Source of the DNA: a virus
DNA: 64,000 nucleotides
IMG/VR virus record: IMGVR_UViG_3300043411_002463
Span: 22,751 to 86,750 of that record
Reading direction: 5' to 3' (one strand)
Below are positions 1 through 64,000 of this stretch, piece by piece. A program made the position numbers and the translations under genes. Every line of letters begins with the position of its first letter. Position 1 is the stretch's first letter. A model generated the notes under the pieces. It did not search any database, was not told where the DNA came from, and saw only the letters and a list, made by a program, of their open reading frames with translations.

Positions 1-2067
1 AATTTGCTTGGTTTAGAAGTTTTTGCAGACAGTCAAGGACACATAAATGCTCGACCGCCCGCTTACAACAAAATACCAAGCAGTGTTTTATTAGAACTGC
101 TACAATCAAAGCAGTCACAAAATATTTCTATCTTTCCAGAATATTTACAATCATTATTCTTTAATCAAATAAAAGGAGTGACTGATAAAATAGAAATACT
201 TGAAGACCAAATTCGTTTACGAGCAGCTTTATTAGGCGCAACAAATGATGCTTCAGCTATTGATAAATTAAAAGGTTCAACAGGAAATTCATCAAACTTT
301 ACATTTTTAACAGAAGAATTAGATGGCAGAATTAAAGCTTCGGGTATTGGCTCATTAACTTTACAAGCTAATCCTGATTTTCTTGAAGAATCAAATAGAA
401 AATCTTTAGATGAACTTTCTAATATATTAAACAATTCAGTAAATAATTCTATTAATTTTGATATTGTACAAAAAGCTAATATTGTTAATTCATATACTTC
501 ATCAGTAAGTTCAGGAGAACGAGTTAATGTTATTGCTGCTAGATTAAAAAAGAAGGGTTATAATGATTCTTTAATTTCTGACATAGAAAATTTGTTCAGC
601 ACTGCTCAGGTTCAGTCAGATAAATTAAAAATATCAAATCAATTAGCTTCATTATTAAGCGAAAGATTTTATTTAATTAAATTACTAAACAATTCTGTAA
701 AGAATTTACAACAAGGAATTGATGTAAATTCAGCTAAAGATTCGTTGGTTCAACCTCTGTATAACAACAAAAATTTTCCAGAAATCCTTTATCATATGAT
801 AGAGGATGAGGCAGTTGATGATTTAGGAGAAAATTCAGGCAAGCGCTATATTATTAGAGATGTTGATATTTATTCATATAGAATCGTTGAAAAAGCACCA
901 CCATTTACCTTAGTTCAAGTCAATGGTAGTTTAAGTAATAATTTAGTTCAAACACCTTCAGGATTAGATGTTGGTACTAACGGAAACTTTTTAACAAGTG
1001 CTTTTGCTGTTGATTATAGCATGTGGCGTCAATATGGATTTAAAGGACAAAATTCTGTAGATGTTCCATTCTTTACAGATCCAGCAGCCCAATGTGCCCC
1101 TTATGCACATTGGTTACTAAACCAATCTAGAAAAAACATTCTTAATATAGAAATGGAAATGCGTGGTAATGAATTTATCCAAGCTGGAGAAGTTTATTAT
1201 TTAGAAAGTGAAGATTTATTAGGTTATGCTGAAAGTGTAAGACATTCATATTCTTATAATGGAACATTTACTACTAGTTTAACCTTAACATATGTTAGAA
1301 AACCTGGTGAATTTATACCTACAATGTTAGATATTATAGGCAAAGGCTTATATGCTACACAAAACCAATCAGATTTAATTAAAAATAATAGAAATAACTC
1401 TGCAGTAAATGAAAGTTCATTAGGTGCAGTAATTAATTATTCTCCTCAAATTTTAACTTCAGAAGATTCAGAAACAAGTGAGCAAAATATTTTTAAGACT
1501 TCTTTTGCTGATTCTAATAGAAAAAATCTAGCTAATATTAAAGCAACTGCTGCTGGATTGTTGCAACCAACCAAGTATGGAGATTCTTTTAAAATAGAAG
1601 CAAGGATTTATTATAATTCTGAAGAAGGTTTTTCATCTGCAAGTACTAGCTTGGTAACTTTTGCAGAAAGTGTTAAACAATTATTATTAAATCCAATGAA
1701 AAATATTTCAAACAATCAAGGCAATGTAACTATTTCAGATAACGATCAAGAAAATTCTTTTAATATTAAAGCAGATGATATAGAAATAGTACAAATAGAT
1801 TTGGGTAAAACTGAAGAATATCGTTCGCCATCTGTTGAAGCTTGGTCGACAGCAAGAAGGTTAGTGGCAGTAGATTCGGCTCAAATATTAGAGCGTGCTA
1901 ATTTGTTTAATTATATTTTAGATTTTTGGGTCGTATCAAAAGATAATAATATTGCAACATCTTTCGGAACAACTTCAGACAAATCAACCAACTTAAATCA
2001 AGCAGAACAATTAGAAAAAGATAAATATCTAAAAGCATTTAATAAAAGTTTAGGAATTGGTCAATGA
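1..2067 (+). CDS. Baseplate hub protein (gp27/GpD-like), 5'-truncated by the window
   Basis: Frame is open from base 1. Segment NILNIEMEMRGNEFIQAGEVYYL...YAESVRHSYSYNGTFTTSLTLTYVR resembles the C-terminal barrel of phage hub proteins. Lies directly upstream of the spike-like gene. Confidence 0.6.
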   Translation, partial: NLLGLEVFADSQGHINARPPAYNKIPSSVLLELLQSKQSQNISIFPEYLQSLFFNQIKGVTDKIEILEDQIRLRAALLGATNDASAIDKLKGSTGNSSNFTFLTEELDGRIKASGIGSLTLQANPDFLEESNRKSLDELSNILNNSVNNSINFDIVQKANIVNSYTSSVSSGERVNVIAARLKKKGYNDSLISDIENLFSTAQVQSDKLKISNQLASLLSERFYLIKLLNNSVKNLQQGIDVNSAKDSLVQPLYNNKNFPEILYHMIEDEAVDDLGENSGKRYIIRDVDIYSYRIVEKAPPFTLVQVNGSLSNNLVQTPSGLDVGTNGNFLTSAFAVDYSMWRQYGFKGQNSVDVPFFTDPAAQCAPYAHWLLNQSRKNILNIEMEMRGNEFIQAGEVYYLESEDLLGYAESVRHSYSYNGTFTTSLTLTYVRKPGEFIPTMLDIIGKGLYATQNQSDLIKNNRNNSAVNESSLGAVINYSPQILTSEDSETSEQNIFKTSFADSNRKNLANIKATAAGLLQPTKYGDSFKIEARIYYNSEEGFSSASTSLVTFAESVKQLLLNPMKNISNNQGNVTISDNDQENSFNIKADDIEIVQIDLGKTEEYRSPSVEAWSTARRLVAVDSAQILERANLFNYILDFWVVSKDNNIATSFGTTSDKSTNLNQAEQLEKDKYLKAFNKSLGIGQ

Positions 2068-4049
2068 GTGAAATGAGAACTGGTGTAAAAGCTGGAGTAC
2101 CTGTAAATGCCACTATAAGAAAATATAATGGTGATGGAACTGTATCATTATCAATAGATACCATTTCTTTAGGATTACCAAATTATGATATAGTTGCACC
2201 ATTACCAACAGCCTGGCTTGGTAATAATGCATTTTTAGCTGGTTATCCAGATGAAGGCACTACAGTTAAAATTATTCAAGGACATGGTGGTTCATGGACA
2301 ATTATTCAAGCATCTGGCTCCAATCAATTTATTAATGATTCAGATTTCGTTAAAAATACATTAGTAGGCAAAGTAAAAGATGGAAGTAAGTTTGTTTTAT
2401 CACCTAAAAGTGGAATATTTTTAGGTAAAGACAAAAACAACATCAAATTAAATCCAAATCAAGAATTATTAACAATAAATGTAGATTCAGAGTATACATT
2501 TACTAATTCACAAAGAAAAATATCTGGAAATATTAAAAGAGATTTAAGAGATACATCAAATAGAAATTTATTAACAATAGATTTAGATAATCATAAATAT
2601 GAATCTAATTTATTTGAAATATGTTTAGATCCGTCTTTAACTGCAAGTCATAGTACTGTTTTTGGTAATATAAGAAATTTACCACTTACAGAAACTAGAG
2701 AAATAGTATATGAATATTCAAATGATTATGATTTTATATCATTTAATGATGAATTAAATAGATACAAAGATACAAATTTTGTAAATGAAACAGAAAATTC
2801 TAGAAGAAAAAGTAGAACTGATGTTTTATCATTAAACTTAGAATATCCAAATTATTTAATTGAAAGTATTAAAGGTACAGTTGTAGATTTATTTGGAAAT
2901 ATATTGGATATTAATAAGAATATTCTTCCAATTGGTAAAGTGCCAGATTTATCATTGAAAGATTCTAAAAACGTAGAAAAAAACTATATTAATATTCAAA
3001 AAGAATTTAGAAAGAGTATAGCTTTTCATTGGGAAATGAATGCTAGAAAAGAATTAGGTGAAGAGCTTTTGCCTCCTAATCCAGATTTAAATTCAGATTA
3101 TTCTAGAAATAGAAGTAAGTTTGCCTTTACTATTGATAAAGAAGGTCAAATTAAATGGAATATACCAGCTTCTTCTGAAACAGGAAACATAGGTCTTTTA
3201 GTACGTGATGAAAATTATTCAACATTATTAAGTAAACAAAATTCTAATTTCAATCCAAATGATTTTGTTAAACCAGATGATTTTGTTGATATTTATTTGG
3301 ATAGTTTTGCTTCAAAATCTAGTATATTATTAAAATCAAATGATAATTTAGATGGTTATCAATCACCAACAGATAGAATTACTGGAAATGTAATTAAATT
3401 AGGAACAGCTTTTCATGATATTACTAAAGTAGTTTCTTCTTTTCAAAAAACTGCCCCATATTTGCAATCAAATATGAAATTAATTGATTTTGATCAAAAT
3501 AATAGACTAAATAAAACTTGGGTGCCTTTAGATAAGATAATTTCTGATACGATAATAGTTTCTGGAGAAGGAGCAAATGGTGGTGGAAGATCTGGAACAA
3601 TTTCTGCTGATGGTCACTTTTCAGTTTCTGTTGGAGCTAATACTATTGATCGACAATCTTTATTTATTGATTGTGCAGGTGGTGTTGTAGCTTCATACGG
3701 AAGAGATAAACAAGGTATCTCTATGGCTGCAAGCTATGATGGAGATGTTTATATGGAAATTGGCGGTACTGGTATTGGAAATTCTTATGATTCTAGATTT
3801 GCAAATCTAAATGATGCTTATAGAAATGGTTCTTTAGATATTAGAGTTCATATGAATGGTCAATTAGCTATATTAAAAATTGGACCAAATGGTATTGATA
3901 TAGTATCACCAGGTACTATGACATTTTCAAGTCAACAAGATATGATTTTTAGAAGTAATTCAAACTTATTGTTTGAAGGTGAAAATATTGTAATGCATGC
4001 TGAAACAACTAAGAGAATTGTTAATAAATACCCAAACAATACTATTTAA
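2064..4049 (+). CDS. Baseplate central spike protein (gp5/gpV-like)
   Basis: N-terminal OB-fold-like pattern (ATIRKYNGDGTVSL...PLP...AGYPDEGTTVKII) and C-terminal beta-helix-like repeats (LKIGPNGIDIVSPGTMTFSSQQDMIFRS). ATGA overlap with the hub gene. Confidence 0.6.
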   Translation: MSEMRTGVKAGVPVNATIRKYNGDGTVSLSIDTISLGLPNYDIVAPLPTAWLGNNAFLAGYPDEGTTVKIIQGHGGSWTIIQASGSNQFINDSDFVKNTLVGKVKDGSKFVLSPKSGIFLGKDKNNIKLNPNQELLTINVDSEYTFTNSQRKISGNIKRDLRDTSNRNLLTIDLDNHKYESNLFEICLDPSLTASHSTVFGNIRNLPLTETREIVYEYSNDYDFISFNDELNRYKDTNFVNETENSRRKSRTDVLSLNLEYPNYLIESIKGTVVDLFGNILDINKNILPIGKVPDLSLKDSKNVEKNYINIQKEFRKSIAFHWEMNARKELGEELLPPNPDLNSDYSRNRSKFAFTIDKEGQIKWNIPASSETGNIGLLVRDENYSTLLSKQNSNFNPNDFVKPDDFVDIYLDSFASKSSILLKSNDNLDGYQSPTDRITGNVIKLGTAFHDITKVVSSFQKTAPYLQSNMKLIDFDQNNRLNKTWVPLDKIISDTIIVSGEGANGGGRSGTISADGHFSVSVGANTIDRQSLFIDCAGGVVASYGRDKQGISMAASYDGDVYMEIGGTGIGNSYDSRFANLNDAYRNGSLDIRVHMNGQLAILKIGPNGIDIVSPGTMTFSSQQDMIFRSNSNLLFEGENIVMHAETTKRIVNKYPNNTI

Positions 4050-4063
4050 TAGATATACAATAA

Positions 4064-6166
4064 ATGCCTTGTACTCCTAATGATAATCAAATTAATGTCA
4101 CTCCAGGACCACCACCAACGGTTCCTGGTTTTGGCACAGTATCATCACCAGTACAAATACCAAATCCTGGGTTTGATTTACCATCTGAATTATTAGAAGA
4201 TTTTAATTCATTAATTTCTAGATTAAGTGCTATTTTTCCTAGCGGAATATTTAAACCTAATCCTGATTTTTCCATGAAGACAGTTTATGATTTTTTATCT
4301 GGAGTATTAACACAAATTGCTCCATTTTTAAGTTTGTATAATTTCTTTTTGGCTCTATTAAGAATTATTAAATGTATTATTGATATTTTATGTGCTATTC
4401 CAAATGTTTTTGCAGTCTCGCAAAAATTAGTAGTTTTATTTAAAGAATGTTTACCACCATTTTTGAATTTATATCCAGCTTTTGCTTTAGCAATAATGAT
4501 CATTTCTTTATTATTATTAATTCTTGCCTTAATTGAATATTTAATATCAACGATTTTTGCTATCATAGATTCTATTCTTAAAAATTTAGAAATATTTGAA
4601 AAAGCATCAACTCTAAATGATGCTCAAGGAACGTTAGCCGCCATTAACAAAATAGCTTCTTTGTTATGTTTTATTCAAAATTTAATGGCAATATTTGTTG
4701 CCTTTAGTGCCATAACATCTATTATTGAATCAATTGCTAAGTTTGCTGGTGTGGTATTTTGTGATGATTCAGATGAAGATGGTTGTTGTCCACCAACCTT
4801 ATGCCCACCATTTATTAAAAACACTCCAAACGGAATTACAGTTACCAATGGTAGGTTAGTTTATCTAAAAGAGATTTCTGCTGATTTAGCTTCTGAATTA
4901 TCTCCTGCCTTAGCTGCTGTTATTAAAATACCACCAGTTAGACAAGAACGCTGGCAAGTTTATGCAAGAGATTTATTGCCTGAATATACAATTGATAAAA
5001 TAATTACCCCAACCATTCCAGTATTTGGTACAAACTTTTGGGCAGATGCAGCAGTAATTACTAACAAAACTCCACCAAAACGTGCTCCATATACCGTCGA
5101 TGTTACACTTACAGCAAATCCAAAATTGTTAGGATTTTTAACTGATACAAAAGGTTCAAGAAAATTTATTATTAAAGATTGCATTGTAATAGAAGAACCA
5201 TTGAATGGTTATTTTGATTTCCAAAATGAAGAAACTAGTAATGTTAATGGAAGTTTAAGTATTGCTGGTGGTTTGGTATATGAAGAAGATGGAACTTCTT
5301 ATTTAATAAGTGGAAAGCAAGCTACATTAGAAACCTTTATTCACCAAGAAAAATCCACAGCAAATTCTGTTCCAGCATCAAGTGATAATGATGAAATCTT
5401 TTATGATATTTCGTTTGTTTGGAAGCCAAATAACCCAGCATTAGCAGGTTTTAATATTACTACTGCTGGTTGTACACCCGAAGTTTCTGTGGAGCGTGCT
5501 GTAATTAATTCTATTTTAACTACAGAAGGTATACAACCTTGGGAATTAAGATTACCTAATGTACCTGCTGGTGTAAAAGTTCCTTCTATTAACTTTTTGC
5601 CAAACATAAGCGGTACACAGGCTTGTATAGAAAATGCACTTGGTATCTTTAGAAAAAATGTTTCAGCACAAGGTGCTGCAGAATTCCAAGCTTCAGTCAC
5701 TGTTTGTTTAAATGATCTTAAAAATCAGACATCAGCTTCATTGTGTGCAACCTTATTGGCAGCCATTAGTCAATTTAAATCTACGTTTGATTTAGATACA
5801 GATTTACAATTTACTAATAAAAACATAGAGGTGTCTTTAACTTTGAAAGATGCATCTGGTACAGAGTTAACAAATAATATACCAGAGACATGTGCAAAAC
5901 AAATTGAAGAAAAATTAACTACAGAAATAACTTTTGGAAAAATTTCTGCCTTTAAATATGATGGTAGCAAATTATTTAAAGCAAATATAAGTTCAGATTC
6001 TGCAGGCTCCGGTAATATAAGGGTTTTGTATGACAATAAAGTCTTATCAGCATTATCAACAAATTCTGATAATCAAACCGTAATAGAAGAATATTCTTTG
6101 GATTATACATTCGTTGATTCAACAATTTCTTCACCAGTACGTCGTGATGAGACTGATTTAGGATAA
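4064..6166 (+). CDS. Virion/baseplate-associated protein with hydrophobic helices, Cys cluster and C-terminal Ig-like region
   Basis: Long hydrophobic stretch (FALAIMIISLLLLILALIEYLI), CDDSDEDGCCPPTLCP, and a beta-rich C-terminus (IEVSLTLKDASG...FKANISSDSAGSGNIRV). Lies inside the baseplate operon. Confidence 0.45.
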   Translation: MPCTPNDNQINVTPGPPPTVPGFGTVSSPVQIPNPGFDLPSELLEDFNSLISRLSAIFPSGIFKPNPDFSMKTVYDFLSGVLTQIAPFLSLYNFFLALLRIIKCIIDILCAIPNVFAVSQKLVVLFKECLPPFLNLYPAFALAIMIISLLLLILALIEYLISTIFAIIDSILKNLEIFEKASTLNDAQGTLAAINKIASLLCFIQNLMAIFVAFSAITSIIESIAKFAGVVFCDDSDEDGCCPPTLCPPFIKNTPNGITVTNGRLVYLKEISADLASELSPALAAVIKIPPVRQERWQVYARDLLPEYTIDKIITPTIPVFGTNFWADAAVITNKTPPKRAPYTVDVTLTANPKLLGFLTDTKGSRKFIIKDCIVIEEPLNGYFDFQNEETSNVNGSLSIAGGLVYEEDGTSYLISGKQATLETFIHQEKSTANSVPASSDNDEIFYDISFVWKPNNPALAGFNITTAGCTPEVSVERAVINSILTTEGIQPWELRLPNVPAGVKVPSINFLPNISGTQACIENALGIFRKNVSAQGAAEFQASVTVCLNDLKNQTSASLCATLLAAISQFKSTFDLDTDLQFTNKNIEVSLTLKDASGTELTNNIPETCAKQIEEKLTTEITFGKISAFKYDGSKLFKANISSDSAGSGNIRVLYDNKVLSALSTNSDNQTVIEEYSLDYTFVDSTISSPVRRDETDLG

Positions 6167-6167
6167 T

Positions 6168-7916
6168 ATGGTAGCCGATCTTGCAGCCGATAATAATTTT
6201 GAAGATTTGCAAACAGTTGATTCTGACATTGAGTCATTGTTTAAAAAATATATAGAGCCTATTGATCAACTAAGATCATATGCTAGACCAATTTTATCCG
6301 CAGATATAAGTAATACTAAAACTTTTGAAGATGTGTTATTGGAAGATTCTAAAAATTTAGAATCAAGCACTACAATTCCAATGGAAAGTAGAAGACATTG
6401 TTTTTATAGAATGTTGGGTTTGCCAGTATTGGATTCGCAAGGAAGGTTTTATAATCCTGGTTTTCCATTAAACTTAAATGTTAAAAGTCATAATGAAATA
6501 AACTCAGATATTTTTAAGAATTTAAAAGAATTACAATCATTTGTTTATTTGAATGAAAGAGAAATATTTGAAAATAAAAATGTTTATATAAACAAATCTA
6601 ATTATTTAGAAAATATTATAAGTAATGTTTTATATTCTTATGTAGGAAAATTTACTACATTTAAATTGTCAGAATCAGTTTATGATATTGATCAACAATC
6701 AAGTTTGATAAAAGAAAGAGAAGAAAAGGGTAATTTTTACGCCAAGTTAAATGGTGAATTAGAATTTGATAAAGAAATGTTAGATTTAGTTCAAAAATAT
6801 AAAACACAAAAACACGTGATTGTTCCTTTAATGGTAGATCCTAGATTAGTTAATACTGTTACACCAGATAATAATTTAGTTTGCATACCATTCTTAAAAG
6901 ATAAATCGCAAACAAAAATTAATAACTCAACTGAGCTATTAAGACCAGGATTGGAATTAATTATCAGACAAAGACTTGAAGATTATAAATTAGATAGTAA
7001 TTATTTGAAAACATTATCAAATATTTTGGTTGGAACGCCCCAGTCTTCTTATATTTCAGATGATGATTATCTTACTTTAAAAGCTACAGTAAGTGCATTT
7101 TATGATTTTTCAGCCAATGCTCAAGTATCAAAAATGTTACAAAAAATGTCGGCTACGGGAAATACTGGCGATGAAGAACTTCAAAATATTACAAACTTTC
7201 AATTTAAAACAGTAAATAAATTAATTAAAACATTAAAAGCATGTGTAAAAGATTTACAACAATCAATTTTATATATTGAAAAATTAAAAAGCAATATTAA
7301 TTGGGCACCACAAACCGGAGTAGACGGACCAAGTTCAAAAATAGATAATAAATTAAATTCTTTTATTAATATTTCTAGTAATAAATTAAATAATTCTTTA
7401 AAAGAATTGAAAATTAAAAAAGTTAGTGCAGAATTTAGGCAAAAGAATTTTGAAGATTTGGGTAGTTTTGCTTCTCCTTTTCATGATAATGATTTCTCAG
7501 AAAATATTAATTTTTATGATGATCAAATAAAAGATGTTAATAAAAAAATAGAACATTATTCTTCTTTGGGTTTTTCTGCATTGCGTAATATAGAATTAAT
7601 TACAGGTCAAGTTTCTGGATTTGGTCTTGTTGATGTATTGGCAATATACACTGCATTATGGTCAATTGATTTAAATGTATTAATTTCTTTATTGGATGAT
7701 AGTGCTTTTGAAAGATTGTATAATTACAATACAAACTATCAAGGAAACCAAGCAGTTTCATTTAGAAAAAACAATGGGTCAAAATACACTGGTGATAAAG
7801 CGATATCTTTATTGACGGAGAAATTATTTCAAACATTATCGTTTGTTGATTTTTATATGGATCATTTTGTTAAAAATTCTCCAGCTAATATAAATTCAAA
7901 TAATTTTGAAGGATAA
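6168..7916 (+). CDS. Hypothetical protein (probably structural)
   Basis: 582-aa ORF tightly packed between baseplate genes; no recognisable motif. Confidence 0.5.
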   Translation: MVADLAADNNFEDLQTVDSDIESLFKKYIEPIDQLRSYARPILSADISNTKTFEDVLLEDSKNLESSTTIPMESRRHCFYRMLGLPVLDSQGRFYNPGFPLNLNVKSHNEINSDIFKNLKELQSFVYLNEREIFENKNVYINKSNYLENIISNVLYSYVGKFTTFKLSESVYDIDQQSSLIKEREEKGNFYAKLNGELEFDKEMLDLVQKYKTQKHVIVPLMVDPRLVNTVTPDNNLVCIPFLKDKSQTKINNSTELLRPGLELIIRQRLEDYKLDSNYLKTLSNILVGTPQSSYISDDDYLTLKATVSAFYDFSANAQVSKMLQKMSATGNTGDEELQNITNFQFKTVNKLIKTLKACVKDLQQSILYIEKLKSNINWAPQTGVDGPSSKIDNKLNSFINISSNKLNNSLKELKIKKVSAEFRQKNFEDLGSFASPFHDNDFSENINFYDDQIKDVNKKIEHYSSLGFSALRNIELITGQVSGFGLVDVLAIYTALWSIDLNVLISLLDDSAFERLYNYNTNYQGNQAVSFRKNNGSKYTGDKAISLLTEKLFQTLSFVDFYMDHFVKNSPANINSNNFEG

Positions 7917-7917
7917 T

Positions 7918-8358
7918 ATGTCATATGATTTTAAAATAGAAAATGGTGATTGGCAAATTTCTTCAAGTGGAGATATTGAAAAAGTTGAAGATGAAAATAA
8001 GCTTATTCAAGATATTTTAAAGATTTGCATTTCAAAAAGAGGATCTAATAAGAATGCACCTTATTATGGAACTGTTTTAGGAGATATAGTTGGTTCTATA
8101 CCAGATAGACAATTTACTGAAACTTATGCTACTAATCAATTACAAGACGCATTGAAAATATTACAAAAATTGCAGCAATTACAAGAAACAACTCAGTTTG
8201 TTTCATTAAAAGAATCTTTAGCAGCTGTTAAAGAAGCTAGGGTTGTACAATCATTAACCGATCCAAGATTTTATGGTGTAAGAATAAAAGTATTAAATAA
8301 AAGCTTTTCTGAAGTTCAAACTGGGTTTGATATTAACCAGTCAGCTATTAATAAATAA
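7918..8358 (+). CDS. Baseplate wedge protein, gp25/GpW-like
   Basis: MSYDFKIENGD...KLIQDILKICISKRGS...PYYGT matches the gp25-like pattern. ATG at 7918 follows the upstream TAA and is preferred to the TTG at 7906. Confidence 0.75.
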   Translation: MSYDFKIENGDWQISSSGDIEKVEDENKLIQDILKICISKRGSNKNAPYYGTVLGDIVGSIPDRQFTETYATNQLQDALKILQKLQQLQETTQFVSLKESLAAVKEARVVQSLTDPRFYGVRIKVLNKSFSEVQTGFDINQSAINK

Positions 8359-8412
8359 TTTATATTGAGCATATTTTGCTATATTATTAGCTTTTAAAAT
8401 AGGGTAAAATTA

Positions 8413-11400
8413 ATGGCAAAAATTCGTTCAACCAGTGAAATAATAAGAGATTTTTTAGATTTTTATAGAGTTGCACAACCTGCACTAGATGTTAAACCAG
8501 GTAGTTCAGCTCGTGATGTATTGGTTGATGGACCATCTACTCAATTAGGAGTTTGCTATGACGAACTATCTAAGCTAAAAACAAACCTATCTCCAGTAAC
8601 CTCTTATGGTCAAAATTTTGAAAACTGGGCAAAAAACTTTGGAATAACAAAACCAACTGGTAAAAAAGCAACAGGCTTTGCTTTATTATTATTTAACAAT
8701 ATTGAAACAGACATTGCATTAAGAGCGGGGGATTTAGTTTATGCTAAAAACGGTTCATCATTTATTATTAAAAATTCTTTAGTATTAACTTCAACCAAAG
8801 AATCATATTATAAGTCAATAGTTAATAAATATAAATCAGATCTTGATACTCTCGGTTTTACAGAAATTTATGGAATTGAAGTTTTGGTTGAAGCTACTGC
8901 CACTGGAACTCAAGGTAATATTTCAAGATTTTCATTAAAAAGCACTAATATTACTGGAATTAATAGCATTACCAACGTATCACCTTTTTCTAATGGTAGT
9001 TCTGCTGCTTCTGATGCTAGTTTTAAAAACTATTTTATGGCATCATTTAATGGAAGCGTTTCTGGTACATCAGTTGGATATACAAATAAAGTTAAAGAAA
9101 ATTCAGCAGTTATTGACGTTGTTTCAGTTGAAAGTGGCGATGATTTGATGACAAGAGATGGTACTATAGTTTCTGTTGCAGAAAACGGCACAAGAACTAT
9201 TGTTTCAGATGGAACTGGTGGCAAAACTGATATTATTGTTTTAGGAGCAACCCTTCAACAAGGTACAGATTCTTATATTTACAAAGACAAATCAAACCAA
9301 GACGATCCAACTAATTCAAAAAATGATTATGTATTGGGACAAATATCAGGTGATGAAAACAAAACTTTCAATAAAAAAAGAAAAGATAATGTTAAGAAAG
9401 GAATTGTACCAAACCAGCCTGTATATAATTTGGTTTCTTTATCTGGCTCTTTATCTGGAAGTAATTTTAAAGAAAAAACAACAGATAATTTGGGAAGAGT
9501 ATCTGGAAATTATGAATTAGTTAAAGACACTGGTAGTTTTGCAGATTCAGTCTGGGGTTTTGATAAAATACATTTCATATCTAATAAAATATCAGATTTA
9601 CCAGAAGATAAAACTAAAGAGACATTTAATGGACAAGATCCATTAGGTTATACTGATTTGCTTGAAGTTAAAAAAATAACACAAAATATAGTTATTACAA
9701 ATGAAAATTCTCAAGTTCAATCAACTGATAAATCATACATTCAACTAAATCATTTTCCAGTATCTTCCGTAACTAGAGTTTTTAACGTTACAACTGGAGA
9801 AAGATACGTAGTAACTAGTCAAAATCCAGATGGCTCGGGTGAATTAAACGAAACTGGTAGAATAAAAATATCAGGTAAATCATTACCTGCCGTTAGTGAT
9901 ATTTTGCAAGTAGATTATGTTTGGAATTATTCATTTGACCCATATTGGGATTGTGATAATATTGTATTTTCAGATAATTATAGAGATGTAACTGATTCTA
10001 TTGATTGGGGTTATTCTAATTTAGTTAGAAGAGAATTATCTGTGCTTTCGACTTCAGGAAGTTATTTAAACGCCTCTGTTACACACAATATTTCTTCTGT
10101 AATTAAAGTTAATGTATTTTCTTCTGAAGAAACAACTGTAACATTAGTTTCTAATAGAAAAGCAATTGTATTGTCAAATACAATTTCAAACATAGAATCA
10201 GTTCAAAAAATTTCTAATAAATCAGAATTATGGAATACTATAAAAGATGATGGTACATTATCTGGGTTAACGGCTTATTTGCCTTCTGATACTATTGCTG
10301 AAGTTGGAGATGCTGTATCTGTTATTTATAATGCAACTGATGTATATGGAACTACAGGAACAGTATCAAACAATACAATAAACATTGTACCATCCGATTA
10401 TGCTACAGCAGGAACTTTAGTAGAATGTACCTATCTTGCTAATATAAATACTTTGTTACCAGCTACATCTTTAAGTAATTTACCAGTTATAAGAAATAAT
10501 AATCAATTTACATTAAATAATTTGGCAGTTTTGGGAAACCAACCAACAAGTCACTTATATGAAGATTCAATTGTTGTTAAAAACTTAAGATTAGCACCAT
10601 CTCATTTATTGTTGAATTTATTGGGTGCCGTATCAACTGGAGTTTTGACTGTAACTGGTACTTCTATTAAAAAAATAGAAAATGTCGTATTTACAGCTAG
10701 TAAAAATGGTTTAACTCAAGATTTATCTGCTGCCATTAAAAAATCTTTAGGTTTAACTAGTATAGAATCAATTTCTTCTAATATAAAAGTTTGTAGATTA
10801 GTTAAATTAGAAAAAATTAAAGCCAGTTCTGTCAGCGAATATATTTCTACAATTAATTCTTTTGATATTAAAGGTTATTATTTATTAGACAATACATTTA
10901 CTAAAAACGAAGCTGTTTATGATGTTAATTTAAGTAAAACACAAATAACACTACCATCAACGGAAAATAATATTGATAATACAATTTCAATTGGTGATAA
11001 GTTATTGGTAACTTGTTATATTTCTGAAGATTCAAGCTCAGAAAACATATATTTTAGCAAATCAGGAAGTATTTATACAAACAAAAAATATTTAACAATT
11101 GATAGTATCACTATTTCAAGCGGATTCAATTCTTCAAATGCATTAAATTCAGTGTTAACCATTAGTAACTTTAATCAACCATTAACTAAAAGCAGATATA
11201 AAGTTTATTACGATTATTTAGCACCAAAAACAAATGAAAGAATAACAATAAATTATAACTATAATAAATTAATTGGTGATTCACAATTAAACTTAGAAAA
11301 AACAATTCATTTAAATGATGATATATTAATTAAACAATGTGAAAATATTTTAGTAGATGTAACCATGAAGATTGTTATAGATGCAGATAGTTTAAACTTC

Positions 11401-11643
11401 TCTGATACAATCATTCAAAACGTTAAAGATGCCGTTACAAGCAAGCTTAATATCAACGTATTAAATGGTATAATTGATAGTTCTGATTTGGAGCTAGTGG
11501 CTGGTTCAATTTCAGGAGTTGATCGTGTTAGAGTAACATACTTTAATAAAACTGGCGTTGCGGGTTCTGTGTTAAGTATTGTTGCTAATAAAAAACAAAG
11601 TATATTTGCAAATAATGTTTCTATAATACAAGAATCAAGATAA
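8413..11643 (+). CDS. Baseplate J-like wedge protein (gp6/GpJ) with large insertion
   Basis: DVKPGSSARD, FGITKPTGKKATG, VEATATGTQGN and FSNGSSAASDASF are typical baseplate-J motifs; J-like C-terminus (VDVTMKI...ISGVDRVRV). Confidence 0.8.
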   Translation: MAKIRSTSEIIRDFLDFYRVAQPALDVKPGSSARDVLVDGPSTQLGVCYDELSKLKTNLSPVTSYGQNFENWAKNFGITKPTGKKATGFALLLFNNIETDIALRAGDLVYAKNGSSFIIKNSLVLTSTKESYYKSIVNKYKSDLDTLGFTEIYGIEVLVEATATGTQGNISRFSLKSTNITGINSITNVSPFSNGSSAASDASFKNYFMASFNGSVSGTSVGYTNKVKENSAVIDVVSVESGDDLMTRDGTIVSVAENGTRTIVSDGTGGKTDIIVLGATLQQGTDSYIYKDKSNQDDPTNSKNDYVLGQISGDENKTFNKKRKDNVKKGIVPNQPVYNLVSLSGSLSGSNFKEKTTDNLGRVSGNYELVKDTGSFADSVWGFDKIHFISNKISDLPEDKTKETFNGQDPLGYTDLLEVKKITQNIVITNENSQVQSTDKSYIQLNHFPVSSVTRVFNVTTGERYVVTSQNPDGSGELNETGRIKISGKSLPAVSDILQVDYVWNYSFDPYWDCDNIVFSDNYRDVTDSIDWGYSNLVRRELSVLSTSGSYLNASVTHNISSVIKVNVFSSEETTVTLVSNRKAIVLSNTISNIESVQKISNKSELWNTIKDDGTLSGLTAYLPSDTIAEVGDAVSVIYNATDVYGTTGTVSNNTINIVPSDYATAGTLVECTYLANINTLLPATSLSNLPVIRNNNQFTLNNLAVLGNQPTSHLYEDSIVVKNLRLAPSHLLLNLLGAVSTGVLTVTGTSIKKIENVVFTASKNGLTQDLSAAIKKSLGLTSIESISSNIKVCRLVKLEKIKASSVSEYISTINSFDIKGYYLLDNTFTKNEAVYDVNLSKTQITLPSTENNIDNTISIGDKLLVTCYISEDSSSENIYFSKSGSIYTNKKYLTIDSITISSGFNSSNALNSVLTISNFNQPLTKSRYKVYYDYLAPKTNERITINYNYNKLIGDSQLNLEKTIHLNDDILIKQCENILVDVTMKIVIDADSLNFSDTIIQNVKDAVTSKLNINVLNGIIDSSDLELVAGSISGVDRVRVTYFNKTGVAGSVLSIVANKKQSIFANNVSIIQESR

Positions 11644-11644
11644 A

Positions 11645-14600
11645 ATGGCAATTTTAAGCATAAAAAAATATTCTTTAGTTTCACCAACTAAGATTAGAAT
11701 AGAGTTTTCTGATAGTGTTAATGCATTAATTAACACATCCAATTTTAATATTGTTTCAAATAATTCTTCTTTTTCTAACCCAATATTATATAATGTTAAA
11801 GTAAATAAAAATATTGTTGACTTAACAGTTTCGCCATTATATTCATATAATATTTATTCACTTTATTGTCTAGATGGAAACATAAAGTTTTCAAATATTA
11901 ACAGTACATTATTTTTACCAAATAATAATTCAACTAATGTTATTAAGTTCATTGGTCCAGTTGATTCAGAAAATCAATTTAGAACAAATTTGATTAGAGA
12001 TTTATCAAATAATGTTTATTCTTTGGAAGATGGTAATTTAATTACTGATACAATTAATATAATTGCAGATCAAATTAATAAATTATATAATGATATTAAA
12101 CAAACTGGTAATGAAATATTTCTTGAAAAAATTATAGAAAATGAGAAGAAAGTTAGAGGGATTGGTCCAACTGACGCTCTCAATGAAAAAGGTGCTTATA
12201 AAATAATTAAAGTTTCTAAAGAAATAGAAGGAACTGTTAAAGTTAAAGAGCAAGAAATTTCAGAAATGCCTGCAAGTCCAATAACATTGCAAGCAGTCAC
12301 AATTTCTCAAGAAAAATTAATTTCTGGAACATCAAACTCTACATTTAATGGTCTACTACTAACATTAGCCAAAAATAATGTTACCAAAGTAAAAACCATA
12401 ACAATAAAGTATTTTAATGGAAGTACTTATTCTTATTCAATAGAATCATTAGGTTATACTATTAAAGACAATAGATATGATCAAGAATATGCATCAAGTT
12501 ATCAATTATTAGAATCAAACCAGGTTCAGCTTTCTACATTATTGTTAGAAGATGAAAACTTTACAGTTTTAACATCACTAGATTATATTTTAATAACTTA
12601 CGAATATAAGAATGTTGGACAAACAATTGTTGAAGATTCAGTTGATGTTTATTATATAGAATATCAATCAAGTGAAGTTATCAGTCCAATAGTAACCACT
12701 TTTGCCTTAAAATATTATCCTGTAGTTGATTCTTTGGGAAATATTATTAAAAAAGATGGTGTTTCATTTTTAGATCCAGAAGCAAATCCTCCTTTTTCAT
12801 CAACACATCCTGCGTTTACAACTGAACTAGAGTTTAATTTAGAAAGCTTACCAAAAACATTTGGTGAATATACTATAAATTATGAAACTGGTGAAGTAAT
12901 TGTTTATGGAGCAATTAAAAATGATGGCACTGGAGATTTCCCACCATTAGCAACATATTATTATAAGTTTTCTTATGATAACGAATTAGATTACATTTAT
13001 GATAATCAAAATTATGAAGTTGTACGTTCGCCTATTAGAGATTTAGAAGGTGAAAGTGTAACAATTGCTTGTCAATATTACCAAAATCTAATTGAAAATG
13101 AAGATTTTATTGCTAACATTCACAAAGAAGTTATTAATGAAAGAATAGAAAATAGATTATTATCAAATACAAGCTTGCGCGTACAAAACCCTGGTGTAAC
13201 AAATGTTTTTAGAATTTATAATGAAACGTCCGGGGAAATATATAAATTAGATAGATTTAATAATGATAAAGTTTATTTTAATGTTAATAATTCTCCAAGA
13301 GTAGAAAAAATATCTCAAGAAAGATGTTCTTTTACAACAGTTGATAATGAAATTGTTTTAGTACAAGAAGAATATCTAAATGCCAATAACATTAAAATAT
13401 TTGAAATACATTTAAATAACTCCTTAATAATATCTGCAACCGAAGATAGTATAGGATCTAGTTTTAATAGTAGTGTTTCTTTCAGTAACTCAAACATCTT
13501 TGGAAAAGAAATATATTTTAGCTCTGCAATATCATTAGATAATAACATTGATAGACTTGATTTAAATCAATACCAAATAGATTATAATAATGGTATTATT
13601 TATTTGGCAACAGATAGTGTTGATTATCAATTGGGAACTGTTAATTATAAAAAATCATTTATCAAAACAGGTCAAGATAATATTATCTCTGTAGATAAAA
13701 TATATTCATCAATAGATAACATTAATATTGATAAGGTTTACAATTTTAGTTCTTATTCAGCATTTGAAATTACATTTACTAATTTAGAAGAGTCAGATGA
13801 AAGATTTGATAGTTATGGAAATTTGTATATTTATGATTCTAATACTGTTTTAGTAAAAGATGATATTAAATCTATCAGAGGTTTGTACGATCATAGTGAT
13901 TTATTAACAAATGATAGCCCAATCAATTTTGCAGAAAATTGTACCTTTGACGCTAACTTAATTCAAGTAAATGAAATTTTTAAACAAGAACAATATACTG
14001 TTGAGTCAGGATTAGTAATAAATATTAACCAAGCCAGTGTTGGAATTGATTTAAATAGCGTAATTTCTGTAAAAAGAATAAGTGATGATACAGAGTTATA
14101 CACTGGAAGTTCTTCTTTTGTAAATTATCAAATAACATTAGATGCTCTTAGTGGTGCTGTTGCAGGCGACGAAATTGTTGTAATTTATGGATTATTACCA
14201 AATGGAAGTTTTGGTGTTGTAGTAGATTATGATCGTGGTGAGTTGTTTGTAGATTATACTTATCTTTTTGATGAAATTTTAGTTACATATGAGTATGGTA
14301 GTGATTCTTTGGACTTTGCACAATCAACTACATTAAATACTGGTGATGAATATTATGTAACTTACAAGGTTGGTAGTTTAAGAGATACTCTTTTTGCTAA
14401 TTTTGGTTCTTTAATCGATGTTAATATCATTAAAAACTTTAATACCGAAGTAGATAGAGAGATTTATCGTTCTGTATTGCAGGGTATATTGCAAATGTTT
14501 CCAACGGGTCCTACTAAGGAAGCACTAGGCAATATGGTTAAAAGTGTTACACACATATTCCCAGAAATAATTGAGGCTGCTTTTGAAATATGGTCTCTTG

Positions 14601-17600
14601 GATATAATTATTTGTTTAGAAACAAAATTAAAACAACTGGTGATTTGCAACTAGTACCAGGTAAATTTGACAATGGAGTTTTGGTATCAAATTCTGATGA
14701 TAGCATTTCTTTACCATTAAATTCTAACTTAAAATTAGAACAAGGGTCTTTAAAGTTTTGGGCAATTCCACAATGGGATGGAATTGATAACGATGCAGAA
14801 TTAACATTGTCTTTATATAAAAATGATGTTGCTTTAGATGCTAGCAAAATATTTATAGGTTCAAATTCATATAATCCAACTTTAAAAAACAATTCATTTT
14901 CAATTAGTAAAAGTGAAAATACTACGGGCTTGCCTGCCAAAATTTTTACAGAAACTGGTGTGTTTATTTATTATGATATTGATAATTCATGTTGGAAATT
15001 ATATTCAAAAGATTTAACATCATCTAGTTCAATTTATACTGGAACTATTGAAACAAACGGAGAGTTTTATAATTCAAAGTGGATTCCAGGGTTGAAAGAA
15101 TTGAATGATATTTTAAGAACATTTAATAATAAGATTGAGTTTAAGTTTAATATTGATTCTTCTGATGCAAGTTCGCCTGATGGATATGTAGATGGTTATT
15201 CATTAATTGACGGATATTCTCCAGCCGAAGGATATCAAGTTGGATATTCTTATGATGGTATTCAATTTATGTCAGATAAATATCATTATTTCTTTGATTT
15301 TGGTCAAGAAAAGAATAAAAATAGATTTTCTTTATTTAAAGATGGCTCTGGCTATTTAACTTTTAAAGTTATTGATAAAAACTCTACAGCTTCAACAGTA
15401 AGTTATGATGTTTCTGGTTGGAAAAATGGTGAAAAACATTTTATTGGTTTAAGTTGGCGCCTAAATTCATCTGATAATCGTGATGAAATGCATATGTTTG
15501 TTGATGGTTTTGAAGTGCCAAATATACTTTCTTATGGAAGCAGACCAGTATCAACATTAACAGATAGGTTTAGAACAGTTAAGCCAGAATATTTGTTAGC
15601 ATCATTAGAAAAAGATATATTGTTAAAAAATGATTTAACAACAACCGCGGGAAGTAATATTGTCACTGCTGTTACAAACTTTTCAGCATTTAATATTTCA
15701 CCCGGTGATAAAATTGAAATATTAGATCAAAATTTAGGTGAATTTATTATAGGTTCAATTTCTGGTCAACAATTGGCTCTTACAACCAATGTACCATCAA
15801 CCATTACAAATGCAAAATATACAATTAATCCATATTCTGTTCAAGTCAGTTCCCAAATATCTTTATATAAAAACATTATAGTTTCTTTGTTAAGAAACGG
15901 TGAAGAGATTGAATTAGCAGGATTAAATGCAAACACTCCAGGTTATGAAATAAGTCAAAATTTATTCAACCAAGATACTTTGAAAGTATTGGGAGATGCA
16001 TTAACTGGCGATCAATTAATTATCAGAACTTTAGGTAAAAACTTTAGAAGAATTAGAGAGAATACATATTTATGGAATTCTACTAATTTAATTAAAACAC
16101 AATTACCACCACCTATAAATCTAGATGAAGTTAATATTTATAAAATAATATTAAACAAAACAAGCATAGGACCAACAAATTCAACCTTAAGTCTAGGAGT
16201 ATTTACTTCTAATATGTTGACTTGTCAACAAACAACAAATTCAACTGAAGGTCGAACTTTAGAAGTTACTATTGTTGGTGGAAATACTGATTTTACAACT
16301 CCTGTAACTGTAACTATTAATGGTACTACAAATGGAGTCCCAGTCTTTGAAACATTAACTTTTAGCGAAGCAGGAACACAAAAAACTGCTCTAAAATTCA
16401 AAACAATTACTGGAACACAAGTAATTTGTAAACCATATAATACATCAAAAAACTCTGTAGTAGTTTCAATAAAAGAAGCTTATTCTGTGATTTATCCAGA
16501 TGCAAATACAAGCTATCCCGTGTTAAGATTTGTTTATAAAACACAACATGGAACTTCATTGCAAGGAGATGGTTCTACAACTGTAGTTGATAGTAGTGGA
16601 TATTTTATTGATTCTAATATAGATCAAGCTTTAGTAATAACATCTCCAGGTTCGGTTGCTGGAACATACAATATAGAATCCAGAAGTGATACAAATACAA
16701 TTGTTTTAGATAATCCAACTGGAACAGCTTTTACCAGTGGAATTTATGATATTTATAACATTTCATTATCGAGATCTGGTTTCCAAAATGGTTACTTTTA
16801 CTTCCAGACAGCTGGTGGAGTTAATGAAAATTATAATTTACCATCTGGAGATTATTTGTTTGATTATTCAACATATTTATCTTTGAAGTTCGATCCAATT
16901 AGACAGGAACAAATTTATATAGGTTCAGATTTCAATAAAGAAAAACAAGCCAATGCAGTTATTGATGAATTGCATATACTAGATGTAATGCTTTCAGATG
17001 TTCGTGTTGGAGAAAGTGCCAAACAATCTTTTACAACAGATTTTACTAAACTAAGACCAGTCAAAAAAGACAAAAACACATTACTGTTATTGAATTTTGA
17101 TGAAAAACCATTTGTTAATAAGGCAGATTTTTGGGTAAATTCAAGCAAGCAATATTTACAATCTGATTTTTCAGTCAATGAAAAATTTGACAAATGTTTA
17201 GTTATAAATGATAAACCTTTAGTGATTGAAAATAAAGGATATTTAACAACAAAATCTGAAGGAACTATTGAGTTTTGGGTTTCACCAAAATATGATACAG
17301 GTAATGATCCAGTAAGAAGATATTATTTTGATGCCAGCTCTTCTTTAAGTACAGAAATTCAAAGTACAAGCAAAGCAACAATTATTCTACCAACAAAAAT
17401 AAAAGAAATATTATCTGTTAAGGTTAAAAATGGAGAGGTAGAGTATTCTGATGGCGCAACCATTGCGGCTGATGGTAAAACAATTAATTTAAAGAAACAA
17501 TTACCATATCAAAAGACAAATGTTGTAGTTTCTTATATTCAACATGGAACGAATGGTGATAGATTATCAATCTTTAAAGATTCAGATGGATTTATAACCT

Positions 17601-18256
17601 TTTATGTTAGTGCTTCTGGTTATGAATATGAAGTTCGTCAACCTATTTTCTGGGAAAGAGATAGCTGGCATAGAATAAAAGCAACTTTCAAATTCAACAG
17701 AAAAGATAATAAAGATGAAATTAGACTTTTTGTTGATGGGGAAGAACGTGGTACTATAAGGTTCGGTCAAGGCTTCTTGTTTAGCGAAAGCATTATATTC
17801 GGTCAAGGCTTTGTAGGAGTTAACAATTCTATATTAATTGATGATATTAACTTTAAAGATTCAATTAATGAATTTTATATTGGTTCTGATTTTGCAAAAG
17901 CAAGTAAGTCTCATTGTAGAATTGATAATTTCAAAATTAGTAATAAAGCTAAAAATGGCTTTTTGATTGCTGGTCAATATAAGGATGTAAATTATAGTTC
18001 TAATTTAGACATCATTTATCCATCTATTGAAGACTTGTACACAACTTATTTATTAGATTTTAACAAAATATTTGAAAAAAATACTGATTTTACCTTACTT
18101 CATGACCCATATTATGGAATTTTTAATTTCAAAATTAACATAATTGATTCTTTTAAAGTTCTAGCTAATGACATCATTGCTAAAAACATGTTGGAAGCAG
18201 CTTTAAAGGCATTTAAGCCAAGTAAATCTAAAATGACGCTCAATTATCTAACATAA
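11645..18256 (+). CDS. Giant baseplate/tail protein (2203 aa) with GpI/gp7-like segment and two LamG/concanavalin-A-like domains
   Basis: LFANFGSLI...YRSVLQGILQMFPTGPTKEALGNMV is GpI-like. Paired motifs GSLKFW/GTIEFW, FSLFKDGSGYLTF/LSIFKDSDGFITF, MFVDG/LFVDG and YIGSD...IDEL/IDNF are LamG-like. Follows baseplate J. Confidence 0.65.
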   Translation: MAILSIKKYSLVSPTKIRIEFSDSVNALINTSNFNIVSNNSSFSNPILYNVKVNKNIVDLTVSPLYSYNIYSLYCLDGNIKFSNINSTLFLPNNNSTNVIKFIGPVDSENQFRTNLIRDLSNNVYSLEDGNLITDTINIIADQINKLYNDIKQTGNEIFLEKIIENEKKVRGIGPTDALNEKGAYKIIKVSKEIEGTVKVKEQEISEMPASPITLQAVTISQEKLISGTSNSTFNGLLLTLAKNNVTKVKTITIKYFNGSTYSYSIESLGYTIKDNRYDQEYASSYQLLESNQVQLSTLLLEDENFTVLTSLDYILITYEYKNVGQTIVEDSVDVYYIEYQSSEVISPIVTTFALKYYPVVDSLGNIIKKDGVSFLDPEANPPFSSTHPAFTTELEFNLESLPKTFGEYTINYETGEVIVYGAIKNDGTGDFPPLATYYYKFSYDNELDYIYDNQNYEVVRSPIRDLEGESVTIACQYYQNLIENEDFIANIHKEVINERIENRLLSNTSLRVQNPGVTNVFRIYNETSGEIYKLDRFNNDKVYFNVNNSPRVEKISQERCSFTTVDNEIVLVQEEYLNANNIKIFEIHLNNSLIISATEDSIGSSFNSSVSFSNSNIFGKEIYFSSAISLDNNIDRLDLNQYQIDYNNGIIYLATDSVDYQLGTVNYKKSFIKTGQDNIISVDKIYSSIDNINIDKVYNFSSYSAFEITFTNLEESDERFDSYGNLYIYDSNTVLVKDDIKSIRGLYDHSDLLTNDSPINFAENCTFDANLIQVNEIFKQEQYTVESGLVININQASVGIDLNSVISVKRISDDTELYTGSSSFVNYQITLDALSGAVAGDEIVVIYGLLPNGSFGVVVDYDRGELFVDYTYLFDEILVTYEYGSDSLDFAQSTTLNTGDEYYVTYKVGSLRDTLFANFGSLIDVNIIKNFNTEVDREIYRSVLQGILQMFPTGPTKEALGNMVKSVTHIFPEIIEAAFEIWSLGYNYLFRNKIKTTGDLQLVPGKFDNGVLVSNSDDSISLPLNSNLKLEQGSLKFWAIPQWDGIDNDAELTLSLYKNDVALDASKIFIGSNSYNPTLKNNSFSISKSENTTGLPAKIFTETGVFIYYDIDNSCWKLYSKDLTSSSSIYTGTIETNGEFYNSKWIPGLKELNDILRTFNNKIEFKFNIDSSDASSPDGYVDGYSLIDGYSPAEGYQVGYSYDGIQFMSDKYHYFFDFGQEKNKNRFSLFKDGSGYLTFKVIDKNSTASTVSYDVSGWKNGEKHFIGLSWRLNSSDNRDEMHMFVDGFEVPNILSYGSRPVSTLTDRFRTVKPEYLLASLEKDILLKNDLTTTAGSNIVTAVTNFSAFNISPGDKIEILDQNLGEFIIGSISGQQLALTTNVPSTITNAKYTINPYSVQVSSQISLYKNIIVSLLRNGEEIELAGLNANTPGYEISQNLFNQDTLKVLGDALTGDQLIIRTLGKNFRRIRENTYLWNSTNLIKTQLPPPINLDEVNIYKIILNKTSIGPTNSTLSLGVFTSNMLTCQQTTNSTEGRTLEVTIVGGNTDFTTPVTVTINGTTNGVPVFETLTFSEAGTQKTALKFKTITGTQVICKPYNTSKNSVVVSIKEAYSVIYPDANTSYPVLRFVYKTQHGTSLQGDGSTTVVDSSGYFIDSNIDQALVITSPGSVAGTYNIESRSDTNTIVLDNPTGTAFTSGIYDIYNISLSRSGFQNGYFYFQTAGGVNENYNLPSGDYLFDYSTYLSLKFDPIRQEQIYIGSDFNKEKQANAVIDELHILDVMLSDVRVGESAKQSFTTDFTKLRPVKKDKNTLLLLNFDEKPFVNKADFWVNSSKQYLQSDFSVNEKFDKCLVINDKPLVIENKGYLTTKSEGTIEFWVSPKYDTGNDPVRRYYFDASSSLSTEIQSTSKATIILPTKIKEILSVKVKNGEVEYSDGATIAADGKTINLKKQLPYQKTNVVVSYIQHGTNGDRLSIFKDSDGFITFYVSASGYEYEVRQPIFWERDSWHRIKATFKFNRKDNKDEIRLFVDGEERGTIRFGQGFLFSESIIFGQGFVGVNNSILIDDINFKDSINEFYIGSDFAKASKSHCRIDNFKISNKAKNGFLIAGQYKDVNYSSNLDIIYPSIEDLYTTYLLDFNKIFEKNTDFTLLHDPYYGIFNFKINIIDSFKVLANDIIAKNMLEAALKAFKPSKSKMTLNYLT

Positions 18257-18260
18257 TAAT

Positions 18261-21197
18261 ATGACTATAAGACCAGACGTTTCTTTGATTAAAAATAATT
18301 TTCGAGACTCTTTGCAAATCTCTCAAACTGAATTGCAAGTAGAGCAAGATTACTATGATGGAAAAATCAAATCAGTAATTGATAATCATATAGGCTCTGG
18401 TGTATTATTAGAATCTCTTACAGATAATATAATTTTTAACTCAGATGAATTAACAGAAGTTCAAACTGGTTATATTTCTTCTAATACCTTCGACGGACGT
18501 GGTATTAGCCCACTAGTCCAACCCACAGATGTTAATTTAGGAAATCAACTTGAAATAACATTGTCTGAGTCAAGTGCTGTTGGTAGACATAGTGTAAAAA
18601 TTTCAATTGTTGGTCTTGATTTTAATGGAGAATTAATTCAAGAAAAGTTTTATTTTTATACTAATGAAACTCAAGTAACTTCAAAACATTTTGCTAAAGT
18701 TTTATCTCTATTTTTTAATGATTTCAAAGGAAATGATAATTGTTCTAGAAATTTGGGCGGAACTATAGTTATTAAAGAATCTAAATCTTTCCAAATATCT
18801 AGAGACCCAATTATGATAGCTCAAGATGTTGAGCCGGATTTTTTTTGGCGCGATTTTAAGAAATATACTATATCTTTAACTTTGGAACAAGTTATTCAAG
18901 AAGGCATTGGTTCTGAATATTCAGTTGATGGTTTGAATATCAATACTACTGGTATTAGCAATCAAGAACTTTTAGCTAATGATGTATCTTCTCAAATTGG
19001 TGAGAAATTTTATGCAAATACAGATAATATTCAAAAAATAACTATGTTATTGTCTGTATCATCAGATGATAGTGCTGCAGAAGCAAACAAATATGATTGG
19101 TCAGGAGATCTTGTAATTTCAGTATATAAATTACAAACCAGTGTACTGTGTGATGCTGATATTATTCCAGATTTAGCAATTGATTTTGATCCAAATCCAG
19201 TTTCATTAGCACAAGTTTCTTTTAATCAAGCATCACTTAAAGAAAATGGTTATGTTTTAACAGATGTATTGCAACCAGTTGATTTTGTATTCAGTGATAG
19301 TAAAATTGGTAAGGCTAGTGGAGTTGAGGTAGGAAAATATTATGCCGTTTCTATTCAAAGAAATGGCTCTGCTGCTACTGGAAATATTTACATAGGAACT
19401 GGCAATAACAATTCAGTTTATAATAGATTAACTGTATTTTCTGGAACAGAATGGGTTGATGTCGAAGATTCTTCTATTTGGTATCAAGTTTGGACTGATG
19501 CAATTAAAATAACTTCCGGAAAAGGTTATGATTCTGGTACAGGAATTCAAATTGATAAAACAAAACAAATAGTTGATAGTTCATCAGCTAGCATTGCAAT
19601 TGTTGATAATGAAGAAAAAAATTATTCATTCAGTGATACTGGTTTTAACACTGTTAATATTGCATTAGTTCAAGCCGTATTAGAATTAACATCTGAAGAA
19701 CAAGATCAATTAACTGGAAATTATGTTGAATCAAAAAATAAATATAATCCAGCATTAAGTTTAATTTCTCAATCAGAATTAACAACATTACAAACAACAA
19801 GCAATCCATTTATAGTTGGTTGTGTAAAAGATGTTAATCCAAAATTAAATTCAACCTTAGAAAAAACTTATTCAATTCCAGGATTGGCACGGGGAGATAA
19901 TTTTTGTATATTAAATCCAGATGCTGATCTAATCTCTTTAAATTTAGTAGGAAGTGTATTAACTCCAAACAAAGATACTAACTTTAAATACAAAATTGTC
20001 AAAGCTACATATTGTACAGATGGTTATGGTGATGTTAATGGCGATGGCGAAATTGATGATCTGGACATTACATTAGCAACATCATTAATAGGAGAAAGTT
20101 TATATTTTTCAAGTACAGTTAATAAAATTAATGATGGTACTATTGATGTTTTACAATTATTAAGAGCTGACGTTGATAATGATGGTTATGTAACTTCAAA
20201 TGATGTTGATGCAATTACAAGCTATGTAAACAAGTTAGTTAATTCATTTACAGCGGGTACTTCATTCTCTCATATGTGTTTAGAAGTACAGCCATTAACT
20301 GGTAGATTTGATGGCTATTATGATTGTACAGATGGATATGTTAGATTAGATGGCTATGGACAAGTGGGTTCTATTTCGACTGGAGAATTATCAACCGAAG
20401 AAATTTTGTATCAAGGAAGTAATGTCGTTCCTATTTTACAACTAGACTCAACTTTAACAGTGGTTCCATTTGTTTCAAAAACATTTCAAATAACGCCAAA
20501 ACCATATTGGCAGCCTTGGCAATTGCTATTGTCTAGCTCTGCTCGATATGTACAAGCTAGTTTTACCTATGCAGATTCTCTTACTGAACGTTCTTGTAGC
20601 ACAACAGCAGCCTCATTATGTTCTGCTCAATTTACCGATGTACCAACTGTAGAACCTGGTAGAAATGATACTTTAATTCCAGGCAATATCATTATTGATA
20701 AAGGTGCTCTATTAAATCTTGATGGAACTTTATATAAACAAGATTTAGAGATTAAGACAATTGAGTTGCGTTTACCAATCACAGAATTATCAGAATCTAA
20801 AATAAACATTTTTGAGAAGTTATTGGTTGATAAGGGTGACGGCAAAACGTTTGCTGAGTATCCTGCTGCTAAATACTATGATTGTTCAACTGTTCAACCA
20901 GAAGATTTGGCGCTAAATAAAGTGAAATTTGAAGTTGCTATTCAATCCATTTATAAAGTTGTTGATGGCTATGATTCAAGTTACGAATATGTCGTAATTA
21001 ATAATCCAAACATTGGTGTAAAGATGGATAATTCTACTGGAATTTTAACACTAAATGTTTCCGATGTTGACTTGGACAATATTAAAGAAACTTTAATTAC
21101 AAAAATTTCAGTTAATATTTATTTAAAGAAAGCTGGATTTAACAACACACATCTTATAATTCCGCCTGAATCTATAGCTGGATTAATTTCTAGCTGA
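18261..21197 (+). CDS. Virion structural protein with type-I dockerin-like duplicated Ca-binding repeat
   Basis: YGDVNGDGEIDDLDITLA ... RADVDNDGYVTSNDVDAI. Last gene of the structural block. Confidence 0.6.
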   Translation: MTIRPDVSLIKNNFRDSLQISQTELQVEQDYYDGKIKSVIDNHIGSGVLLESLTDNIIFNSDELTEVQTGYISSNTFDGRGISPLVQPTDVNLGNQLEITLSESSAVGRHSVKISIVGLDFNGELIQEKFYFYTNETQVTSKHFAKVLSLFFNDFKGNDNCSRNLGGTIVIKESKSFQISRDPIMIAQDVEPDFFWRDFKKYTISLTLEQVIQEGIGSEYSVDGLNINTTGISNQELLANDVSSQIGEKFYANTDNIQKITMLLSVSSDDSAAEANKYDWSGDLVISVYKLQTSVLCDADIIPDLAIDFDPNPVSLAQVSFNQASLKENGYVLTDVLQPVDFVFSDSKIGKASGVEVGKYYAVSIQRNGSAATGNIYIGTGNNNSVYNRLTVFSGTEWVDVEDSSIWYQVWTDAIKITSGKGYDSGTGIQIDKTKQIVDSSSASIAIVDNEEKNYSFSDTGFNTVNIALVQAVLELTSEEQDQLTGNYVESKNKYNPALSLISQSELTTLQTTSNPFIVGCVKDVNPKLNSTLEKTYSIPGLARGDNFCILNPDADLISLNLVGSVLTPNKDTNFKYKIVKATYCTDGYGDVNGDGEIDDLDITLATSLIGESLYFSSTVNKINDGTIDVLQLLRADVDNDGYVTSNDVDAITSYVNKLVNSFTAGTSFSHMCLEVQPLTGRFDGYYDCTDGYVRLDGYGQVGSISTGELSTEEILYQGSNVVPILQLDSTLTVVPFVSKTFQITPKPYWQPWQLLLSSSARYVQASFTYADSLTERSCSTTAASLCSAQFTDVPTVEPGRNDTLIPGNIIIDKGALLNLDGTLYKQDLEIKTIELRLPITELSESKINIFEKLLVDKGDGKTFAEYPAAKYYDCSTVQPEDLALNKVKFEVAIQSIYKVVDGYDSSYEYVVINNPNIGVKMDNSTGILTLNVSDVDLDNIKETLITKISVNIYLKKAGFNNTHLIIPPESIAGLISS

Positions 21198-21211
21198 TAT
21201 AGATTTGGTTA

Positions 21212-22297
21212 ATGAAAATCAAAATACAACAATTTTTGTTTGGCAAATGCCATAGTTGGAGTATTGTTGCTCAAAACATTGCCAAACAATTGATTAAAAA
21301 TCATTCTGTAGATTTGGTTTCTACAGATGGCATTAAAGAAGCTTTTATTTCAAAAGAATTAAAAAAACATATCAAAATAACTCCTGATAAGTTATATGAT
21401 ATGCAATTATCATATACAATACCACATAATATGCCAAAATTTTTAAATTATGGCGCTAAAAATAGATTTGGAATTTGGTGTTATGAATTTCCTATAATAC
21501 CAGCTGAACAAATTAAATATATAAATAGTGCTTGTGATTTATTATTGCCTCCGTCAAATTTTGCACGAGATTCTTTTATTGAATGCAAAGCAAATGAGGA
21601 TAAAATAAAAGTATTACCTCACGGCATTAATTTAGAAGATTTTGAGAATAAAAATAAATATAAAATATCAACCAATAAAAAAATAAAGTTTTTAATTCCA
21701 TTAGGTCAACCTCATTTACGAAAGAATATTGTAAATACAGTAGAATATTTCTTTAAAACATTTGATAAAAATGATGATGTAGTTTTGATTTTAAAGGCTC
21801 CCAATAAAAAACCTGGTGGACATGATATTTCTGTTAATGAAACAGTAGCATCTTTAAAAAAGAAATATAAAAATCATCCAGAAATTAAATTAATTACAGA
21901 TTTTGTACCTAACATGGTTGAGTTATATAATGCGTGTGATGTTGTTTATTCTTTAACTAGAGCTGAGGCATTTTTTATGCCAGCTTTGGAAGGCTTTGCA
22001 GCTAATAAAGTTGTCATGGTACCCAGATATGGTGGTCAATTAGATTTTTGTCATGATGATAATTCTATTTTGTTTGATGGAAAAACAACACAAGCAGATA
22101 GAGAGGCATTGTATTGGCAGGGTGATATTAAAAATGTTTGGTTTGAATCTGATTTTGACGATGTAAGCTTTAAACTAAAACAAGTTGCAAATAATTATGA
22201 TGCTATATTACAAAGTAAACAAGAAAAAATGAAACATAAAATAAATGAATATACTTGGGAAAATGTAACTAAACAATTAATAGGATATTGCAAATGA
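21212..22297 (+). CDS. Glycosyltransferase, GT4 (GT-B)
   Basis: VLPHGI, RKNI and YNACDV...RAEAFFMPALEGFAA (E-x7-E motif). Confidence 0.85.
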   Translation: MKIKIQQFLFGKCHSWSIVAQNIAKQLIKNHSVDLVSTDGIKEAFISKELKKHIKITPDKLYDMQLSYTIPHNMPKFLNYGAKNRFGIWCYEFPIIPAEQIKYINSACDLLLPPSNFARDSFIECKANEDKIKVLPHGINLEDFENKNKYKISTNKKIKFLIPLGQPHLRKNIVNTVEYFFKTFDKNDDVVLILKAPNKKPGGHDISVNETVASLKKKYKNHPEIKLITDFVPNMVELYNACDVVYSLTRAEAFFMPALEGFAANKVVMVPRYGGQLDFCHDDNSILFDGKTTQADREALYWQGDIKNVWFESDFDDVSFKLKQVANNYDAILQSKQEKMKHKINEYTWENVTKQLIGYCK

Positions 22298-23049
22298 GTT
22301 CAAATGATTTTTTTGATATTATGATTGAAAAAGGAACTATTGAAAAAGTAAAATTATCAATAGTTATTCCTGTATTTAATAATTTTGGATTTACTAAATC
22401 TTGCATTAATGATTTATTAAAACTAAAAGAACCCCATGAAATAATAATTGTTGATAATGGTTCTACGGATGCGACTAGTGAATATTTACAAAATTTTAAG
22501 TTAGATGAAACAAATAATCATCATAGACTTATTTATTTAAAACTCAAAAAAAATACAGGTTTTGCATGTGCTTGTAATTCCGGCTATGACTGTTCAAACG
22601 CAGAGTATGTATTGTTTTTAAATAATGATATTAAAGTAAAATCTAATCATGAAAATTGGACAGATAATTTACTTGAAAGTGTTGGTGATGGATTAATTAG
22701 TCCTAATGGTGGGATTGTAGATAAAAATGGAAACTTCATAACAGAAACTGATGAAGTTGTTAATGGTAATTTCTATTTATCGGGTTGGTGTTTGCTTGGT
22801 AAGAAATCAATATTTGATAAGTTAAAAATTAACAATTATGTAGGACCATTTTCCGAAGAATTTGGTATTGCTTATTTTGAAGATACTGACATGGGTTTGC
22901 GCGCAGCCCAATTACAAATTCCAATGATGGTTCAAGCAGTACCAGTACATCATTTTGGGAAGCAAACAAGTGCCAAAGTAGGATTATCTCAGTTATATAT
23001 GCATGCAAAGCCAATATTTACGGCAAAGTGGAAAGGCAAATTAATATGA
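22294..23049 (+). CDS. Glycosyltransferase, GT2
   Basis: LSIVIPVFN, IIVDNGSTD, NTGFACACN, FLNNDI, YFEDTD. Start set at the ATGA overlap. Confidence 0.85.
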   Translation: MSSNDFFDIMIEKGTIEKVKLSIVIPVFNNFGFTKSCINDLLKLKEPHEIIIVDNGSTDATSEYLQNFKLDETNNHHRLIYLKLKKNTGFACACNSGYDCSNAEYVLFLNNDIKVKSNHENWTDNLLESVGDGLISPNGGIVDKNGNFITETDEVVNGNFYLSGWCLLGKKSIFDKLKINNYVGPFSEEFGIAYFEDTDMGLRAAQLQIPMMVQAVPVHHFGKQTSAKVGLSQLYMHAKPIFTAKWKGKLI

Positions 23050-23912
23050 TTCATGTTTTGACTTTAAATTGGAACGGTAAAGATAAGTTAGAAAGATTAG
23101 CTCCTGGCTTACTTGCAAACTTAGAACAAACTGGTGAAGAATATTGTTGGTTTATTAGAGATAATGGTTCTAAAGATGGTTCGGTGGAATTTATTAAAGA
23201 ACTTATGGAAAGTGGCAAGAAAGTTAAAGCTTTATTTGTCGATCATAATAGAAATAATTTTGCCCAGGGTGTAAATTCATTGGCAAAAATGGCACTAAGT
23301 GACAGATGTAAAGTAAATATTACTACTGAAAGTTTCATTTCTTTTAAAGATTTAGTTCCTAAGTTTGATACATTATTATTTATGAATAACGACATTGAAT
23401 TTCCAGAAGAAAATTCTTTAACTGAAATGGTTAATCTTTATAAGACATCTAATTCAGCGATGGTAGGATGTAGGTTACTTTATAATGGAACTGATAAATT
23501 ACAACATGCAGGAGTTATTTTTAGTCCCAAGTATGGCAACATGCCATATCATTATAGACATCAGGAAACCACATCAGAAGAAACTGAATCTAATAAGTTT
23601 TTCCAAGCCGTAACGGCAGCTGTTTGTCTTGTAAATTTTTCTGCTTTTTTGGAAGTGGACGGTATGGATGAAAGATTTCATTGGGCTTTTGAAGATATTG
23701 ATTTGTGTTTAAAAATAAAAGATATGGGACATAAAATATCTTATTGTGGAAAAACAAAAATATTCCATGAAGAAAGCGCTTCATTGAAAAAAAATCCAGT
23801 GAATAAAATGTTTATGGGACCTAACGTAGATCTTTTCAAGAAGAAGTGGTTCGGAAAATATAAGTTAGATCATGATGATTATCTTAAAAATCCAAAACAC
23901 TTAAATGTATGA
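23046..23912 (+). CDS. Glycosyltransferase, GT2
   Basis: VLTLNWN, DNGSKDGS, FMNNDI, LQHAG, AVTAAVCL, FEDIDLCL, HEESAS. Confidence 0.85.
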   Translation: MIHVLTLNWNGKDKLERLAPGLLANLEQTGEEYCWFIRDNGSKDGSVEFIKELMESGKKVKALFVDHNRNNFAQGVNSLAKMALSDRCKVNITTESFISFKDLVPKFDTLLFMNNDIEFPEENSLTEMVNLYKTSNSAMVGCRLLYNGTDKLQHAGVIFSPKYGNMPYHYRHQETTSEETESNKFFQAVTAAVCLVNFSAFLEVDGMDERFHWAFEDIDLCLKIKDMGHKISYCGKTKIFHEESASLKKNPVNKMFMGPNVDLFKKKWFGKYKLDHDDYLKNPKHLNV

Positions 23913-24835
23913 AAATAATTTATCCTTTTTCACCTATTATTTGGGAAAAAGATAAATATCTTAAGCCTCATATTATTCCAAAAGAATCTTATGAGGCTTT
24001 TGGTAATAATATTTATTTAATTAATTTTGGGACTTTGTCTCAAGTTTATTTCTCTTTATTCTTGTTTGAATTTTATAAGAAAAATTATCCTGACAAGAAG
24101 TTATTTTTTATTGGTAATCCAGAATATTATGAATTGGTTAGATGGCAAGGATTGGCTAAAGTTGTAGAAGAACATAATTTTACGCCTGATGTTCTTAAAA
24201 GATATCCTTGCCCAATATTTCATGATTTAGATGGAAATATATTTTATAATCCATTATATCAAATAAAATGTTTTACTGATGAACTCGGAATTCCAGTTAA
24301 AATGAACAAATCTAATTTAGAAATAACTATATTAAATAGTTTATGTATAGATAATTACAATTCATATAAAACATCTTTTAGACTTTTCCCAGAACCAAAA
24401 GATTATGATGTTAGTTTTGATAATTGGTTAAATCTAAATAAGTATATCTTACAGAAGGATCCTGTAATTTTGTTTTTACCAGAAAAACCAAATATCAATT
24501 ACAATTATAAGTATATTTTAACATCATTAAGTACTTATAAGCATGTGGTGGTTCTTAAAACAGATTATAGTGACTTAAATTCAAAGTTTAGCATTAAATA
24601 TAATCTTTTTAGATTAATATATTTGATGATTAATTATAAAAAAATAATAACCAATAATTTTAGTTTATACTGGGTGTTTTTTTGTTTACAGAAACAGCCT
24701 CATACTTATTTGAAAGAAAATATCTTTCCAAAGAAAAGTGCTACGCAATTTTGCGAAAAATTTGATATAGATAAATCGCAATGTAATTTCGTAAATTACT
24801 TTCAATATCAAGATTGTATTAATTTTTATAGGTAA
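23909..24835 (+). CDS. Putative divergent glycosyltransferase (GT9-like N-terminus)
   Basis: FGTLSQVYFSL...KKNYPDKKLFFIGNPEYYEL resembles the GT9 (heptosyltransferase) N-terminal motif; cluster context. Confidence 0.35.
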   Translation: MKIIYPFSPIIWEKDKYLKPHIIPKESYEAFGNNIYLINFGTLSQVYFSLFLFEFYKKNYPDKKLFFIGNPEYYELVRWQGLAKVVEEHNFTPDVLKRYPCPIFHDLDGNIFYNPLYQIKCFTDELGIPVKMNKSNLEITILNSLCIDNYNSYKTSFRLFPEPKDYDVSFDNWLNLNKYILQKDPVILFLPEKPNINYNYKYILTSLSTYKHVVVLKTDYSDLNSKFSIKYNLFRLIYLMINYKKIITNNFSLYWVFFCLQKQPHTYLKENIFPKKSATQFCEKFDIDKSQCNFVNYFQYQDCINFYR

Positions 24836-24840
24836 ATTTC

Positions 24841-25668
24841 ATGGATACTTTTTTTACAAGTCACCAATTGTCTGAAAACCCAGCAGAAGTGACTATAATG
24901 ATGGTAACATTCAATAGATTAGATTTAACTAAAAAAACCATAGAATCTTTAAAAGAAAATACTAAAAACATTATTAACTTAGTAATTGTAGATAATAAAT
25001 CTACTGATGAAACAGTTTTATATTTAGATTCTTTAGAAAAAGACAAAGAATTACAAAAAATAGTTTTCAATTTAATTTTAATTAAAAATAAAGAAAATTT
25101 AGGAATTGCAACTGCCAGGAATCAAGCTTTATTTTATGCAATCAATAAGCTAGATACCAAATACTTATCCACAATTGATAATGATATTAATATTCCTGAT
25201 GATTGGTTAAACAAATGCATGATAGCATTAGAAAACAATAAAATATATGGAATGATTGGTGTAAATTTTGAACCAGTTACTTATCCAATATTGTCTATAA
25301 ATAAATGCAATATTCAATATAAAAGAGAAGGAAATTTGGGCACGGCTTGTACTGTTTTTAGTAGAAGTTTGGCAAAAATGTTGGGTTATTTTAATAACAA
25401 AGATTATAGTCCTTTTTATGGTTTAGAAGATTCTGATTGGGGTTTTAGAGTTCGTGTTCTTGGAATGAAGCTTGGATATATTGTAGAGAATGGTGTTCAT
25501 TTGGGTGAAGGGCAAGCAGATGTTGGTGAGTATCGAGAATTTAAAACAAAAGAACATGATACTCATAAAGAAAAATTCTTTAAAATCTGCAGGGAGTATT
25601 TATCAAAAACAAAACCATTATACATGTCGTTTTCTACAAACCTTATAAAAGATATAAATGCTATTTGA
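24841..25668 (+). CDS. Glycosyltransferase, GT2
   Basis: VTIMMVTFNR, VIVDNKSTD, NLGIATARN, TIDND, YGLEDSD. Confidence 0.85.
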   Translation: MDTFFTSHQLSENPAEVTIMMVTFNRLDLTKKTIESLKENTKNIINLVIVDNKSTDETVLYLDSLEKDKELQKIVFNLILIKNKENLGIATARNQALFYAINKLDTKYLSTIDNDINIPDDWLNKCMIALENNKIYGMIGVNFEPVTYPILSINKCNIQYKREGNLGTACTVFSRSLAKMLGYFNNKDYSPFYGLEDSDWGFRVRVLGMKLGYIVENGVHLGEGQADVGEYREFKTKEHDTHKEKFFKICREYLSKTKPLYMSFSTNLIKDINAI

Positions 25669-27763
25669 AGTAACCGATAATGATTTGAAATCTCTTGTTA
25701 AAGTAGTGGCAGCTACTAAATATTCTAATGGATTTGTGCTTGAAGCAAAACAAGGGAAAATTGTTATTAATTCGTTCATTAATGGAAAGATAAATCTTTT
25801 CTTTAGAAGAATTTCAGGTAATGGTAAAGTTGTGATTAATGATTCTTGTTCTGCTAATCCAAAAGAGAAATCAATTATTTCAAAAATATCAGAATTATAT
25901 TGTATTGATTGTAATGAAAATTCTACTTTGGAAATTCATAGAACACCTGATAGTATTGGTGAGGTTTCTCTTTTTGGTTTATCTTTTGAAATGGATGATG
26001 AAGTGGCAAAAAATTGGAAAAATATAATAAAAAGATGTAAATCTTTTGGTGGTATTAAAATACTTAATAATAAATTAATTGCACTAGAAGGTGGCTATCT
26101 TGAACCAGCCAGCTCCATAGAACTAATTAAAACAACACCAAGCGATACAACTAGCATAAGAGATAATAAATTATTTTTCAAATATAAATGTGAAATTAAT
26201 GAGTTAGTTATAAATACGGAAAATGTACAAGAGCCTCTGTTTATAAACAGAGAACCTCCAACACCAATCATTTCTCCAAGCAAACCAATTGATGTTCCTG
26301 TTACTTATAATACAATCAATTCAATAAAGAATAATATAGAAGATATAAAATCTTATAAAGATAAGGTTATTTATGATTCTCATTCTATTAATGGCATTAG
26401 TAGAAAAAATTTCGCAATGCTTAAAGATAAAACCGTTAAGTTTATTGAGTCAGGCAATCAATCTTATATAGGAATTAAGCCGGGCGGAAATTTTTGTTTA
26501 AATATTTCTGATTTAGAACCAAATCATTATTATTTAGTTGTGATTAACGGTAAAAAATTAAGTGGCAATGGTAAGATTAAAGTAGGATTTTCTTCAGCAG
26601 GAATTGTGCAAGACAATAAGTTATTAAACTTTGATTCAACACAAGCAGACAGAAGTGCCGATTTAAAAATAGGTAATAAGTCTTATCCAGAAGAACAATT
26701 TAAGTTACATCTAATATCGCCATCAGATGCAACTGGCGAAGTCATAATTTCCAGAATTATGATAATAAGTTCTTTGTTGAATAAATTACCGCAGAATCAA
26801 AAGACAGCTGTAATTTCTAATAATTCATTATTTGGGTTTAAGTTTGATATTCCTATTACAGAAAGTTCAAACTTTGATGATTCAATTAAAAATTCAAATA
26901 GAAAAGCCTCTTTGTTTTTTAAAGAAAATCTAGAAAAAATAGAATCATTGCCTTTTAATTTTTACCCTCAAACATTTAATTCTTCTCAATATGTTGCAAG
27001 TATTTTAAATCAAACTCATGATTCTAGAGTTATTGATTTTTATAATCAGTTTGAAGAATTTGATAAAGCCAGCCAATCAGATTTAGCATTTACTAAGCTT
27101 GGTGAGATTAAATCAAGTGATAGAATATTTTTAGAAGAATGGGCATCTAATATTAATTTATCAGCTCATGATATTGACAAGCTATCCAATTGTAGAACTA
27201 TAATTACACCAAGCATTAGAAATGCGTTTATTTTAAAACATTCACTTAAAGGTAAAAATATTGGAATTAGAGTTGGTGAGAAATTAAGATTTATTCCAAG
27301 AAATATTCAATTTAATCCTAAAAAGTATTGGGTTTACATTGAAAAACATCCAGCATTTACTTCCAAAATAGTTAAAATGTGGGATGAAAGTTTACCACCA
27401 CTGTATATTGTTGGAAGTAATATAAATGTCCCAAGATTCATTAATAAGTTTTCAGAACATGAATCATATTTTAATTTAGTATCTTTGTTAGCTAATAGTA
27501 GTGGCTATTTAGATTTTAATTCTTGTTTACAATATAAGTCTTCTTGGATTGATTTGGCTTTGAATTTAGGATGTAGTGTTGTTACTAATAATTGCAATTA
27601 TGTTGATAAGGCTAAGATTTTAAATATAACCACAAATGATGAGATAAACAAATCATTAATTGTATCAGATTTAATAAATCCAATTAAAAAAGATGTCAAT
27701 TGGAATTATAATTTAAAAGTTATAGAAAATATTAAAAAAATAATTGGAGATTTGAATGATTAA
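25658..27763 (+). CDS. Multidomain protein: possible carbohydrate-binding domain plus degenerate GT-B C-terminus
   Basis: Beta-rich LEPNHYYLVVINGKKLSGNG segment. C-terminal IITPSIRNA and LALNLGCSVVTNN resemble GT4 elements. Confidence 0.35.
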   Translation: MLFEVTDNDLKSLVKVVAATKYSNGFVLEAKQGKIVINSFINGKINLFFRRISGNGKVVINDSCSANPKEKSIISKISELYCIDCNENSTLEIHRTPDSIGEVSLFGLSFEMDDEVAKNWKNIIKRCKSFGGIKILNNKLIALEGGYLEPASSIELIKTTPSDTTSIRDNKLFFKYKCEINELVINTENVQEPLFINREPPTPIISPSKPIDVPVTYNTINSIKNNIEDIKSYKDKVIYDSHSINGISRKNFAMLKDKTVKFIESGNQSYIGIKPGGNFCLNISDLEPNHYYLVVINGKKLSGNGKIKVGFSSAGIVQDNKLLNFDSTQADRSADLKIGNKSYPEEQFKLHLISPSDATGEVIISRIMIISSLLNKLPQNQKTAVISNNSLFGFKFDIPITESSNFDDSIKNSNRKASLFFKENLEKIESLPFNFYPQTFNSSQYVASILNQTHDSRVIDFYNQFEEFDKASQSDLAFTKLGEIKSSDRIFLEEWASNINLSAHDIDKLSNCRTIITPSIRNAFILKHSLKGKNIGIRVGEKLRFIPRNIQFNPKKYWVYIEKHPAFTSKIVKMWDESLPPLYIVGSNINVPRFINKFSEHESYFNLVSLLANSSGYLDFNSCLQYKSSWIDLALNLGCSVVTNNCNYVDKAKILNITTNDEINKSLIVSDLINPIKKDVNWNYNLKVIENIKKIIGDLND

Positions 27764-28733
27764 AGTTTTATATTTGCCTTTAAATGCAGGAAATCCACAA
27801 ACAGGAATGTATGATGCTTTTAATTCAATTCCAAATATTAACTTAAGTATTTTTGATTATTATGGATTATTTGAATCAAAAAGAAATAAGAATTTTGTTA
27901 ATGAATCTTTTATTAAAGCAGTTAAAGAATTTCAACCAGATTTAGTTCACATGCAGTTACAGATGACAGATATTATTGAACCATCTGCTATTATGGAAGC
28001 TCGCAAACAAGTTAATAAGAATGTTATTTTTACCAACTGGTCTGGAGATGTAAGAAACACAGCTTCAGCTGAAATATTAAAGATTGCTCCGGCGGTAGAT
28101 TTTACTTTCATTTCATCTGTTGGACAAATTCCATTATACCAGCAAGCAGGCTGTCAAAATGTTAGATATTGGCAAATAGGATATGATCCAAAAATATTCT
28201 TTCCCAAAAATCAAAGCAATTTCACTTATGATCTTGTGTTTGCAGGAAATGCATATCCTCCAGGGTTATTTGTTGATACTCAAAAACGTTATGATTTAAT
28301 AGTAAAATTAAAATCTTATTTTGGTGATAGATTTGGAGTGTTTGGGTCTGGATATAGACCAGACCTCAAAGCCAAGCCAATTTCAGGCTCAGAAGTTAAT
28401 AATGTCTACAATTCATCTTTATCTATTTTTAGTATGAGTAATTACAATGATATTTCTCATTATTTTTCAGATAGATTATTGACTTGTTTGGCTTCGGGTC
28501 GACCAACAATTTCTTATAACTTTCCAGATTATCAAAGTTATTTTTCAAACAATTGTGATATAATAATGGCATCTACTTTTGAAGAAATTGTTTCAATGGT
28601 AGAGTGGTGCAAATCAAACATGGACCAAGCAAATAGAATTGGACAGGCTGGAGCTAAAAAAGTTCAAAGCCAACATACATACAAGTCTAGAGTAATAGAG
28701 TTATTAAGACTATTAGGATTTTCACATGATTAA
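27756..28733 (+). CDS. Glycosyltransferase, CgeB-like GT-B family
   Basis: GYDPKIFFP, YDLVFAGN, YFSDRLLTCLASG, IGQAGAKKVQSQHTYKSR. Confidence 0.75.
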   Translation: MIKVLYLPLNAGNPQTGMYDAFNSIPNINLSIFDYYGLFESKRNKNFVNESFIKAVKEFQPDLVHMQLQMTDIIEPSAIMEARKQVNKNVIFTNWSGDVRNTASAEILKIAPAVDFTFISSVGQIPLYQQAGCQNVRYWQIGYDPKIFFPKNQSNFTYDLVFAGNAYPPGLFVDTQKRYDLIVKLKSYFGDRFGVFGSGYRPDLKAKPISGSEVNNVYNSSLSIFSMSNYNDISHYFSDRLLTCLASGRPTISYNFPDYQSYFSNNCDIIMASTFEEIVSMVEWCKSNMDQANRIGQAGAKKVQSQHTYKSRVIELLRLLGFSHD

Positions 28734-29304
28734 TTTAATTACTTCATATTATAAAGATTCAAACCAAGACAGAAGAAAAGAAATAGATTATTGTTTTTAT
28801 AAAAACTCAATATTATCTAATGTTAACTTTATTGTTTTAGAATCTCAAACAAGAGTTAAGTTTTGTGAATATTTTGACTATCTGAATAAAATAACAAATC
28901 CAGATGATGTTAATATTGTTTGCAATTCTGATGTTTATTTTGAATCCGAAATTTTACTATCTGAAAAAATTAAAGATGATCAAGCCTTTGCATTATCAAG
29001 ATGGGATTTGCAAAATGATGGTACTTTGAAGTTTTTTGATCGACCAGATAGTCAAGATGCTTGGGTCTTTAGGGGTAAGATTAGAAATGTTTATTCTGAT
29101 TTTTATATGGGCTATAGGGGTTGTGATAATCGTTTGGCTTATGAGCTAGCCCAAGGTGGCTATAGTGTATTTAATCCTTCAAAAACATTAAAATCAATTC
29201 ATGTACACACTTCTAATGTTAGAAACTATACATATAATGATAAATTAGTTGTACCAGGACCATACAAATCAATTGATACAAGATATCTTGAAGAAGTACC
29301 ATGA
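28726..29304 (+). CDS. Putative small GT-A-type glycosyltransferase
   Basis: IVCNSDVYF (NxD), ALSRW, SQDAWVF, GCDNR, HVH; cluster context. Confidence 0.45.
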   Translation: MINLITSYYKDSNQDRRKEIDYCFYKNSILSNVNFIVLESQTRVKFCEYFDYLNKITNPDDVNIVCNSDVYFESEILLSEKIKDDQAFALSRWDLQNDGTLKFFDRPDSQDAWVFRGKIRNVYSDFYMGYRGCDNRLAYELAQGGYSVFNPSKTLKSIHVHTSNVRNYTYNDKLVVPGPYKSIDTRYLEEVP

Positions 29305-30212
29305 ATATTATATTTTATAATCATTTCCATAATGGAGATATTCATTTATCTAGAACTTTTATTGAGAAAATTTCTTATTATCTATTGAATAATAGGTTAC
29401 ACTCAAATTTTTTCTATTCTCATAGAAATTCTCAGAAATTATTAAGAGATTTAACACCGCTTGTATCTTCTGATAATATTTTTTTTAAAATAGCTCATCA
29501 ATATAAATTATTTGAAGATAAAGATAATGCGTATTTTATTAATACTTGGTATGCTTCAAATTACAATAAGTATATGAATAATTATGGAATTACATTTGAT
29601 ACTTTATATGATTTATTTGATGATTTAACGAAAACATTGTGGAAATTTTCATTGGCTGATGTTGATTCTAACCCTGTTAATTTTTTCCCTAAGATTAATT
29701 ATGATAGATTTGAAATTAATAGTGCTAAGCAATTTTTAAGTAATATTAAACAAAAAAAAGTTTTTATTCAAAACGGATTGGCATTATCAGGACAAAGTAA
29801 TAACTTTAATTTCACCAATATAATTGCAAATTTATCTAAAAAATTCCCAGATCTATATTTTGTAATCTCTGACAATGATAGTAATTTACCATTTTTATAT
29901 AATGCCGAATTTAGTTCTAAAATAATTAATATAAAAGATAATGATTTAAATGAAAATGCATATATTTCATCTATGTGTGATGTGATAATTGGTAGGGCTA
30001 GTGGAAGCTTTACATTTGCATTTAATCAAGATAATTTGTTTAATAGAGAAACTCAATATATTTGTTTTAGTAATCTAATTCCTAAAAAACAATTTTGGTT
30101 AGGTGATAAATTCCATGATATAATTGATTATAAGGCTAAAATATTAAATAGCAATACGGCATCAGAAATAGAAGCTGAGCAAATTATTACTAAAGTTTTG
30201 GAGAAATTATGA
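29301..30212 (+). CDS. Putative GT-B glycosyltransferase
   Basis: N-terminal HFHNGD and C-terminal CDVIIGRASGSF resemble GT9-like motifs. Confidence 0.45.
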   Translation: MNIIFYNHFHNGDIHLSRTFIEKISYYLLNNRLHSNFFYSHRNSQKLLRDLTPLVSSDNIFFKIAHQYKLFEDKDNAYFINTWYASNYNKYMNNYGITFDTLYDLFDDLTKTLWKFSLADVDSNPVNFFPKINYDRFEINSAKQFLSNIKQKKVFIQNGLALSGQSNNFNFTNIIANLSKKFPDLYFVISDNDSNLPFLYNAEFSSKIINIKDNDLNENAYISSMCDVIIGRASGSFTFAFNQDNLFNRETQYICFSNLIPKKQFWLGDKFHDIIDYKAKILNSNTASEIEAEQIITKVLEKL

Positions 30213-30829
30213 AGTTATGTATTTTTGGAGCTGGTGGATTTGCTAAAGAAGTTGCTTGGTTAGCTAATGAGTGTGGTTTTGATGTAGCTGCCTTTATAGA
30301 TGTTAAAGAAAAAGAAGATGTATTAGGAATACCAGTCTATACCATTAATTATTTTGATCCACAAATGCATTCAGCAGTGATAGCCGTTGGGTCACCAGAT
30401 TTGAGAAAAAAAATAGTTAAAAATTTAAGTAATACTAATACTAAATTTACTACATTAATTCATCCATCTGTTCATGTAGGATTATATTCTATTATTGGAA
30501 GAGGTTCAGTTATTTGTGCAAATAGTATTATTACCTGTAATGTTAATTTGGGTAATTTTTCTCAAATTAATTTAGCAACTACTATTGGACATGATGTAAC
30601 TACTGGAGATTTTTTTACAACAGCACCACAAGTTGCAATCTCAGGTGGTTGTAATATAGGTTCGGAGGTATACTTTGGAACACATGCTTGTGCCTTAGAA
30701 AATTTAAATATATGTAGTAGAGTTATTGTAGGTGCATCTGCCACTATTACTAAAGATTTAGTTTCTGCAGGTACTTACGTTGGTACTCCTGCTAAATTAA
30801 TGTTGCCATCTCCTGCTTTAGAAACATGA
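30209..30829 (+). CDS. Sugar N/O-acetyltransferase, NeuD/PglD/PerB family
   Basis: IFGAGGFAKEV, AVGSPDLR, TLIHPS, hexapeptide repeats, catalytic IGHD, C-terminal YVGTPAK. Confidence 0.9.
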   Translation: MKLCIFGAGGFAKEVAWLANECGFDVAAFIDVKEKEDVLGIPVYTINYFDPQMHSAVIAVGSPDLRKKIVKNLSNTNTKFTTLIHPSVHVGLYSIIGRGSVICANSIITCNVNLGNFSQINLATTIGHDVTTGDFFTTAPQVAISGGCNIGSEVYFGTHACALENLNICSRVIVGASATITKDLVSAGTYVGTPAKLMLPSPALET

Positions 30830-31683
30830 ACTTTAGCTTTAATCAAGATAGAAGAGATAAAGTTTTAGGGTATGGTCAATATAAGATTGACAAGGAGACG
30901 GTTTGTTTTTTACCATTTAGGGGCGAGTTTGGGTGGTATCTAATGAACTTTGTGAAAAGAGTTCATGGATTTAATCATTCTAATAAGTGGGTCTTTTGTA
31001 AACCTGGACATGAAGTATTGTTTCCTAGTGCAACTAAATTCTTTTATGATTGGTCAGATGTTCCAGATGATAAAAAGGCAGGCGTAGTAGTTACTAAAGA
31101 TGAAGATTGGTTAAAATTTAAAATATTAACTGACTTTAATCTTTCTACAGACCAAATTCATTTTTGTTCTCCTTTAGAAACTTCATGGGAAGAAAAACTT
31201 TCTCTTGCTGAGTTTGCTCCAGAGTTAAATAATAGATTTGATAATAATTTAAAGGTTGATATTGTCTTAACTCCAAGACATAGAAAAGTAGATCCATTAA
31301 GGAATTGGAAACCAGAAATTTGGCAAGCTCTTATTTATAGATTAAAAGATTTAGGTTATTCAGTTGGAATATGTGGAGCTAAAGATTCTACCTTTCCACT
31401 TTTAGGAGCTGATTATTATTCATATGATTATGTTAATGTTGATTCTGATGTAGAATTAATGAAAAAATCTAAGTTGGTTATAACTTGTGAATCTGGTCTT
31501 TTATATTTATCATTTTTATGCAAATCTCCAACAATTTGTTTAGGTTTATGGCATGGAGATTTGGGCTCTATATTGCATAGACCTAAAAATGTATTTTTTA
31601 AAGAATGTCGTGAAGGTTGGGAAAATCCTGAAATTTTGGTTCAAGAAATTATAGGGTACATGACACACTCCTATGATATATAA
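30826..31683 (+). CDS. Putative glycosyltransferase (GT9-like)
   Basis: PFRGEFGW, RNWKPEIWQAL, LVITCESGLLYLSFLC. Confidence 0.55.
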   Translation: MNFSFNQDRRDKVLGYGQYKIDKETVCFLPFRGEFGWYLMNFVKRVHGFNHSNKWVFCKPGHEVLFPSATKFFYDWSDVPDDKKAGVVVTKDEDWLKFKILTDFNLSTDQIHFCSPLETSWEEKLSLAEFAPELNNRFDNNLKVDIVLTPRHRKVDPLRNWKPEIWQALIYRLKDLGYSVGICGAKDSTFPLLGADYYSYDYVNVDSDVELMKKSKLVITCESGLLYLSFLCKSPTICLGLWHGDLGSILHRPKNVFFKECREGWENPEILVQEIIGYMTHSYDI

Positions 31684-31689
31684 TGAGGC

Positions 31690-31983
31690 ATGAGTACTTT
31701 AGCAGAATTAATAGATAAATTAATAACAACAGATACAAAACTATATGATGTCCAATCTAATCTTTATGAGATTAGAAAAATGACTTTTGAAGAATTCAAA
31801 GAAGCATATTCATCAGATGAACAGATGATGAAGCTTTATACAACCTTTAAAAAGGCGTGTGACTTGAATGTTACCCGAAATCAATATATGTTTGCAATTG
31901 ATAAACAATTAGAATCAATTATCGATGAGCGTATTGCTGGTAAAAAAGAAGGTCATTCTTTCGACCCTCATAAAATTTATTAA
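31690..31983 (+). CDS. Small helical protein (DUF4254-like)
   Basis: TLAELIDKL...DLNVTRNQ...IDK pattern recalled from proteins that neighbour glycan clusters; not verified. Confidence 0.4.
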   Translation: MSTLAELIDKLITTDTKLYDVQSNLYEIRKMTFEEFKEAYSSDEQMMKLYTTFKKACDLNVTRNQYMFAIDKQLESIIDERIAGKKEGHSFDPHKIY

Positions 31984-32213
31984 TGAACCACTTGTACAAT
32001 AAGTTTAATTTCAATTCCTTTTTTAATGGAATTTCTGGTTTTTTATTTATAGATGAAAAGCCAGTTCTGATTTATTGGGAAAAAGAATTGGAAATTTATG
32101 TCATTGAAGGCAAAAATATAATACATGTTAGCTCGATAGCTGATTATGAAATGTCTAGGATTGAAGAGCAGGTTATAAGTGAATTTAGAAACAAATATTA
32201 TAAGCTACAATGA
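31983..32213 (+). CDS. Hypothetical protein
   Basis: 76-aa ORF translationally coupled on both sides (TAATG, ATGA). Confidence 0.55.
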   Translation: MNHLYNKFNFNSFFNGISGFLFIDEKPVLIYWEKELEIYVIEGKNIIHVSSIADYEMSRIEEQVISEFRNKYYKLQ

Positions 32214-33385
32214 TACCAGTATATAAACCATCTTTAAATAAAGAAGAAATAAAAGAATATTTAAGTCAAGTTATTGACAGTACTTGGTTAACCTATGCTG
32301 GTGATTTTTTCAAGATTACATCTGAGAAATTAAAAAAAGTATTAGATGTTAAGCACGTATTATTATGTAATAATGGAAGTAGTGCCACTCATTTAGTAGC
32401 ATTAGCTTTAAAGTTTAAGCATCCGGAAATTACAGACATTATTATTCCCAATAATGTTTACATTGCAGCAATTAATGCATTTATTCAAGATGGAAATTAT
32501 ATTTGTCATTCTGTTGATGCTGATATTAATACCTGGAATTATTCTTTACAAGAGTTAGATTATCAATACAATAAAATTTCCAATAATGGACTTAAAAAAG
32601 TTGCTATTTTAATAGTTCATAATATTGGAAACATAATTAATGTTCCTAAGCTTCAAAGAAAATATCCCAATGCAGTCTTTGTTGTAGATAACTGTGAGGG
32701 ATTTACTGGATCTCATGAAGGAATTAATAGTGCATCTATTGGATTGGCTAGTAGTATTTCTGGATTTGGAAATAAAACCATAACTAGTGGTGAGTTTGGA
32801 GTTTTTTGTACCAATGATACAGAAGTATATCATTATATAAAGTGTATTTGGGGGCAGGGGATGGCGTTATCTAGTTTGCCACTAGATGATAATGGACAAG
32901 AAATACAGAGTCTATCATTCTTATTAGGCAAGAGGTATCAACATCCAGTTTTGGGTTTTAATTATAGAGCAACTAATTTACAAGCTGCAGTAATAGCTTC
33001 GCAATTAAATAGCCTAGATGAGATTTTATCTAAGAAAAAAAGATTATTTGGTTTATATAGAAGATATTGTAGAAATTTAGAAAATATTTTGCCTCAAAAA
33101 ATAGAAGAAGATACTGTTCATTCTCATTGGATGTTTGGTGTTAGAATTTTGGGGAAAAAATATAAAGAAATAGAAAAAATATTTTTAAATAATGGAGTAG
33201 AGTGTCGGCAAATGTTTTTCCCACTATCTAGTTCTTTTACTAAAGATAGAAAAGATGTATTGCTTTGGAAAGAAACCGTTGCTCAAACTTTAAATGAAGA
33301 ATGTGTTATTCTCCCAAGTTTTCCTGATATAGCAGATGAAGAGATTTTTCAAGTAATAAAATGTTTAATTGAAGTAAATGGATAA
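32210..33385 (+). CDS. per: DegT/DnrJ-family PLP aminotransferase, GDP-perosamine synthase-like
   Basis: MIPVYKPSL...IDSTW, FGNKTITSGE (PLP lysine) and GFNYR closely follow the perosamine synthase pattern. Confidence 0.75.
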   Translation: MIPVYKPSLNKEEIKEYLSQVIDSTWLTYAGDFFKITSEKLKKVLDVKHVLLCNNGSSATHLVALALKFKHPEITDIIIPNNVYIAAINAFIQDGNYICHSVDADINTWNYSLQELDYQYNKISNNGLKKVAILIVHNIGNIINVPKLQRKYPNAVFVVDNCEGFTGSHEGINSASIGLASSISGFGNKTITSGEFGVFCTNDTEVYHYIKCIWGQGMALSSLPLDDNGQEIQSLSFLLGKRYQHPVLGFNYRATNLQAAVIASQLNSLDEILSKKKRLFGLYRRYCRNLENILPQKIEEDTVHSHWMFGVRILGKKYKEIEKIFLNNGVECRQMFFPLSSSFTKDRKDVLLWKETVAQTLNEECVILPSFPDIADEEIFQVIKCLIEVNG

Positions 33386-35000
33386 AAATATGGATAAAAA
33401 ATCAGAATTAAAAAAAGAATTAAGCCCAATTGATGCAATTAATATTTACAATAAATTAGTTGAATTTTTAGCAAAATTAGATTTTGAACAAACAGTTATT
33501 CCTATTAAAATAAAAGAAGAACTTGAATTGTTTTCATCAAAAGACGAAAGCCAAAAAGATAAGTTATTCTCTTTATTTAAAGAGAAGCATTCTTTAGAAT
33601 TAAGATTATTTATTTTAAATAAGTTTAAAAATACTTTATTGAAAGAGTTTGATTCCATTAAAATGACATCAGAAGAAATGTTGTCAAAATATGAAATATT
33701 TACTGAAAGAGAATTTGATATTAATAAACAATTTGCTTTGCAACTTGAACACTTAGTACCTACTCTCATGAAACAGAGTTATTTACTTGATGCTGGATTT
33801 ACACCTGAAGAAATCACTTCAATTTTAACAAAAGAAGAAGAAGCAAAAATAGAAATTGAAAAATTATTTGCTCAAAAAAAACACAGAACATTTGATGGCT
33901 TGTTCAAGAGAGTAGAAAAAGAATCAAATACAGAAAATGCAGGGACTGAATCAGCAGATTCATTACAAAAAACAGGTAGTATTTATGCAAATAGTGTAAA
34001 AGAAGCTATCTATAAAATAAAAGAATTGTTTTCAAAAGTGAAAGAACCTCAACCCAGCGATCAAGAATCTAGTGAAGGTGAAGATTTAGGAGAAATAACA
34101 GAAGATGATTCTTTACAAGAATCAGATCTATCTACTGATATTTGTTCAAACATAGAATCTATGTCCATTCCAGGAACATATTTTAGCGTAGATACTAAAG
34201 ATATGTTAAAAGATCTTGATTTTTTAGAAGCAATGGGTAAAAATACCAAGACTGATCTACCTGCTCAACAACAAAAGTCACTAAACCAAATGATGACTAA
34301 TCAAGGTGGATTTAAAAAAATAAACAAAGAAATAGAAGATGATTTCTCTAGCGTTTTATTTGGGGAAAATGAAATTAAAAATATTAAAAATATGAATGCT
34401 AATGATTTATTTTATTTATACTTAAATGAATTAAAAAAAATCTTACATCAAGGTAATCTTGATAAAATCTATAAATCAAGAGAATTAATGGAAATATCAT
34501 ATAATTTAATATTGTGTTTCATTAAAAAACACAATGATTTAGAGGCAATTAAATCTATACCTGATAATGCTAATAAATTTTGGATTTTTATTAAAAGTGA
34601 GTTAGGATTATATCTTAATGTATTAAAGTTTCCATCAGTTGATAATATAAATACAATGTATAATATTATTATTAATAATAAAGAATCAATTGTTGAAAAA
34701 TTAGAAAAATGTATCAATTTTAATCATAATGTTACTGAAAAAACAACAGAAGTTCAACCAACTAATAAAGACATTAGTTCTTCATTACAAAATCTGTTTA
34801 ATAATCAATCATCACCTTCACAAAACGAAGTTGTATCACAACCAGGCGAAGTTACCACAGCAGGTCAACCACCACTAAGCATTAAAGAAGCTAAAGAAAT
34901 AATTGCTAAATATTCAGAGATAATAAATCAATCTAAGCCTAATCCAGAAACAAATAAATCTTTGATAGATCTTATTGAAGTACTAAACAAATCACTCTAA
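33378..35000 (+). CDS. Hypothetical acidic/coiled-coil protein
   Basis: 540-aa ORF rich in E/K with low-complexity linkers; alternative start at 33390. Confidence 0.55.
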   Translation: MDKNMDKKSELKKELSPIDAINIYNKLVEFLAKLDFEQTVIPIKIKEELELFSSKDESQKDKLFSLFKEKHSLELRLFILNKFKNTLLKEFDSIKMTSEEMLSKYEIFTEREFDINKQFALQLEHLVPTLMKQSYLLDAGFTPEEITSILTKEEEAKIEIEKLFAQKKHRTFDGLFKRVEKESNTENAGTESADSLQKTGSIYANSVKEAIYKIKELFSKVKEPQPSDQESSEGEDLGEITEDDSLQESDLSTDICSNIESMSIPGTYFSVDTKDMLKDLDFLEAMGKNTKTDLPAQQQKSLNQMMTNQGGFKKINKEIEDDFSSVLFGENEIKNIKNMNANDLFYLYLNELKKILHQGNLDKIYKSRELMEISYNLILCFIKKHNDLEAIKSIPDNANKFWIFIKSELGLYLNVLKFPSVDNINTMYNIIINNKESIVEKLEKCINFNHNVTEKTTEVQPTNKDISSSLQNLFNNQSSPSQNEVVSQPGEVTTAGQPPLSIKEAKEIIAKYSEIINQSKPNPETNKSLIDLIEVLNKSL

Positions 35001-35011
35001 ATAGTAGAATC

Positions 35012-35266
35012 ATGAGTAAAGAAGATGATCATAGAGGTTGTATACCAATAATAGAAAGTTTGCCTGATGACCATTGGATACTTAATTTAGACAAAACACT
35101 TTCTGAAATTCAAAACAAATCCGATGAAGAAATGGCGATATATCTTCATTTGTCATTAGAAGAGTATTATGATTTGCTCAGTCGAGCCGTTGAAAATGTT
35201 GAAAGAGAAACGGAACGAATAAACAGATCAATTATTGATAATAAATTAAAGAAAGATAATAGATGA
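35012..35266 (+). CDS. Hypothetical protein
   Basis: 84-aa ORF overlapping the gmd start (ATGA). Confidence 0.55.
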   Translation: MSKEDDHRGCIPIIESLPDDHWILNLDKTLSEIQNKSDEEMAIYLHLSLEEYYDLLSRAVENVERETERINRSIIDNKLKKDNR

Positions 35267-36234
35267 AAAAAGTATTAATAACAGGAATTACGGGACAGAC
35301 AGGTAGTTTTTTAGCTGATTTGTATTTAGAACGTGGCTGGGAAGTTTATGGAATGGTTAGAAGAGCTTCTAACTTTAATACACAAAGAATAGACCACATC
35401 TTTTCTAAAATTAAACTATCCTTTGGTGATTTGGCAGATCAATCATCTATGGATGAGCTTGTTAAATCTGTACAACCTGATGTACTTATTCATTGTGGTG
35501 CCCAATCTCACGTCAGAGTATCTTTTGATATACCTGTATATACAGCAGATGTAACTGGTGTAGCAACTGTTCGATTATTGGAATCAGTCAGAAAATATAG
35601 TCCGGAAACTCATTTTATTAATCTTGCTTCTTCAGAAATGTTTGGTTCTTCACCGCCGCCACAATCTGAAGCTACATTGTTTCAGCCATGTTCCATTTAT
35701 GCATGTGCTAAAGTCATGGGATATTATTCAACTATTAATTATAGAGAATCTTATGGTTTGAAAGCATCTAATGCAATTGTTTTCAATAAAGAGTCAGAAC
35801 GACGAGGTGAAACATTTGTTACTAGAAAAATAACAAGAGCTGCTACCAGAATTAAGTTAGGATTACAAGACAAGTTATATCTTGGAAATTTACAAGCAAA
35901 AAGAACCTGGATGCATTGTTGGGATGCTTGCGAAGCTTTGGAGTTGATGGGTAATGCAGAAACTTCAGATGATTATTGTATTTCTGGCAAAGACATGCAT
36001 TCGGTTGAAGAATTTGCTAATTTAGTTTTTGATAAGTTGGGATTATCTTTTAAAGATTATGTAGATTTTGATCCTAAACTATTAAGACCAAGAGAAGTAG
36101 ATGCTCTTCAAGGAGATTATACAAAGATAAATAAAGCTTTGGGTTGGGAGCCAAAAATCTCATTTGAAGGATTGGTAGATAGAATGTTGAATTACGATCT
36201 TGAATTGGCACAACAAGAAAAGAAATTAAAATGA
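35263..36234 (+). CDS. gmd: GDP-mannose 4,6-dehydratase
   Basis: LITGITGQ, AQSHVRVSFD, SSEMFG, YACAK, RRGETFVTRKITRA, LGNL, LRPREVD. Confidence 0.92.
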   Translation: MKKVLITGITGQTGSFLADLYLERGWEVYGMVRRASNFNTQRIDHIFSKIKLSFGDLADQSSMDELVKSVQPDVLIHCGAQSHVRVSFDIPVYTADVTGVATVRLLESVRKYSPETHFINLASSEMFGSSPPPQSEATLFQPCSIYACAKVMGYYSTINYRESYGLKASNAIVFNKESERRGETFVTRKITRAATRIKLGLQDKLYLGNLQAKRTWMHCWDACEALELMGNAETSDDYCISGKDMHSVEEFANLVFDKLGLSFKDYVDFDPKLLRPREVDALQGDYTKINKALGWEPKISFEGLVDRMLNYDLELAQQEKKLK

Positions 36235-37181
36235 AGAAGATATTAATTACAGGTTCTTGTGGTTTTATAGGTTCTAATTTTGTTAGATATGCAACTTATA
36301 ACAAACTACCATACCAAATATCAAGTGTAGATAAATTAGTATATCAACACTCAAAAAATAATCTTTATATAAATAAAGATCATAATTTTTATATGGGTGA
36401 TATTTCTGATTTTCATTTTATGAAAAATGTTTTTGAGTTAGAAAAACCACATATAGTTATTAATTTTGCAGCTGAAACACATGTGGATCAATCCATTGAA
36501 AATCCATTAAATATAATAGATGTAAACGTAAAAGGCACTCAAGTATTATTAGATTTAGCTGTTAAAAATAAAATAGAAAAATTTGTTCAAGTATCAACAG
36601 ATGAAGTATATGGTCATTTAAATGATGGCGATAAACCTTGGACTGAAGAAGATAAAACTAACCCAAGAAATCCATATTCTGCTAGTAAGTTAGGAGCGGA
36701 ACATTTAGTTAGAGCTTGCCATAATACTTTTGGGTTAAATTATATAATTACAAGAAGTTGTAATAATTTTGGAATAAGACAATCTACTAGAAATTTGATA
36801 CCTAAAATAATTAAAAATGTTTCGGCTAGCGAAGTTATGCCGATTTATGGCACAGGCATGAATGTTAGGGAATGGATATCAGCAGAAGATCATGTAGCGG
36901 CAATCTTAAAGATATTGGATAGTGATAAAACAAACGAAACATTTAATATATCGACGGGGTGGGAAATCTCAAATTTGGAGATGTTTCATTTAGTTACTGG
37001 ATTTCTTAATAAAGGTCATGATTTAATACGTTTCGTGCAAGATCGTCCCGGACATGATTTTCGTTACGCTATAGACAATGCTAAGCTCGTTGCATTGGGT
37101 TGGAAGCCAAGTGCATCATTTAAAAAACAATTAGAGCGTGCAGTTAATTGGTACGGAAATAATCAATGGTTCCTTAGATGA
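36231..37181 (+). CDS. rmlB: dTDP-glucose 4,6-dehydratase
   Basis: TGSCGFIGSNF, FAAETHVD, STDEVYG, PYSASK, NNFG, REW, DRPGHDFRYAID. Confidence 0.9.
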   Translation: MKKILITGSCGFIGSNFVRYATYNKLPYQISSVDKLVYQHSKNNLYINKDHNFYMGDISDFHFMKNVFELEKPHIVINFAAETHVDQSIENPLNIIDVNVKGTQVLLDLAVKNKIEKFVQVSTDEVYGHLNDGDKPWTEEDKTNPRNPYSASKLGAEHLVRACHNTFGLNYIITRSCNNFGIRQSTRNLIPKIIKNVSASEVMPIYGTGMNVREWISAEDHVAAILKILDSDKTNETFNISTGWEISNLEMFHLVTGFLNKGHDLIRFVQDRPGHDFRYAIDNAKLVALGWKPSASFKKQLERAVNWYGNNQWFLR

Positions 37182-37777
37182 TAAAATATAAATTTGAACA
37201 AGAAGACTTAGATAAATGTAAGAAATTTTCTGAAGAGGTAGATACTTCTTTTTATGCTACTAGAAACCAATTTAACTCTGAAAAACGAGTAAAAGATTCG
37301 TATATTGGTAAGCTTGGTGAAATTGCTGTATATCAAATATTAAAAAATCAAATAAAAGATATAACAGAGCCTGATTTTAAGATATATAAAGCAAAAGAAA
37401 AATCATGGGATTTTGATTTGAAGGGTGAAGGAATGAATCTTCATATCAAAACTCAAGATCTTAAAGTTGGCGAAAAATATGGAGTTTCTTGGATTTTTCA
37501 ATTTGGCGATGGTAAATCTAGGTCATATGATAAAGAAATATTTGATAGAATATCACCAAGCCAATATGTTGCATTTGTTTCTTTAGATTTGGTTGAATCA
37601 GAAGCAACAGTAAGAGCAATGGTAAGTTTAGATTTCTTACATGAAAAGAAAATTTGGGCAGCGCCAAAACTAGATAAATTAAAAATAGCAAATAAAGTAG
37701 CTGTTTACTTAAAAGATCTGGAAAAATATCCAGAAGAGTTAGACGCACTTAAAATACAACAAAATGAGCAGGAGTAA
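37178..37777 (+). CDS. PD-(D/E)xK-like nuclease
   Basis: GKLGEIA ... PDF ... DFDL ... LHIKT resembles the restriction-like nuclease core, with a variant catalytic triad. Confidence 0.45.
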   Translation: MIKYKFEQEDLDKCKKFSEEVDTSFYATRNQFNSEKRVKDSYIGKLGEIAVYQILKNQIKDITEPDFKIYKAKEKSWDFDLKGEGMNLHIKTQDLKVGEKYGVSWIFQFGDGKSRSYDKEIFDRISPSQYVAFVSLDLVESEATVRAMVSLDFLHEKKIWAAPKLDKLKIANKVAVYLKDLEKYPEELDALKIQQNEQE

Positions 37778-37782
37778 AATCA

Positions 37783-39069
37783 ATGACTGAAATCGTTAAT
37801 GATTTAGACAATTTACCACCAGATGAGCTGGAATTACTGAAACAGAAACTAGGAAAAAAGATGCCTGTAACAATCGTAGAAACCCGCAAAAGAAGCATGA
37901 ATTTTGGAATCGTTGGCACTGGTCAAGCAGGCTCAAGAGTCGCTGAAAAGTTCCATGAATTAGGTTATGAGACGGTTGTATTTAACACAGCTCAACAAGA
38001 CCTTGCTCATATCAAACTACCAGAAGAAAGAAAATTATTACTTCAATATGGTTTGGGTGGAGCTGCTAAAGAATTAGACATCGGTAGAGAAGCTGCAGAA
38101 TCACACAGAAATGAAATAAATGATTTGATTACCAAACATCTAGAAGACTCTCATGTTAATATCTTATGTTTATCATTGGGTGGTGGTTCTGGCGCCGGCT
38201 CTGTAGATACTATGATAGAGGTCTTACAGGCGCAAGGCAAGCCCATTGTAGTTATTGCCGTCCTACCAATGGATTCAGATGACGGTCAAACTAAGTCGAA
38301 CTCATTAGAAACGCTAGCAAAGATTGCAAAACATATCCAAGATAGAAGAGTACAATCTATTATTGTAGTGGATAATGCAAAAATCGAATCAATTTATTCA
38401 GAAGTTAGTCAATTAAAGTTTTTTGAATTAGCAAACGAAGTTATCGTTGAACCAATCGATAAATTCAATACCTTGAGCGCAGAAGATTCACCTGTTAAGG
38501 CTTTAGATAGCACTGAGTGGGCAAAGCTATTGATTGATGGCGAAGGCTTAACTATTTTCGGCAGTCTTGTAGTTACTAACTATGAAGATGAAACTTCTAT
38601 TGCCGAAGCTGTATTAAACAATCTTTCTAACAATTTATTGGCTGAAGGTTTTGATTTAACCCAAGCTAAATATGCTGGTTGGATTGTAGCAGCTAATGAA
38701 AAAGTTTTAGAAAAAATACCACAACGTGCTTTAACTTTTGCTAATTCGTTAGTTCAAGAAAAAGTTCCAGGAACAAAAACAGTTTTCCGTGGAGTTTATG
38801 TAACAAACGATGTAGATGATGATGTTAAGGTATATTCTTGCTTTAGCGGGCTTGGATTACCAACAAGCAGATTAGATGCTCTTAAGAAAGAAGTAGCATC
38901 TTCTTTTGCACAAGCCAAGTCAAAAGATGAAACTAGAAACTTATCTTTACATTTGGATACTGGCAAAAATTCTACAGTATCAGAAGCACAAAAAGTTAAA
39001 GATAAAATCGTTGCAAAAAACTCTTCTTTTGGTAAGTTTATGGGAAGGGTTACCGATAAAAGAAAATGA
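37783..39069 (+). CDS. Tubulin/FtsZ-superfamily GTPase (PhuZ/TubZ/CetZ-like)
   Basis: GIVGTGQAGSRVA (T1), FNTAQQDL (T2), GLGGAAK (T3), LGGGSGAG (T4 signature), VDN (T6), LDSTE (T7). Confidence 0.88.
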   Translation: MTEIVNDLDNLPPDELELLKQKLGKKMPVTIVETRKRSMNFGIVGTGQAGSRVAEKFHELGYETVVFNTAQQDLAHIKLPEERKLLLQYGLGGAAKELDIGREAAESHRNEINDLITKHLEDSHVNILCLSLGGGSGAGSVDTMIEVLQAQGKPIVVIAVLPMDSDDGQTKSNSLETLAKIAKHIQDRRVQSIIVVDNAKIESIYSEVSQLKFFELANEVIVEPIDKFNTLSAEDSPVKALDSTEWAKLLIDGEGLTIFGSLVVTNYEDETSIAEAVLNNLSNNLLAEGFDLTQAKYAGWIVAANEKVLEKIPQRALTFANSLVQEKVPGTKTVFRGVYVTNDVDDDVKVYSCFSGLGLPTSRLDALKKEVASSFAQAKSKDETRNLSLHLDTGKNSTVSEAQKVKDKIVAKNSSFGKFMGRVTDKRK

Positions 39070-40520
39070 ATAAAATTACAATCTTAGATCATAAGGTTGC
39101 AAAAGTTGAGTTAGATGATCCTATAATGTTCGATCGTCTAACTCATTTTCTGTCTTTTAGATTTACTGGAGTTGAATATAGTTCAGCTTTCAAATCTGGT
39201 AATTGGGATGGAATAACCTACATGATAAATGCAAAAAAACAATTTCCTATAGGTTTATTATCTAAAGTCAAGGATTGGCTTGCTCAAAACAACATCCAAT
39301 ATCATTTAATAGATGATTCTAAAGAAATTGAATTATACAAACCATTGGATATTTCTAAAGGTTTGGCTGCAGTTGGTTGGACTCCTAGAGACTATCAATT
39401 AAAAGTAGTAGAATTATGTAATCAAAACAATTTGGGAATTATTAGAGCTGCTACAGGTTCTGGTAAAACTTTAATTGGAGCGTTAATGACAGCTAACTTT
39501 AACAAGCCAACAATGGTTTATGTTATTGGTTTAGATTTGTTAAATCAATTTCATGAAACATTTTCTGCTTTGTTTGAAGAGAAAATAGGATACATAGGTA
39601 ATGGTGTTTGTGACATTCAGAGAATAAACATTGCTTCTATTTGGACTATTGGTCGTGCCCTGGACATTAAGCTAAGTGATTTGGTTGTGGATGATGAAAT
39701 TGACGAAGAGGCTTTTAAAGAGTCTGACAAATATAAGGTTATTACTGCATTAAAAGAAGCAAAGCTTCATATCTTAGATGAATGTCATATTGCAACTACT
39801 TCTACTCTAAGAAGTATACACAAGGCTATTAATCCAGAACATATGTTTGGTCTTAGTGGAACACCTTTTAGAGAGGATAATACAGATCTTCTTATAGAGG
39901 GTTTGCTTGGTCCTAAAATGATAGATATTGCAGCGTCAGAACTTATAAAAAAGAAAGTTTTAGTGCAGCCTTATATTAAATTCATTGAATCACCACATAT
40001 GAAATGCACTGGAAAGTATCCAACAATATATAAAGATTTTATAGTAGAACATAAAGCTAGAAATGAATTAATTGCACAAGAAACTAAAAAACTTATTGAT
40101 AAAAACTATAAGCCACTTGTCTTATTTAAAACAATAAGGCATGGTGATTTAATTGCTAAAGAATTACAAGCTTTAAATATTAGATTCGCCTTGTTATCAG
40201 GAAAGGATTCTTTAGATAAAAGAATAGAAGTTAAGAATAAACTAAATAATAATGAAATAGATTGTATTTTAGCTTCTACTATATTAGATATTGGTTTTGA
40301 TTTGCCTAAAATGTCAGGACTAATTTTGAGTGGTTCAGGAAAATCTTACGTTCGGGCTTTACAAAGAATCGGAAGAGTATTACGGACTTACCCAGACAAG
40401 AAAGCCGCAGCTATTGTTGATTTCTATGACAATGTTAAATTCTTGAAAAAACATTCAAAAGCAAGATTTGATATTTATTCATCTGAACCTGGCTTCATTA
40501 TATTAAACAATCCTTTTTAA
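39066..40520 (+). CDS. Superfamily 2 DNA helicase (UvsW/XPB-like)
   Basis: PRDYQ, ATGSGKT, DECH, SGTP, GFDLP, QRIGRVLR. Confidence 0.9.
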   Translation: MNKITILDHKVAKVELDDPIMFDRLTHFLSFRFTGVEYSSAFKSGNWDGITYMINAKKQFPIGLLSKVKDWLAQNNIQYHLIDDSKEIELYKPLDISKGLAAVGWTPRDYQLKVVELCNQNNLGIIRAATGSGKTLIGALMTANFNKPTMVYVIGLDLLNQFHETFSALFEEKIGYIGNGVCDIQRINIASIWTIGRALDIKLSDLVVDDEIDEEAFKESDKYKVITALKEAKLHILDECHIATTSTLRSIHKAINPEHMFGLSGTPFREDNTDLLIEGLLGPKMIDIAASELIKKKVLVQPYIKFIESPHMKCTGKYPTIYKDFIVEHKARNELIAQETKKLIDKNYKPLVLFKTIRHGDLIAKELQALNIRFALLSGKDSLDKRIEVKNKLNNNEIDCILASTILDIGFDLPKMSGLILSGSGKSYVRALQRIGRVLRTYPDKKAAAIVDFYDNVKFLKKHSKARFDIYSSEPGFIILNNPF

Positions 40521-40529
40521 AGAGGCAAC

Positions 40530-41105
40530 ATGGAAAGAAAAGCACCGAATAAAAGATGGGAAACTTTCTTTACAAAACTGGAATTACATTCTTCCAAAGA
40601 AGTAGAATCATGGAATGATTATCAATTATTAGGGTATTTTTGTGATGTGTTTTATCAATATACAGGGCATTTATTTCCATTTACATTCACTACTGCTCCA
40701 GGTAAATGTAAAGAGTTATTTTTTATTAAAAGTCTAAAGGCAATGTTAAATACAGAGTCTCCATTTCCAGTCAAGGAATATATAGATTGGATTTTTAAAG
40801 AGAAAATAATTCCACAAAAAACGCAAATAAGATCATTTGCATTGTTAAATCATAACTCTAATATTAATGAGTTTTTGTCAAAGAAAAAAGCAAGCAAAGC
40901 TGTCACAAAAAACACCAACATACCAAATGAATATATTTCAGTAATTGAATCATATAATTTATCAGCTTCTACTTATGGCGACTTGGCATTTATACTTAGA
41001 GCTATTGAGCAAGATCCAGAAGATCCAACTAGACAAGAATATGCTAAGATGTTTAAAGTATTAGAAGTGATGGGTTTAAGTAAAGAAAAAATTAAAGAAT
41101 TGTAA
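40530..41105 (+). CDS. Hypothetical protein (replication module)
   Basis: 191-aa ORF with an SD-like GAGG, located between the helicase and the loader. Confidence 0.55.
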   Translation: MERKAPNKRWETFFTKLELHSSKEVESWNDYQLLGYFCDVFYQYTGHLFPFTFTTAPGKCKELFFIKSLKAMLNTESPFPVKEYIDWIFKEKIIPQKTQIRSFALLNHNSNINEFLSKKKASKAVTKNTNIPNEYISVIESYNLSASTYGDLAFILRAIEQDPEDPTRQEYAKMFKVLEVMGLSKEKIKEL

Positions 41106-41106
41106 T

Positions 41107-41565
41107 ATGGAAAAGGTCAAATTCTTTTTAGTTAATGGGTTTAATGTTGAAGGATATGTAGAACATTATTCTGATGAAGAAGTTGTTATTTCTAATGGAA
41201 AAAATAGTGGAAATATTGTAATTCTAAATCCTGCCAAAAATATTGTTTTTTATTGTATTTATCCAGAAAGAGATATTGAACAAGAAGAGAAGTTAGATCG
41301 CAACTATATTGCAGAAATTCCACAAGATGAACCAGAGGTTCATGAATCAGATCCACATCTACGTGCCAAATCTATTGCAGAATTAAAAATGGCACAAAAG
41401 AAAATAGAACAAGAAAAGATTAGACAACAATTAACTACATTTAATATAGGAAGTTCTCAAAAAATATTTAAATATGAATATCCAAGAAAATTACAGAACT
41501 ACGATAGCCCCAAAGAAACTCCAGACGGAGATGGAAACCATCTTAGAAAGCTGCGAAAGTTGTAA
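41107..41565 (+). CDS. Hypothetical protein
   Basis: 152-aa ORF; N-terminus resembles an Sm/SH3-like barrel; 3' end overlaps the next gene. Confidence 0.5.
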   Translation: MEKVKFFLVNGFNVEGYVEHYSDEEVVISNGKNSGNIVILNPAKNIVFYCIYPERDIEQEEKLDRNYIAEIPQDEPEVHESDPHLRAKSIAELKMAQKKIEQEKIRQQLTTFNIGSSQKIFKYEYPRKLQNYDSPKETPDGDGNHLRKLRKL

Positions 41566-42214
41566 AGCTACCGATACACAACAACAAAAAACACTAGAAA
41601 TAGCATGCCCAAAGTGCTCATTGTTTTGCTCTATACTTAAAACATATGCAAACGCAAACATTCCAGTAAAGTATTGGCGAATCAAGTTCGATGATTCTTT
41701 TAAGAGTGACACAATACTTAAGAAAAAATTTGAAGAATTAACTTTGAATGGTAAAATTTCTCAAACATATAAAGATGGTATTTGTTTATATTTTTCTGGA
41801 AGTAATGGTGTAGGTAAAACGTTTACGGTTTGTAATATTCTCAAGAAGGCTTTAGAAAAGGGGTATGGAGGATATTATTGTACCTTGCTAGATATTGTCA
41901 ACAGGCTGGTTTACGATAATGAAAACAAAATAGATTTTCGTCAATTTCTAATTTCTGTAGATTTTCTTGTTATTGATGAGTTTGACCCTAGACACATGGG
42001 TACCACTACACAAGCAGCTTCTTTGTTTGGAAGAATATTGGAGGATGTTTTTAGAACTAGAGTGCAAAACAAGATGCCAACATTTATGTGTACTAATAGT
42101 TTGAAGTTAGATAAAGCTTTTCCAGAAGACATACAAAGAGCAATAAGTAGTTTGATGAATTATATGAAAGAAGTTCCTGTTTTAGGTAAAGATTTAAGGA
42201 AGGAAGGCAAATGA
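41474..42214 (+). CDS. DnaC/IstB-like AAA+ ATPase (helicase loader) with Zn ribbon
   Basis: CESC...CPKC, GSNGVGKT (Walker A), LVIDE (Walker B), TFMCTN, G-x-DLR. Adjacent to DnaB. Confidence 0.82.
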   Translation: MNIQENYRTTIAPKKLQTEMETILESCESCKATDTQQQKTLEIACPKCSLFCSILKTYANANIPVKYWRIKFDDSFKSDTILKKKFEELTLNGKISQTYKDGICLYFSGSNGVGKTFTVCNILKKALEKGYGGYYCTLLDIVNRLVYDNENKIDFRQFLISVDFLVIDEFDPRHMGTTTQAASLFGRILEDVFRTRVQNKMPTFMCTNSLKLDKAFPEDIQRAISSLMNYMKEVPVLGKDLRKEGK

Positions 42215-43647
42215 CTGAGTTAGAAGTGTCGTTTGAAAAAGACTCAGATAATTATTATAATGAAACTGATTTAAGAATAATTAAAACAGTTTTAAATGAT
42301 ACCAAAACTGCTTTAGAATTTTCTAATTCTGAAAATTATCAATTATTATCAGATTCTGTCCGTGATTTTAGCAAAAACGTTGTAGATCTAGTAAGAGCAT
42401 ATAAAACAGTTCCAACTAAAAGAATGTTAATAGAATCTATACAAGATTCTCCAAGTAAAATTCAGGAATATAATTCTATATTTTCTAATTTAGAAAATGT
42501 TACATATGATGTAAAAGAATTCAAATATGATTTTGAAAAAATCAGAAATAAGTATAAGTCTTCAATAACAGAACAGTTTAAAAATACTGTAACTAATTTA
42601 GTCAATGCTGAACAAGTTGAAGAATTATTAAAAAAATATAAAACCAATTTAGATAAGGCTACTCCTGGTAAAAAGGTTTATGTCCAGAAGACAGTCAAAG
42701 AATTTGTTGAAGATTTCAAAAACACTTATAACTTAAAGTTAAAAAATGAATTAAAAACTCATGGGATTTTAACTCATTCTAAATATTTAGATTTCGTTAC
42801 TAATGGATTGAACTATTCAGACTTAGTTATTGTTGGTGGTGAAACTGGAGCGGGTAAATCTCTTCACTTAAACAATTTTGCCAAAAATATTTGGAAGCAA
42901 AACAATTCAATCTATACAAGAGATAATTTTTCTAATGGATATCACGTTATTTATTTTTCATTAGAAATGCCTTATGAACAATGTTTCAATAGGTTTATTG
43001 CTTCCTTAGCCAACGTTCCTCAATATGGAATTAGAGATGCTACTCTAACCAAAGAGCAGCTAAATAAAGTACATGCTGCCTTGGAATTCATGAAATGTTA
43101 TCCATTTGAATTCCAAATCGTAGATATTCCACGAGGAGTAACCCCAGATGTTCTTGAACAAAGAATAGAAGAAGCTTTTGGTTCATTTAAACCAGATGTA
43201 ATTGTTGTAGATTATCTTGGATTGATGGAAGATCCAACTGTCTCCGGAGATGATTGGTTAAAACTCGGTTATATAACTGGTAAACTACATGAAATTGCTC
43301 GTGCTTACAATGTTCTTATGTTAACAGCCGCCCAATTAAACCGACCAACAACCGGAAAAGAACTAGTTGGTATTCATAGATTTGGTCGTTCCTCTTTAAT
43401 CTTACATCATGCTACATTAGCACTACAAATAGAATCAAGAGTAGGAGAGCATCAAATGCAAGATTCTGTAATGCACATTGTAAAAAACAGAAATGGTTCA
43501 TTGGGAGAATATTCTTTGTTAAAGAATTTAAGCAATGCTTATTTCGAAGATCCTCCGGAAGTATTTTTACCGCATCAAGGCGTAACATCATTATTATCTT
43601 CTGAGAAATCGGATATATCTAAATTACTAGAGGAATATAACTGGTGA
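42211..43647 (+). CDS. dnaB: Replicative DNA helicase DnaB-like
   Basis: GGETGAGKS, YFSLEM, VVDYLGLM, AAQLNR, KNRNG. Confidence 0.9.
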   Translation: MTELEVSFEKDSDNYYNETDLRIIKTVLNDTKTALEFSNSENYQLLSDSVRDFSKNVVDLVRAYKTVPTKRMLIESIQDSPSKIQEYNSIFSNLENVTYDVKEFKYDFEKIRNKYKSSITEQFKNTVTNLVNAEQVEELLKKYKTNLDKATPGKKVYVQKTVKEFVEDFKNTYNLKLKNELKTHGILTHSKYLDFVTNGLNYSDLVIVGGETGAGKSLHLNNFAKNIWKQNNSIYTRDNFSNGYHVIYFSLEMPYEQCFNRFIASLANVPQYGIRDATLTKEQLNKVHAALEFMKCYPFEFQIVDIPRGVTPDVLEQRIEEAFGSFKPDVIVVDYLGLMEDPTVSGDDWLKLGYITGKLHEIARAYNVLMLTAAQLNRPTTGKELVGIHRFGRSSLILHHATLALQIESRVGEHQMQDSVMHIVKNRNGSLGEYSLLKNLSNAYFEDPPEVFLPHQGVTSLLSSEKSDISKLLEEYNW

Positions 43648-43820
43648 GTGTAGATAGTAAAGTTACAGTGGCGCAAATGATTAGAATAGAGTATTCTAAT
43701 GATGGAGAAAAGTTGTATTTGGTTTTTGAAGTAAAAGATAAAACTTTTAAGAATAAAATATTAAAAGACTTATCACAAGATATAGAGTTAATACTTAAAG
43801 GTAAAGAACTAAAGGAATAA
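43644..43820 (+). CDS. Small hypothetical protein (58 aa, absent from the ORF track)
   Basis: GTGA overlap with the dnaB stop and GAGG upstream; MSVDSKVTVAQMIRIEYSNDGEKLYLVFEV...KE* fills the gap exactly. Confidence 0.6.
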   Translation: MSVDSKVTVAQMIRIEYSNDGEKLYLVFEVKDKTFKNKILKDLSQDIELILKGKELKE

Positions 43821-43822
43821 TT

Positions 43823-44113
43823 ATGGGATGGTTTGAATTTGAGTGTGAGAAGTGTGAGCATCAATGGGATGTAATTCAATCATGGAGAGATCCAGTACCA
43901 AGTGAATGTCCATCTTGTAAAAACCAAGAATGTGTAAGGAAATTAATTTCTTTACCAGCAAGGGGGATAGTAGAGTTAACTGGACATGAACTAACAGCAT
44001 CTATTAAGGAGCAAGTCCAGAAAGACAAGGCGGAAATATTAAAATCCGAAAACAAACTTGCCAACGTTGTTGGAGAGTCAAAATATCAAGCCAATCAATC
44101 AATCAAAGATTAA
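43823..44113 (+). CDS. FmdB-family zinc-ribbon protein
   Basis: FEFECEKCEHQW...CPSC...RKLIS. Confidence 0.75.
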   Translation: MGWFEFECEKCEHQWDVIQSWRDPVPSECPSCKNQECVRKLISLPARGIVELTGHELTASIKEQVQKDKAEILKSENKLANVVGESKYQANQSIKD

Positions 44114-44121
44114 TATTCATT

Positions 44122-44412
44122 ATGAATGTTTATAGATCTAACACTTTAGCACTTGTAGCTTATGAGCCTTATGTTCCGCCACCAGGGTTGAGTGGACCGG
44201 TCGTCTCTCATGCATCAAGTATAAATGATATTAATTTATATATCAAAAATGTTATTAACGAAAAATATGTAATCTTGTCTTTTGAAGACATTGATAATAT
44301 TTATAAATCTAATTTGCATATGTATATAGATTGTTCTAGAGATGGTCGGAATATGAAAATTTGTGGTTATCAAGTAGTTGTTGAAACAGAAACTAAATGT
44401 ATTTTAATTTGA
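44122..44412 (+). CDS. Hypothetical protein
   Basis: 96-aa ORF in operon context. Confidence 0.5.
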   Translation: MNVYRSNTLALVAYEPYVPPPGLSGPVVSHASSINDINLYIKNVINEKYVILSFEDIDNIYKSNLHMYIDCSRDGRNMKICGYQVVVETETKCILI

Positions 44413-44416
44413 AATT

Positions 44417-45058
44417 ATGAGGGATTATATGGCACAAATGTCACAACAAGAAATAGATCAATTAGCATTAAACTATATTAACGCAGCAGCTTTAATTCCA
44501 ACAGTTTCTTCCAAAGAAAAAAAGGAATTGGCAAAAGTACAAAATGAATGTATTACTAAACTAGGATTTCTAGTTACATCTAAATTATACAAATACAAAA
44601 AGTTTAGTAATTACGAAGACTTAAAACAAGAAGGTTTTGAAGCATTGCTTATGGCTTTGGCAACTTTTAAAGATCAGAAAAGTTCATTTAGTTGGTGGGG
44701 CACAAAATATATCGCTACCAGGATTAGTCGAGCAGCCAATAAACATTCAACAATCAAAGTTCCAATGAAACATGCGGTTGAACAAAAACCATTAAAGGCA
44801 GCCGAAGTGCCCGTTATAGAAGACATCACAACACCAGATAAAGAGCTGATATTTAAGGAGATTTGTCTAGAAATTTCTAAAGAAATTGATAAGTTAAAGC
44901 CTAAAGAAAAACAGGTAGCAAAAATGTTTTATGGGGTTGATGGAATAAATCAACATACCATTACAACAATTTCTGAGGAGCTTGAACTATCAAGAAGTTC
45001 AGTTGCTAAAACTGTGTCAAACCTTCAAAAAAGATTTAGAAACATAATAGAACAATGA
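44417..45058 (+). CDS. Phage-encoded sigma-70-family sigma factor
   Basis: Region 2 (EDLKQEGFEALLMALATF...FSWWGTKYI) and region 4 HTH (LKPKEKQV..MFYG...ISEELELSRSSV). Confidence 0.82.
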   Translation: MRDYMAQMSQQEIDQLALNYINAAALIPTVSSKEKKELAKVQNECITKLGFLVTSKLYKYKKFSNYEDLKQEGFEALLMALATFKDQKSSFSWWGTKYIATRISRAANKHSTIKVPMKHAVEQKPLKAAEVPVIEDITTPDKELIFKEICLEISKEIDKLKPKEKQVAKMFYGVDGINQHTITTISEELELSRSSVAKTVSNLQKRFRNIIEQ

Positions 45059-45112
45059 GACAATTTGTTTTTCTTGAAGAGTTAAGTTAACTTACGAAAA
45101 AATCAATAAATA

Positions 45113-45147
45113 GGGCTTGAAGATTTCTTCAAGCCCCTTATTTTCTT
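45113..45147 (+). terminator. Intrinsic terminator-like hairpin
   Basis: GGGCTTGAAG-ATTT-CTTCAAGCCC followed by a T-rich tract, between the sigma gene and nrdB. Confidence 0.65.
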
Positions 45148-45166
45148 TACATGAAATGGAAATATA

Positions 45167-46135
45167 ATGAGTTTATTTACGCCCCGACCAACATATGGAC
45201 CTTTTGAATATCAACAAGCATATACATATTGTATTAATCAAATGTCAGCACATTGGATTCCGTTTGAAGTTCAAATGAACGGGGATATAAATGATTATAA
45301 ATTGAAACTTTCTGATATTGAAAAGAATGTAATAGGAAACGTATTAAAAGGATTTACTCAAACAGAAATTTTCATTCAAGAATATTGGTCCAATAAAGTT
45401 TCTAAATGGTTTAAAAAACCAGAAATTCAAATGATGTCTGCAACATTTTCTTCATTTGAATCCATTCATGCTATCGGCTATTCTTACCTAGAAGAATCTC
45501 TTGGTCTTCAAAATTATGAAGGTTTCTTACATGAACCAACTGCCAAAGCCAAAATTGATCGTCTAATGGAAGTTAAAGGAAAAACCAAAGAAGAAATTGC
45601 TAAAAGCTTAGCTATTTTTTCTGCCTTTAATGAAGGTGTTAATTTGTTTAGTAGCTTTGCTATTCTTATGAGTTTTTCCAAAAGAAATTTGTTAAAAGGA
45701 GTAGGAAAGATTGTTGAATGGTCTATTAAAGATGAATCATTACATTCAACTGCGGGGTGTTGGTTATTTAGAACATTAGTAGAAGAATTTCCTGAGATTC
45801 TTACTGATGAATTTAAAAAAGATATTTATGATGCCGCAAGATTAACCGTCCAATTAGAAGATGCTTTTATTGATAAGGCATTTGAATTAGGACCGCTTCC
45901 TGATTTAGATCCAAAAGATATAAAGAATTATATTAGATTTAGAGCAAATACTAAATTGCAGGATTTGGGATTTAAGAAAAACTGGAAAAGTATAGATCAA
46001 GAATCTCTTAAAAAATTAGAATGGTTTGATGTTTTAGCAAGTGGTACGGTGTTGCAAGATTTTTTTGCCGGCAAGGAAACATCTTATTCAAAAGCAACAG
46101 TTGATTTTAGTGATATTTGGAGCCAAAATGTTTGA
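45167..46135 (+). CDS. nrdB: Ribonucleotide reductase class I beta subunit
   Basis: ESIHAIGY (E-x2-H plus radical Tyr), EGVNLFSSF, DESLH, C-terminal DFFA...YSK. Confidence 0.92.
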   Translation: MSLFTPRPTYGPFEYQQAYTYCINQMSAHWIPFEVQMNGDINDYKLKLSDIEKNVIGNVLKGFTQTEIFIQEYWSNKVSKWFKKPEIQMMSATFSSFESIHAIGYSYLEESLGLQNYEGFLHEPTAKAKIDRLMEVKGKTKEEIAKSLAIFSAFNEGVNLFSSFAILMSFSKRNLLKGVGKIVEWSIKDESLHSTAGCWLFRTLVEEFPEILTDEFKKDIYDAARLTVQLEDAFIDKAFELGPLPDLDPKDIKNYIRFRANTKLQDLGFKKNWKSIDQESLKKLEWFDVLASGTVLQDFFAGKETSYSKATVDFSDIWSQNV

Positions 46136-47876
46136 TAAAGAAACTATAGAACGATTAGAAAAATTAAAACAAGCTGGAGAAGCTCCAAGCTGGTTAACTA
46201 TAGAGGGTTACAAGACATTAACGGAAGGCTATTTATTGCCAAATGAAACTCCAATTGGTTTGTATAAAAGAGTTTCTAATGCTGCAGCGTCCCGACTTAA
46301 CAAACCAGAATTAGCCTCAAGATTTTTTGAAATCATTAATAATAATTGGTTATGTTTAGCAACTCCAGTAGCTGCTAATATGGGTGCAGTTAGAGGCTTG
46401 CCAATTTCTTGTTATGCTAGTTCTATTATAGATACTACAGATGATATTTTTAAATCTTATCATGAAATTGCCATGTTAGCAAAATATGGTGGAGGACTTG
46501 GAAAATATTGGGGGCACATTAGAGGTCGGGGATTTCCAATTTCTGGGGGCGGTGTCTCGGAAGGTATTGTTCCTTGGCTCAAGATTGAAGAACAAGTTAT
46601 CCAAGGTGTAGCACAGGGAACAACTCGTAGAGGAGCTGTAGCAGCATACCTAGATATTGAACACGTTGATGGCGAAGAGTTTATTGATATTCGTCGTCCG
46701 ACAGGAGACATATCAAGAAGATGTTTGTCCACAAATTTTCATCATGGAGTTTGTATTTCTGATAAGTTCATGCATGAAATGCTTGATGGTTCTGAAAAAA
46801 ATAGAGAATTATGGTCTTCATTATTAAAGGCAAGAGTAGAAACCGGTGAGCCTTATGTAATGTTTAAAGATAATGCTAATAATCAAAGACCACAATCTTA
46901 TGTTAATAATAATTTGTTTATAGAAACGAGTAACTTGTGTAGTGAAATCTTTTTACATACAGATAAAGACCATACCTTTGTATGTTGTTTATCTAGTTTA
47001 AATTTAGCAAGGTGGGATGAGTTTAAAGATACAGATACTATTCAACTTGCTATTTGGTTTTTAGATGGAGTTATGACAGAATTTATTTCCAAAGCAAAAC
47101 TTTTACCAGGCTTAGATAAAGCGGTTAGATTTGCTGAAAAATCTAGAGCTTTGGGTTTGGGTGTTTTAGGATGGCATACATTATTACAATCTAAAATGAT
47201 TCCATTTGATTCTTTTCAGGCAATGCAACTGAATGGACAAATATTTAGAAAAATTAATTCAGAATCTCTAAAAGCTTCTGAAGATTTAGCAAAAGAATAT
47301 GGTGAACCATTATGGTGTACTGGACTTGGAATAAGAAATACACACAGAATGGCAATTGCACCAACTGTGTCAAATTCTTTAATTTCGGGAGGTGTCTCCC
47401 AAGGTGTAGAACCAGTGATTGGAAATTGGTATGCACAAAAATCTGCCAAGGGTACTTTTATAAGAAAGAACCCAGTGTTAGAGAAGTTATTAATTGATAC
47501 AAAAAGAAATTCTGAAGAGGTTTGGACACAAATTAAAACAGATCAAGGTTCTGTAAAGAATGTTAAGAATTTAAGTGATGAAGAAAAAGAAGTATTTTTA
47601 ACTGCTAGAGAAATTAATCAATTTGCTATTGTTAAACAAGCTGGTCAAAGACAAAAATGGATTGACCAAGGTCAATCAGTTAATTTATTTTTCTCTGTAC
47701 CAGATGATATACAAGATTCTTCTTTAAAGAAAAAATTAGGAAATTACATACATAATGTTCATATGGAAGCTTGGAAAGAAGGATTGAAATCTTTATATTA
47801 TTGCAGAACTGAAAGCTCATTAAGGGGTGATTCGGTATATAGAGAATCATCAGAATGTAAAGCATGTGAGGGATGA
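46128..47876 (+). CDS. nrdA: Ribonucleotide reductase class I alpha subunit (no ATP cone)
   Basis: LPISC, RRGA, TGEPY, SNLCSE, APT, DQGQSVNLF, KSLYY, C-terminal CKACEG. ATG at 46128 is preferred to the GTG at 46041. Confidence 0.92.
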   Translation: MFDKETIERLEKLKQAGEAPSWLTIEGYKTLTEGYLLPNETPIGLYKRVSNAAASRLNKPELASRFFEIINNNWLCLATPVAANMGAVRGLPISCYASSIIDTTDDIFKSYHEIAMLAKYGGGLGKYWGHIRGRGFPISGGGVSEGIVPWLKIEEQVIQGVAQGTTRRGAVAAYLDIEHVDGEEFIDIRRPTGDISRRCLSTNFHHGVCISDKFMHEMLDGSEKNRELWSSLLKARVETGEPYVMFKDNANNQRPQSYVNNNLFIETSNLCSEIFLHTDKDHTFVCCLSSLNLARWDEFKDTDTIQLAIWFLDGVMTEFISKAKLLPGLDKAVRFAEKSRALGLGVLGWHTLLQSKMIPFDSFQAMQLNGQIFRKINSESLKASEDLAKEYGEPLWCTGLGIRNTHRMAIAPTVSNSLISGGVSQGVEPVIGNWYAQKSAKGTFIRKNPVLEKLLIDTKRNSEEVWTQIKTDQGSVKNVKNLSDEEKEVFLTAREINQFAIVKQAGQRQKWIDQGQSVNLFFSVPDDIQDSSLKKKLGNYIHNVHMEAWKEGLKSLYYCRTESSLRGDSVYRESSECKACEG

Positions 47877-48250
47877 AAAACGTAATTTTAACAAATTATA
47901 ATACTAAAGATATAGATAATGCTATTTATGAGGCTAATCATTTAACAGCATTGGAAGTTATTTCTCATCTAAGTTTGCCTTATCCTGAAGGTTTTTTAGA
48001 AAAGATAGCAGATTTAGAACAATATGGACCTAATGAAAAAGAAATATTTAGATCAATAAATAATAAATATTCAATATTTATTAACTTTGATTTGGATAAA
48101 ACAGTTAAAATTCATCATGAAAACAATTTGATAGGTTGTAGTAAGGTTCCTATGATAGTTTTGAAGAATGATTTTTCTCAACAAGATAAGAACAAACGGT
48201 TATATGTAGAGATACACTACGAAAGCTGGTCTATTTATGAAGAAGATTGA
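47873..48250 (+). CDS. Hypothetical protein
   Basis: 125-aa ORF, ATGA-coupled. Confidence 0.55.
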   Translation: MKNVILTNYNTKDIDNAIYEANHLTALEVISHLSLPYPEGFLEKIADLEQYGPNEKEIFRSINNKYSIFINFDLDKTVKIHHENNLIGCSKVPMIVLKNDFSQQDKNKRLYVEIHYESWSIYEED

Positions 48251-48476
48251 AGAACAAGAATTAAAAGAATTGATTAAGTTAAAAGCAACAATAGAGCAAA
48301 AAGATTTGCAATTGCAAAATATGCATTTACAATTAGAAAACACTCGATTGCAATATAAAAATTTATTGCTTAATTTAAAAATGAAGTATCAAATTGCAAA
48401 TGATTCTCAAATAGAATTAGAAACTGGCAACATAATCGAAACAGAATTAGAAAGTAAGGAAGAACACAATGAGTAA
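48237..48476 (+). CDS. Small coiled-coil protein
   Basis: Heptad Leu/Gln pattern, 79 aa. Confidence 0.55.
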   Translation: MKKIEEQELKELIKLKATIEQKDLQLQNMHLQLENTRLQYKNLLLNLKMKYQIANDSQIELETGNIIETELESKEEHNE

Positions 48477-48837
48477 AGTTTACACTGATGATTTAGAGAA
48501 GTTTGTAAATTTGAGAAGATTTGGCTGGGACATGCTTCAGCAACCCCGTCCTGATTTAAAACTAACAAAAGAACAAAAAGATTCTATTATTAAAACAATT
48601 AGAAGAATAGATGATTTATTCATTAATAACTTTGAAGAAGCGGTGGATGCAGATTTAGCCACAACACATGAAGAAACTGTAGAAGAATTATTTTCTTCTT
48701 TAGAGGAGATTAATAAACATGTTCAAGAAAAAGTGGCAGAAACTAAAGAAGTTGTAGTACCTACAGCTGCTGAAATTAGCGAAATAACTGGAACTGGTAA
48801 GAAAAAGGGCGGCTTTAGAAAAGCTGAAAGTGTTTAA
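48469..48837 (+). CDS. Hypothetical protein
   Basis: 122-aa ORF with SD-like AAGGA. Confidence 0.55.
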   Translation: MSKVYTDDLEKFVNLRRFGWDMLQQPRPDLKLTKEQKDSIIKTIRRIDDLFINNFEEAVDADLATTHEETVEELFSSLEEINKHVQEKVAETKEVVVPTAAEISEITGTGKKKGGFRKAESV

Positions 48838-49637
48838 TGTCATTTGAAGAAAACGCCTTCATTTCATTAAAAAATGAAGATTGGATAGGTAAACAAAGAG
48901 TTGCAGGTAGAATAACTGCGCGCGCTCTATCTTTATCTAAAGATTTAGTGTTACAATCAAATAGACTTACTACATTACAATTATCTAAAAAAATTGAAGA
49001 ATTCATATTAGAAAATAATTGTACCCCAACCTTCAAAGGTTATAAAGGATTTCCGGAAGCTGCTTGTGTATCTATTAACGAACAACTTGTACATGGAATT
49101 CCTAATGATTATCTTATTCAAGATGGGGATGTAGTTAAAGTTGATTTGGGCTGTACTTATAAATTTGCAATAGCTGATTCAGCTATTACTTTTATTAAAG
49201 GAAAACCAAAAAGCGAGCAACATGTTAAGTTGATTGAAACTTGTAGATTATCTTTAGAAAATGCCATTAAACAAATAGCTCCTGGTAAAAGAATGGGAGT
49301 GATAGGTAATGGAATCAATCATATTGTTAAGAATACAAAATTCTCAATTATAACTCAATATGGTGGACATGGATTAGATTATGATCACCCTCATGCTCAA
49401 CCTTTTATTCCAAACAAATCTAATCCTCAATCTGGGGTAAGAATTCAACCAGGAATGTCATTCGCAATAGAGCCTCAAATCGTAATTGGCGAAGCCAAAA
49501 CACGAGTATTGTCAGATGGTTGGACGGTGGTTACACCAGGCATCGGAGCCCATTTTGAACATTCAATTTTTATTCATAATGATAAGGTTGAAATTATTAC
49601 AGAATTAGATGAGGATAAAAAGTTTTTAAAATTTTAA
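48837..49637 (+). CDS. map: Methionine aminopeptidase type I
   Basis: PTFKGYKGFP, CVSINEQLVHGIP, and metal ligands in VDLG, ADSA, GGHG, IEP and HFEH. Confidence 0.92.
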   Translation: MSFEENAFISLKNEDWIGKQRVAGRITARALSLSKDLVLQSNRLTTLQLSKKIEEFILENNCTPTFKGYKGFPEAACVSINEQLVHGIPNDYLIQDGDVVKVDLGCTYKFAIADSAITFIKGKPKSEQHVKLIETCRLSLENAIKQIAPGKRMGVIGNGINHIVKNTKFSIITQYGGHGLDYDHPHAQPFIPNKSNPQSGVRIQPGMSFAIEPQIVIGEAKTRVLSDGWTVVTPGIGAHFEHSIFIHNDKVEIITELDEDKKFLKF

Positions 49638-49647
49638 GGGATAAAAT

Positions 49648-49887
49648 ATGATTAAATTAGATATAAAAAACTTATCAAACAAAACAAGTAATGAATTAAT
49701 TGAATTTAATAAAGAAGATGAAACCATAATAATGATGGTTAAACAGCTCAATCCAGTTAATAATGAATATATGTATACAACTTATTCGATTTCATTAGAA
49801 GATTTTATGCCAGTAGTTCAAATGGCATTGGATGAGCCATTTTTACAGAAAAAAGTGGTAGGTTTTGGGCAGCTTGAGCTTTTTTGA
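49648..49887 (+). CDS. Hypothetical protein
   Basis: 79-aa ORF with SD-like AGGGA. Confidence 0.5.
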   Translation: MIKLDIKNLSNKTSNELIEFNKEDETIIMMVKQLNPVNNEYMYTTYSISLEDFMPVVQMALDEPFLQKKVVGFGQLELF

Positions 49888-49981
49888 GAGTACAAGCTTG
49901 GGCGCCTCGTTATATAGTCTTTGAGAGGTTAAGGCGGTCTTAGCTTCGAAAATAAAAAAACAAGAAAGCTGGTTATTGAGT

Positions 49982-50302
49982 ATGAATCGTAAAGTTACTG
50001 AATTAGTTGGTAAGGTTGATACACGTAAGTGTACTAACAATACCCAAAAAGTATTAGTACGTTTGTTACGTGCCGATGGCGATTGGGTTTCCCGTAGAGC
50101 CATTCAAGTTCCAAGTGCTTCGTCAAGAGTACGCGATCTTCGTACAGAAGAATTTGGAAAGTTTGAAGTGGAATGTGCGACAGCTCGTGAGCTTGGTCGT
50201 GAAGGAGACGGACGTAGAACATACTATCGTCTAGCTCCAACATCCGTAACCCCAGAACGCGTAGAGCGTGTTTTAAGGGGGGTGGTTACCACTTCAAAAT
50301 AA
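49982..50302 (+). CDS. Basic winged-HTH-like DNA-binding protein
   Basis: QKVLVRLL...WVSRRAI...ASSRVRDLR...FEVEC...YYRL is a wHTH pattern; followed by its own terminator. Confidence 0.6.
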   Translation: MNRKVTELVGKVDTRKCTNNTQKVLVRLLRADGDWVSRRAIQVPSASSRVRDLRTEEFGKFEVECATARELGREGDGRRTYYRLAPTSVTPERVERVLRGVVTTSK

Positions 50303-50339
50303 AGAACTAAAAGAATAGAGAATTATTCTTTTTACTTAT

Positions 50340-50374
50340 AAAAGGCTAAGGTTCTCCTTAGCCTTTTTGTTTTT
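50340..50374 (+). terminator. Intrinsic terminator
   Basis: AAAAGGCTAAGG-TTCT-CCTTAGCCTTTTTGTTTTT. Confidence 0.85.
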
Positions 50375-50553
50375 ACATTGATTGTAATATTTTGACATTA
50401 AATTGATGATTGTTTTAAAGGATTTTTTTGTTTTTTAAATACTTATCAAAAAATAGTTTGAATCAAATAGATGCGAAAATCTCATCTATTGTAAATTTAT
50501 TAAGTTGGAACATTATTTTTCAACTTTCTATTAATTTAATAGGTTAAAATAAG

Positions 50554-51417
50554 ATGAGCCAACTAAGAAAAGAACAATTAAATATATTAACTTCTCAGTG
50601 GGCAACTTATACCTATACTGCTACTGCAGGAACAACATCAACAACATTACCCGGTGGCTTTCAAGCTACTACCACTACCCAAACATCTGGGGGAAATCCT
50701 AGCACTAATACTCGTGGTATAATAACTACAAGTAGTTATAATTTAGTTAATTTAAAGTATCAAAGTTCGGGTCTTTTAATAGAAGATACTGGTACTCAAA
50801 TTTTTGGAAGACTAACTTATTCAGCAGGTTCGGGTTTATACACTGTTACGTATTATAAATTGGTTGCTGGCTCGGAAGTTTCTGCAACATTACCAGATAC
50901 TGGAACATATTCCATTACAATGATGTTTTCTGAAGTTGTTAGATTTTCAGAGATGTCAACAGCTGGACCTATTATCTATGGAGTTAACCTAGACAGAAGT
51001 GTTGGTTCTAGCAATGCTGGAAGTGTACTTGTACCAGTGACAGCTGGAGAAACCATTATAGTTGGTCAACCATTATACATTACTAACGTCAGTGGTTCTC
51101 CTAGAGTCTTTAAAGCGGAAGCAGATAATGCTTCTGTTTTGTATGTTGTTGGGATTGCTTATGATGCGGGAAGCATAACAAATACAATAAGAATGCAGAT
51201 TGCAGGAGAAATATCTATAGCAGATAGTATTTGGGATTCTGTACCAACCACAATAGATGTTGGTAAGCCAGCATATTTATCAACTACAGCAGGAAAATTA
51301 ACATTAACTGCGCCGAGTTCAGTTGGTAGTTCTGTACAAAAATGTGGAATTATTACAAAAGGTGGAAGTGGTTTAGTTAAAATGGTTGTGCAAATTGGAG
51401 ATGTGGTAACATATTAA
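50554..51417 (+). CDS. Probable virion protein (Thr/Ser/Gly-rich, with capsid-decoration/fibre-like C-terminal domain)
   Basis: Beta-rich composition; TAGETIIVGQPLYI...KAEAD...VVGIA...GKPAYLSTTAGKLT resembles decoration/fibre modules. Confidence 0.5.
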   Translation: MSQLRKEQLNILTSQWATYTYTATAGTTSTTLPGGFQATTTTQTSGGNPSTNTRGIITTSSYNLVNLKYQSSGLLIEDTGTQIFGRLTYSAGSGLYTVTYYKLVAGSEVSATLPDTGTYSITMMFSEVVRFSEMSTAGPIIYGVNLDRSVGSSNAGSVLVPVTAGETIIVGQPLYITNVSGSPRVFKAEADNASVLYVVGIAYDAGSITNTIRMQIAGEISIADSIWDSVPTTIDVGKPAYLSTTAGKLTLTAPSSVGSSVQKCGIITKGGSGLVKMVVQIGDVVTY

Positions 51418-51434
51418 TTTTTAGGTATAGTCAT

Positions 51435-51779
51435 ATGAATAAAAATATTTATAATGTAGTTGATCGTTTTTTAAAAGCAGCTCAATCAGTTGATGCAGAT
51501 TATTCATTAATTGATGGTTTGAGAAAGTCAATTGGTCCAAAAATTACAGAAGAAGCTGGTAATTTTCTTAACAACAAAGCAGTATCATCTATTCCAGTAA
51601 GAATTTCTTGGAATAAGCCTAAAGCTGAGTTTGTGGTTGAATCAGTAGGAAAAGATTCGGCTGAAGTTAATGCGGCTTTAAAAAAAATATTAGATGCTAA
51701 ATTTTCTGGATCTGTCTCTGCTATTCTAAGAAAAGCAAAAGAAAATTCATTTTCTTTTAATTTGCTTACTGTAGAATAA
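51435..51779 (+). CDS. Hypothetical protein
   Basis: 114-aa ORF with SD-like AGGT. Confidence 0.55.
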   Translation: MNKNIYNVVDRFLKAAQSVDADYSLIDGLRKSIGPKITEEAGNFLNNKAVSSIPVRISWNKPKAEFVVESVGKDSAEVNAALKKILDAKFSGSVSAILRKAKENSFSFNLLTVE

Positions 51780-51782
51780 TTT

Positions 51783-52430
51783 ATGCATTCTAGAATAGAG
51801 AAGTTTAATTCTTATCTACAACAATCCTACAAATTTGATATAAAACAAAAATCAGAATCTTATTTAATGACTATACTAAATAAGATTTTGTTTTTCATGA
51901 ATTTTAATCAATTTATTACTACAATAAATACTACAATTTATATTCCAGAAAAAGAATTGTTAGAACGTGAAAAGTTTATAATAACAATTGCCCATGAATT
52001 TAGACATATTTATGATTCTAAGCGTGATAAGTTGTTTAAATTCAAATACTTATTCCCACAAATAATGTTTTTGTTTTTTGCATTATTAATACCTTTGTCC
52101 TGGTGGTTTTTATTACCAGCATTCTTTTGTCTAGCACCTTTACCAGCTTATTGGCGAATGAAATATGAATTAGAAGGTTATACAATGAGTTTGTTTGTTC
52201 ATAACTTATTTATGAAAGAACAAAACATGACAGAAAATAACAGATTTCTTTTATTAAAAGATTATGCAGAAGAATATAATAAACATTTTGTAACTTTTAA
52301 TTATTATTTAATGTGGATTTTTGGTGTTAAAAAACAGTTAAATAATAATATTGAAAAGATTTTAGATGGCTCTTTAGAGCAAGAAGAGATTTACTCTATA
52401 ATTTCAAGTGCATTTAAAAAATCTGTTTGA
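51783..52430 (+). CDS. Membrane-associated zinc metallopeptidase-like protein
   Basis: IAHEFRH (HExxH), a hydrophobic hairpin, then ELEGY as the third ligand. Confidence 0.6.
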   Translation: MHSRIEKFNSYLQQSYKFDIKQKSESYLMTILNKILFFMNFNQFITTINTTIYIPEKELLEREKFIITIAHEFRHIYDSKRDKLFKFKYLFPQIMFLFFALLIPLSWWFLLPAFFCLAPLPAYWRMKYELEGYTMSLFVHNLFMKEQNMTENNRFLLLKDYAEEYNKHFVTFNYYLMWIFGVKKQLNNNIEKILDGSLEQEEIYSIISSAFKKSV

Positions 52431-52472
52431 TATATCCTTAGTTAGGGTTTAACTAGGTAAGGATAATTAAAT

Positions 52473-53675
52473 ATGATTTATGAATTGGGTATTATTGGAG
52501 CTGGTGTTGCTGGTTGTGTTTCAGCATTAAGAGTACAAGAAAAATATAAACAAAAAACAATCATATTTGATATTGGACATGCGTTTGCTAAACGAAGACG
52601 TCAAATTGAAGGCGCTCTCGGTTGTTTCCCGACTGGTGATGGTAAATTATACTTATCAGATTTAGAACAATTTTCTGCAACTGATGGTCGATCTTTGCGC
52701 TCTGTAAAAGATTGGGTTTTCAATACTTGGAAACTAGTAGGTCCTAATAAAGTTACTAAAGATAAATTACCATCCAATTCAATGCAAAAATTTTTAGCTG
52801 ATAATAATTTTACCATTCAGCTTAACGATTTTATTCAATGGAAGCCCGAAAGCGTACATAATTTTAGCAAACTTTTAGTTAAAGAGTTTGAAGAATCTCA
52901 ATATTTAACATTTAAATTTGATACTATTGTTGGTAAGATTATGAAAAAGAAAGGCATCTTTCACGTATTTACTGATAATGGAGATTATCAATGTAAAAAT
53001 ATTATTTTAGCAACAGGCAGGAGTGGTTTTAGATGGGTTACTGATTTTGCTAAAGAAATTGGTTTAACTGTTGAAGATAATTTATGTACATTTGGTGTTA
53101 AGTTTGAAATTTCAAAACAATACGTAAAAGATTTAAAAGAATGTTTTAACACTTGGTCCTCACAAGATGAACAAATTGGACCATTGAGTTGGAATGGAAC
53201 TATAATTCCAGAAGATCATGCCGATTTAGTCAATGCGTCTTTTAGATCTAATGAAGATCGTTGGAAATCTGAAAAATTATCTTTTAATTATTTCAAGTCT
53301 ATAGAGGCTAATGGAGATGGTGTATCTCAAACTGAAAGAATAGGAAAGTTAACATATTTATTATTTAATGATAGGGTAAGTAAAGAAAAAATTAAAGTAT
53401 ATCAAAAGAAACAAAGTCAGTTAAATATATTGCCAGAGTATAATTGGTTAGATGGAGTAATAGAAAAGCTATCAGAAATAATTCCAGACTTTAAACAAAA
53501 AGCCAATTATCATGTGCCTAACATATTAACAATGCCTGCTAAAATTAAATTAAAACCAAACTTTGAATCAGAGTTAGAAGGTTTATATGTGGTCGGCGAA
53601 AACGCCAAGTTACATGGTATAGTAGGAGCTGCTATTTCAAGTGTAATCGCAACAGACGCTATCTTTAAGGAATAA
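52473..53675 (+). CDS. FAD-dependent oxidoreductase
   Basis: IIGAGVAG, DGKL, ILATGRSG, GLYVVGE. Confidence 0.75.
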   Translation: MIYELGIIGAGVAGCVSALRVQEKYKQKTIIFDIGHAFAKRRRQIEGALGCFPTGDGKLYLSDLEQFSATDGRSLRSVKDWVFNTWKLVGPNKVTKDKLPSNSMQKFLADNNFTIQLNDFIQWKPESVHNFSKLLVKEFEESQYLTFKFDTIVGKIMKKKGIFHVFTDNGDYQCKNIILATGRSGFRWVTDFAKEIGLTVEDNLCTFGVKFEISKQYVKDLKECFNTWSSQDEQIGPLSWNGTIIPEDHADLVNASFRSNEDRWKSEKLSFNYFKSIEANGDGVSQTERIGKLTYLLFNDRVSKEKIKVYQKKQSQLNILPEYNWLDGVIEKLSEIIPDFKQKANYHVPNILTMPAKIKLKPNFESELEGLYVVGENAKLHGIVGAAISSVIATDAIFKE

Positions 53676-53677
53676 TA

Positions 53678-54007
53678 ATGGACGATGACGCAATAAATTC
53701 TTCTGATGTAAGAAATTTTTCTTATCATTTAAAAAAAGCAAGCAATGAATTATTTAAAGATGATGATGCTAAAATAGTTCCAAAACTATACAGAATTAAA
53801 AGAAAATTCTCCAAGAAAAATGGTGAAGAGTGGAACATTTTAGAAAACAACGAACTAGTTTTAAAAATTCAAGAATATAGATTGAATAATGATGAAAAGT
53901 CTTTTTTAAGAACAGCAACTGGAATTCAACAGCTATTGACGTGGGTTAAGCAAGGTGTTAGATCAGTATCTAAGATAAAAGATTTGATTAAGGAAAATCT
54001 TGAATGA
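53678..54007 (+). CDS. Hypothetical protein
   Basis: 109-aa ORF in operon context. Confidence 0.55.
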   Translation: MDDDAINSSDVRNFSYHLKKASNELFKDDDAKIVPKLYRIKRKFSKKNGEEWNILENNELVLKIQEYRLNNDEKSFLRTATGIQQLLTWVKQGVRSVSKIKDLIKENLE

Positions 54008-54186
54008 TTATTTATAAAGGAATAGAGAATAAAAATAATGTTAAATTTTTATTATTTGAAATGAATGATAAAAAAATATCTATTCCTATAGATTCTCTTA
54101 CTGCAGATAGAATTACAAAATATTTATCAAAATTAATACATAAACCCAACCAATTAGAACATTATGTGGAGGAACAAGATGAGTGA
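54004..54186 (+). CDS. Hypothetical protein
   Basis: 60-aa ORF, ATGA-coupled. Confidence 0.5.
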   Translation: MIIYKGIENKNNVKFLLFEMNDKKISIPIDSLTADRITKYLSKLIHKPNQLEHYVEEQDE

Positions 54187-54832
54187 TTCCTATGTAGTCT
54201 ATGTAACAGATACTGAAACAACTGGATTAACTCTAGATCATGAGATTATAGAGTTATCTTTATTAAGAATTAAAATCGACACCAATTTTGTAAAATTTGA
54301 TGTTGATCAAAAGACATGGCTTATTAAAGCTTTAAATCCTACAATTATAGAAGATGAAGCTTTAGCAGTTAACGGACATAAAAGAGAAGATATTCTACAC
54401 TTATCTCAATATGGCAAAGATAATTATTTACATCCAAGCGATGCTATTCCTCAAATGGAACTTTGGATTTTAGATGATGATGCATCAGCAATGGATAGAG
54501 TTTTTGCAGGACATAATTGTTCTTTCGATCATGATCGTATGAAAAAAATGTGGGAGCGACAAGACTCTAAAGAGACTTTTCCATTTGATTGTAATAAAGG
54601 AAACAGGCTATTAGATACAAAACAACTTGCTTTGTGGGTTGATCTTTGTTGTGGACGAAGAAGAACTAGATATGATTTATCTGGTTTGGTTAAAGCATTT
54701 AATATCAAAAAAGAAAAAGCCCACAGAGCAGATGCAGATACAAGAATGACAGCAGAATTAATTATTAAATTTCTTTCTGAGTTAGGTCCAAGTGTCAGAG
54801 AGAAATTTGCAGAGTGTTATATTGAACAGTGA
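54179..54832 (+). CDS. DEDDh 3'-5' exonuclease (DnaQ-like)
   Basis: DTETTG (ExoI), GHNCSFD (ExoII), AHRADAD (ExoIII); GGAGG upstream of the ATG at 54179. Confidence 0.88.
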   Translation: MSDSYVVYVTDTETTGLTLDHEIIELSLLRIKIDTNFVKFDVDQKTWLIKALNPTIIEDEALAVNGHKREDILHLSQYGKDNYLHPSDAIPQMELWILDDDASAMDRVFAGHNCSFDHDRMKKMWERQDSKETFPFDCNKGNRLLDTKQLALWVDLCCGRRRTRYDLSGLVKAFNIKKEKAHRADADTRMTAELIIKFLSELGPSVREKFAECYIEQ

Positions 54833-55743
54833 AAATATTATATTGTTTAGCTGATAGAAATAGCTCAATATTAACTGCAAAACAGGCATTGCCTCATTTA
54901 CATAAACATGAAGTGAGGTTTTTTGGCTTTCTTAATCAAAGAAAAAAGATAAATCTCAGTTGGTGTGGAGATTTGTTCTATGCTCCCAATGGAACTAATG
55001 AGTCTTATTTTAAAAAGCAATTAAATATCTCTGGGATCTGTAGATTACCACACCTTACTGAAAGTAAGTTTAATCTTTTATTAGAAACCATTAAAATTTA
55101 TAATCCTGATTTGATACTATCAGATAACAACAATTTGGGAAATTTAATTGGTCATTTTGGAAATATAAAAACTTTAGATTTTTCTGGAATGAATGCCTAT
55201 AACAGTTTAAATTATGAAACTAGATTTTATAATGGATATTTGTATTACTATTTCCGAAATCTAAATCAATTTCGACCAACAAACATTGCTGCTTACAGTC
55301 CTTTCTACGTATTAAACAATGCTTTTAAAGAAGATTTAGTTTGGATTAAACCATATGGAATTAACGCTCCGATAACCAATCAAGAAATATCTCATATATC
55401 TAGCAGGGTGATATTAAATAACTGGTTTAAAGAATTAAATGTTCCATATGGGATTGGAGATAGAATGTTTGTTTCAGCTGAGACAGAAAATATAACTCAA
55501 GCCGTAGAAATGAATAAAAAATTATATTTAATGCCTGATTTTTCTGATATTGAAACAGTATGCAACACTGCAATATTATTACTTTATTATTTTGCGGTTA
55601 ATATTGGACAAACAGAATTAATGAAAAAACATGGATTAAATTTGATTATTAATTTAATGAATAAAAGTTATCCAAACATTGATTATATTCAAGATATACA
55701 AAAAATACCTTTAACTTTAGATAAATACCTGGAGACCTTATGA
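54829..55743 (+). CDS. Divergent GT-B-like protein
   Basis: MKILY...HEVRF...PDLILSD...ETVCN resembles GT28/MJ1255-like proteins. Confidence 0.4.
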   Translation: MKILYCLADRNSSILTAKQALPHLHKHEVRFFGFLNQRKKINLSWCGDLFYAPNGTNESYFKKQLNISGICRLPHLTESKFNLLLETIKIYNPDLILSDNNNLGNLIGHFGNIKTLDFSGMNAYNSLNYETRFYNGYLYYYFRNLNQFRPTNIAAYSPFYVLNNAFKEDLVWIKPYGINAPITNQEISHISSRVILNNWFKELNVPYGIGDRMFVSAETENITQAVEMNKKLYLMPDFSDIETVCNTAILLLYYFAVNIGQTELMKKHGLNLIINLMNKSYPNIDYIQDIQKIPLTLDKYLETL

Positions 55744-56351
55744 AATTAGTTGCGTTTGATATTGGCAATGTTCTTGTTGATGTAAATTTTGAGCCATTTG
55801 TTGATTATTTAAAAACATATATAGAAGAACCATTGTTTTGGTTGGATACAATTCATGCATTGCATGATGTTGGACATATTTCAATGAAACAAGCATTCGC
55901 TTCTAAAAAAGAACTAAAAGAGTATGTTCCAAATTTATTGGAAGCTTGGTCACAGGTTGTTGTACCAAAAGAAGATATGGTTAATTTTGCTTTAGAATTG
56001 CAATTATCTAAAAAACATAAATTTGCATTATGGTCTAACATGGGAATTGAACATTACACCTATTTAAAAAACCACGAGAAAATGAATAAAATTTTTAATA
56101 AATTTATTAATCATTTAAGTTTTCAAGTAGGCGCAAGAAAGCCAACCAAATTGTTTTATCAAAGTTTCAATTATCAATACCCATACTTTACAGATATTTT
56201 ATTTATAGATGACTTGGAAGCAAATCTAAATCATAATTGGATTGATTATTCTTTACCAGAACATATTATTTACAGTACAATTAAATTTGATGAAACAGAT
56301 ATAGAATCATCTCAAAGAGAGATTGAAATTATTCTTGGAAAATATCTCTAA
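55740..56351 (+). CDS. HAD-superfamily hydrolase
   Basis: FDIGNVLVD, WSN, GARKP, FIDD. Confidence 0.8.
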   Translation: MKLVAFDIGNVLVDVNFEPFVDYLKTYIEEPLFWLDTIHALHDVGHISMKQAFASKKELKEYVPNLLEAWSQVVVPKEDMVNFALELQLSKKHKFALWSNMGIEHYTYLKNHEKMNKIFNKFINHLSFQVGARKPTKLFYQSFNYQYPYFTDILFIDDLEANLNHNWIDYSLPEHIIYSTIKFDETDIESSQREIEIILGKYL

Positions 56352-57612
56352 ATAAATAAGGATTACCTTTCCAAAGACTTTGAATGTGTTGATCACCCAA
56401 ACTACCAGGTCTATTATCTACGTAATAAGGAGTCTTAGCATCTTCTCCACCATACATTTGAATAATTTCTAAACCACCATCTTTAACTTCTGATTTTGGT
56501 GCAAAGCCATATTGTTCAAATTCTTTCTGATCTTTTATTGGTTGTCTTTGTAGACCAAGTTGATTTATAATGTAATCTGCAGTTTGAGTTGTACTTGTAT
56601 AACTTGGTTTAATTGCAGTATGAATTATTTTAAATTTTTTATTCTTATCTTTTTGAGCTTCTTTAGCATAATCAACAATAGCTTTCATTCTAGGATCATT
56701 AACATCCACATGCAAGCCATCATTAATAACTACGCCATCAATGCCACCAGGTATTTTATCTCTATTAGCAACCATATTAGCTACTACAGAGCCACCACCA
56801 GAAAAGCCCGACACTACTAAACTTTTCTTATGAACTTTTTTATCTGGGAATTGTTTTTGTAAATGACTTATTATTGAAGATACAATTTCATTTAATTTAT
56901 TAACATCACCAAATTGTTGTTGCAATAATGCTGAACCTTTGTTTTTTTCTTTTGGTCCACTTGCTTCCAAAGTTACAACTACAGCATTAGCTCCGCCAAA
57001 ATTCTTAGATACTAATTTAGGGTCTCCACTTACTCCTCTAAAGTTAATAATTATATTAACTCCACCATCATTTCCAACAGCATTCTTGTTCATAAAGACG
57101 CCAGCAGAACCAACGTTTGTTAAGGGAACAAATTTGTTTTCATCTTTTCCTGCTTTTAGTTTATTTTGAACATAAGAAGTTAAGATACCAGATTCAGCAG
57201 CAGCTTTAATTAAGTTTAATTCATTTTCAAATGAAAGACTTTCAATTGAATACATTCCATATTGATAAGACCTATCAATGCTATTGTCATTATAATATCC
57301 ATGAGGAAAAGTATTAACACCTTCCATTTGAATACCAGCAAAAGGTCTATCAAATAATGGAGAGCTATGTGGCATTTTGGAATTTAAATCTTCATAGTTA
57401 CAATTAACATAATCGTTTAATTTTCCATTATAGTATTTACATGGCTTGTTATCTATAATGGAATTAACAAAACTAATATTATCATTAAAGTTATCTGGGT
57501 CTTTATCTAAAGAATCAATAGAATTACCAACCTTACAACAATCTGAAGGAATATTTAATCCAAAAGGACAGCTATTGCTTTTATTTGATCGTAAGATTGC
57601 TAATTTTCTCAT
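56329..57612 (-). CDS. Alpha/beta-hydrolase-fold protein with Cys-rich N-terminal domain
   Basis: VVSGFSGGG nucleophile elbow, INDGLH, C-terminal DQH. Confidence 0.6.
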   Translation of the reverse strand: MRKLAILRSNKSNSCPFGLNIPSDCCKVGNSIDSLDKDPDNFNDNISFVNSIIDNKPCKYYNGKLNDYVNCNYEDLNSKMPHSSPLFDRPFAGIQMEGVNTFPHGYYNDNSIDRSYQYGMYSIESLSFENELNLIKAAAESGILTSYVQNKLKAGKDENKFVPLTNVGSAGVFMNKNAVGNDGGVNIIINFRGVSGDPKLVSKNFGGANAVVVTLEASGPKEKNKGSALLQQQFGDVNKLNEIVSSIISHLQKQFPDKKVHKKSLVVSGFSGGGSVVANMVANRDKIPGGIDGVVINDGLHVDVNDPRMKAIVDYAKEAQKDKNKKFKIIHTAIKPSYTSTTQTADYIINQLGLQRQPIKDQKEFEQYGFAPKSEVKDGGLEIIQMYGGEDAKTPYYVDNRPGSLGDQHIQSLWKGNPYLFRDIFQE

Positions 57613-58190
57613 GATTTAGTTTGTAATCCGTGAAAATAATCTGTATTAGCTGGGTCGTTTTCTATATTTGTTTCTGATTGACCCAAGTTATTATTGGTTT
57701 GAATTTTTGGATATCTAGATTGAGATTCTAACAACAAATGACTTATATATTTAATGAAGTTTTCATCATGAATGTCATTGTTTGTCAAGCCATCATTTTT
57801 AAAGTTTCTAATTAACTCATATTGTAAAGCAGGAATTGTTATGTTGCCATGAAAAGATTCAATTTTGTTTTTGATAAAGTTAAATACCTTTTCTTTCAAT
57901 ACTGGATTATTTTGTAAGATATTATTAAATTGCAATACTGCATTTTTAATGTTGTCAAGAGATTCGGTATCTTTGGATACTTTGTCTAGTCCTAGACGGG
58001 CAGCATAATCATTGACCTTTTCCTGGACTGTGTTGAAACTTTTTTTGCCCCCGACGATGGCAGCGATTTGATCATAATAGTTCTGACTGTTATCTGTTGG
58101 GTAGGCTTGCTTGCTGTAATCTTCAGCAAATTGTTCAAGCCAATCTATAGTAGAATTACTATTATCTGAATAAAAACCACGTTTAGTCAT
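57609..58190 (-). CDS. Hypothetical protein
   Basis: 193-aa ORF with SD GAGGT; ATGA overlap with the hydrolase gene. Confidence 0.6.
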   Translation of the reverse strand: MTKRGFYSDNSNSTIDWLEQFAEDYSKQAYPTDNSQNYYDQIAAIVGGKKSFNTVQEKVNDYAARLGLDKVSKDTESLDNIKNAVLQFNNILQNNPVLKEKVFNFIKNKIESFHGNITIPALQYELIRNFKNDGLTNNDIHDENFIKYISHLLLESQSRYPKIQTNNNLGQSETNIENDPANTDYFHGLQTKS

Positions 58191-58242
58191 AAATATATAC
58201 CTCGTATATTATGCAAAATTATAACATTTTTAGAGAAAAAAC

Positions 58243-59349
58243 ATGAAACTACCTACTTTATATGCAAGAAGTTCAACTGGCGCTCAACTTCAATGGGAAA
58301 TAGAAATAGAAGATAATAAATTCCATTCTATTTCAGGTCAAATTGATGGTCAATTAACAACATCCAATTGGACAGTTTGTGCTGGCAAGAATTTAGGGAA
58401 AGCTAATGCAACCAGTCCAGAACAACAAGCTCAAAAAGAAGCAGAAGCCTTGTGGAAAAAGAAAAAAGATTCTGGATATTTTGAATCTTTATCCGAAATT
58501 GATTCAGAAATCTTCACAGAACCAATGTTAGCTAAAAATTATGAAGATTATAAAGATAAATTGTCTTTTCCAATATTTAGCCAACCTAAATTAGATGGTA
58601 TTAGATGTGTTGTTAAAAAGACAGGTATGTGGTCTAGAAATGGTAAGGAAATTAAATCAGCGCCACATATTTACCAGATTTTATCTCAATTATTTACAGA
58701 AAATCCAAATCTAATCTTAGATGGAGAGCTGTATTGTGATAAGTTATTTAATAACTTTAACAAAATTTGTTCTTTAGTAAAGAAAATGAAACCAACGAAT
58801 GAAGATATTAAAGAATCTGAATCTACCATTCAATATTGGATTTATGATATTGTCGATCCAAAGTTATCTTTCTTAGAAAGAAATAAGAAAGTTAACGAAA
58901 TTGTTACAAAATTAAACAATAGTTCAATTAAATATGTTGAAACAGAAAAGGTAGAGTCATTATCTACTTTAGATTCATTGTATGAAAAATATGTTCAAGA
59001 TGGATTTGAAGGACAAATGGTTAGATTGAATAAAGTTTATGAAAACAAAAGAAGCAAATCTCTCTTAAAAAGAAAAGAATTTCAAGATCAAGAATTTATT
59101 ATTCTAGACATTATTGAGGGCAAGGGTAACAAGACAGGTATGGCAGGAGCTTGTTTATTTAAAAATGCTCAAGGAATAGAATTTAATTCAAATATTAAGG
59201 GCGACTTTGAATATTTGAAAGAAATATGGAATAATAAGGTTAAATATATAGGAAAACAGGCAACAGTTAAATATTTCAATTTAACACCAGAAGATCAGGT
59301 TCCTCGTTTTCCGTATGTCATTGCTATTGACAGAGCAAGTTACGAGTGA
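58243..59349 (+). CDS. lig: ATP-dependent DNA ligase
   Basis: PMLA, QPKLDGIR (KxDG), LDGELY, IYD, FEGQM, LLKRK, PRFP. Confidence 0.92.
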   Translation: MKLPTLYARSSTGAQLQWEIEIEDNKFHSISGQIDGQLTTSNWTVCAGKNLGKANATSPEQQAQKEAEALWKKKKDSGYFESLSEIDSEIFTEPMLAKNYEDYKDKLSFPIFSQPKLDGIRCVVKKTGMWSRNGKEIKSAPHIYQILSQLFTENPNLILDGELYCDKLFNNFNKICSLVKKMKPTNEDIKESESTIQYWIYDIVDPKLSFLERNKKVNEIVTKLNNSSIKYVETEKVESLSTLDSLYEKYVQDGFEGQMVRLNKVYENKRSKSLLKRKEFQDQEFIILDIIEGKGNKTGMAGACLFKNAQGIEFNSNIKGDFEYLKEIWNNKVKYIGKQATVKYFNLTPEDQVPRFPYVIAIDRASYE

Positions 59350-59403
59350 TATAGTAATGGTAAACCAAATTAATCACAACCCAAAACACAAAAGGAGAAA
59401 AAT

Positions 59404-59805
59404 ATGAATAAAATTAATACCTTATCTTTATTTGACCCATTTTTTGGAGTTTATTCTGATGATTTTCTTGGTAAAAGAAAATTAAAGAATGTTGATGGAA
59501 ACAAAGTTTCTTCATATTCATTTAAAGAATCAAATGATGAGTATATTCTTAAATTGCCATTGCCTGGCTTTAAACAAGAAGAAATAGATATTTCTTTAGA
59601 AAATGAATCTTTGTTAATCAAGGCATCTTCAACCAATCCAGAATATACAATGAGTTCTTCATTTAGTTATGAATATGGACTTTATCCAACAATGGATAAA
59701 AGTAAGATAAATGCAGATTTTCAAAATGGTATGCTTCTTATTTCCATTAAGAAGATTGTGGAAAATAAAGAAGTAATTAAAATACCTATAAAAAGTTTAA
59801 AGTAA
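59404..59805 (+). CDS. Small heat-shock protein (Hsp20)
   Basis: LPGFKQEEIDISLE and INADFQNGMLLISI (alpha-crystallin domain); SD AAGGAG. Confidence 0.85.
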   Translation: MNKINTLSLFDPFFGVYSDDFLGKRKLKNVDGNKVSSYSFKESNDEYILKLPLPGFKQEEIDISLENESLLIKASSTNPEYTMSSSFSYEYGLYPTMDKSKINADFQNGMLLISIKKIVENKEVIKIPIKSLK

Positions 59806-59849
59806 ACTCCTAATGAATAATTCTCCTCCTATTATTTTTAGTTGAGTTG

Positions 59850-59884
59850 AAAGGGGGTGGGATATTTCCCACCTCTTTATTTTT
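59850..59884 (+). terminator. Terminator-like hairpin
   Basis: AAAGGGGGTGGGA-TATT-TCCCACCTCTTT followed by a T-rich tract, downstream of hsp20. Confidence 0.7.
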
Positions 59885-59898
59885 GTGAAAGGAAAAAT

Positions 59899-62031
59899 AT
59901 GAAATTTAATAGAGCTTATTCATTTGATGATTTATTATTAGTCCCAAAATATTCAGAAGTTGTTAGTCGTTCTTTAGTATCAACAGTAGTTGATTTAGGA
60001 AAAGGATTTATTTTTGATATTCCAATTATCTCATCTAACATGACTAATGTTACTGAAGTTGCCATGGCAGTGGCTTTAACTGAAGCTAAAGGATTAGCTA
60101 TTCTACATAGATTTTGTTCTATTGAAGAACAGGTTAGAATGTTTCAAGATTGTGTCTCTCAAAACATAAATGCTACAAAACATGTTGGAGCTTCTATTGG
60201 AGTTAAAGAAGAAGATAAAACAAGACTTGCTTATCTTGTTTCTGCTGGATGTAAAATTATTTGTATTGATGTTGCTCATGGTTATTCTAAAGTAGCATTA
60301 GATATGACTCGCTACGTTGCGGATAAATATCCAGAAGTTCTATTAATTTCCGGTAATGCTGCAGAAGGTCATGGGGCTGTAACAATTGCTCGTGCTGGAG
60401 CCGATGTAGTGAAGGTGGGTGTAGGTGGTGGTTGTTTTGCTGCTGGTACGAGAATATTAATGCACTCTGGTCAATATAAAAATATTGAAGATGTTATTCC
60501 TGGCGATAAAATAATAAATATGCATGGAAAGCCAGTAGAAGTAATAAATGCAGTATGTACGGGAAAAAAACAAGTACTTAAAGTCAAGTATAATACTGGA
60601 TTTGAAACTTTCGTTACAAAAGATCATTTATTTTTATTATCTTCTGTTGAACATAAAAAACAAAGACAAGATTATAAAAAATATTTGAATAACAATTTCG
60701 ATCCAAAATGGACAGAAATATCAGAGGGTGCAAATTGCATATCACTATTACCTTCAAAACTTGATTTATCATTAAATGAGACTTTTGAAATTTCTTTATA
60801 TAAAAGAAATTATATTGATAATGGTCAAGAAGATTACAGTCAAGTTTTAGATAAAAAACTAACACCATCATATGAACTTGGGTATGTGTTTGGAACTTTT
60901 TTGGGAGATGGTCATGCGTTTAATGCTAATTATAAAAATAGCAATATAGGTAGTGTGTTTTGGTATTTTTCATTAAACGAATTGGATAAAGTCGAAAAAT
61001 TAAAAAAATGCATATCTCAAATTACAGATAAAGAATTGACGTTTAAAAAACAAAAATCAATATATCATTGTAGATTATATTATAAACCTTTTGCTGATTT
61101 TCTAGCTTCTTTTGGTAAACGATATGAAAAACATTTACCAGAACAATTTTTAATTAAAGATTTAAACTATTTAAAAGGTTTGGCTGATGGTTTATTTGAT
61201 TCAGATGGACATACAGAATCATATGGAAGAAAAAGATTTTCTAATACATCTCAAAAATTAGTTGAATTAATGTTTATTATTAATTATTTAATAAATAATT
61301 CTTTTGGAAGTTTGAGTAATAAAAAAGCAACTGCAGGCAATTTAAAAAATTGCAATATAGATAATTGTAGAGATAGTTATGTTTTTGGGCTTGGTAATAA
61401 AAATTCTATTAAGAATATAGAGAATTATTCTTACTCAAAAATAACTTCTGTTGAAGATCTTGGGAAAGAAGATTTGGTTTATGATTTAGAGGTAGATTGT
61501 CCTTCTCATAGTTTTATTGCAAATAATGCTATAGTACACAATAGCATATGTACTACACGCATACAAACAGGTAATGGGGTGCCAATGTTAACTGCTATAG
61601 AATCAACCTTTCAAGCCCGCGAAAAAAGTGGTTTGAATTTTAAGATTGTTTCAGATGGTGGCGCTAAAAATTCAGGAGATATGGTTAAGGCATTAGCCAT
61701 AGGAGCTGATATGATGATGACAGGAAGTTTATTGGCTGGAACGCCAGAAGCACCTGGTGCAATTTATGAAATGAATGGAATTAAGTATAAAGAATATGCA
61801 GGCTCTAGCACTCATAAAGGAAATCACGTAGAAGGAGTTAAGGCGTTAGTTCCATTAAAGTCTCCAGTTGCAGAAGTGATACAGTCTTTAGTAGAGGGAA
61901 TTAGATCTGGATGTGCTTATCAAGGTGTTGATAATCTTGAAGATTTAAAAGTAAATCCAGAATTTATGGAAGTTTCATATTCAGGCTTTCAGAATGAAAG
62001 CAAGTCTCATTCGGTTAAAATAAGAGAATAA
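59899..62031 (+). CDS. GMP reductase / IMP dehydrogenase family protein (no CBS domains), intein-interrupted
   Basis: FDDLLLVP, SSNM, IDVAHG, KVGVGGG|SICTTR, SDGG, GDMVKALAIGAD. ATG at 59899 with AAGGA upstream. Confidence 0.88.
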   Translation: MKFNRAYSFDDLLLVPKYSEVVSRSLVSTVVDLGKGFIFDIPIISSNMTNVTEVAMAVALTEAKGLAILHRFCSIEEQVRMFQDCVSQNINATKHVGASIGVKEEDKTRLAYLVSAGCKIICIDVAHGYSKVALDMTRYVADKYPEVLLISGNAAEGHGAVTIARAGADVVKVGVGGGCFAAGTRILMHSGQYKNIEDVIPGDKIINMHGKPVEVINAVCTGKKQVLKVKYNTGFETFVTKDHLFLLSSVEHKKQRQDYKKYLNNNFDPKWTEISEGANCISLLPSKLDLSLNETFEISLYKRNYIDNGQEDYSQVLDKKLTPSYELGYVFGTFLGDGHAFNANYKNSNIGSVFWYFSLNELDKVEKLKKCISQITDKELTFKKQKSIYHCRLYYKPFADFLASFGKRYEKHLPEQFLIKDLNYLKGLADGLFDSDGHTESYGRKRFSNTSQKLVELMFIINYLINNSFGSLSNKKATAGNLKNCNIDNCRDSYVFGLGNKNSIKNIENYSYSKITSVEDLGKEDLVYDLEVDCPSHSFIANNAIVHNSICTTRIQTGNGVPMLTAIESTFQAREKSGLNFKIVSDGGAKNSGDMVKALAIGADMMMTGSLLAGTPEAPGAIYEMNGIKYKEYAGSSTHKGNHVEGVKALVPLKSPVAEVIQSLVEGIRSGCAYQGVDNLEDLKVNPEFMEVSYSGFQNESKSHSVKIRE
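60433..61542 (+). mobile_element. Intein (370 aa) with LAGLIDADG homing endonuclease
   Basis: Starts CFAAGTRI, has block B VTKDH, LAGLIDADG-like motifs FGTFLGDG and ADGLFDSDG, and ends VYDLEV...IVHN followed by a +1 Ser. Confidence 0.92.
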
Positions 62032-62035
62032 ATAA

Positions 62036-62197
62036 ATGTATTATTCAAAACAAATTTGTTATTGTAATAATTGTGGTGTTAAACTTGTAATTGAATTTAA
62101 TAAATTAATTGGAAAAACTTATAAAGTTTGTTCATTAGATTGTTTACATGAAATTGAATTAAAAGATGCCAAATCTAATTTGGGGACGGAAAAATGA
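62036..62197 (+). CDS. Small zinc-finger protein (53 aa, absent from the ORF track)
   Basis: MYYSKQICYCNNCG...KVCSLDCLHE...* has a CxxC...CSxxC (TRASH/MYM-like) pattern; ATGA overlap with the next gene. Confidence 0.6.
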   Translation: MYYSKQICYCNNCGVKLVIEFNKLIGKTYKVCSLDCLHEIELKDAKSNLGTEK

Positions 62198-63000
62198 ATA
62201 TCAAAGAAAGTAGGGAAAGATTCCATCAAGATGGGTTTTTAGTTATACCATCAGTTTTATCATCTACTGAGATAGAACAGTTAAAATTTGATTTAGATCA
62301 AAAATTAAAACAAAAAGATAGAGTTAAATCTAGAAAAATAATGAAGAGGATGTTTGAAACTTCAACTGCTAATCTAGAATTATTTTGGAAAGAACCGATA
62401 GTATCTTTTGCGGAGCAATTAATAGCAGATAATGGTTCTATAAGTGTTGATTCTTATAGCAAAGGAATACCCTCAGCTAATGAAACTCATGTTATTCACA
62501 ATAATTCATTTAAGATTTTGTCTGGGCAAGAAGGTTTAGGTGGTTCTGGTTGGCATCAAGATGATACTCCTCATTTAATTTCTTTAGATGGAAAACCATT
62601 AACTAATGTAAAATTGCCTGTATTGGCATTTACTTGCTTGTATTACTTAACTGATGTTTTAACTGTAGAGAATGGACCAACTCAAATTATTCCTGGCTCT
62701 CATTTATTTGGGAAACATTGTGATGGAAATATTACAGGTTTGGAAAATAAAATTGTTTCAGCGCTGGGTCCAGCGGGGACGGTTGTAATGTTTAATAATC
62801 AGGTTTGGCATCGCGGCAGCAAAAATCAATCTGATTTGACGAGGATTGTAACGCAGGTTACGTATGCAAAGCGACTTGTTGGTCACAAATATTCACCATT
62901 TATAAACTATCAATTGCCACAGCATGTTATTGCTCATGTGGGAGATGATAAAAGAAAGAAAAGATTAATTGGATTTTTAAGCGGTGGTGCTTACGGTTAA
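62194..63000 (+). CDS. PhyH-like Fe(II)/2-oxoglutarate dioxygenase
   Basis: FHQDGFLVIP, WHQD (HxD), ENGPT.IIPGSH, WHRG..N.S...R. Confidence 0.85.
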   Translation: MNIKESRERFHQDGFLVIPSVLSSTEIEQLKFDLDQKLKQKDRVKSRKIMKRMFETSTANLELFWKEPIVSFAEQLIADNGSISVDSYSKGIPSANETHVIHNNSFKILSGQEGLGGSGWHQDDTPHLISLDGKPLTNVKLPVLAFTCLYYLTDVLTVENGPTQIIPGSHLFGKHCDGNITGLENKIVSALGPAGTVVMFNNQVWHRGSKNQSDLTRIVTQVTYAKRLVGHKYSPFINYQLPQHVIAHVGDDKRKKRLIGFLSGGAYG

Positions 63001-63018
63001 TCTTCAAAGGAGTAAAAT

Positions 63019-63951
63019 ATGTCAAGATTAAATGATTTTAAATCAAAACATCCAGAAATTAATTGGGATGTATATTCTCAAGTAGATTTTTCTAAAACAA
63101 AAAAGTATTTAGGATTTATTGCAAATGCAGCTAAAGAAAACGCAAATCCTGAAGAAATAAAAGAATTGTTAGTTAAGTTTGAAAAACTATCGCCTTCTTT
63201 ACAAGAAAAGGATATTAATAAATATTCTTTTTCTTCTTTAAAAGAATCTTTAAAAGATAAAAAGTCAATTAAAGACAAAAAGATTGAAGGTTCTGAATTT
63301 ATTGGTAATTGTCATGGCTATGATTTTATTTTGCTAAAAACTTTTGATGCAGCTAAATATTATTCTGCTGGTACAAAGTGGTGCATCTCCAAAAAAAATG
63401 TTTTTAACAATTATTTGTATAATAATGATATTGTAGTTGTTGGTTTGAATAAACAAAATCCAAATTATAAAATTGCTTTTACTATTAATAAAAAAGGAAA
63501 TGTAGATTGTTTTTATAATGTAAAAGATCGTAGTTATTCAGTTAATGATTTAAAAGACAGCATTTTCTACATACCTTCTTTTATTGAAGATGTTAATGCA
63601 CTATGTGTTCAACCAGTTCTTAAATTCAAACAAGAAAATACTAAGTTTTGGAATGAAATTAAAAGAAATCCCGCAGAAAATTTAGATTTAATTATTAAAT
63701 TTGATTTGGTTAAAACGTTAATTGATAATGATTATTATTATCTTTTTTCTAATCGTAGTTTTTATCATACTTCAGATGTTAATTTTGATTTTTGTAAAAA
63801 CAAAAAAATGTTAGGTCTTTATGAAAAAATTATTTCAAATAGAAAAAAATACTCATGTTTTTTGAAAGGCAATATGCATTGGTACAATCTTGCTGTTAAA
63901 AAAGTAGAAAAAAGAAAAATTAGAAAAAGAAAAATTACAAGAAAAAAATAA
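63019..63951 (+). CDS. Hypothetical phage protein
   Basis: 310-aa ORF with SD AAGGAG, the segment AAKYYSAGTKWCIS and a very basic C-terminal tail. Confidence 0.55.
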   Translation: MSRLNDFKSKHPEINWDVYSQVDFSKTKKYLGFIANAAKENANPEEIKELLVKFEKLSPSLQEKDINKYSFSSLKESLKDKKSIKDKKIEGSEFIGNCHGYDFILLKTFDAAKYYSAGTKWCISKKNVFNNYLYNNDIVVVGLNKQNPNYKIAFTINKKGNVDCFYNVKDRSYSVNDLKDSIFYIPSFIEDVNALCVQPVLKFKQENTKFWNEIKRNPAENLDLIIKFDLVKTLIDNDYYYLFSNRSFYHTSDVNFDFCKNKKMLGLYEKIISNRKKYSCFLKGNMHWYNLAVKKVEKRKIRKRKITRKK

Positions 63952-64000
63952 TCTTTTAATTCAAAATAAAAAAGAATTAATTTCTTTAATTTTCAAAGAT

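What the first reader, a model, noticed from the sequence alone, without database searches (positions are those of the whole stretch)
3351..20972. Recurrent Asp-Gly-Tyr (DGY) motif restricted to virion proteins: candidate modification sequon
Seen: 10 DGY tripeptides, all in three structural proteins. One is in the spike (3351). Three are in a tight cluster in the 2203-aa protein (PDGYVDGYSLIDGYSPAEGYQVGYSYDG, 15179-15259, with EGY/VGY variants). Six are in the 978-aa protein (20019, 20181, 20310, 20331, 20349, 20964, including FDGYYDCTDGYVRLDGYG). By eye I found none in the roughly 50 non-structural proteins. Codons vary (GAT/GAC, GGA/GGT/GGC), so the repeat appears to be kept at the protein level. 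The 15179 cluster lies within an insertion in a LamG-like domain. Inference: it may be the acceptor tag for the glycosyltransferases encoded immediately downstream (Tyr O-glycosylation is known from some bacterial S-layer proteins), or a docking or cross-linking motif. Caveat: two of the copies belong to the dockerin repeat.
Basis: partly seen in the sequence, partly recalled or inferred. Interest (0 to 1): 0.78.

Follow-up and report, generated by a model that had tools for sequence, protein, structure and literature searches.

The report
DGY tag on huge-phage outer proteins
The outward-facing tail and baseplate proteins of this uncultured huge phage and its relatives carry the tripeptide Asp-Gly-Tyr about ten times more often than chance, mostly in surface loops, which looks like an undescribed tag, perhaps a sugar-attachment site, although no modification has been shown.

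Summary
All 10 DGY lie at the stated coordinates, and the other 57 window ORFs have none. The window is part of an 86.75-kb phage record. That record holds 25 DGY, all in the 21 ORFs before the glycosyltransferase (GT) island (2.5 expected). The 53 later ORFs have 0.

DGY is the most over-represented of 8000 tripeptides (P 6e-17), and no shuffle comes near it. The signal is at the protein level: 25 of 25 DNA motifs are in frame and the codons follow background use. It recurs across a clade of ~400-kb phages: 424 observed against 53 expected, and 535 against 32. Two unrelated myoviruses, T4 and phage G, lack it.

It is exact: DGF, NGY, EGY and DGW are not enriched like DGY. It is confined to the sheath and peripheral proteins and absent from tube and tape measure. 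New copies arise in loop insertions.

A GT4-like gene follows the last DGY-rich gene in 57 of 58 loci. A Tyr glycosylation tag is my leading reading (about 0.4), but it is unproven, and I found no DGY-free genome to test co-variation. This scan had already noted the same motif on other genomes.

The parts
18261..21197 (+). 978-aa peripheral baseplate protein with a dockerin. It has 6 DGY, at residues 587, 641, 684, 691, 697 and 902.
   Evidence: Dockerin_1 at residues 589-657. Foldseek matches phi812 baseplate chains at E 9e-7, with low TM; the 120 best homologues average 8.6 DGY per protein against 0.22 expected, with about 10 conserved DGY columns.
20310..20357 (+). Tight cluster of three DGY (residues 684, 691, 697) in the 978-aa protein.
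   Evidence: In the AF2 model it is mostly coil; the 10-residue blocks here average pLDDT 55-66, and residues 699-702 are below 50. DGY is kept in 115, 106 and about 100 of the 120 homologues at these columns.
20019..20189 (+). Dockerin-like segment carrying two DGY (residues 587 and 641).
   Evidence: In one search a PDB profile search hits dockerins and cohesin-dockerin entries. Residue 641 sits in a D-x-D-x-D-G-Y calcium-loop context.
20964..20972 (+). DGY at residue 902 of the 978-aa protein.
   Evidence: It is kept in 118 of 120 homologues. In the model it is coil, next to a segment with pLDDT below 50 at residues 905-912.
11645..18256 (+). 2203-aa peripheral baseplate or fibre protein with 3 DGY and two LamG-like regions.
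   Evidence: The orthologues carry 3, 3, 10, 5 and 6 DGY in five genomes.
15179..15259 (+). Tandem xGY array (three DGY plus one EGY and one VGY) in a loop of variable length.
   Evidence: In the alignment with two orthologues this loop is shorter in both and the DGY positions shift.
3351..3359 (+). Single DGY in the 661-aa protein (2064-4049). It is probably a background occurrence.
   Evidence: It is shared with only 1 of 2 aligned orthologues. The orthologous group has 2 DGY in 3334 aa.
1..2067 (+). C-terminal part of the 1618-aa protein I take to be the tape measure. No DGY.
   Evidence: 0 DGY in 8233 aa over five genomes. The role is inferred from its size and its position after the tube and chaperone genes.
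4064..11643 (+). Inner baseplate genes that are DGY-poor: 700 aa, 582 aa, a gp25-like 150-aa sheath initiator, and a gp6-like 1076-aa wedge protein.
   Evidence: Sheath_initiator, phrog_2669, phrog_6; 4/3497, 0/2223, 0/723 and 3/5673 DGY per aa over five genomes.
21212..22297 (+). GT4-like glycosyltransferase, the first gene after the last DGY-rich gene. It is a candidate reader of the motif.
   Evidence: Glycos_transf_1 at 24.2 bits, below the 26.4 cut-off; the nearest Atlas clusters are viral GT1/GT4. An orthologue lies downstream in 57 of 58 loci.
22288..23912 (+). Two GT2 glycosyltransferases (253 aa and 294 aa) that form the conserved core of the island.
   Evidence: Glycos_transf_2, E 2.7e-19 and 1.4e-9. 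Each is present in 32 of 37 full-length GT4-anchored loci.
23909..31683 (+). Variable remainder of the GT island: a third GT2, a CgeB-like GT, a PglD-like acetyltransferase and unknown genes.
   Evidence: Presence ranges from 0 to 22 of 37 loci within the 10-kb flank.

Best explanation
DGY is a real, protein-level, lineage-specific short motif displayed on the outward-facing virion proteins of a clade of ~400-kb myovirus-like phages. The carriers are the sheath insertion domain, large neck or fibre-like proteins and peripheral baseplate proteins.

The mechanism I think most likely is inferred, not shown. The Tyr hydroxyl, presented after an Asp-Gly turn, would be the acceptor of a sugar added in the cytoplasm by the phage's own soluble glycosyltransferases. 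These are encoded directly after the last DGY-rich gene. A conserved GT4-like enzyme or one of the two GT2 enzymes would start the chain. The variable rest of the island would then build a lineage-specific glycan, so that the outside of the tail is sugar-coated.

Shown: the enrichment, its exactness, its restriction to particular proteins, its location in loops, its gain in insertions, and the neighbouring GT core.

Inferred: that Tyr is modified, that the modification is a glycan, and which enzyme does it.
For: ENRICHMENT
- This record: 25 against 2.5 expected, rank 1 of 8000, P 6e-17.
- Two relatives: 24 against 2.35 and 45 against 2.8, both rank 1.
- 69 sheath-anchored loci: 424 against 52.8.
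- 47 GT4-anchored loci: 535 against 31.7 upstream, 19 against 22.6 downstream.
- 71 distinct homologues of the 978-aa protein: 363 against 16.

PROTEIN-LEVEL SELECTION
- 25 of 25 DNA motifs are in frame 0 and none is in frames 1 or 2.
- Codons follow background use in five genomes with GC from 28% to 40%.

CHEMICAL EXACTNESS
- Observed/expected ratios are DGY 16x, DGF 1.9x, DGW 0.13, NGY 0.58, EGY 0.26 and DAY 0.5. Pro never follows DGY (0 of 521 contexts).
- In the listed substitutes at the conserved columns of 120 homologues, DGF never appears. This suggests the hydroxyl matters.

LOCATION
- 0 DGY in tube, chaperone, the presumed tape measure and three other inner-tail or baseplate proteins, 18,129 aa over five genomes. 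The sheath and peripheral proteins carry 1.6 to 8.4 per 1000 aa.
- In two AF2 models (pLDDT 84 and 86) the copies sit in coil or at strand ends.
- The sheath core aligns to solved sheaths at Z 33.5 over about 320 of 809 residues, so the DGY copies probably lie in extra domains.
- A homologous beta-domain in two small phage contigs lacks exactly the two DGY loops.

TURNOVER
- 20 of 28 single-lineage DGY columns lie within 3 columns of an indel, against 31% background (P 1.4e-5).
- Tandem DGY runs appear in insertions.

ENZYMES
- A GT4-like orthologue lies downstream in 57 of 58 loci.
- GT4 plus two GT2 form a conserved core and the rest of the island varies.
- No Wzy_C-type transferase occurs in 5 of 5 related genomes. 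This fits stepwise cytoplasmic addition.
- No Pkinase or Sulfotransfer_3 occurs in 5 of 5. This weakens phage-encoded phosphorylation or sulfation.
Against: - There is no direct evidence of any modification.
- The GT island could instead serve DNA or host-envelope glycosylation. All NCBIfam hits lie far below their cut-offs and are polysaccharide-type.
- There is no natural experiment. Every genome I reached has both the motif and the GTs, so the adjacency may be synteny alone.
- Lineage L326/L337 has three small ORFs in place of the GT4-like gene yet keeps the motif: 6 DGY in the homologue and 8 upstream.
- Many sites are very strongly conserved, up to 118 of 120 homologues. That is more typical of structural or binding residues than of glycosylation sites.
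- Non-virion proteins do not avoid DGY: 0/1.65, 1/1.76, 4/2.89 and 19/22.6 observed/expected. A promiscuous cytoplasmic transferase might be expected to select against it.
- No GT8 (glycogenin-type) enzyme is present in 5 of 5 related genomes.
- Solvent exposure could not be computed because no model coordinates were available.
Confidence: 0.4

Rival explanations
1. DGY is an unmodified structural or assembly element. It would be a tight Asp-Gly turn followed by a Tyr whose hydroxyl makes a conserved hydrogen bond, ion contact or inter-subunit contact. This local building idiom would have spread through the outer-protein domains of the clade.
For: - Conservation at many sites is very high, 100-118 of 120 homologues.
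- The sheath copies lie in confidently modelled turns just before strands (pLDDT about 90).
- A hydrophobic or aromatic residue is favoured before DGY and Gly after it.
- One copy is a genuine dockerin calcium-loop residue.
- T4 late proteins show a mild 3-fold excess (6 against 2.0).
Against: - NGY, an equally good turn, is depleted (0.58), and DGF is only 1.9x.
- The homologous domain folds without the DGY loops in two other phages.
- New copies appear mostly in insertions and as tandem runs.
- Beta-rich inner baseplate proteins do not use it (3 in 5673 aa and 0 in 2223 aa).
- The phage G tail block shows no excess (2 against 1.83).
Confidence: 0.28
2. DGY loops are many weak binding sites on the virion surface. 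The Asp carboxylate and the Tyr ring would bind a host-surface or environmental glycan or an ion. Together they would give multivalent, reversible adhesion before the specific receptor step.
For: - The motif is restricted to the sheath and peripheral proteins.
- It multiplies in loops and tandem runs.
- It neighbours LamG-like and dockerin modules that are themselves binding domains.
Against: - Trp, the usual sugar-stacking residue, is strongly disfavoured (DGW 0.13).
- A three-residue site is small for a binding pocket.
- No ligand is indicated by any search.
Confidence: 0.12
3. DGY marks another chemical event. Candidates are a host-enzyme modification of Tyr (phosphate, sulfate, nucleotide), oxidative Tyr-Tyr cross-linking, or spontaneous Asp-Gly isomerisation used as a clock or cross-link.
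For: - The strict need for Asp-Gly and for Tyr rather than Phe.
- Asp-Gly is the sequence most prone to succinimide formation (my own knowledge).
- This record has a kinase-like ORF inside the structural module (Pkinase E 5.7e-8).
Against: - The kinase-like ORF has no orthologue in four relatives, and Pkinase is absent from 5 of 5 related genomes.
- Sulfotransfer_3 is absent from 5 of 5.
- Cross-links between sheath subunits would hinder contraction (inference).
Confidence: 0.1
4. The pattern is chance, amino-acid composition, or a DNA-level repeat.
For: On the window alone the excess is modest and clustered: 10 against 3.07, in 6 clusters.
Against: - Rank 1 of 8000 in three genomes, at P 6e-17, 1e-16 and 7e-38.
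- The maximum in 2000 shuffles is 9 against 25 observed.
- All copies are in frame with background codon use.
- The pattern is replicated over about 200 loci.
Confidence: 0.01

Closest known systems
Virion glycosylation of mycobacteriophages by phage-encoded glycosyltransferases (Freeman et al. 2023). I saw it only as cited passages in PMC12619734 and PMC12582341. The paper itself is not held.
   Same: A phage encodes GTs, and the virion proteins themselves are the proposed targets.
   Different: In that system the glycans are reported at the C-termini of the capsid and tail-tube subunits (passage). Here the tube has no DGY (0 in 1048 aa) and the motif lies in internal loops of the sheath and peripheral proteins. 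No modification has been shown here.
Short bacterial glycosylation sequons: Bacteroidota O-glycosylation D-(S/T)-(A/I/L/V/M/T) and Campylobacter N-glycosylation D/E-X-N-X-S/T. Both motifs are recalled; neither comes from a call.
   Same: A three- to five-residue motif that begins with an acidic residue and contains the acceptor. Here Pro never follows the motif (0 of 521 contexts).
   Different: Those systems transfer lipid-linked glycans outside the cytoplasm. Here the acceptor would be Tyr, transfer would be cytoplasmic, and no Wzy_C-type transferase is present (0 of 5 genomes).
Tyrosine O-glycosylation of S-layer proteins in Paenibacillus alvei and Thermoanaerobacter (review PMC2943079; passages read).
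   Same: A sugar on a Tyr hydroxyl of a surface-array protein. The linkage is described there as chemically more stable.
   Different: The review text holds neither 'sequon' nor 'consensus' (0 occurrences each) and reports only two to four sites per protein. The transfer is proposed to occur during secretion by an O-oligosaccharyltransferase. No phage is involved.
Type I dockerin calcium-binding loops.
   Same: The copy at residue 641 lies within the Pfam Dockerin_1 match and the copy at 587 abuts its start. The copy at 641 is loop positions 5-7 of a D-x-D-x-D-G-Y loop.
   Different: This accounts for 2 of the 25 copies in the record. The other contexts show no D-x-D-x-D pattern.

Membership tests
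Protein glycosylation sequon (general) | A short, exact motif containing a hydroxyl or amide acceptor, over-represented in target proteins | tested here: met
   DGY is 10-17x over expectation in outer virion proteins only, and single-residue variants are not enriched to match.
Protein glycosylation sequon (general) | A glycan demonstrably attached at the motif | not testable with these tools
   This needs virion mass spectrometry or glycan staining.
Protein glycosylation sequon (general) | A dedicated transferase that co-occurs and co-varies with the motif | tested here: inconclusive
   A GT4-like orthologue lies downstream in 57 of 58 loci. No motif-free genome was found, and one lineage keeps the motif without the GT4-like gene in its slot.
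Protein glycosylation sequon (general) | Motif accessible on the folded protein | tested here: inconclusive
   The copies lie in coil or turn positions in two AF2 models, and the loops are dispensable in a homologous domain. Solvent exposure could not be computed.
Mycobacteriophage-type virion glycosylation | Phage-encoded GT genes | tested here: met
   The GT island starts 14 nt after the 978-aa gene.
Mycobacteriophage-type virion glycosylation | Glycans on the C-termini of capsid and tail-tube subunits | tested here: not met
   The tube orthologues have 0 DGY in 1048 aa, and the motif lies in internal loops. The capsid protein was not identified.
S-layer-type Tyr O-glycosylation | Wzy_C-family O-oligosaccharyltransferase (the family assignment is recalled) | tested here: not met
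   PF04932 is found in 0 of 5 related genomes, 4 of them at least 96% complete. The control search rang in 9 of 14 known genomes.
Glycogenin-type Tyr glucosylation | GT8 enzyme | tested here: not met
   PF01501 is found in 0 of 5 related genomes.
Dockerin type I | Pfam Dockerin_1 match above the gathering score | tested here: met
   32.5 bits against a cut-off of 22.9, residues 589-657 of the 978-aa protein. A PDB profile search hits dockerins.
EF-hand-like D-x-D-x-D-G loop as the general context of DGY | Acidic residues at positions -4 and -2 relative to the Asp | tested here: not met
   Of the 25 contexts in the record, by eye only the dockerin copy at residue 641 shows it. Over 521 contexts, Asp at -4 is only 1.6x and is not enriched at -2.

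The most novel reading that the evidence does not exclude
DGY is a tyrosine O-glycosylation sequon read in the cytoplasm by soluble phage glycosyltransferases. The whole exterior of these huge-phage tails (sheath, fibres, baseplate periphery) would then be coated with a phage-specified, lineage-variable glycan. This would be a virus-encoded protein glycosylation code with its own three-residue sequon, unlike any described bacterial or viral system.
Probability: 0.35. Interest if true: 0.9.

Novelty: new variant of a known kind. Interest (0 to 1): 0.78.

Why it matters
If DGY is a modification tag, it defines a new, easily searchable protein sequon. It would also give a function to the large glycosylation islands of huge phages, whose targets are unknown. 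It would imply that these phages disguise or functionalise the outside of their tails. That bears on host recognition, on particle stability in sediment and soil, and on evasion of host or grazer recognition.

Even if no modification exists, a single tripeptide enriched 10-17-fold and confined to outer virion proteins across a whole clade is an unusual evolutionary signal. It also offers a practical way to predict which unannotated proteins of these phages sit on the particle surface.

The idea is directly testable by mass spectrometry of virions. It could also be tested by co-expressing one DGY-rich domain with the three core GTs.

Tried and rejected
DNA-LEVEL MOTIF: rejected. All 25 plus-strand copies are in frame 0, there is 1 on the minus strand, and codon use matches background.

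COMPOSITION OR CHANCE: rejected by all-tripeptide ranking and shuffles.

GENERAL PROPERTY OF MYOVIRUS TAIL PROTEINS: rejected. The T4 late block has 6 against 2.0 (rank 67) and the phage G tail block 2 against 1.83.

GENERAL CALCIUM-LOOP CONTEXT: rejected.

PHAGE KINASE AS WRITER: rejected. The kinase-like ORF of this record has no orthologue in four relatives, and Pkinase is absent from 5 of 5 related genomes. Sulfotransferase, Wzy_C and GT8 are likewise absent.

CO-VARIATION OF MOTIF AND GT: attempted, not achieved.
- The representatives search found homologues of the 978-aa protein with 0 DGY in at least five places of the tree.
- Scans of IMG/VR with alignments of these DGY-free proteins returned only genomes that still have DGY in neighbouring proteins and still have the GTs.

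- 42 are clearly this clade (436 against 29.7).
- A few more are short pieces of clade contigs.
- The rest show little beyond the ascertained pair.
- L287 (6 against 0.96) is a weak possible exception that I did not follow.

ANNOTATION: PHROG and Pfam annotation of the head-module proteins of a complete relative led nowhere, so I cannot say whether the major capsid protein carries DGY. NCBIfam naming of the island enzymes gave only hits far below cut-off. The phage database holds no relative of the 978-aa protein.

LITERATURE: 'DGY motif' gave 0 papers. DGY + phage + tail gave 1 unrelated paper. Supplementary files were not consulted.

POST-HOC BOUNDARY: for relative G002 I chose the 'structural' boundary (at or beyond 74 kb) after seeing the DGY list.

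ROWS DROPPED:
- 67 of 72 sheath hits were full length; identical ones were merged to 60.
- 56 of those 60 were aligned. I left out four that run off their contigs.
- 84 loci, of which 4 had no full homologue ORF and duplicates were merged, leaving 71.
- only orthologous groups with at least 4 of 5 genomes and a length ratio of 0.7-1.4.
Full report
WHAT THE WINDOW IS. The window is the last 64 kb of an 86,750-nt IMG/VR virus record, which CheckV rates 8% complete. GC is about 29%. Nearly all genes are on the plus strand.

The first 21 kb of the window is the end of a contractile-tail structural module:
- a gp25-like sheath initiator (7906-8358) and a gp6-like wedge protein (8413-11643);
- a 2203-aa protein with a LamG-like domain (11645-18256);
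- a 978-aa protein with a dockerin (18261-21197).

A glycosyltransferase island starts 14 nt later. It holds a GT4-like gene, three GT2 genes, a CgeB-like GT and a PglD-like acetyltransferase. The 22.7 kb upstream of the window holds the sheath (phrog_2839), the presumed tube, the presumed tape measure and several very large unannotated proteins. Relatives reach 409-459 kb and are rated 96-100% complete, so this is a fragment of a huge phage.

THE OBSERVATION. On the window alone the excess is modest: 10 against 3.07, 1 of 2000 shuffles reaches 10, and the copies form only 6 clusters.

The rest of the record changes the picture. It holds 15 more DGY, all in large virion proteins. That gives 25 in the 21 ORFs before the GT island (14,427 aa, 2.5 expected) and 0 in the 53 ORFs after it (14,048 aa, 1.65 expected). 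Among all 8000 tripeptides DGY ranks first at P 6e-17; the runner-up is at 2.5e-5. In 2000 within-protein shuffles the maximum was 9.

The DNA motif GAYGGNTAY occurs 25 times on the plus strand, always in frame 0, and once on the minus strand. Codon choice at the three positions follows each genome's background in five genomes with GC from 28% to 40%. The signal is therefore in the protein.

REPLICATION.
- The sheath found two relatives. In both, DGY is again rank 1 in the structural block: 24 against 2.35 and 45 against 2.8. It is unremarkable elsewhere: 1 against 1.76 and 4 against 2.89. For the second relative I set the block boundary after seeing the list.
- A sheath profile found 69 further loci with 424 DGY against 52.8 expected.
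- 47 loci anchored on the GT4-like gene have 535 against 31.7 in the 10 kb upstream and 19 against 22.6 downstream.
- 71 distinct homologues of the 978-aa protein carry 363 against 16.
- The 120 closest database homologues average 8.6 per protein against 0.22 expected.
- In two complete genomes the copies pile up in the structural block. In the 409-kb genome, by the 10-kb bins, 46 of 62 lie between 40 and 120 kb.
- The T4 late block (6 against 2.0, rank 67) and the phage G tail block (2 against 1.83) do not show it.
- A collection-wide scan for tandem DGYDGY returned mainly this clade.

ANATOMY OF THE MOTIF. It is exact. Within DGY-bearing proteins the observed/expected ratios are DGY 16, DGF 1.9, DGW 0.13, NGY 0.58, EGY 0.26, DAY 0.5 and DSY 1.0. 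Pro never follows it (0 of 521 distinct contexts) and Gly follows it 3.3 times more often than expected. These counts include related sites, so they are not independent. At the conserved columns of the 978-aa family the listed substitutes never include DGF. That is unusual for a purely structural Tyr.

It is confined to particular proteins. Over five genomes:
- The 533-aa, 978-aa, 263-aa, sheath, 2203-aa, 1705-aa and 1151-aa groups carry 1.6 to 8.4 per 1000 aa.
- Tube, chaperone, presumed tape measure, the 681-aa, 277-aa and 582-aa proteins and the gp25-like protein carry 0 in 18,129 aa.
- The gp6-like wedge carries 3 in 5673 aa.
- The 661-aa 'spike' carries 2 in 3334 aa.

That the DGY-rich set is the outer shell of the particle is my inference from the known architecture of contractile tails.

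STRUCTURE. The AF2 model of the 978-aa protein (pLDDT 83.7) puts the 684-697 cluster and the 902 copy in coil with low local confidence. It puts 587 at the end of a strand before the dockerin and 641 in the second dockerin loop.

The sheath model (pLDDT 86.1) puts its copies in confidently predicted turns just before strands of an N-terminal beta domain. Only about 320 of 809 residues align to solved sheaths (Z 33.5), so roughly 490 residues are extra domains.

That beta domain also occurs in a 396-aa tail protein of two small phage contigs. There the core is conserved, but the two DGY-bearing loops are missing as 8- and 7-residue gaps. Those contigs have no DGY excess and no GT. The loops are thus additions, not part of the fold.

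EVOLUTION. In three-way alignments 11 DGY columns are shared by all, 8 by two and 30 by one genome. In four- and five-way alignments 20 of 28 single-lineage columns lie within 3 columns of an indel, against a 31% background (P 1.4e-5). Only 1 of 5 universal columns does. Several gains are tandem runs in small insertions. The window's array at 15179-15259 is such a loop: it is longest here and shorter in both orthologues.

It sits just before residues 1224-1290. These are 39% identical (E 4e-11) to the Pfam LamG region at 1958-2046.

THE ENZYMES NEXT DOOR. The GT4-like gene lies within the downstream flank in 57 of 58 distinct loci that have at least 4 kb of downstream sequence. It and two GT2 genes form a conserved core (37, 32 and 32 of 37 loci). 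The rest of the island varies.

The exception, L326/L337, has three small ORFs in the GT4 slot. It keeps both GT2 genes and keeps the motif. A homologue that has lost all its DGY (L336/L351) is still followed by the GT4-like gene, and its upstream neighbours still carry 4 against 0.66.

I found no genome without the motif. The co-loss of motif and GT reported in earlier notes of this scan therefore could not be tested here.

Across five related genomes, four of them at least 96% complete, there is no Pkinase, Sulfotransfer_3, Wzy_C or GT8.

READING. The facts call for something that needs an Asp-Gly turn and a Tyr hydroxyl, on loops of the outer particle, where more copies seem to be better. 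A cytoplasmic Tyr O-glycosylation tag read by the adjacent soluble GTs fits best, and I give it about 0.4.

An unmodified structural or contact motif fits the very high conservation of many sites and gets about 0.28. Weak multivalent binding sites get 0.12. Other chemistry gets 0.1.

Non-virion proteins do not avoid DGY.

COMPARISON WITH WHAT IS KNOWN. Virion glycosylation by phage GTs is known from mycobacteriophages, at the C-termini of capsid and tube subunits. I saw this only as cited passages. Tyr O-glycosylation is known from S-layers, and the review passages I read contain no mention of a sequon or consensus site. Neither matches in acceptor context or machinery.

I found no paper on a DGY motif in phages. 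The same motif had been noted by this scan on at least six other genomes. That is not independent evidence, but it agrees with a clade-wide distribution.

Noticed in passing
G000 record 1673-2626, upstream of the window (L002:1673-2626): A protein-kinase-like ORF (Pfam Pkinase, E 5.7e-8) sits inside the structural module between two DGY-rich genes. It has no orthologue in four relatives, and Pkinase is absent from five related genomes.
   Followed up: partly
window 11645-18256: The 2203-aa protein holds two LamG-like regions. Residues 1224-1290 are 39% identical (E 4e-11) to the Pfam-detected one at 1958-2046. The first copy escapes Pfam.
   Followed up: partly
L087:7846-9036 and L088:7098-8288: The beta domain inserted in the huge-phage sheath also occurs in a 396-aa protein just after a large ORF (869 or 748 aa) in two small phage contigs. 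There it lacks both DGY loops.
   Followed up: partly
L337:13562-14692 (also L326): One lineage has three small ORFs (146, 76 and 68 aa) where the GT4-like gene normally sits. Both GT2 genes and the DGY excess are kept.
   Followed up: partly
DGY contexts across the clade: Cys is enriched before the motif (5.0x at -6, 3.8x at -2), as in C-x-D-G-Y. These counts come from related sites and may reflect a few conserved positions.
   Followed up: no
G000 structural ORFs: DGT is the second most over-represented tripeptide in this record's structural proteins (16 against 4.6). It is not in the top 8 of the two relatives.
   Followed up: no
G001, ORFs after 45.6 kb: LTH is strongly over-represented in the non-structural part of one relative (12 against 0.98, P 7e-10). 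This is probably a repeated domain.
   Followed up: no
L091:2460-5792 (G004): A 1110-aa protein in the head-side module is built of repeats matching phrog_3532 (7 stretches, E 1e-231), function unknown. It has no DGY.
   Followed up: no
L287:188-4852: A 1554-aa protein on a contig with no BLAST similarity to the clade carries a triple tandem DGY run plus one more copy. The contig as a whole has 6 against 0.96. It may be an independent case.
   Followed up: no
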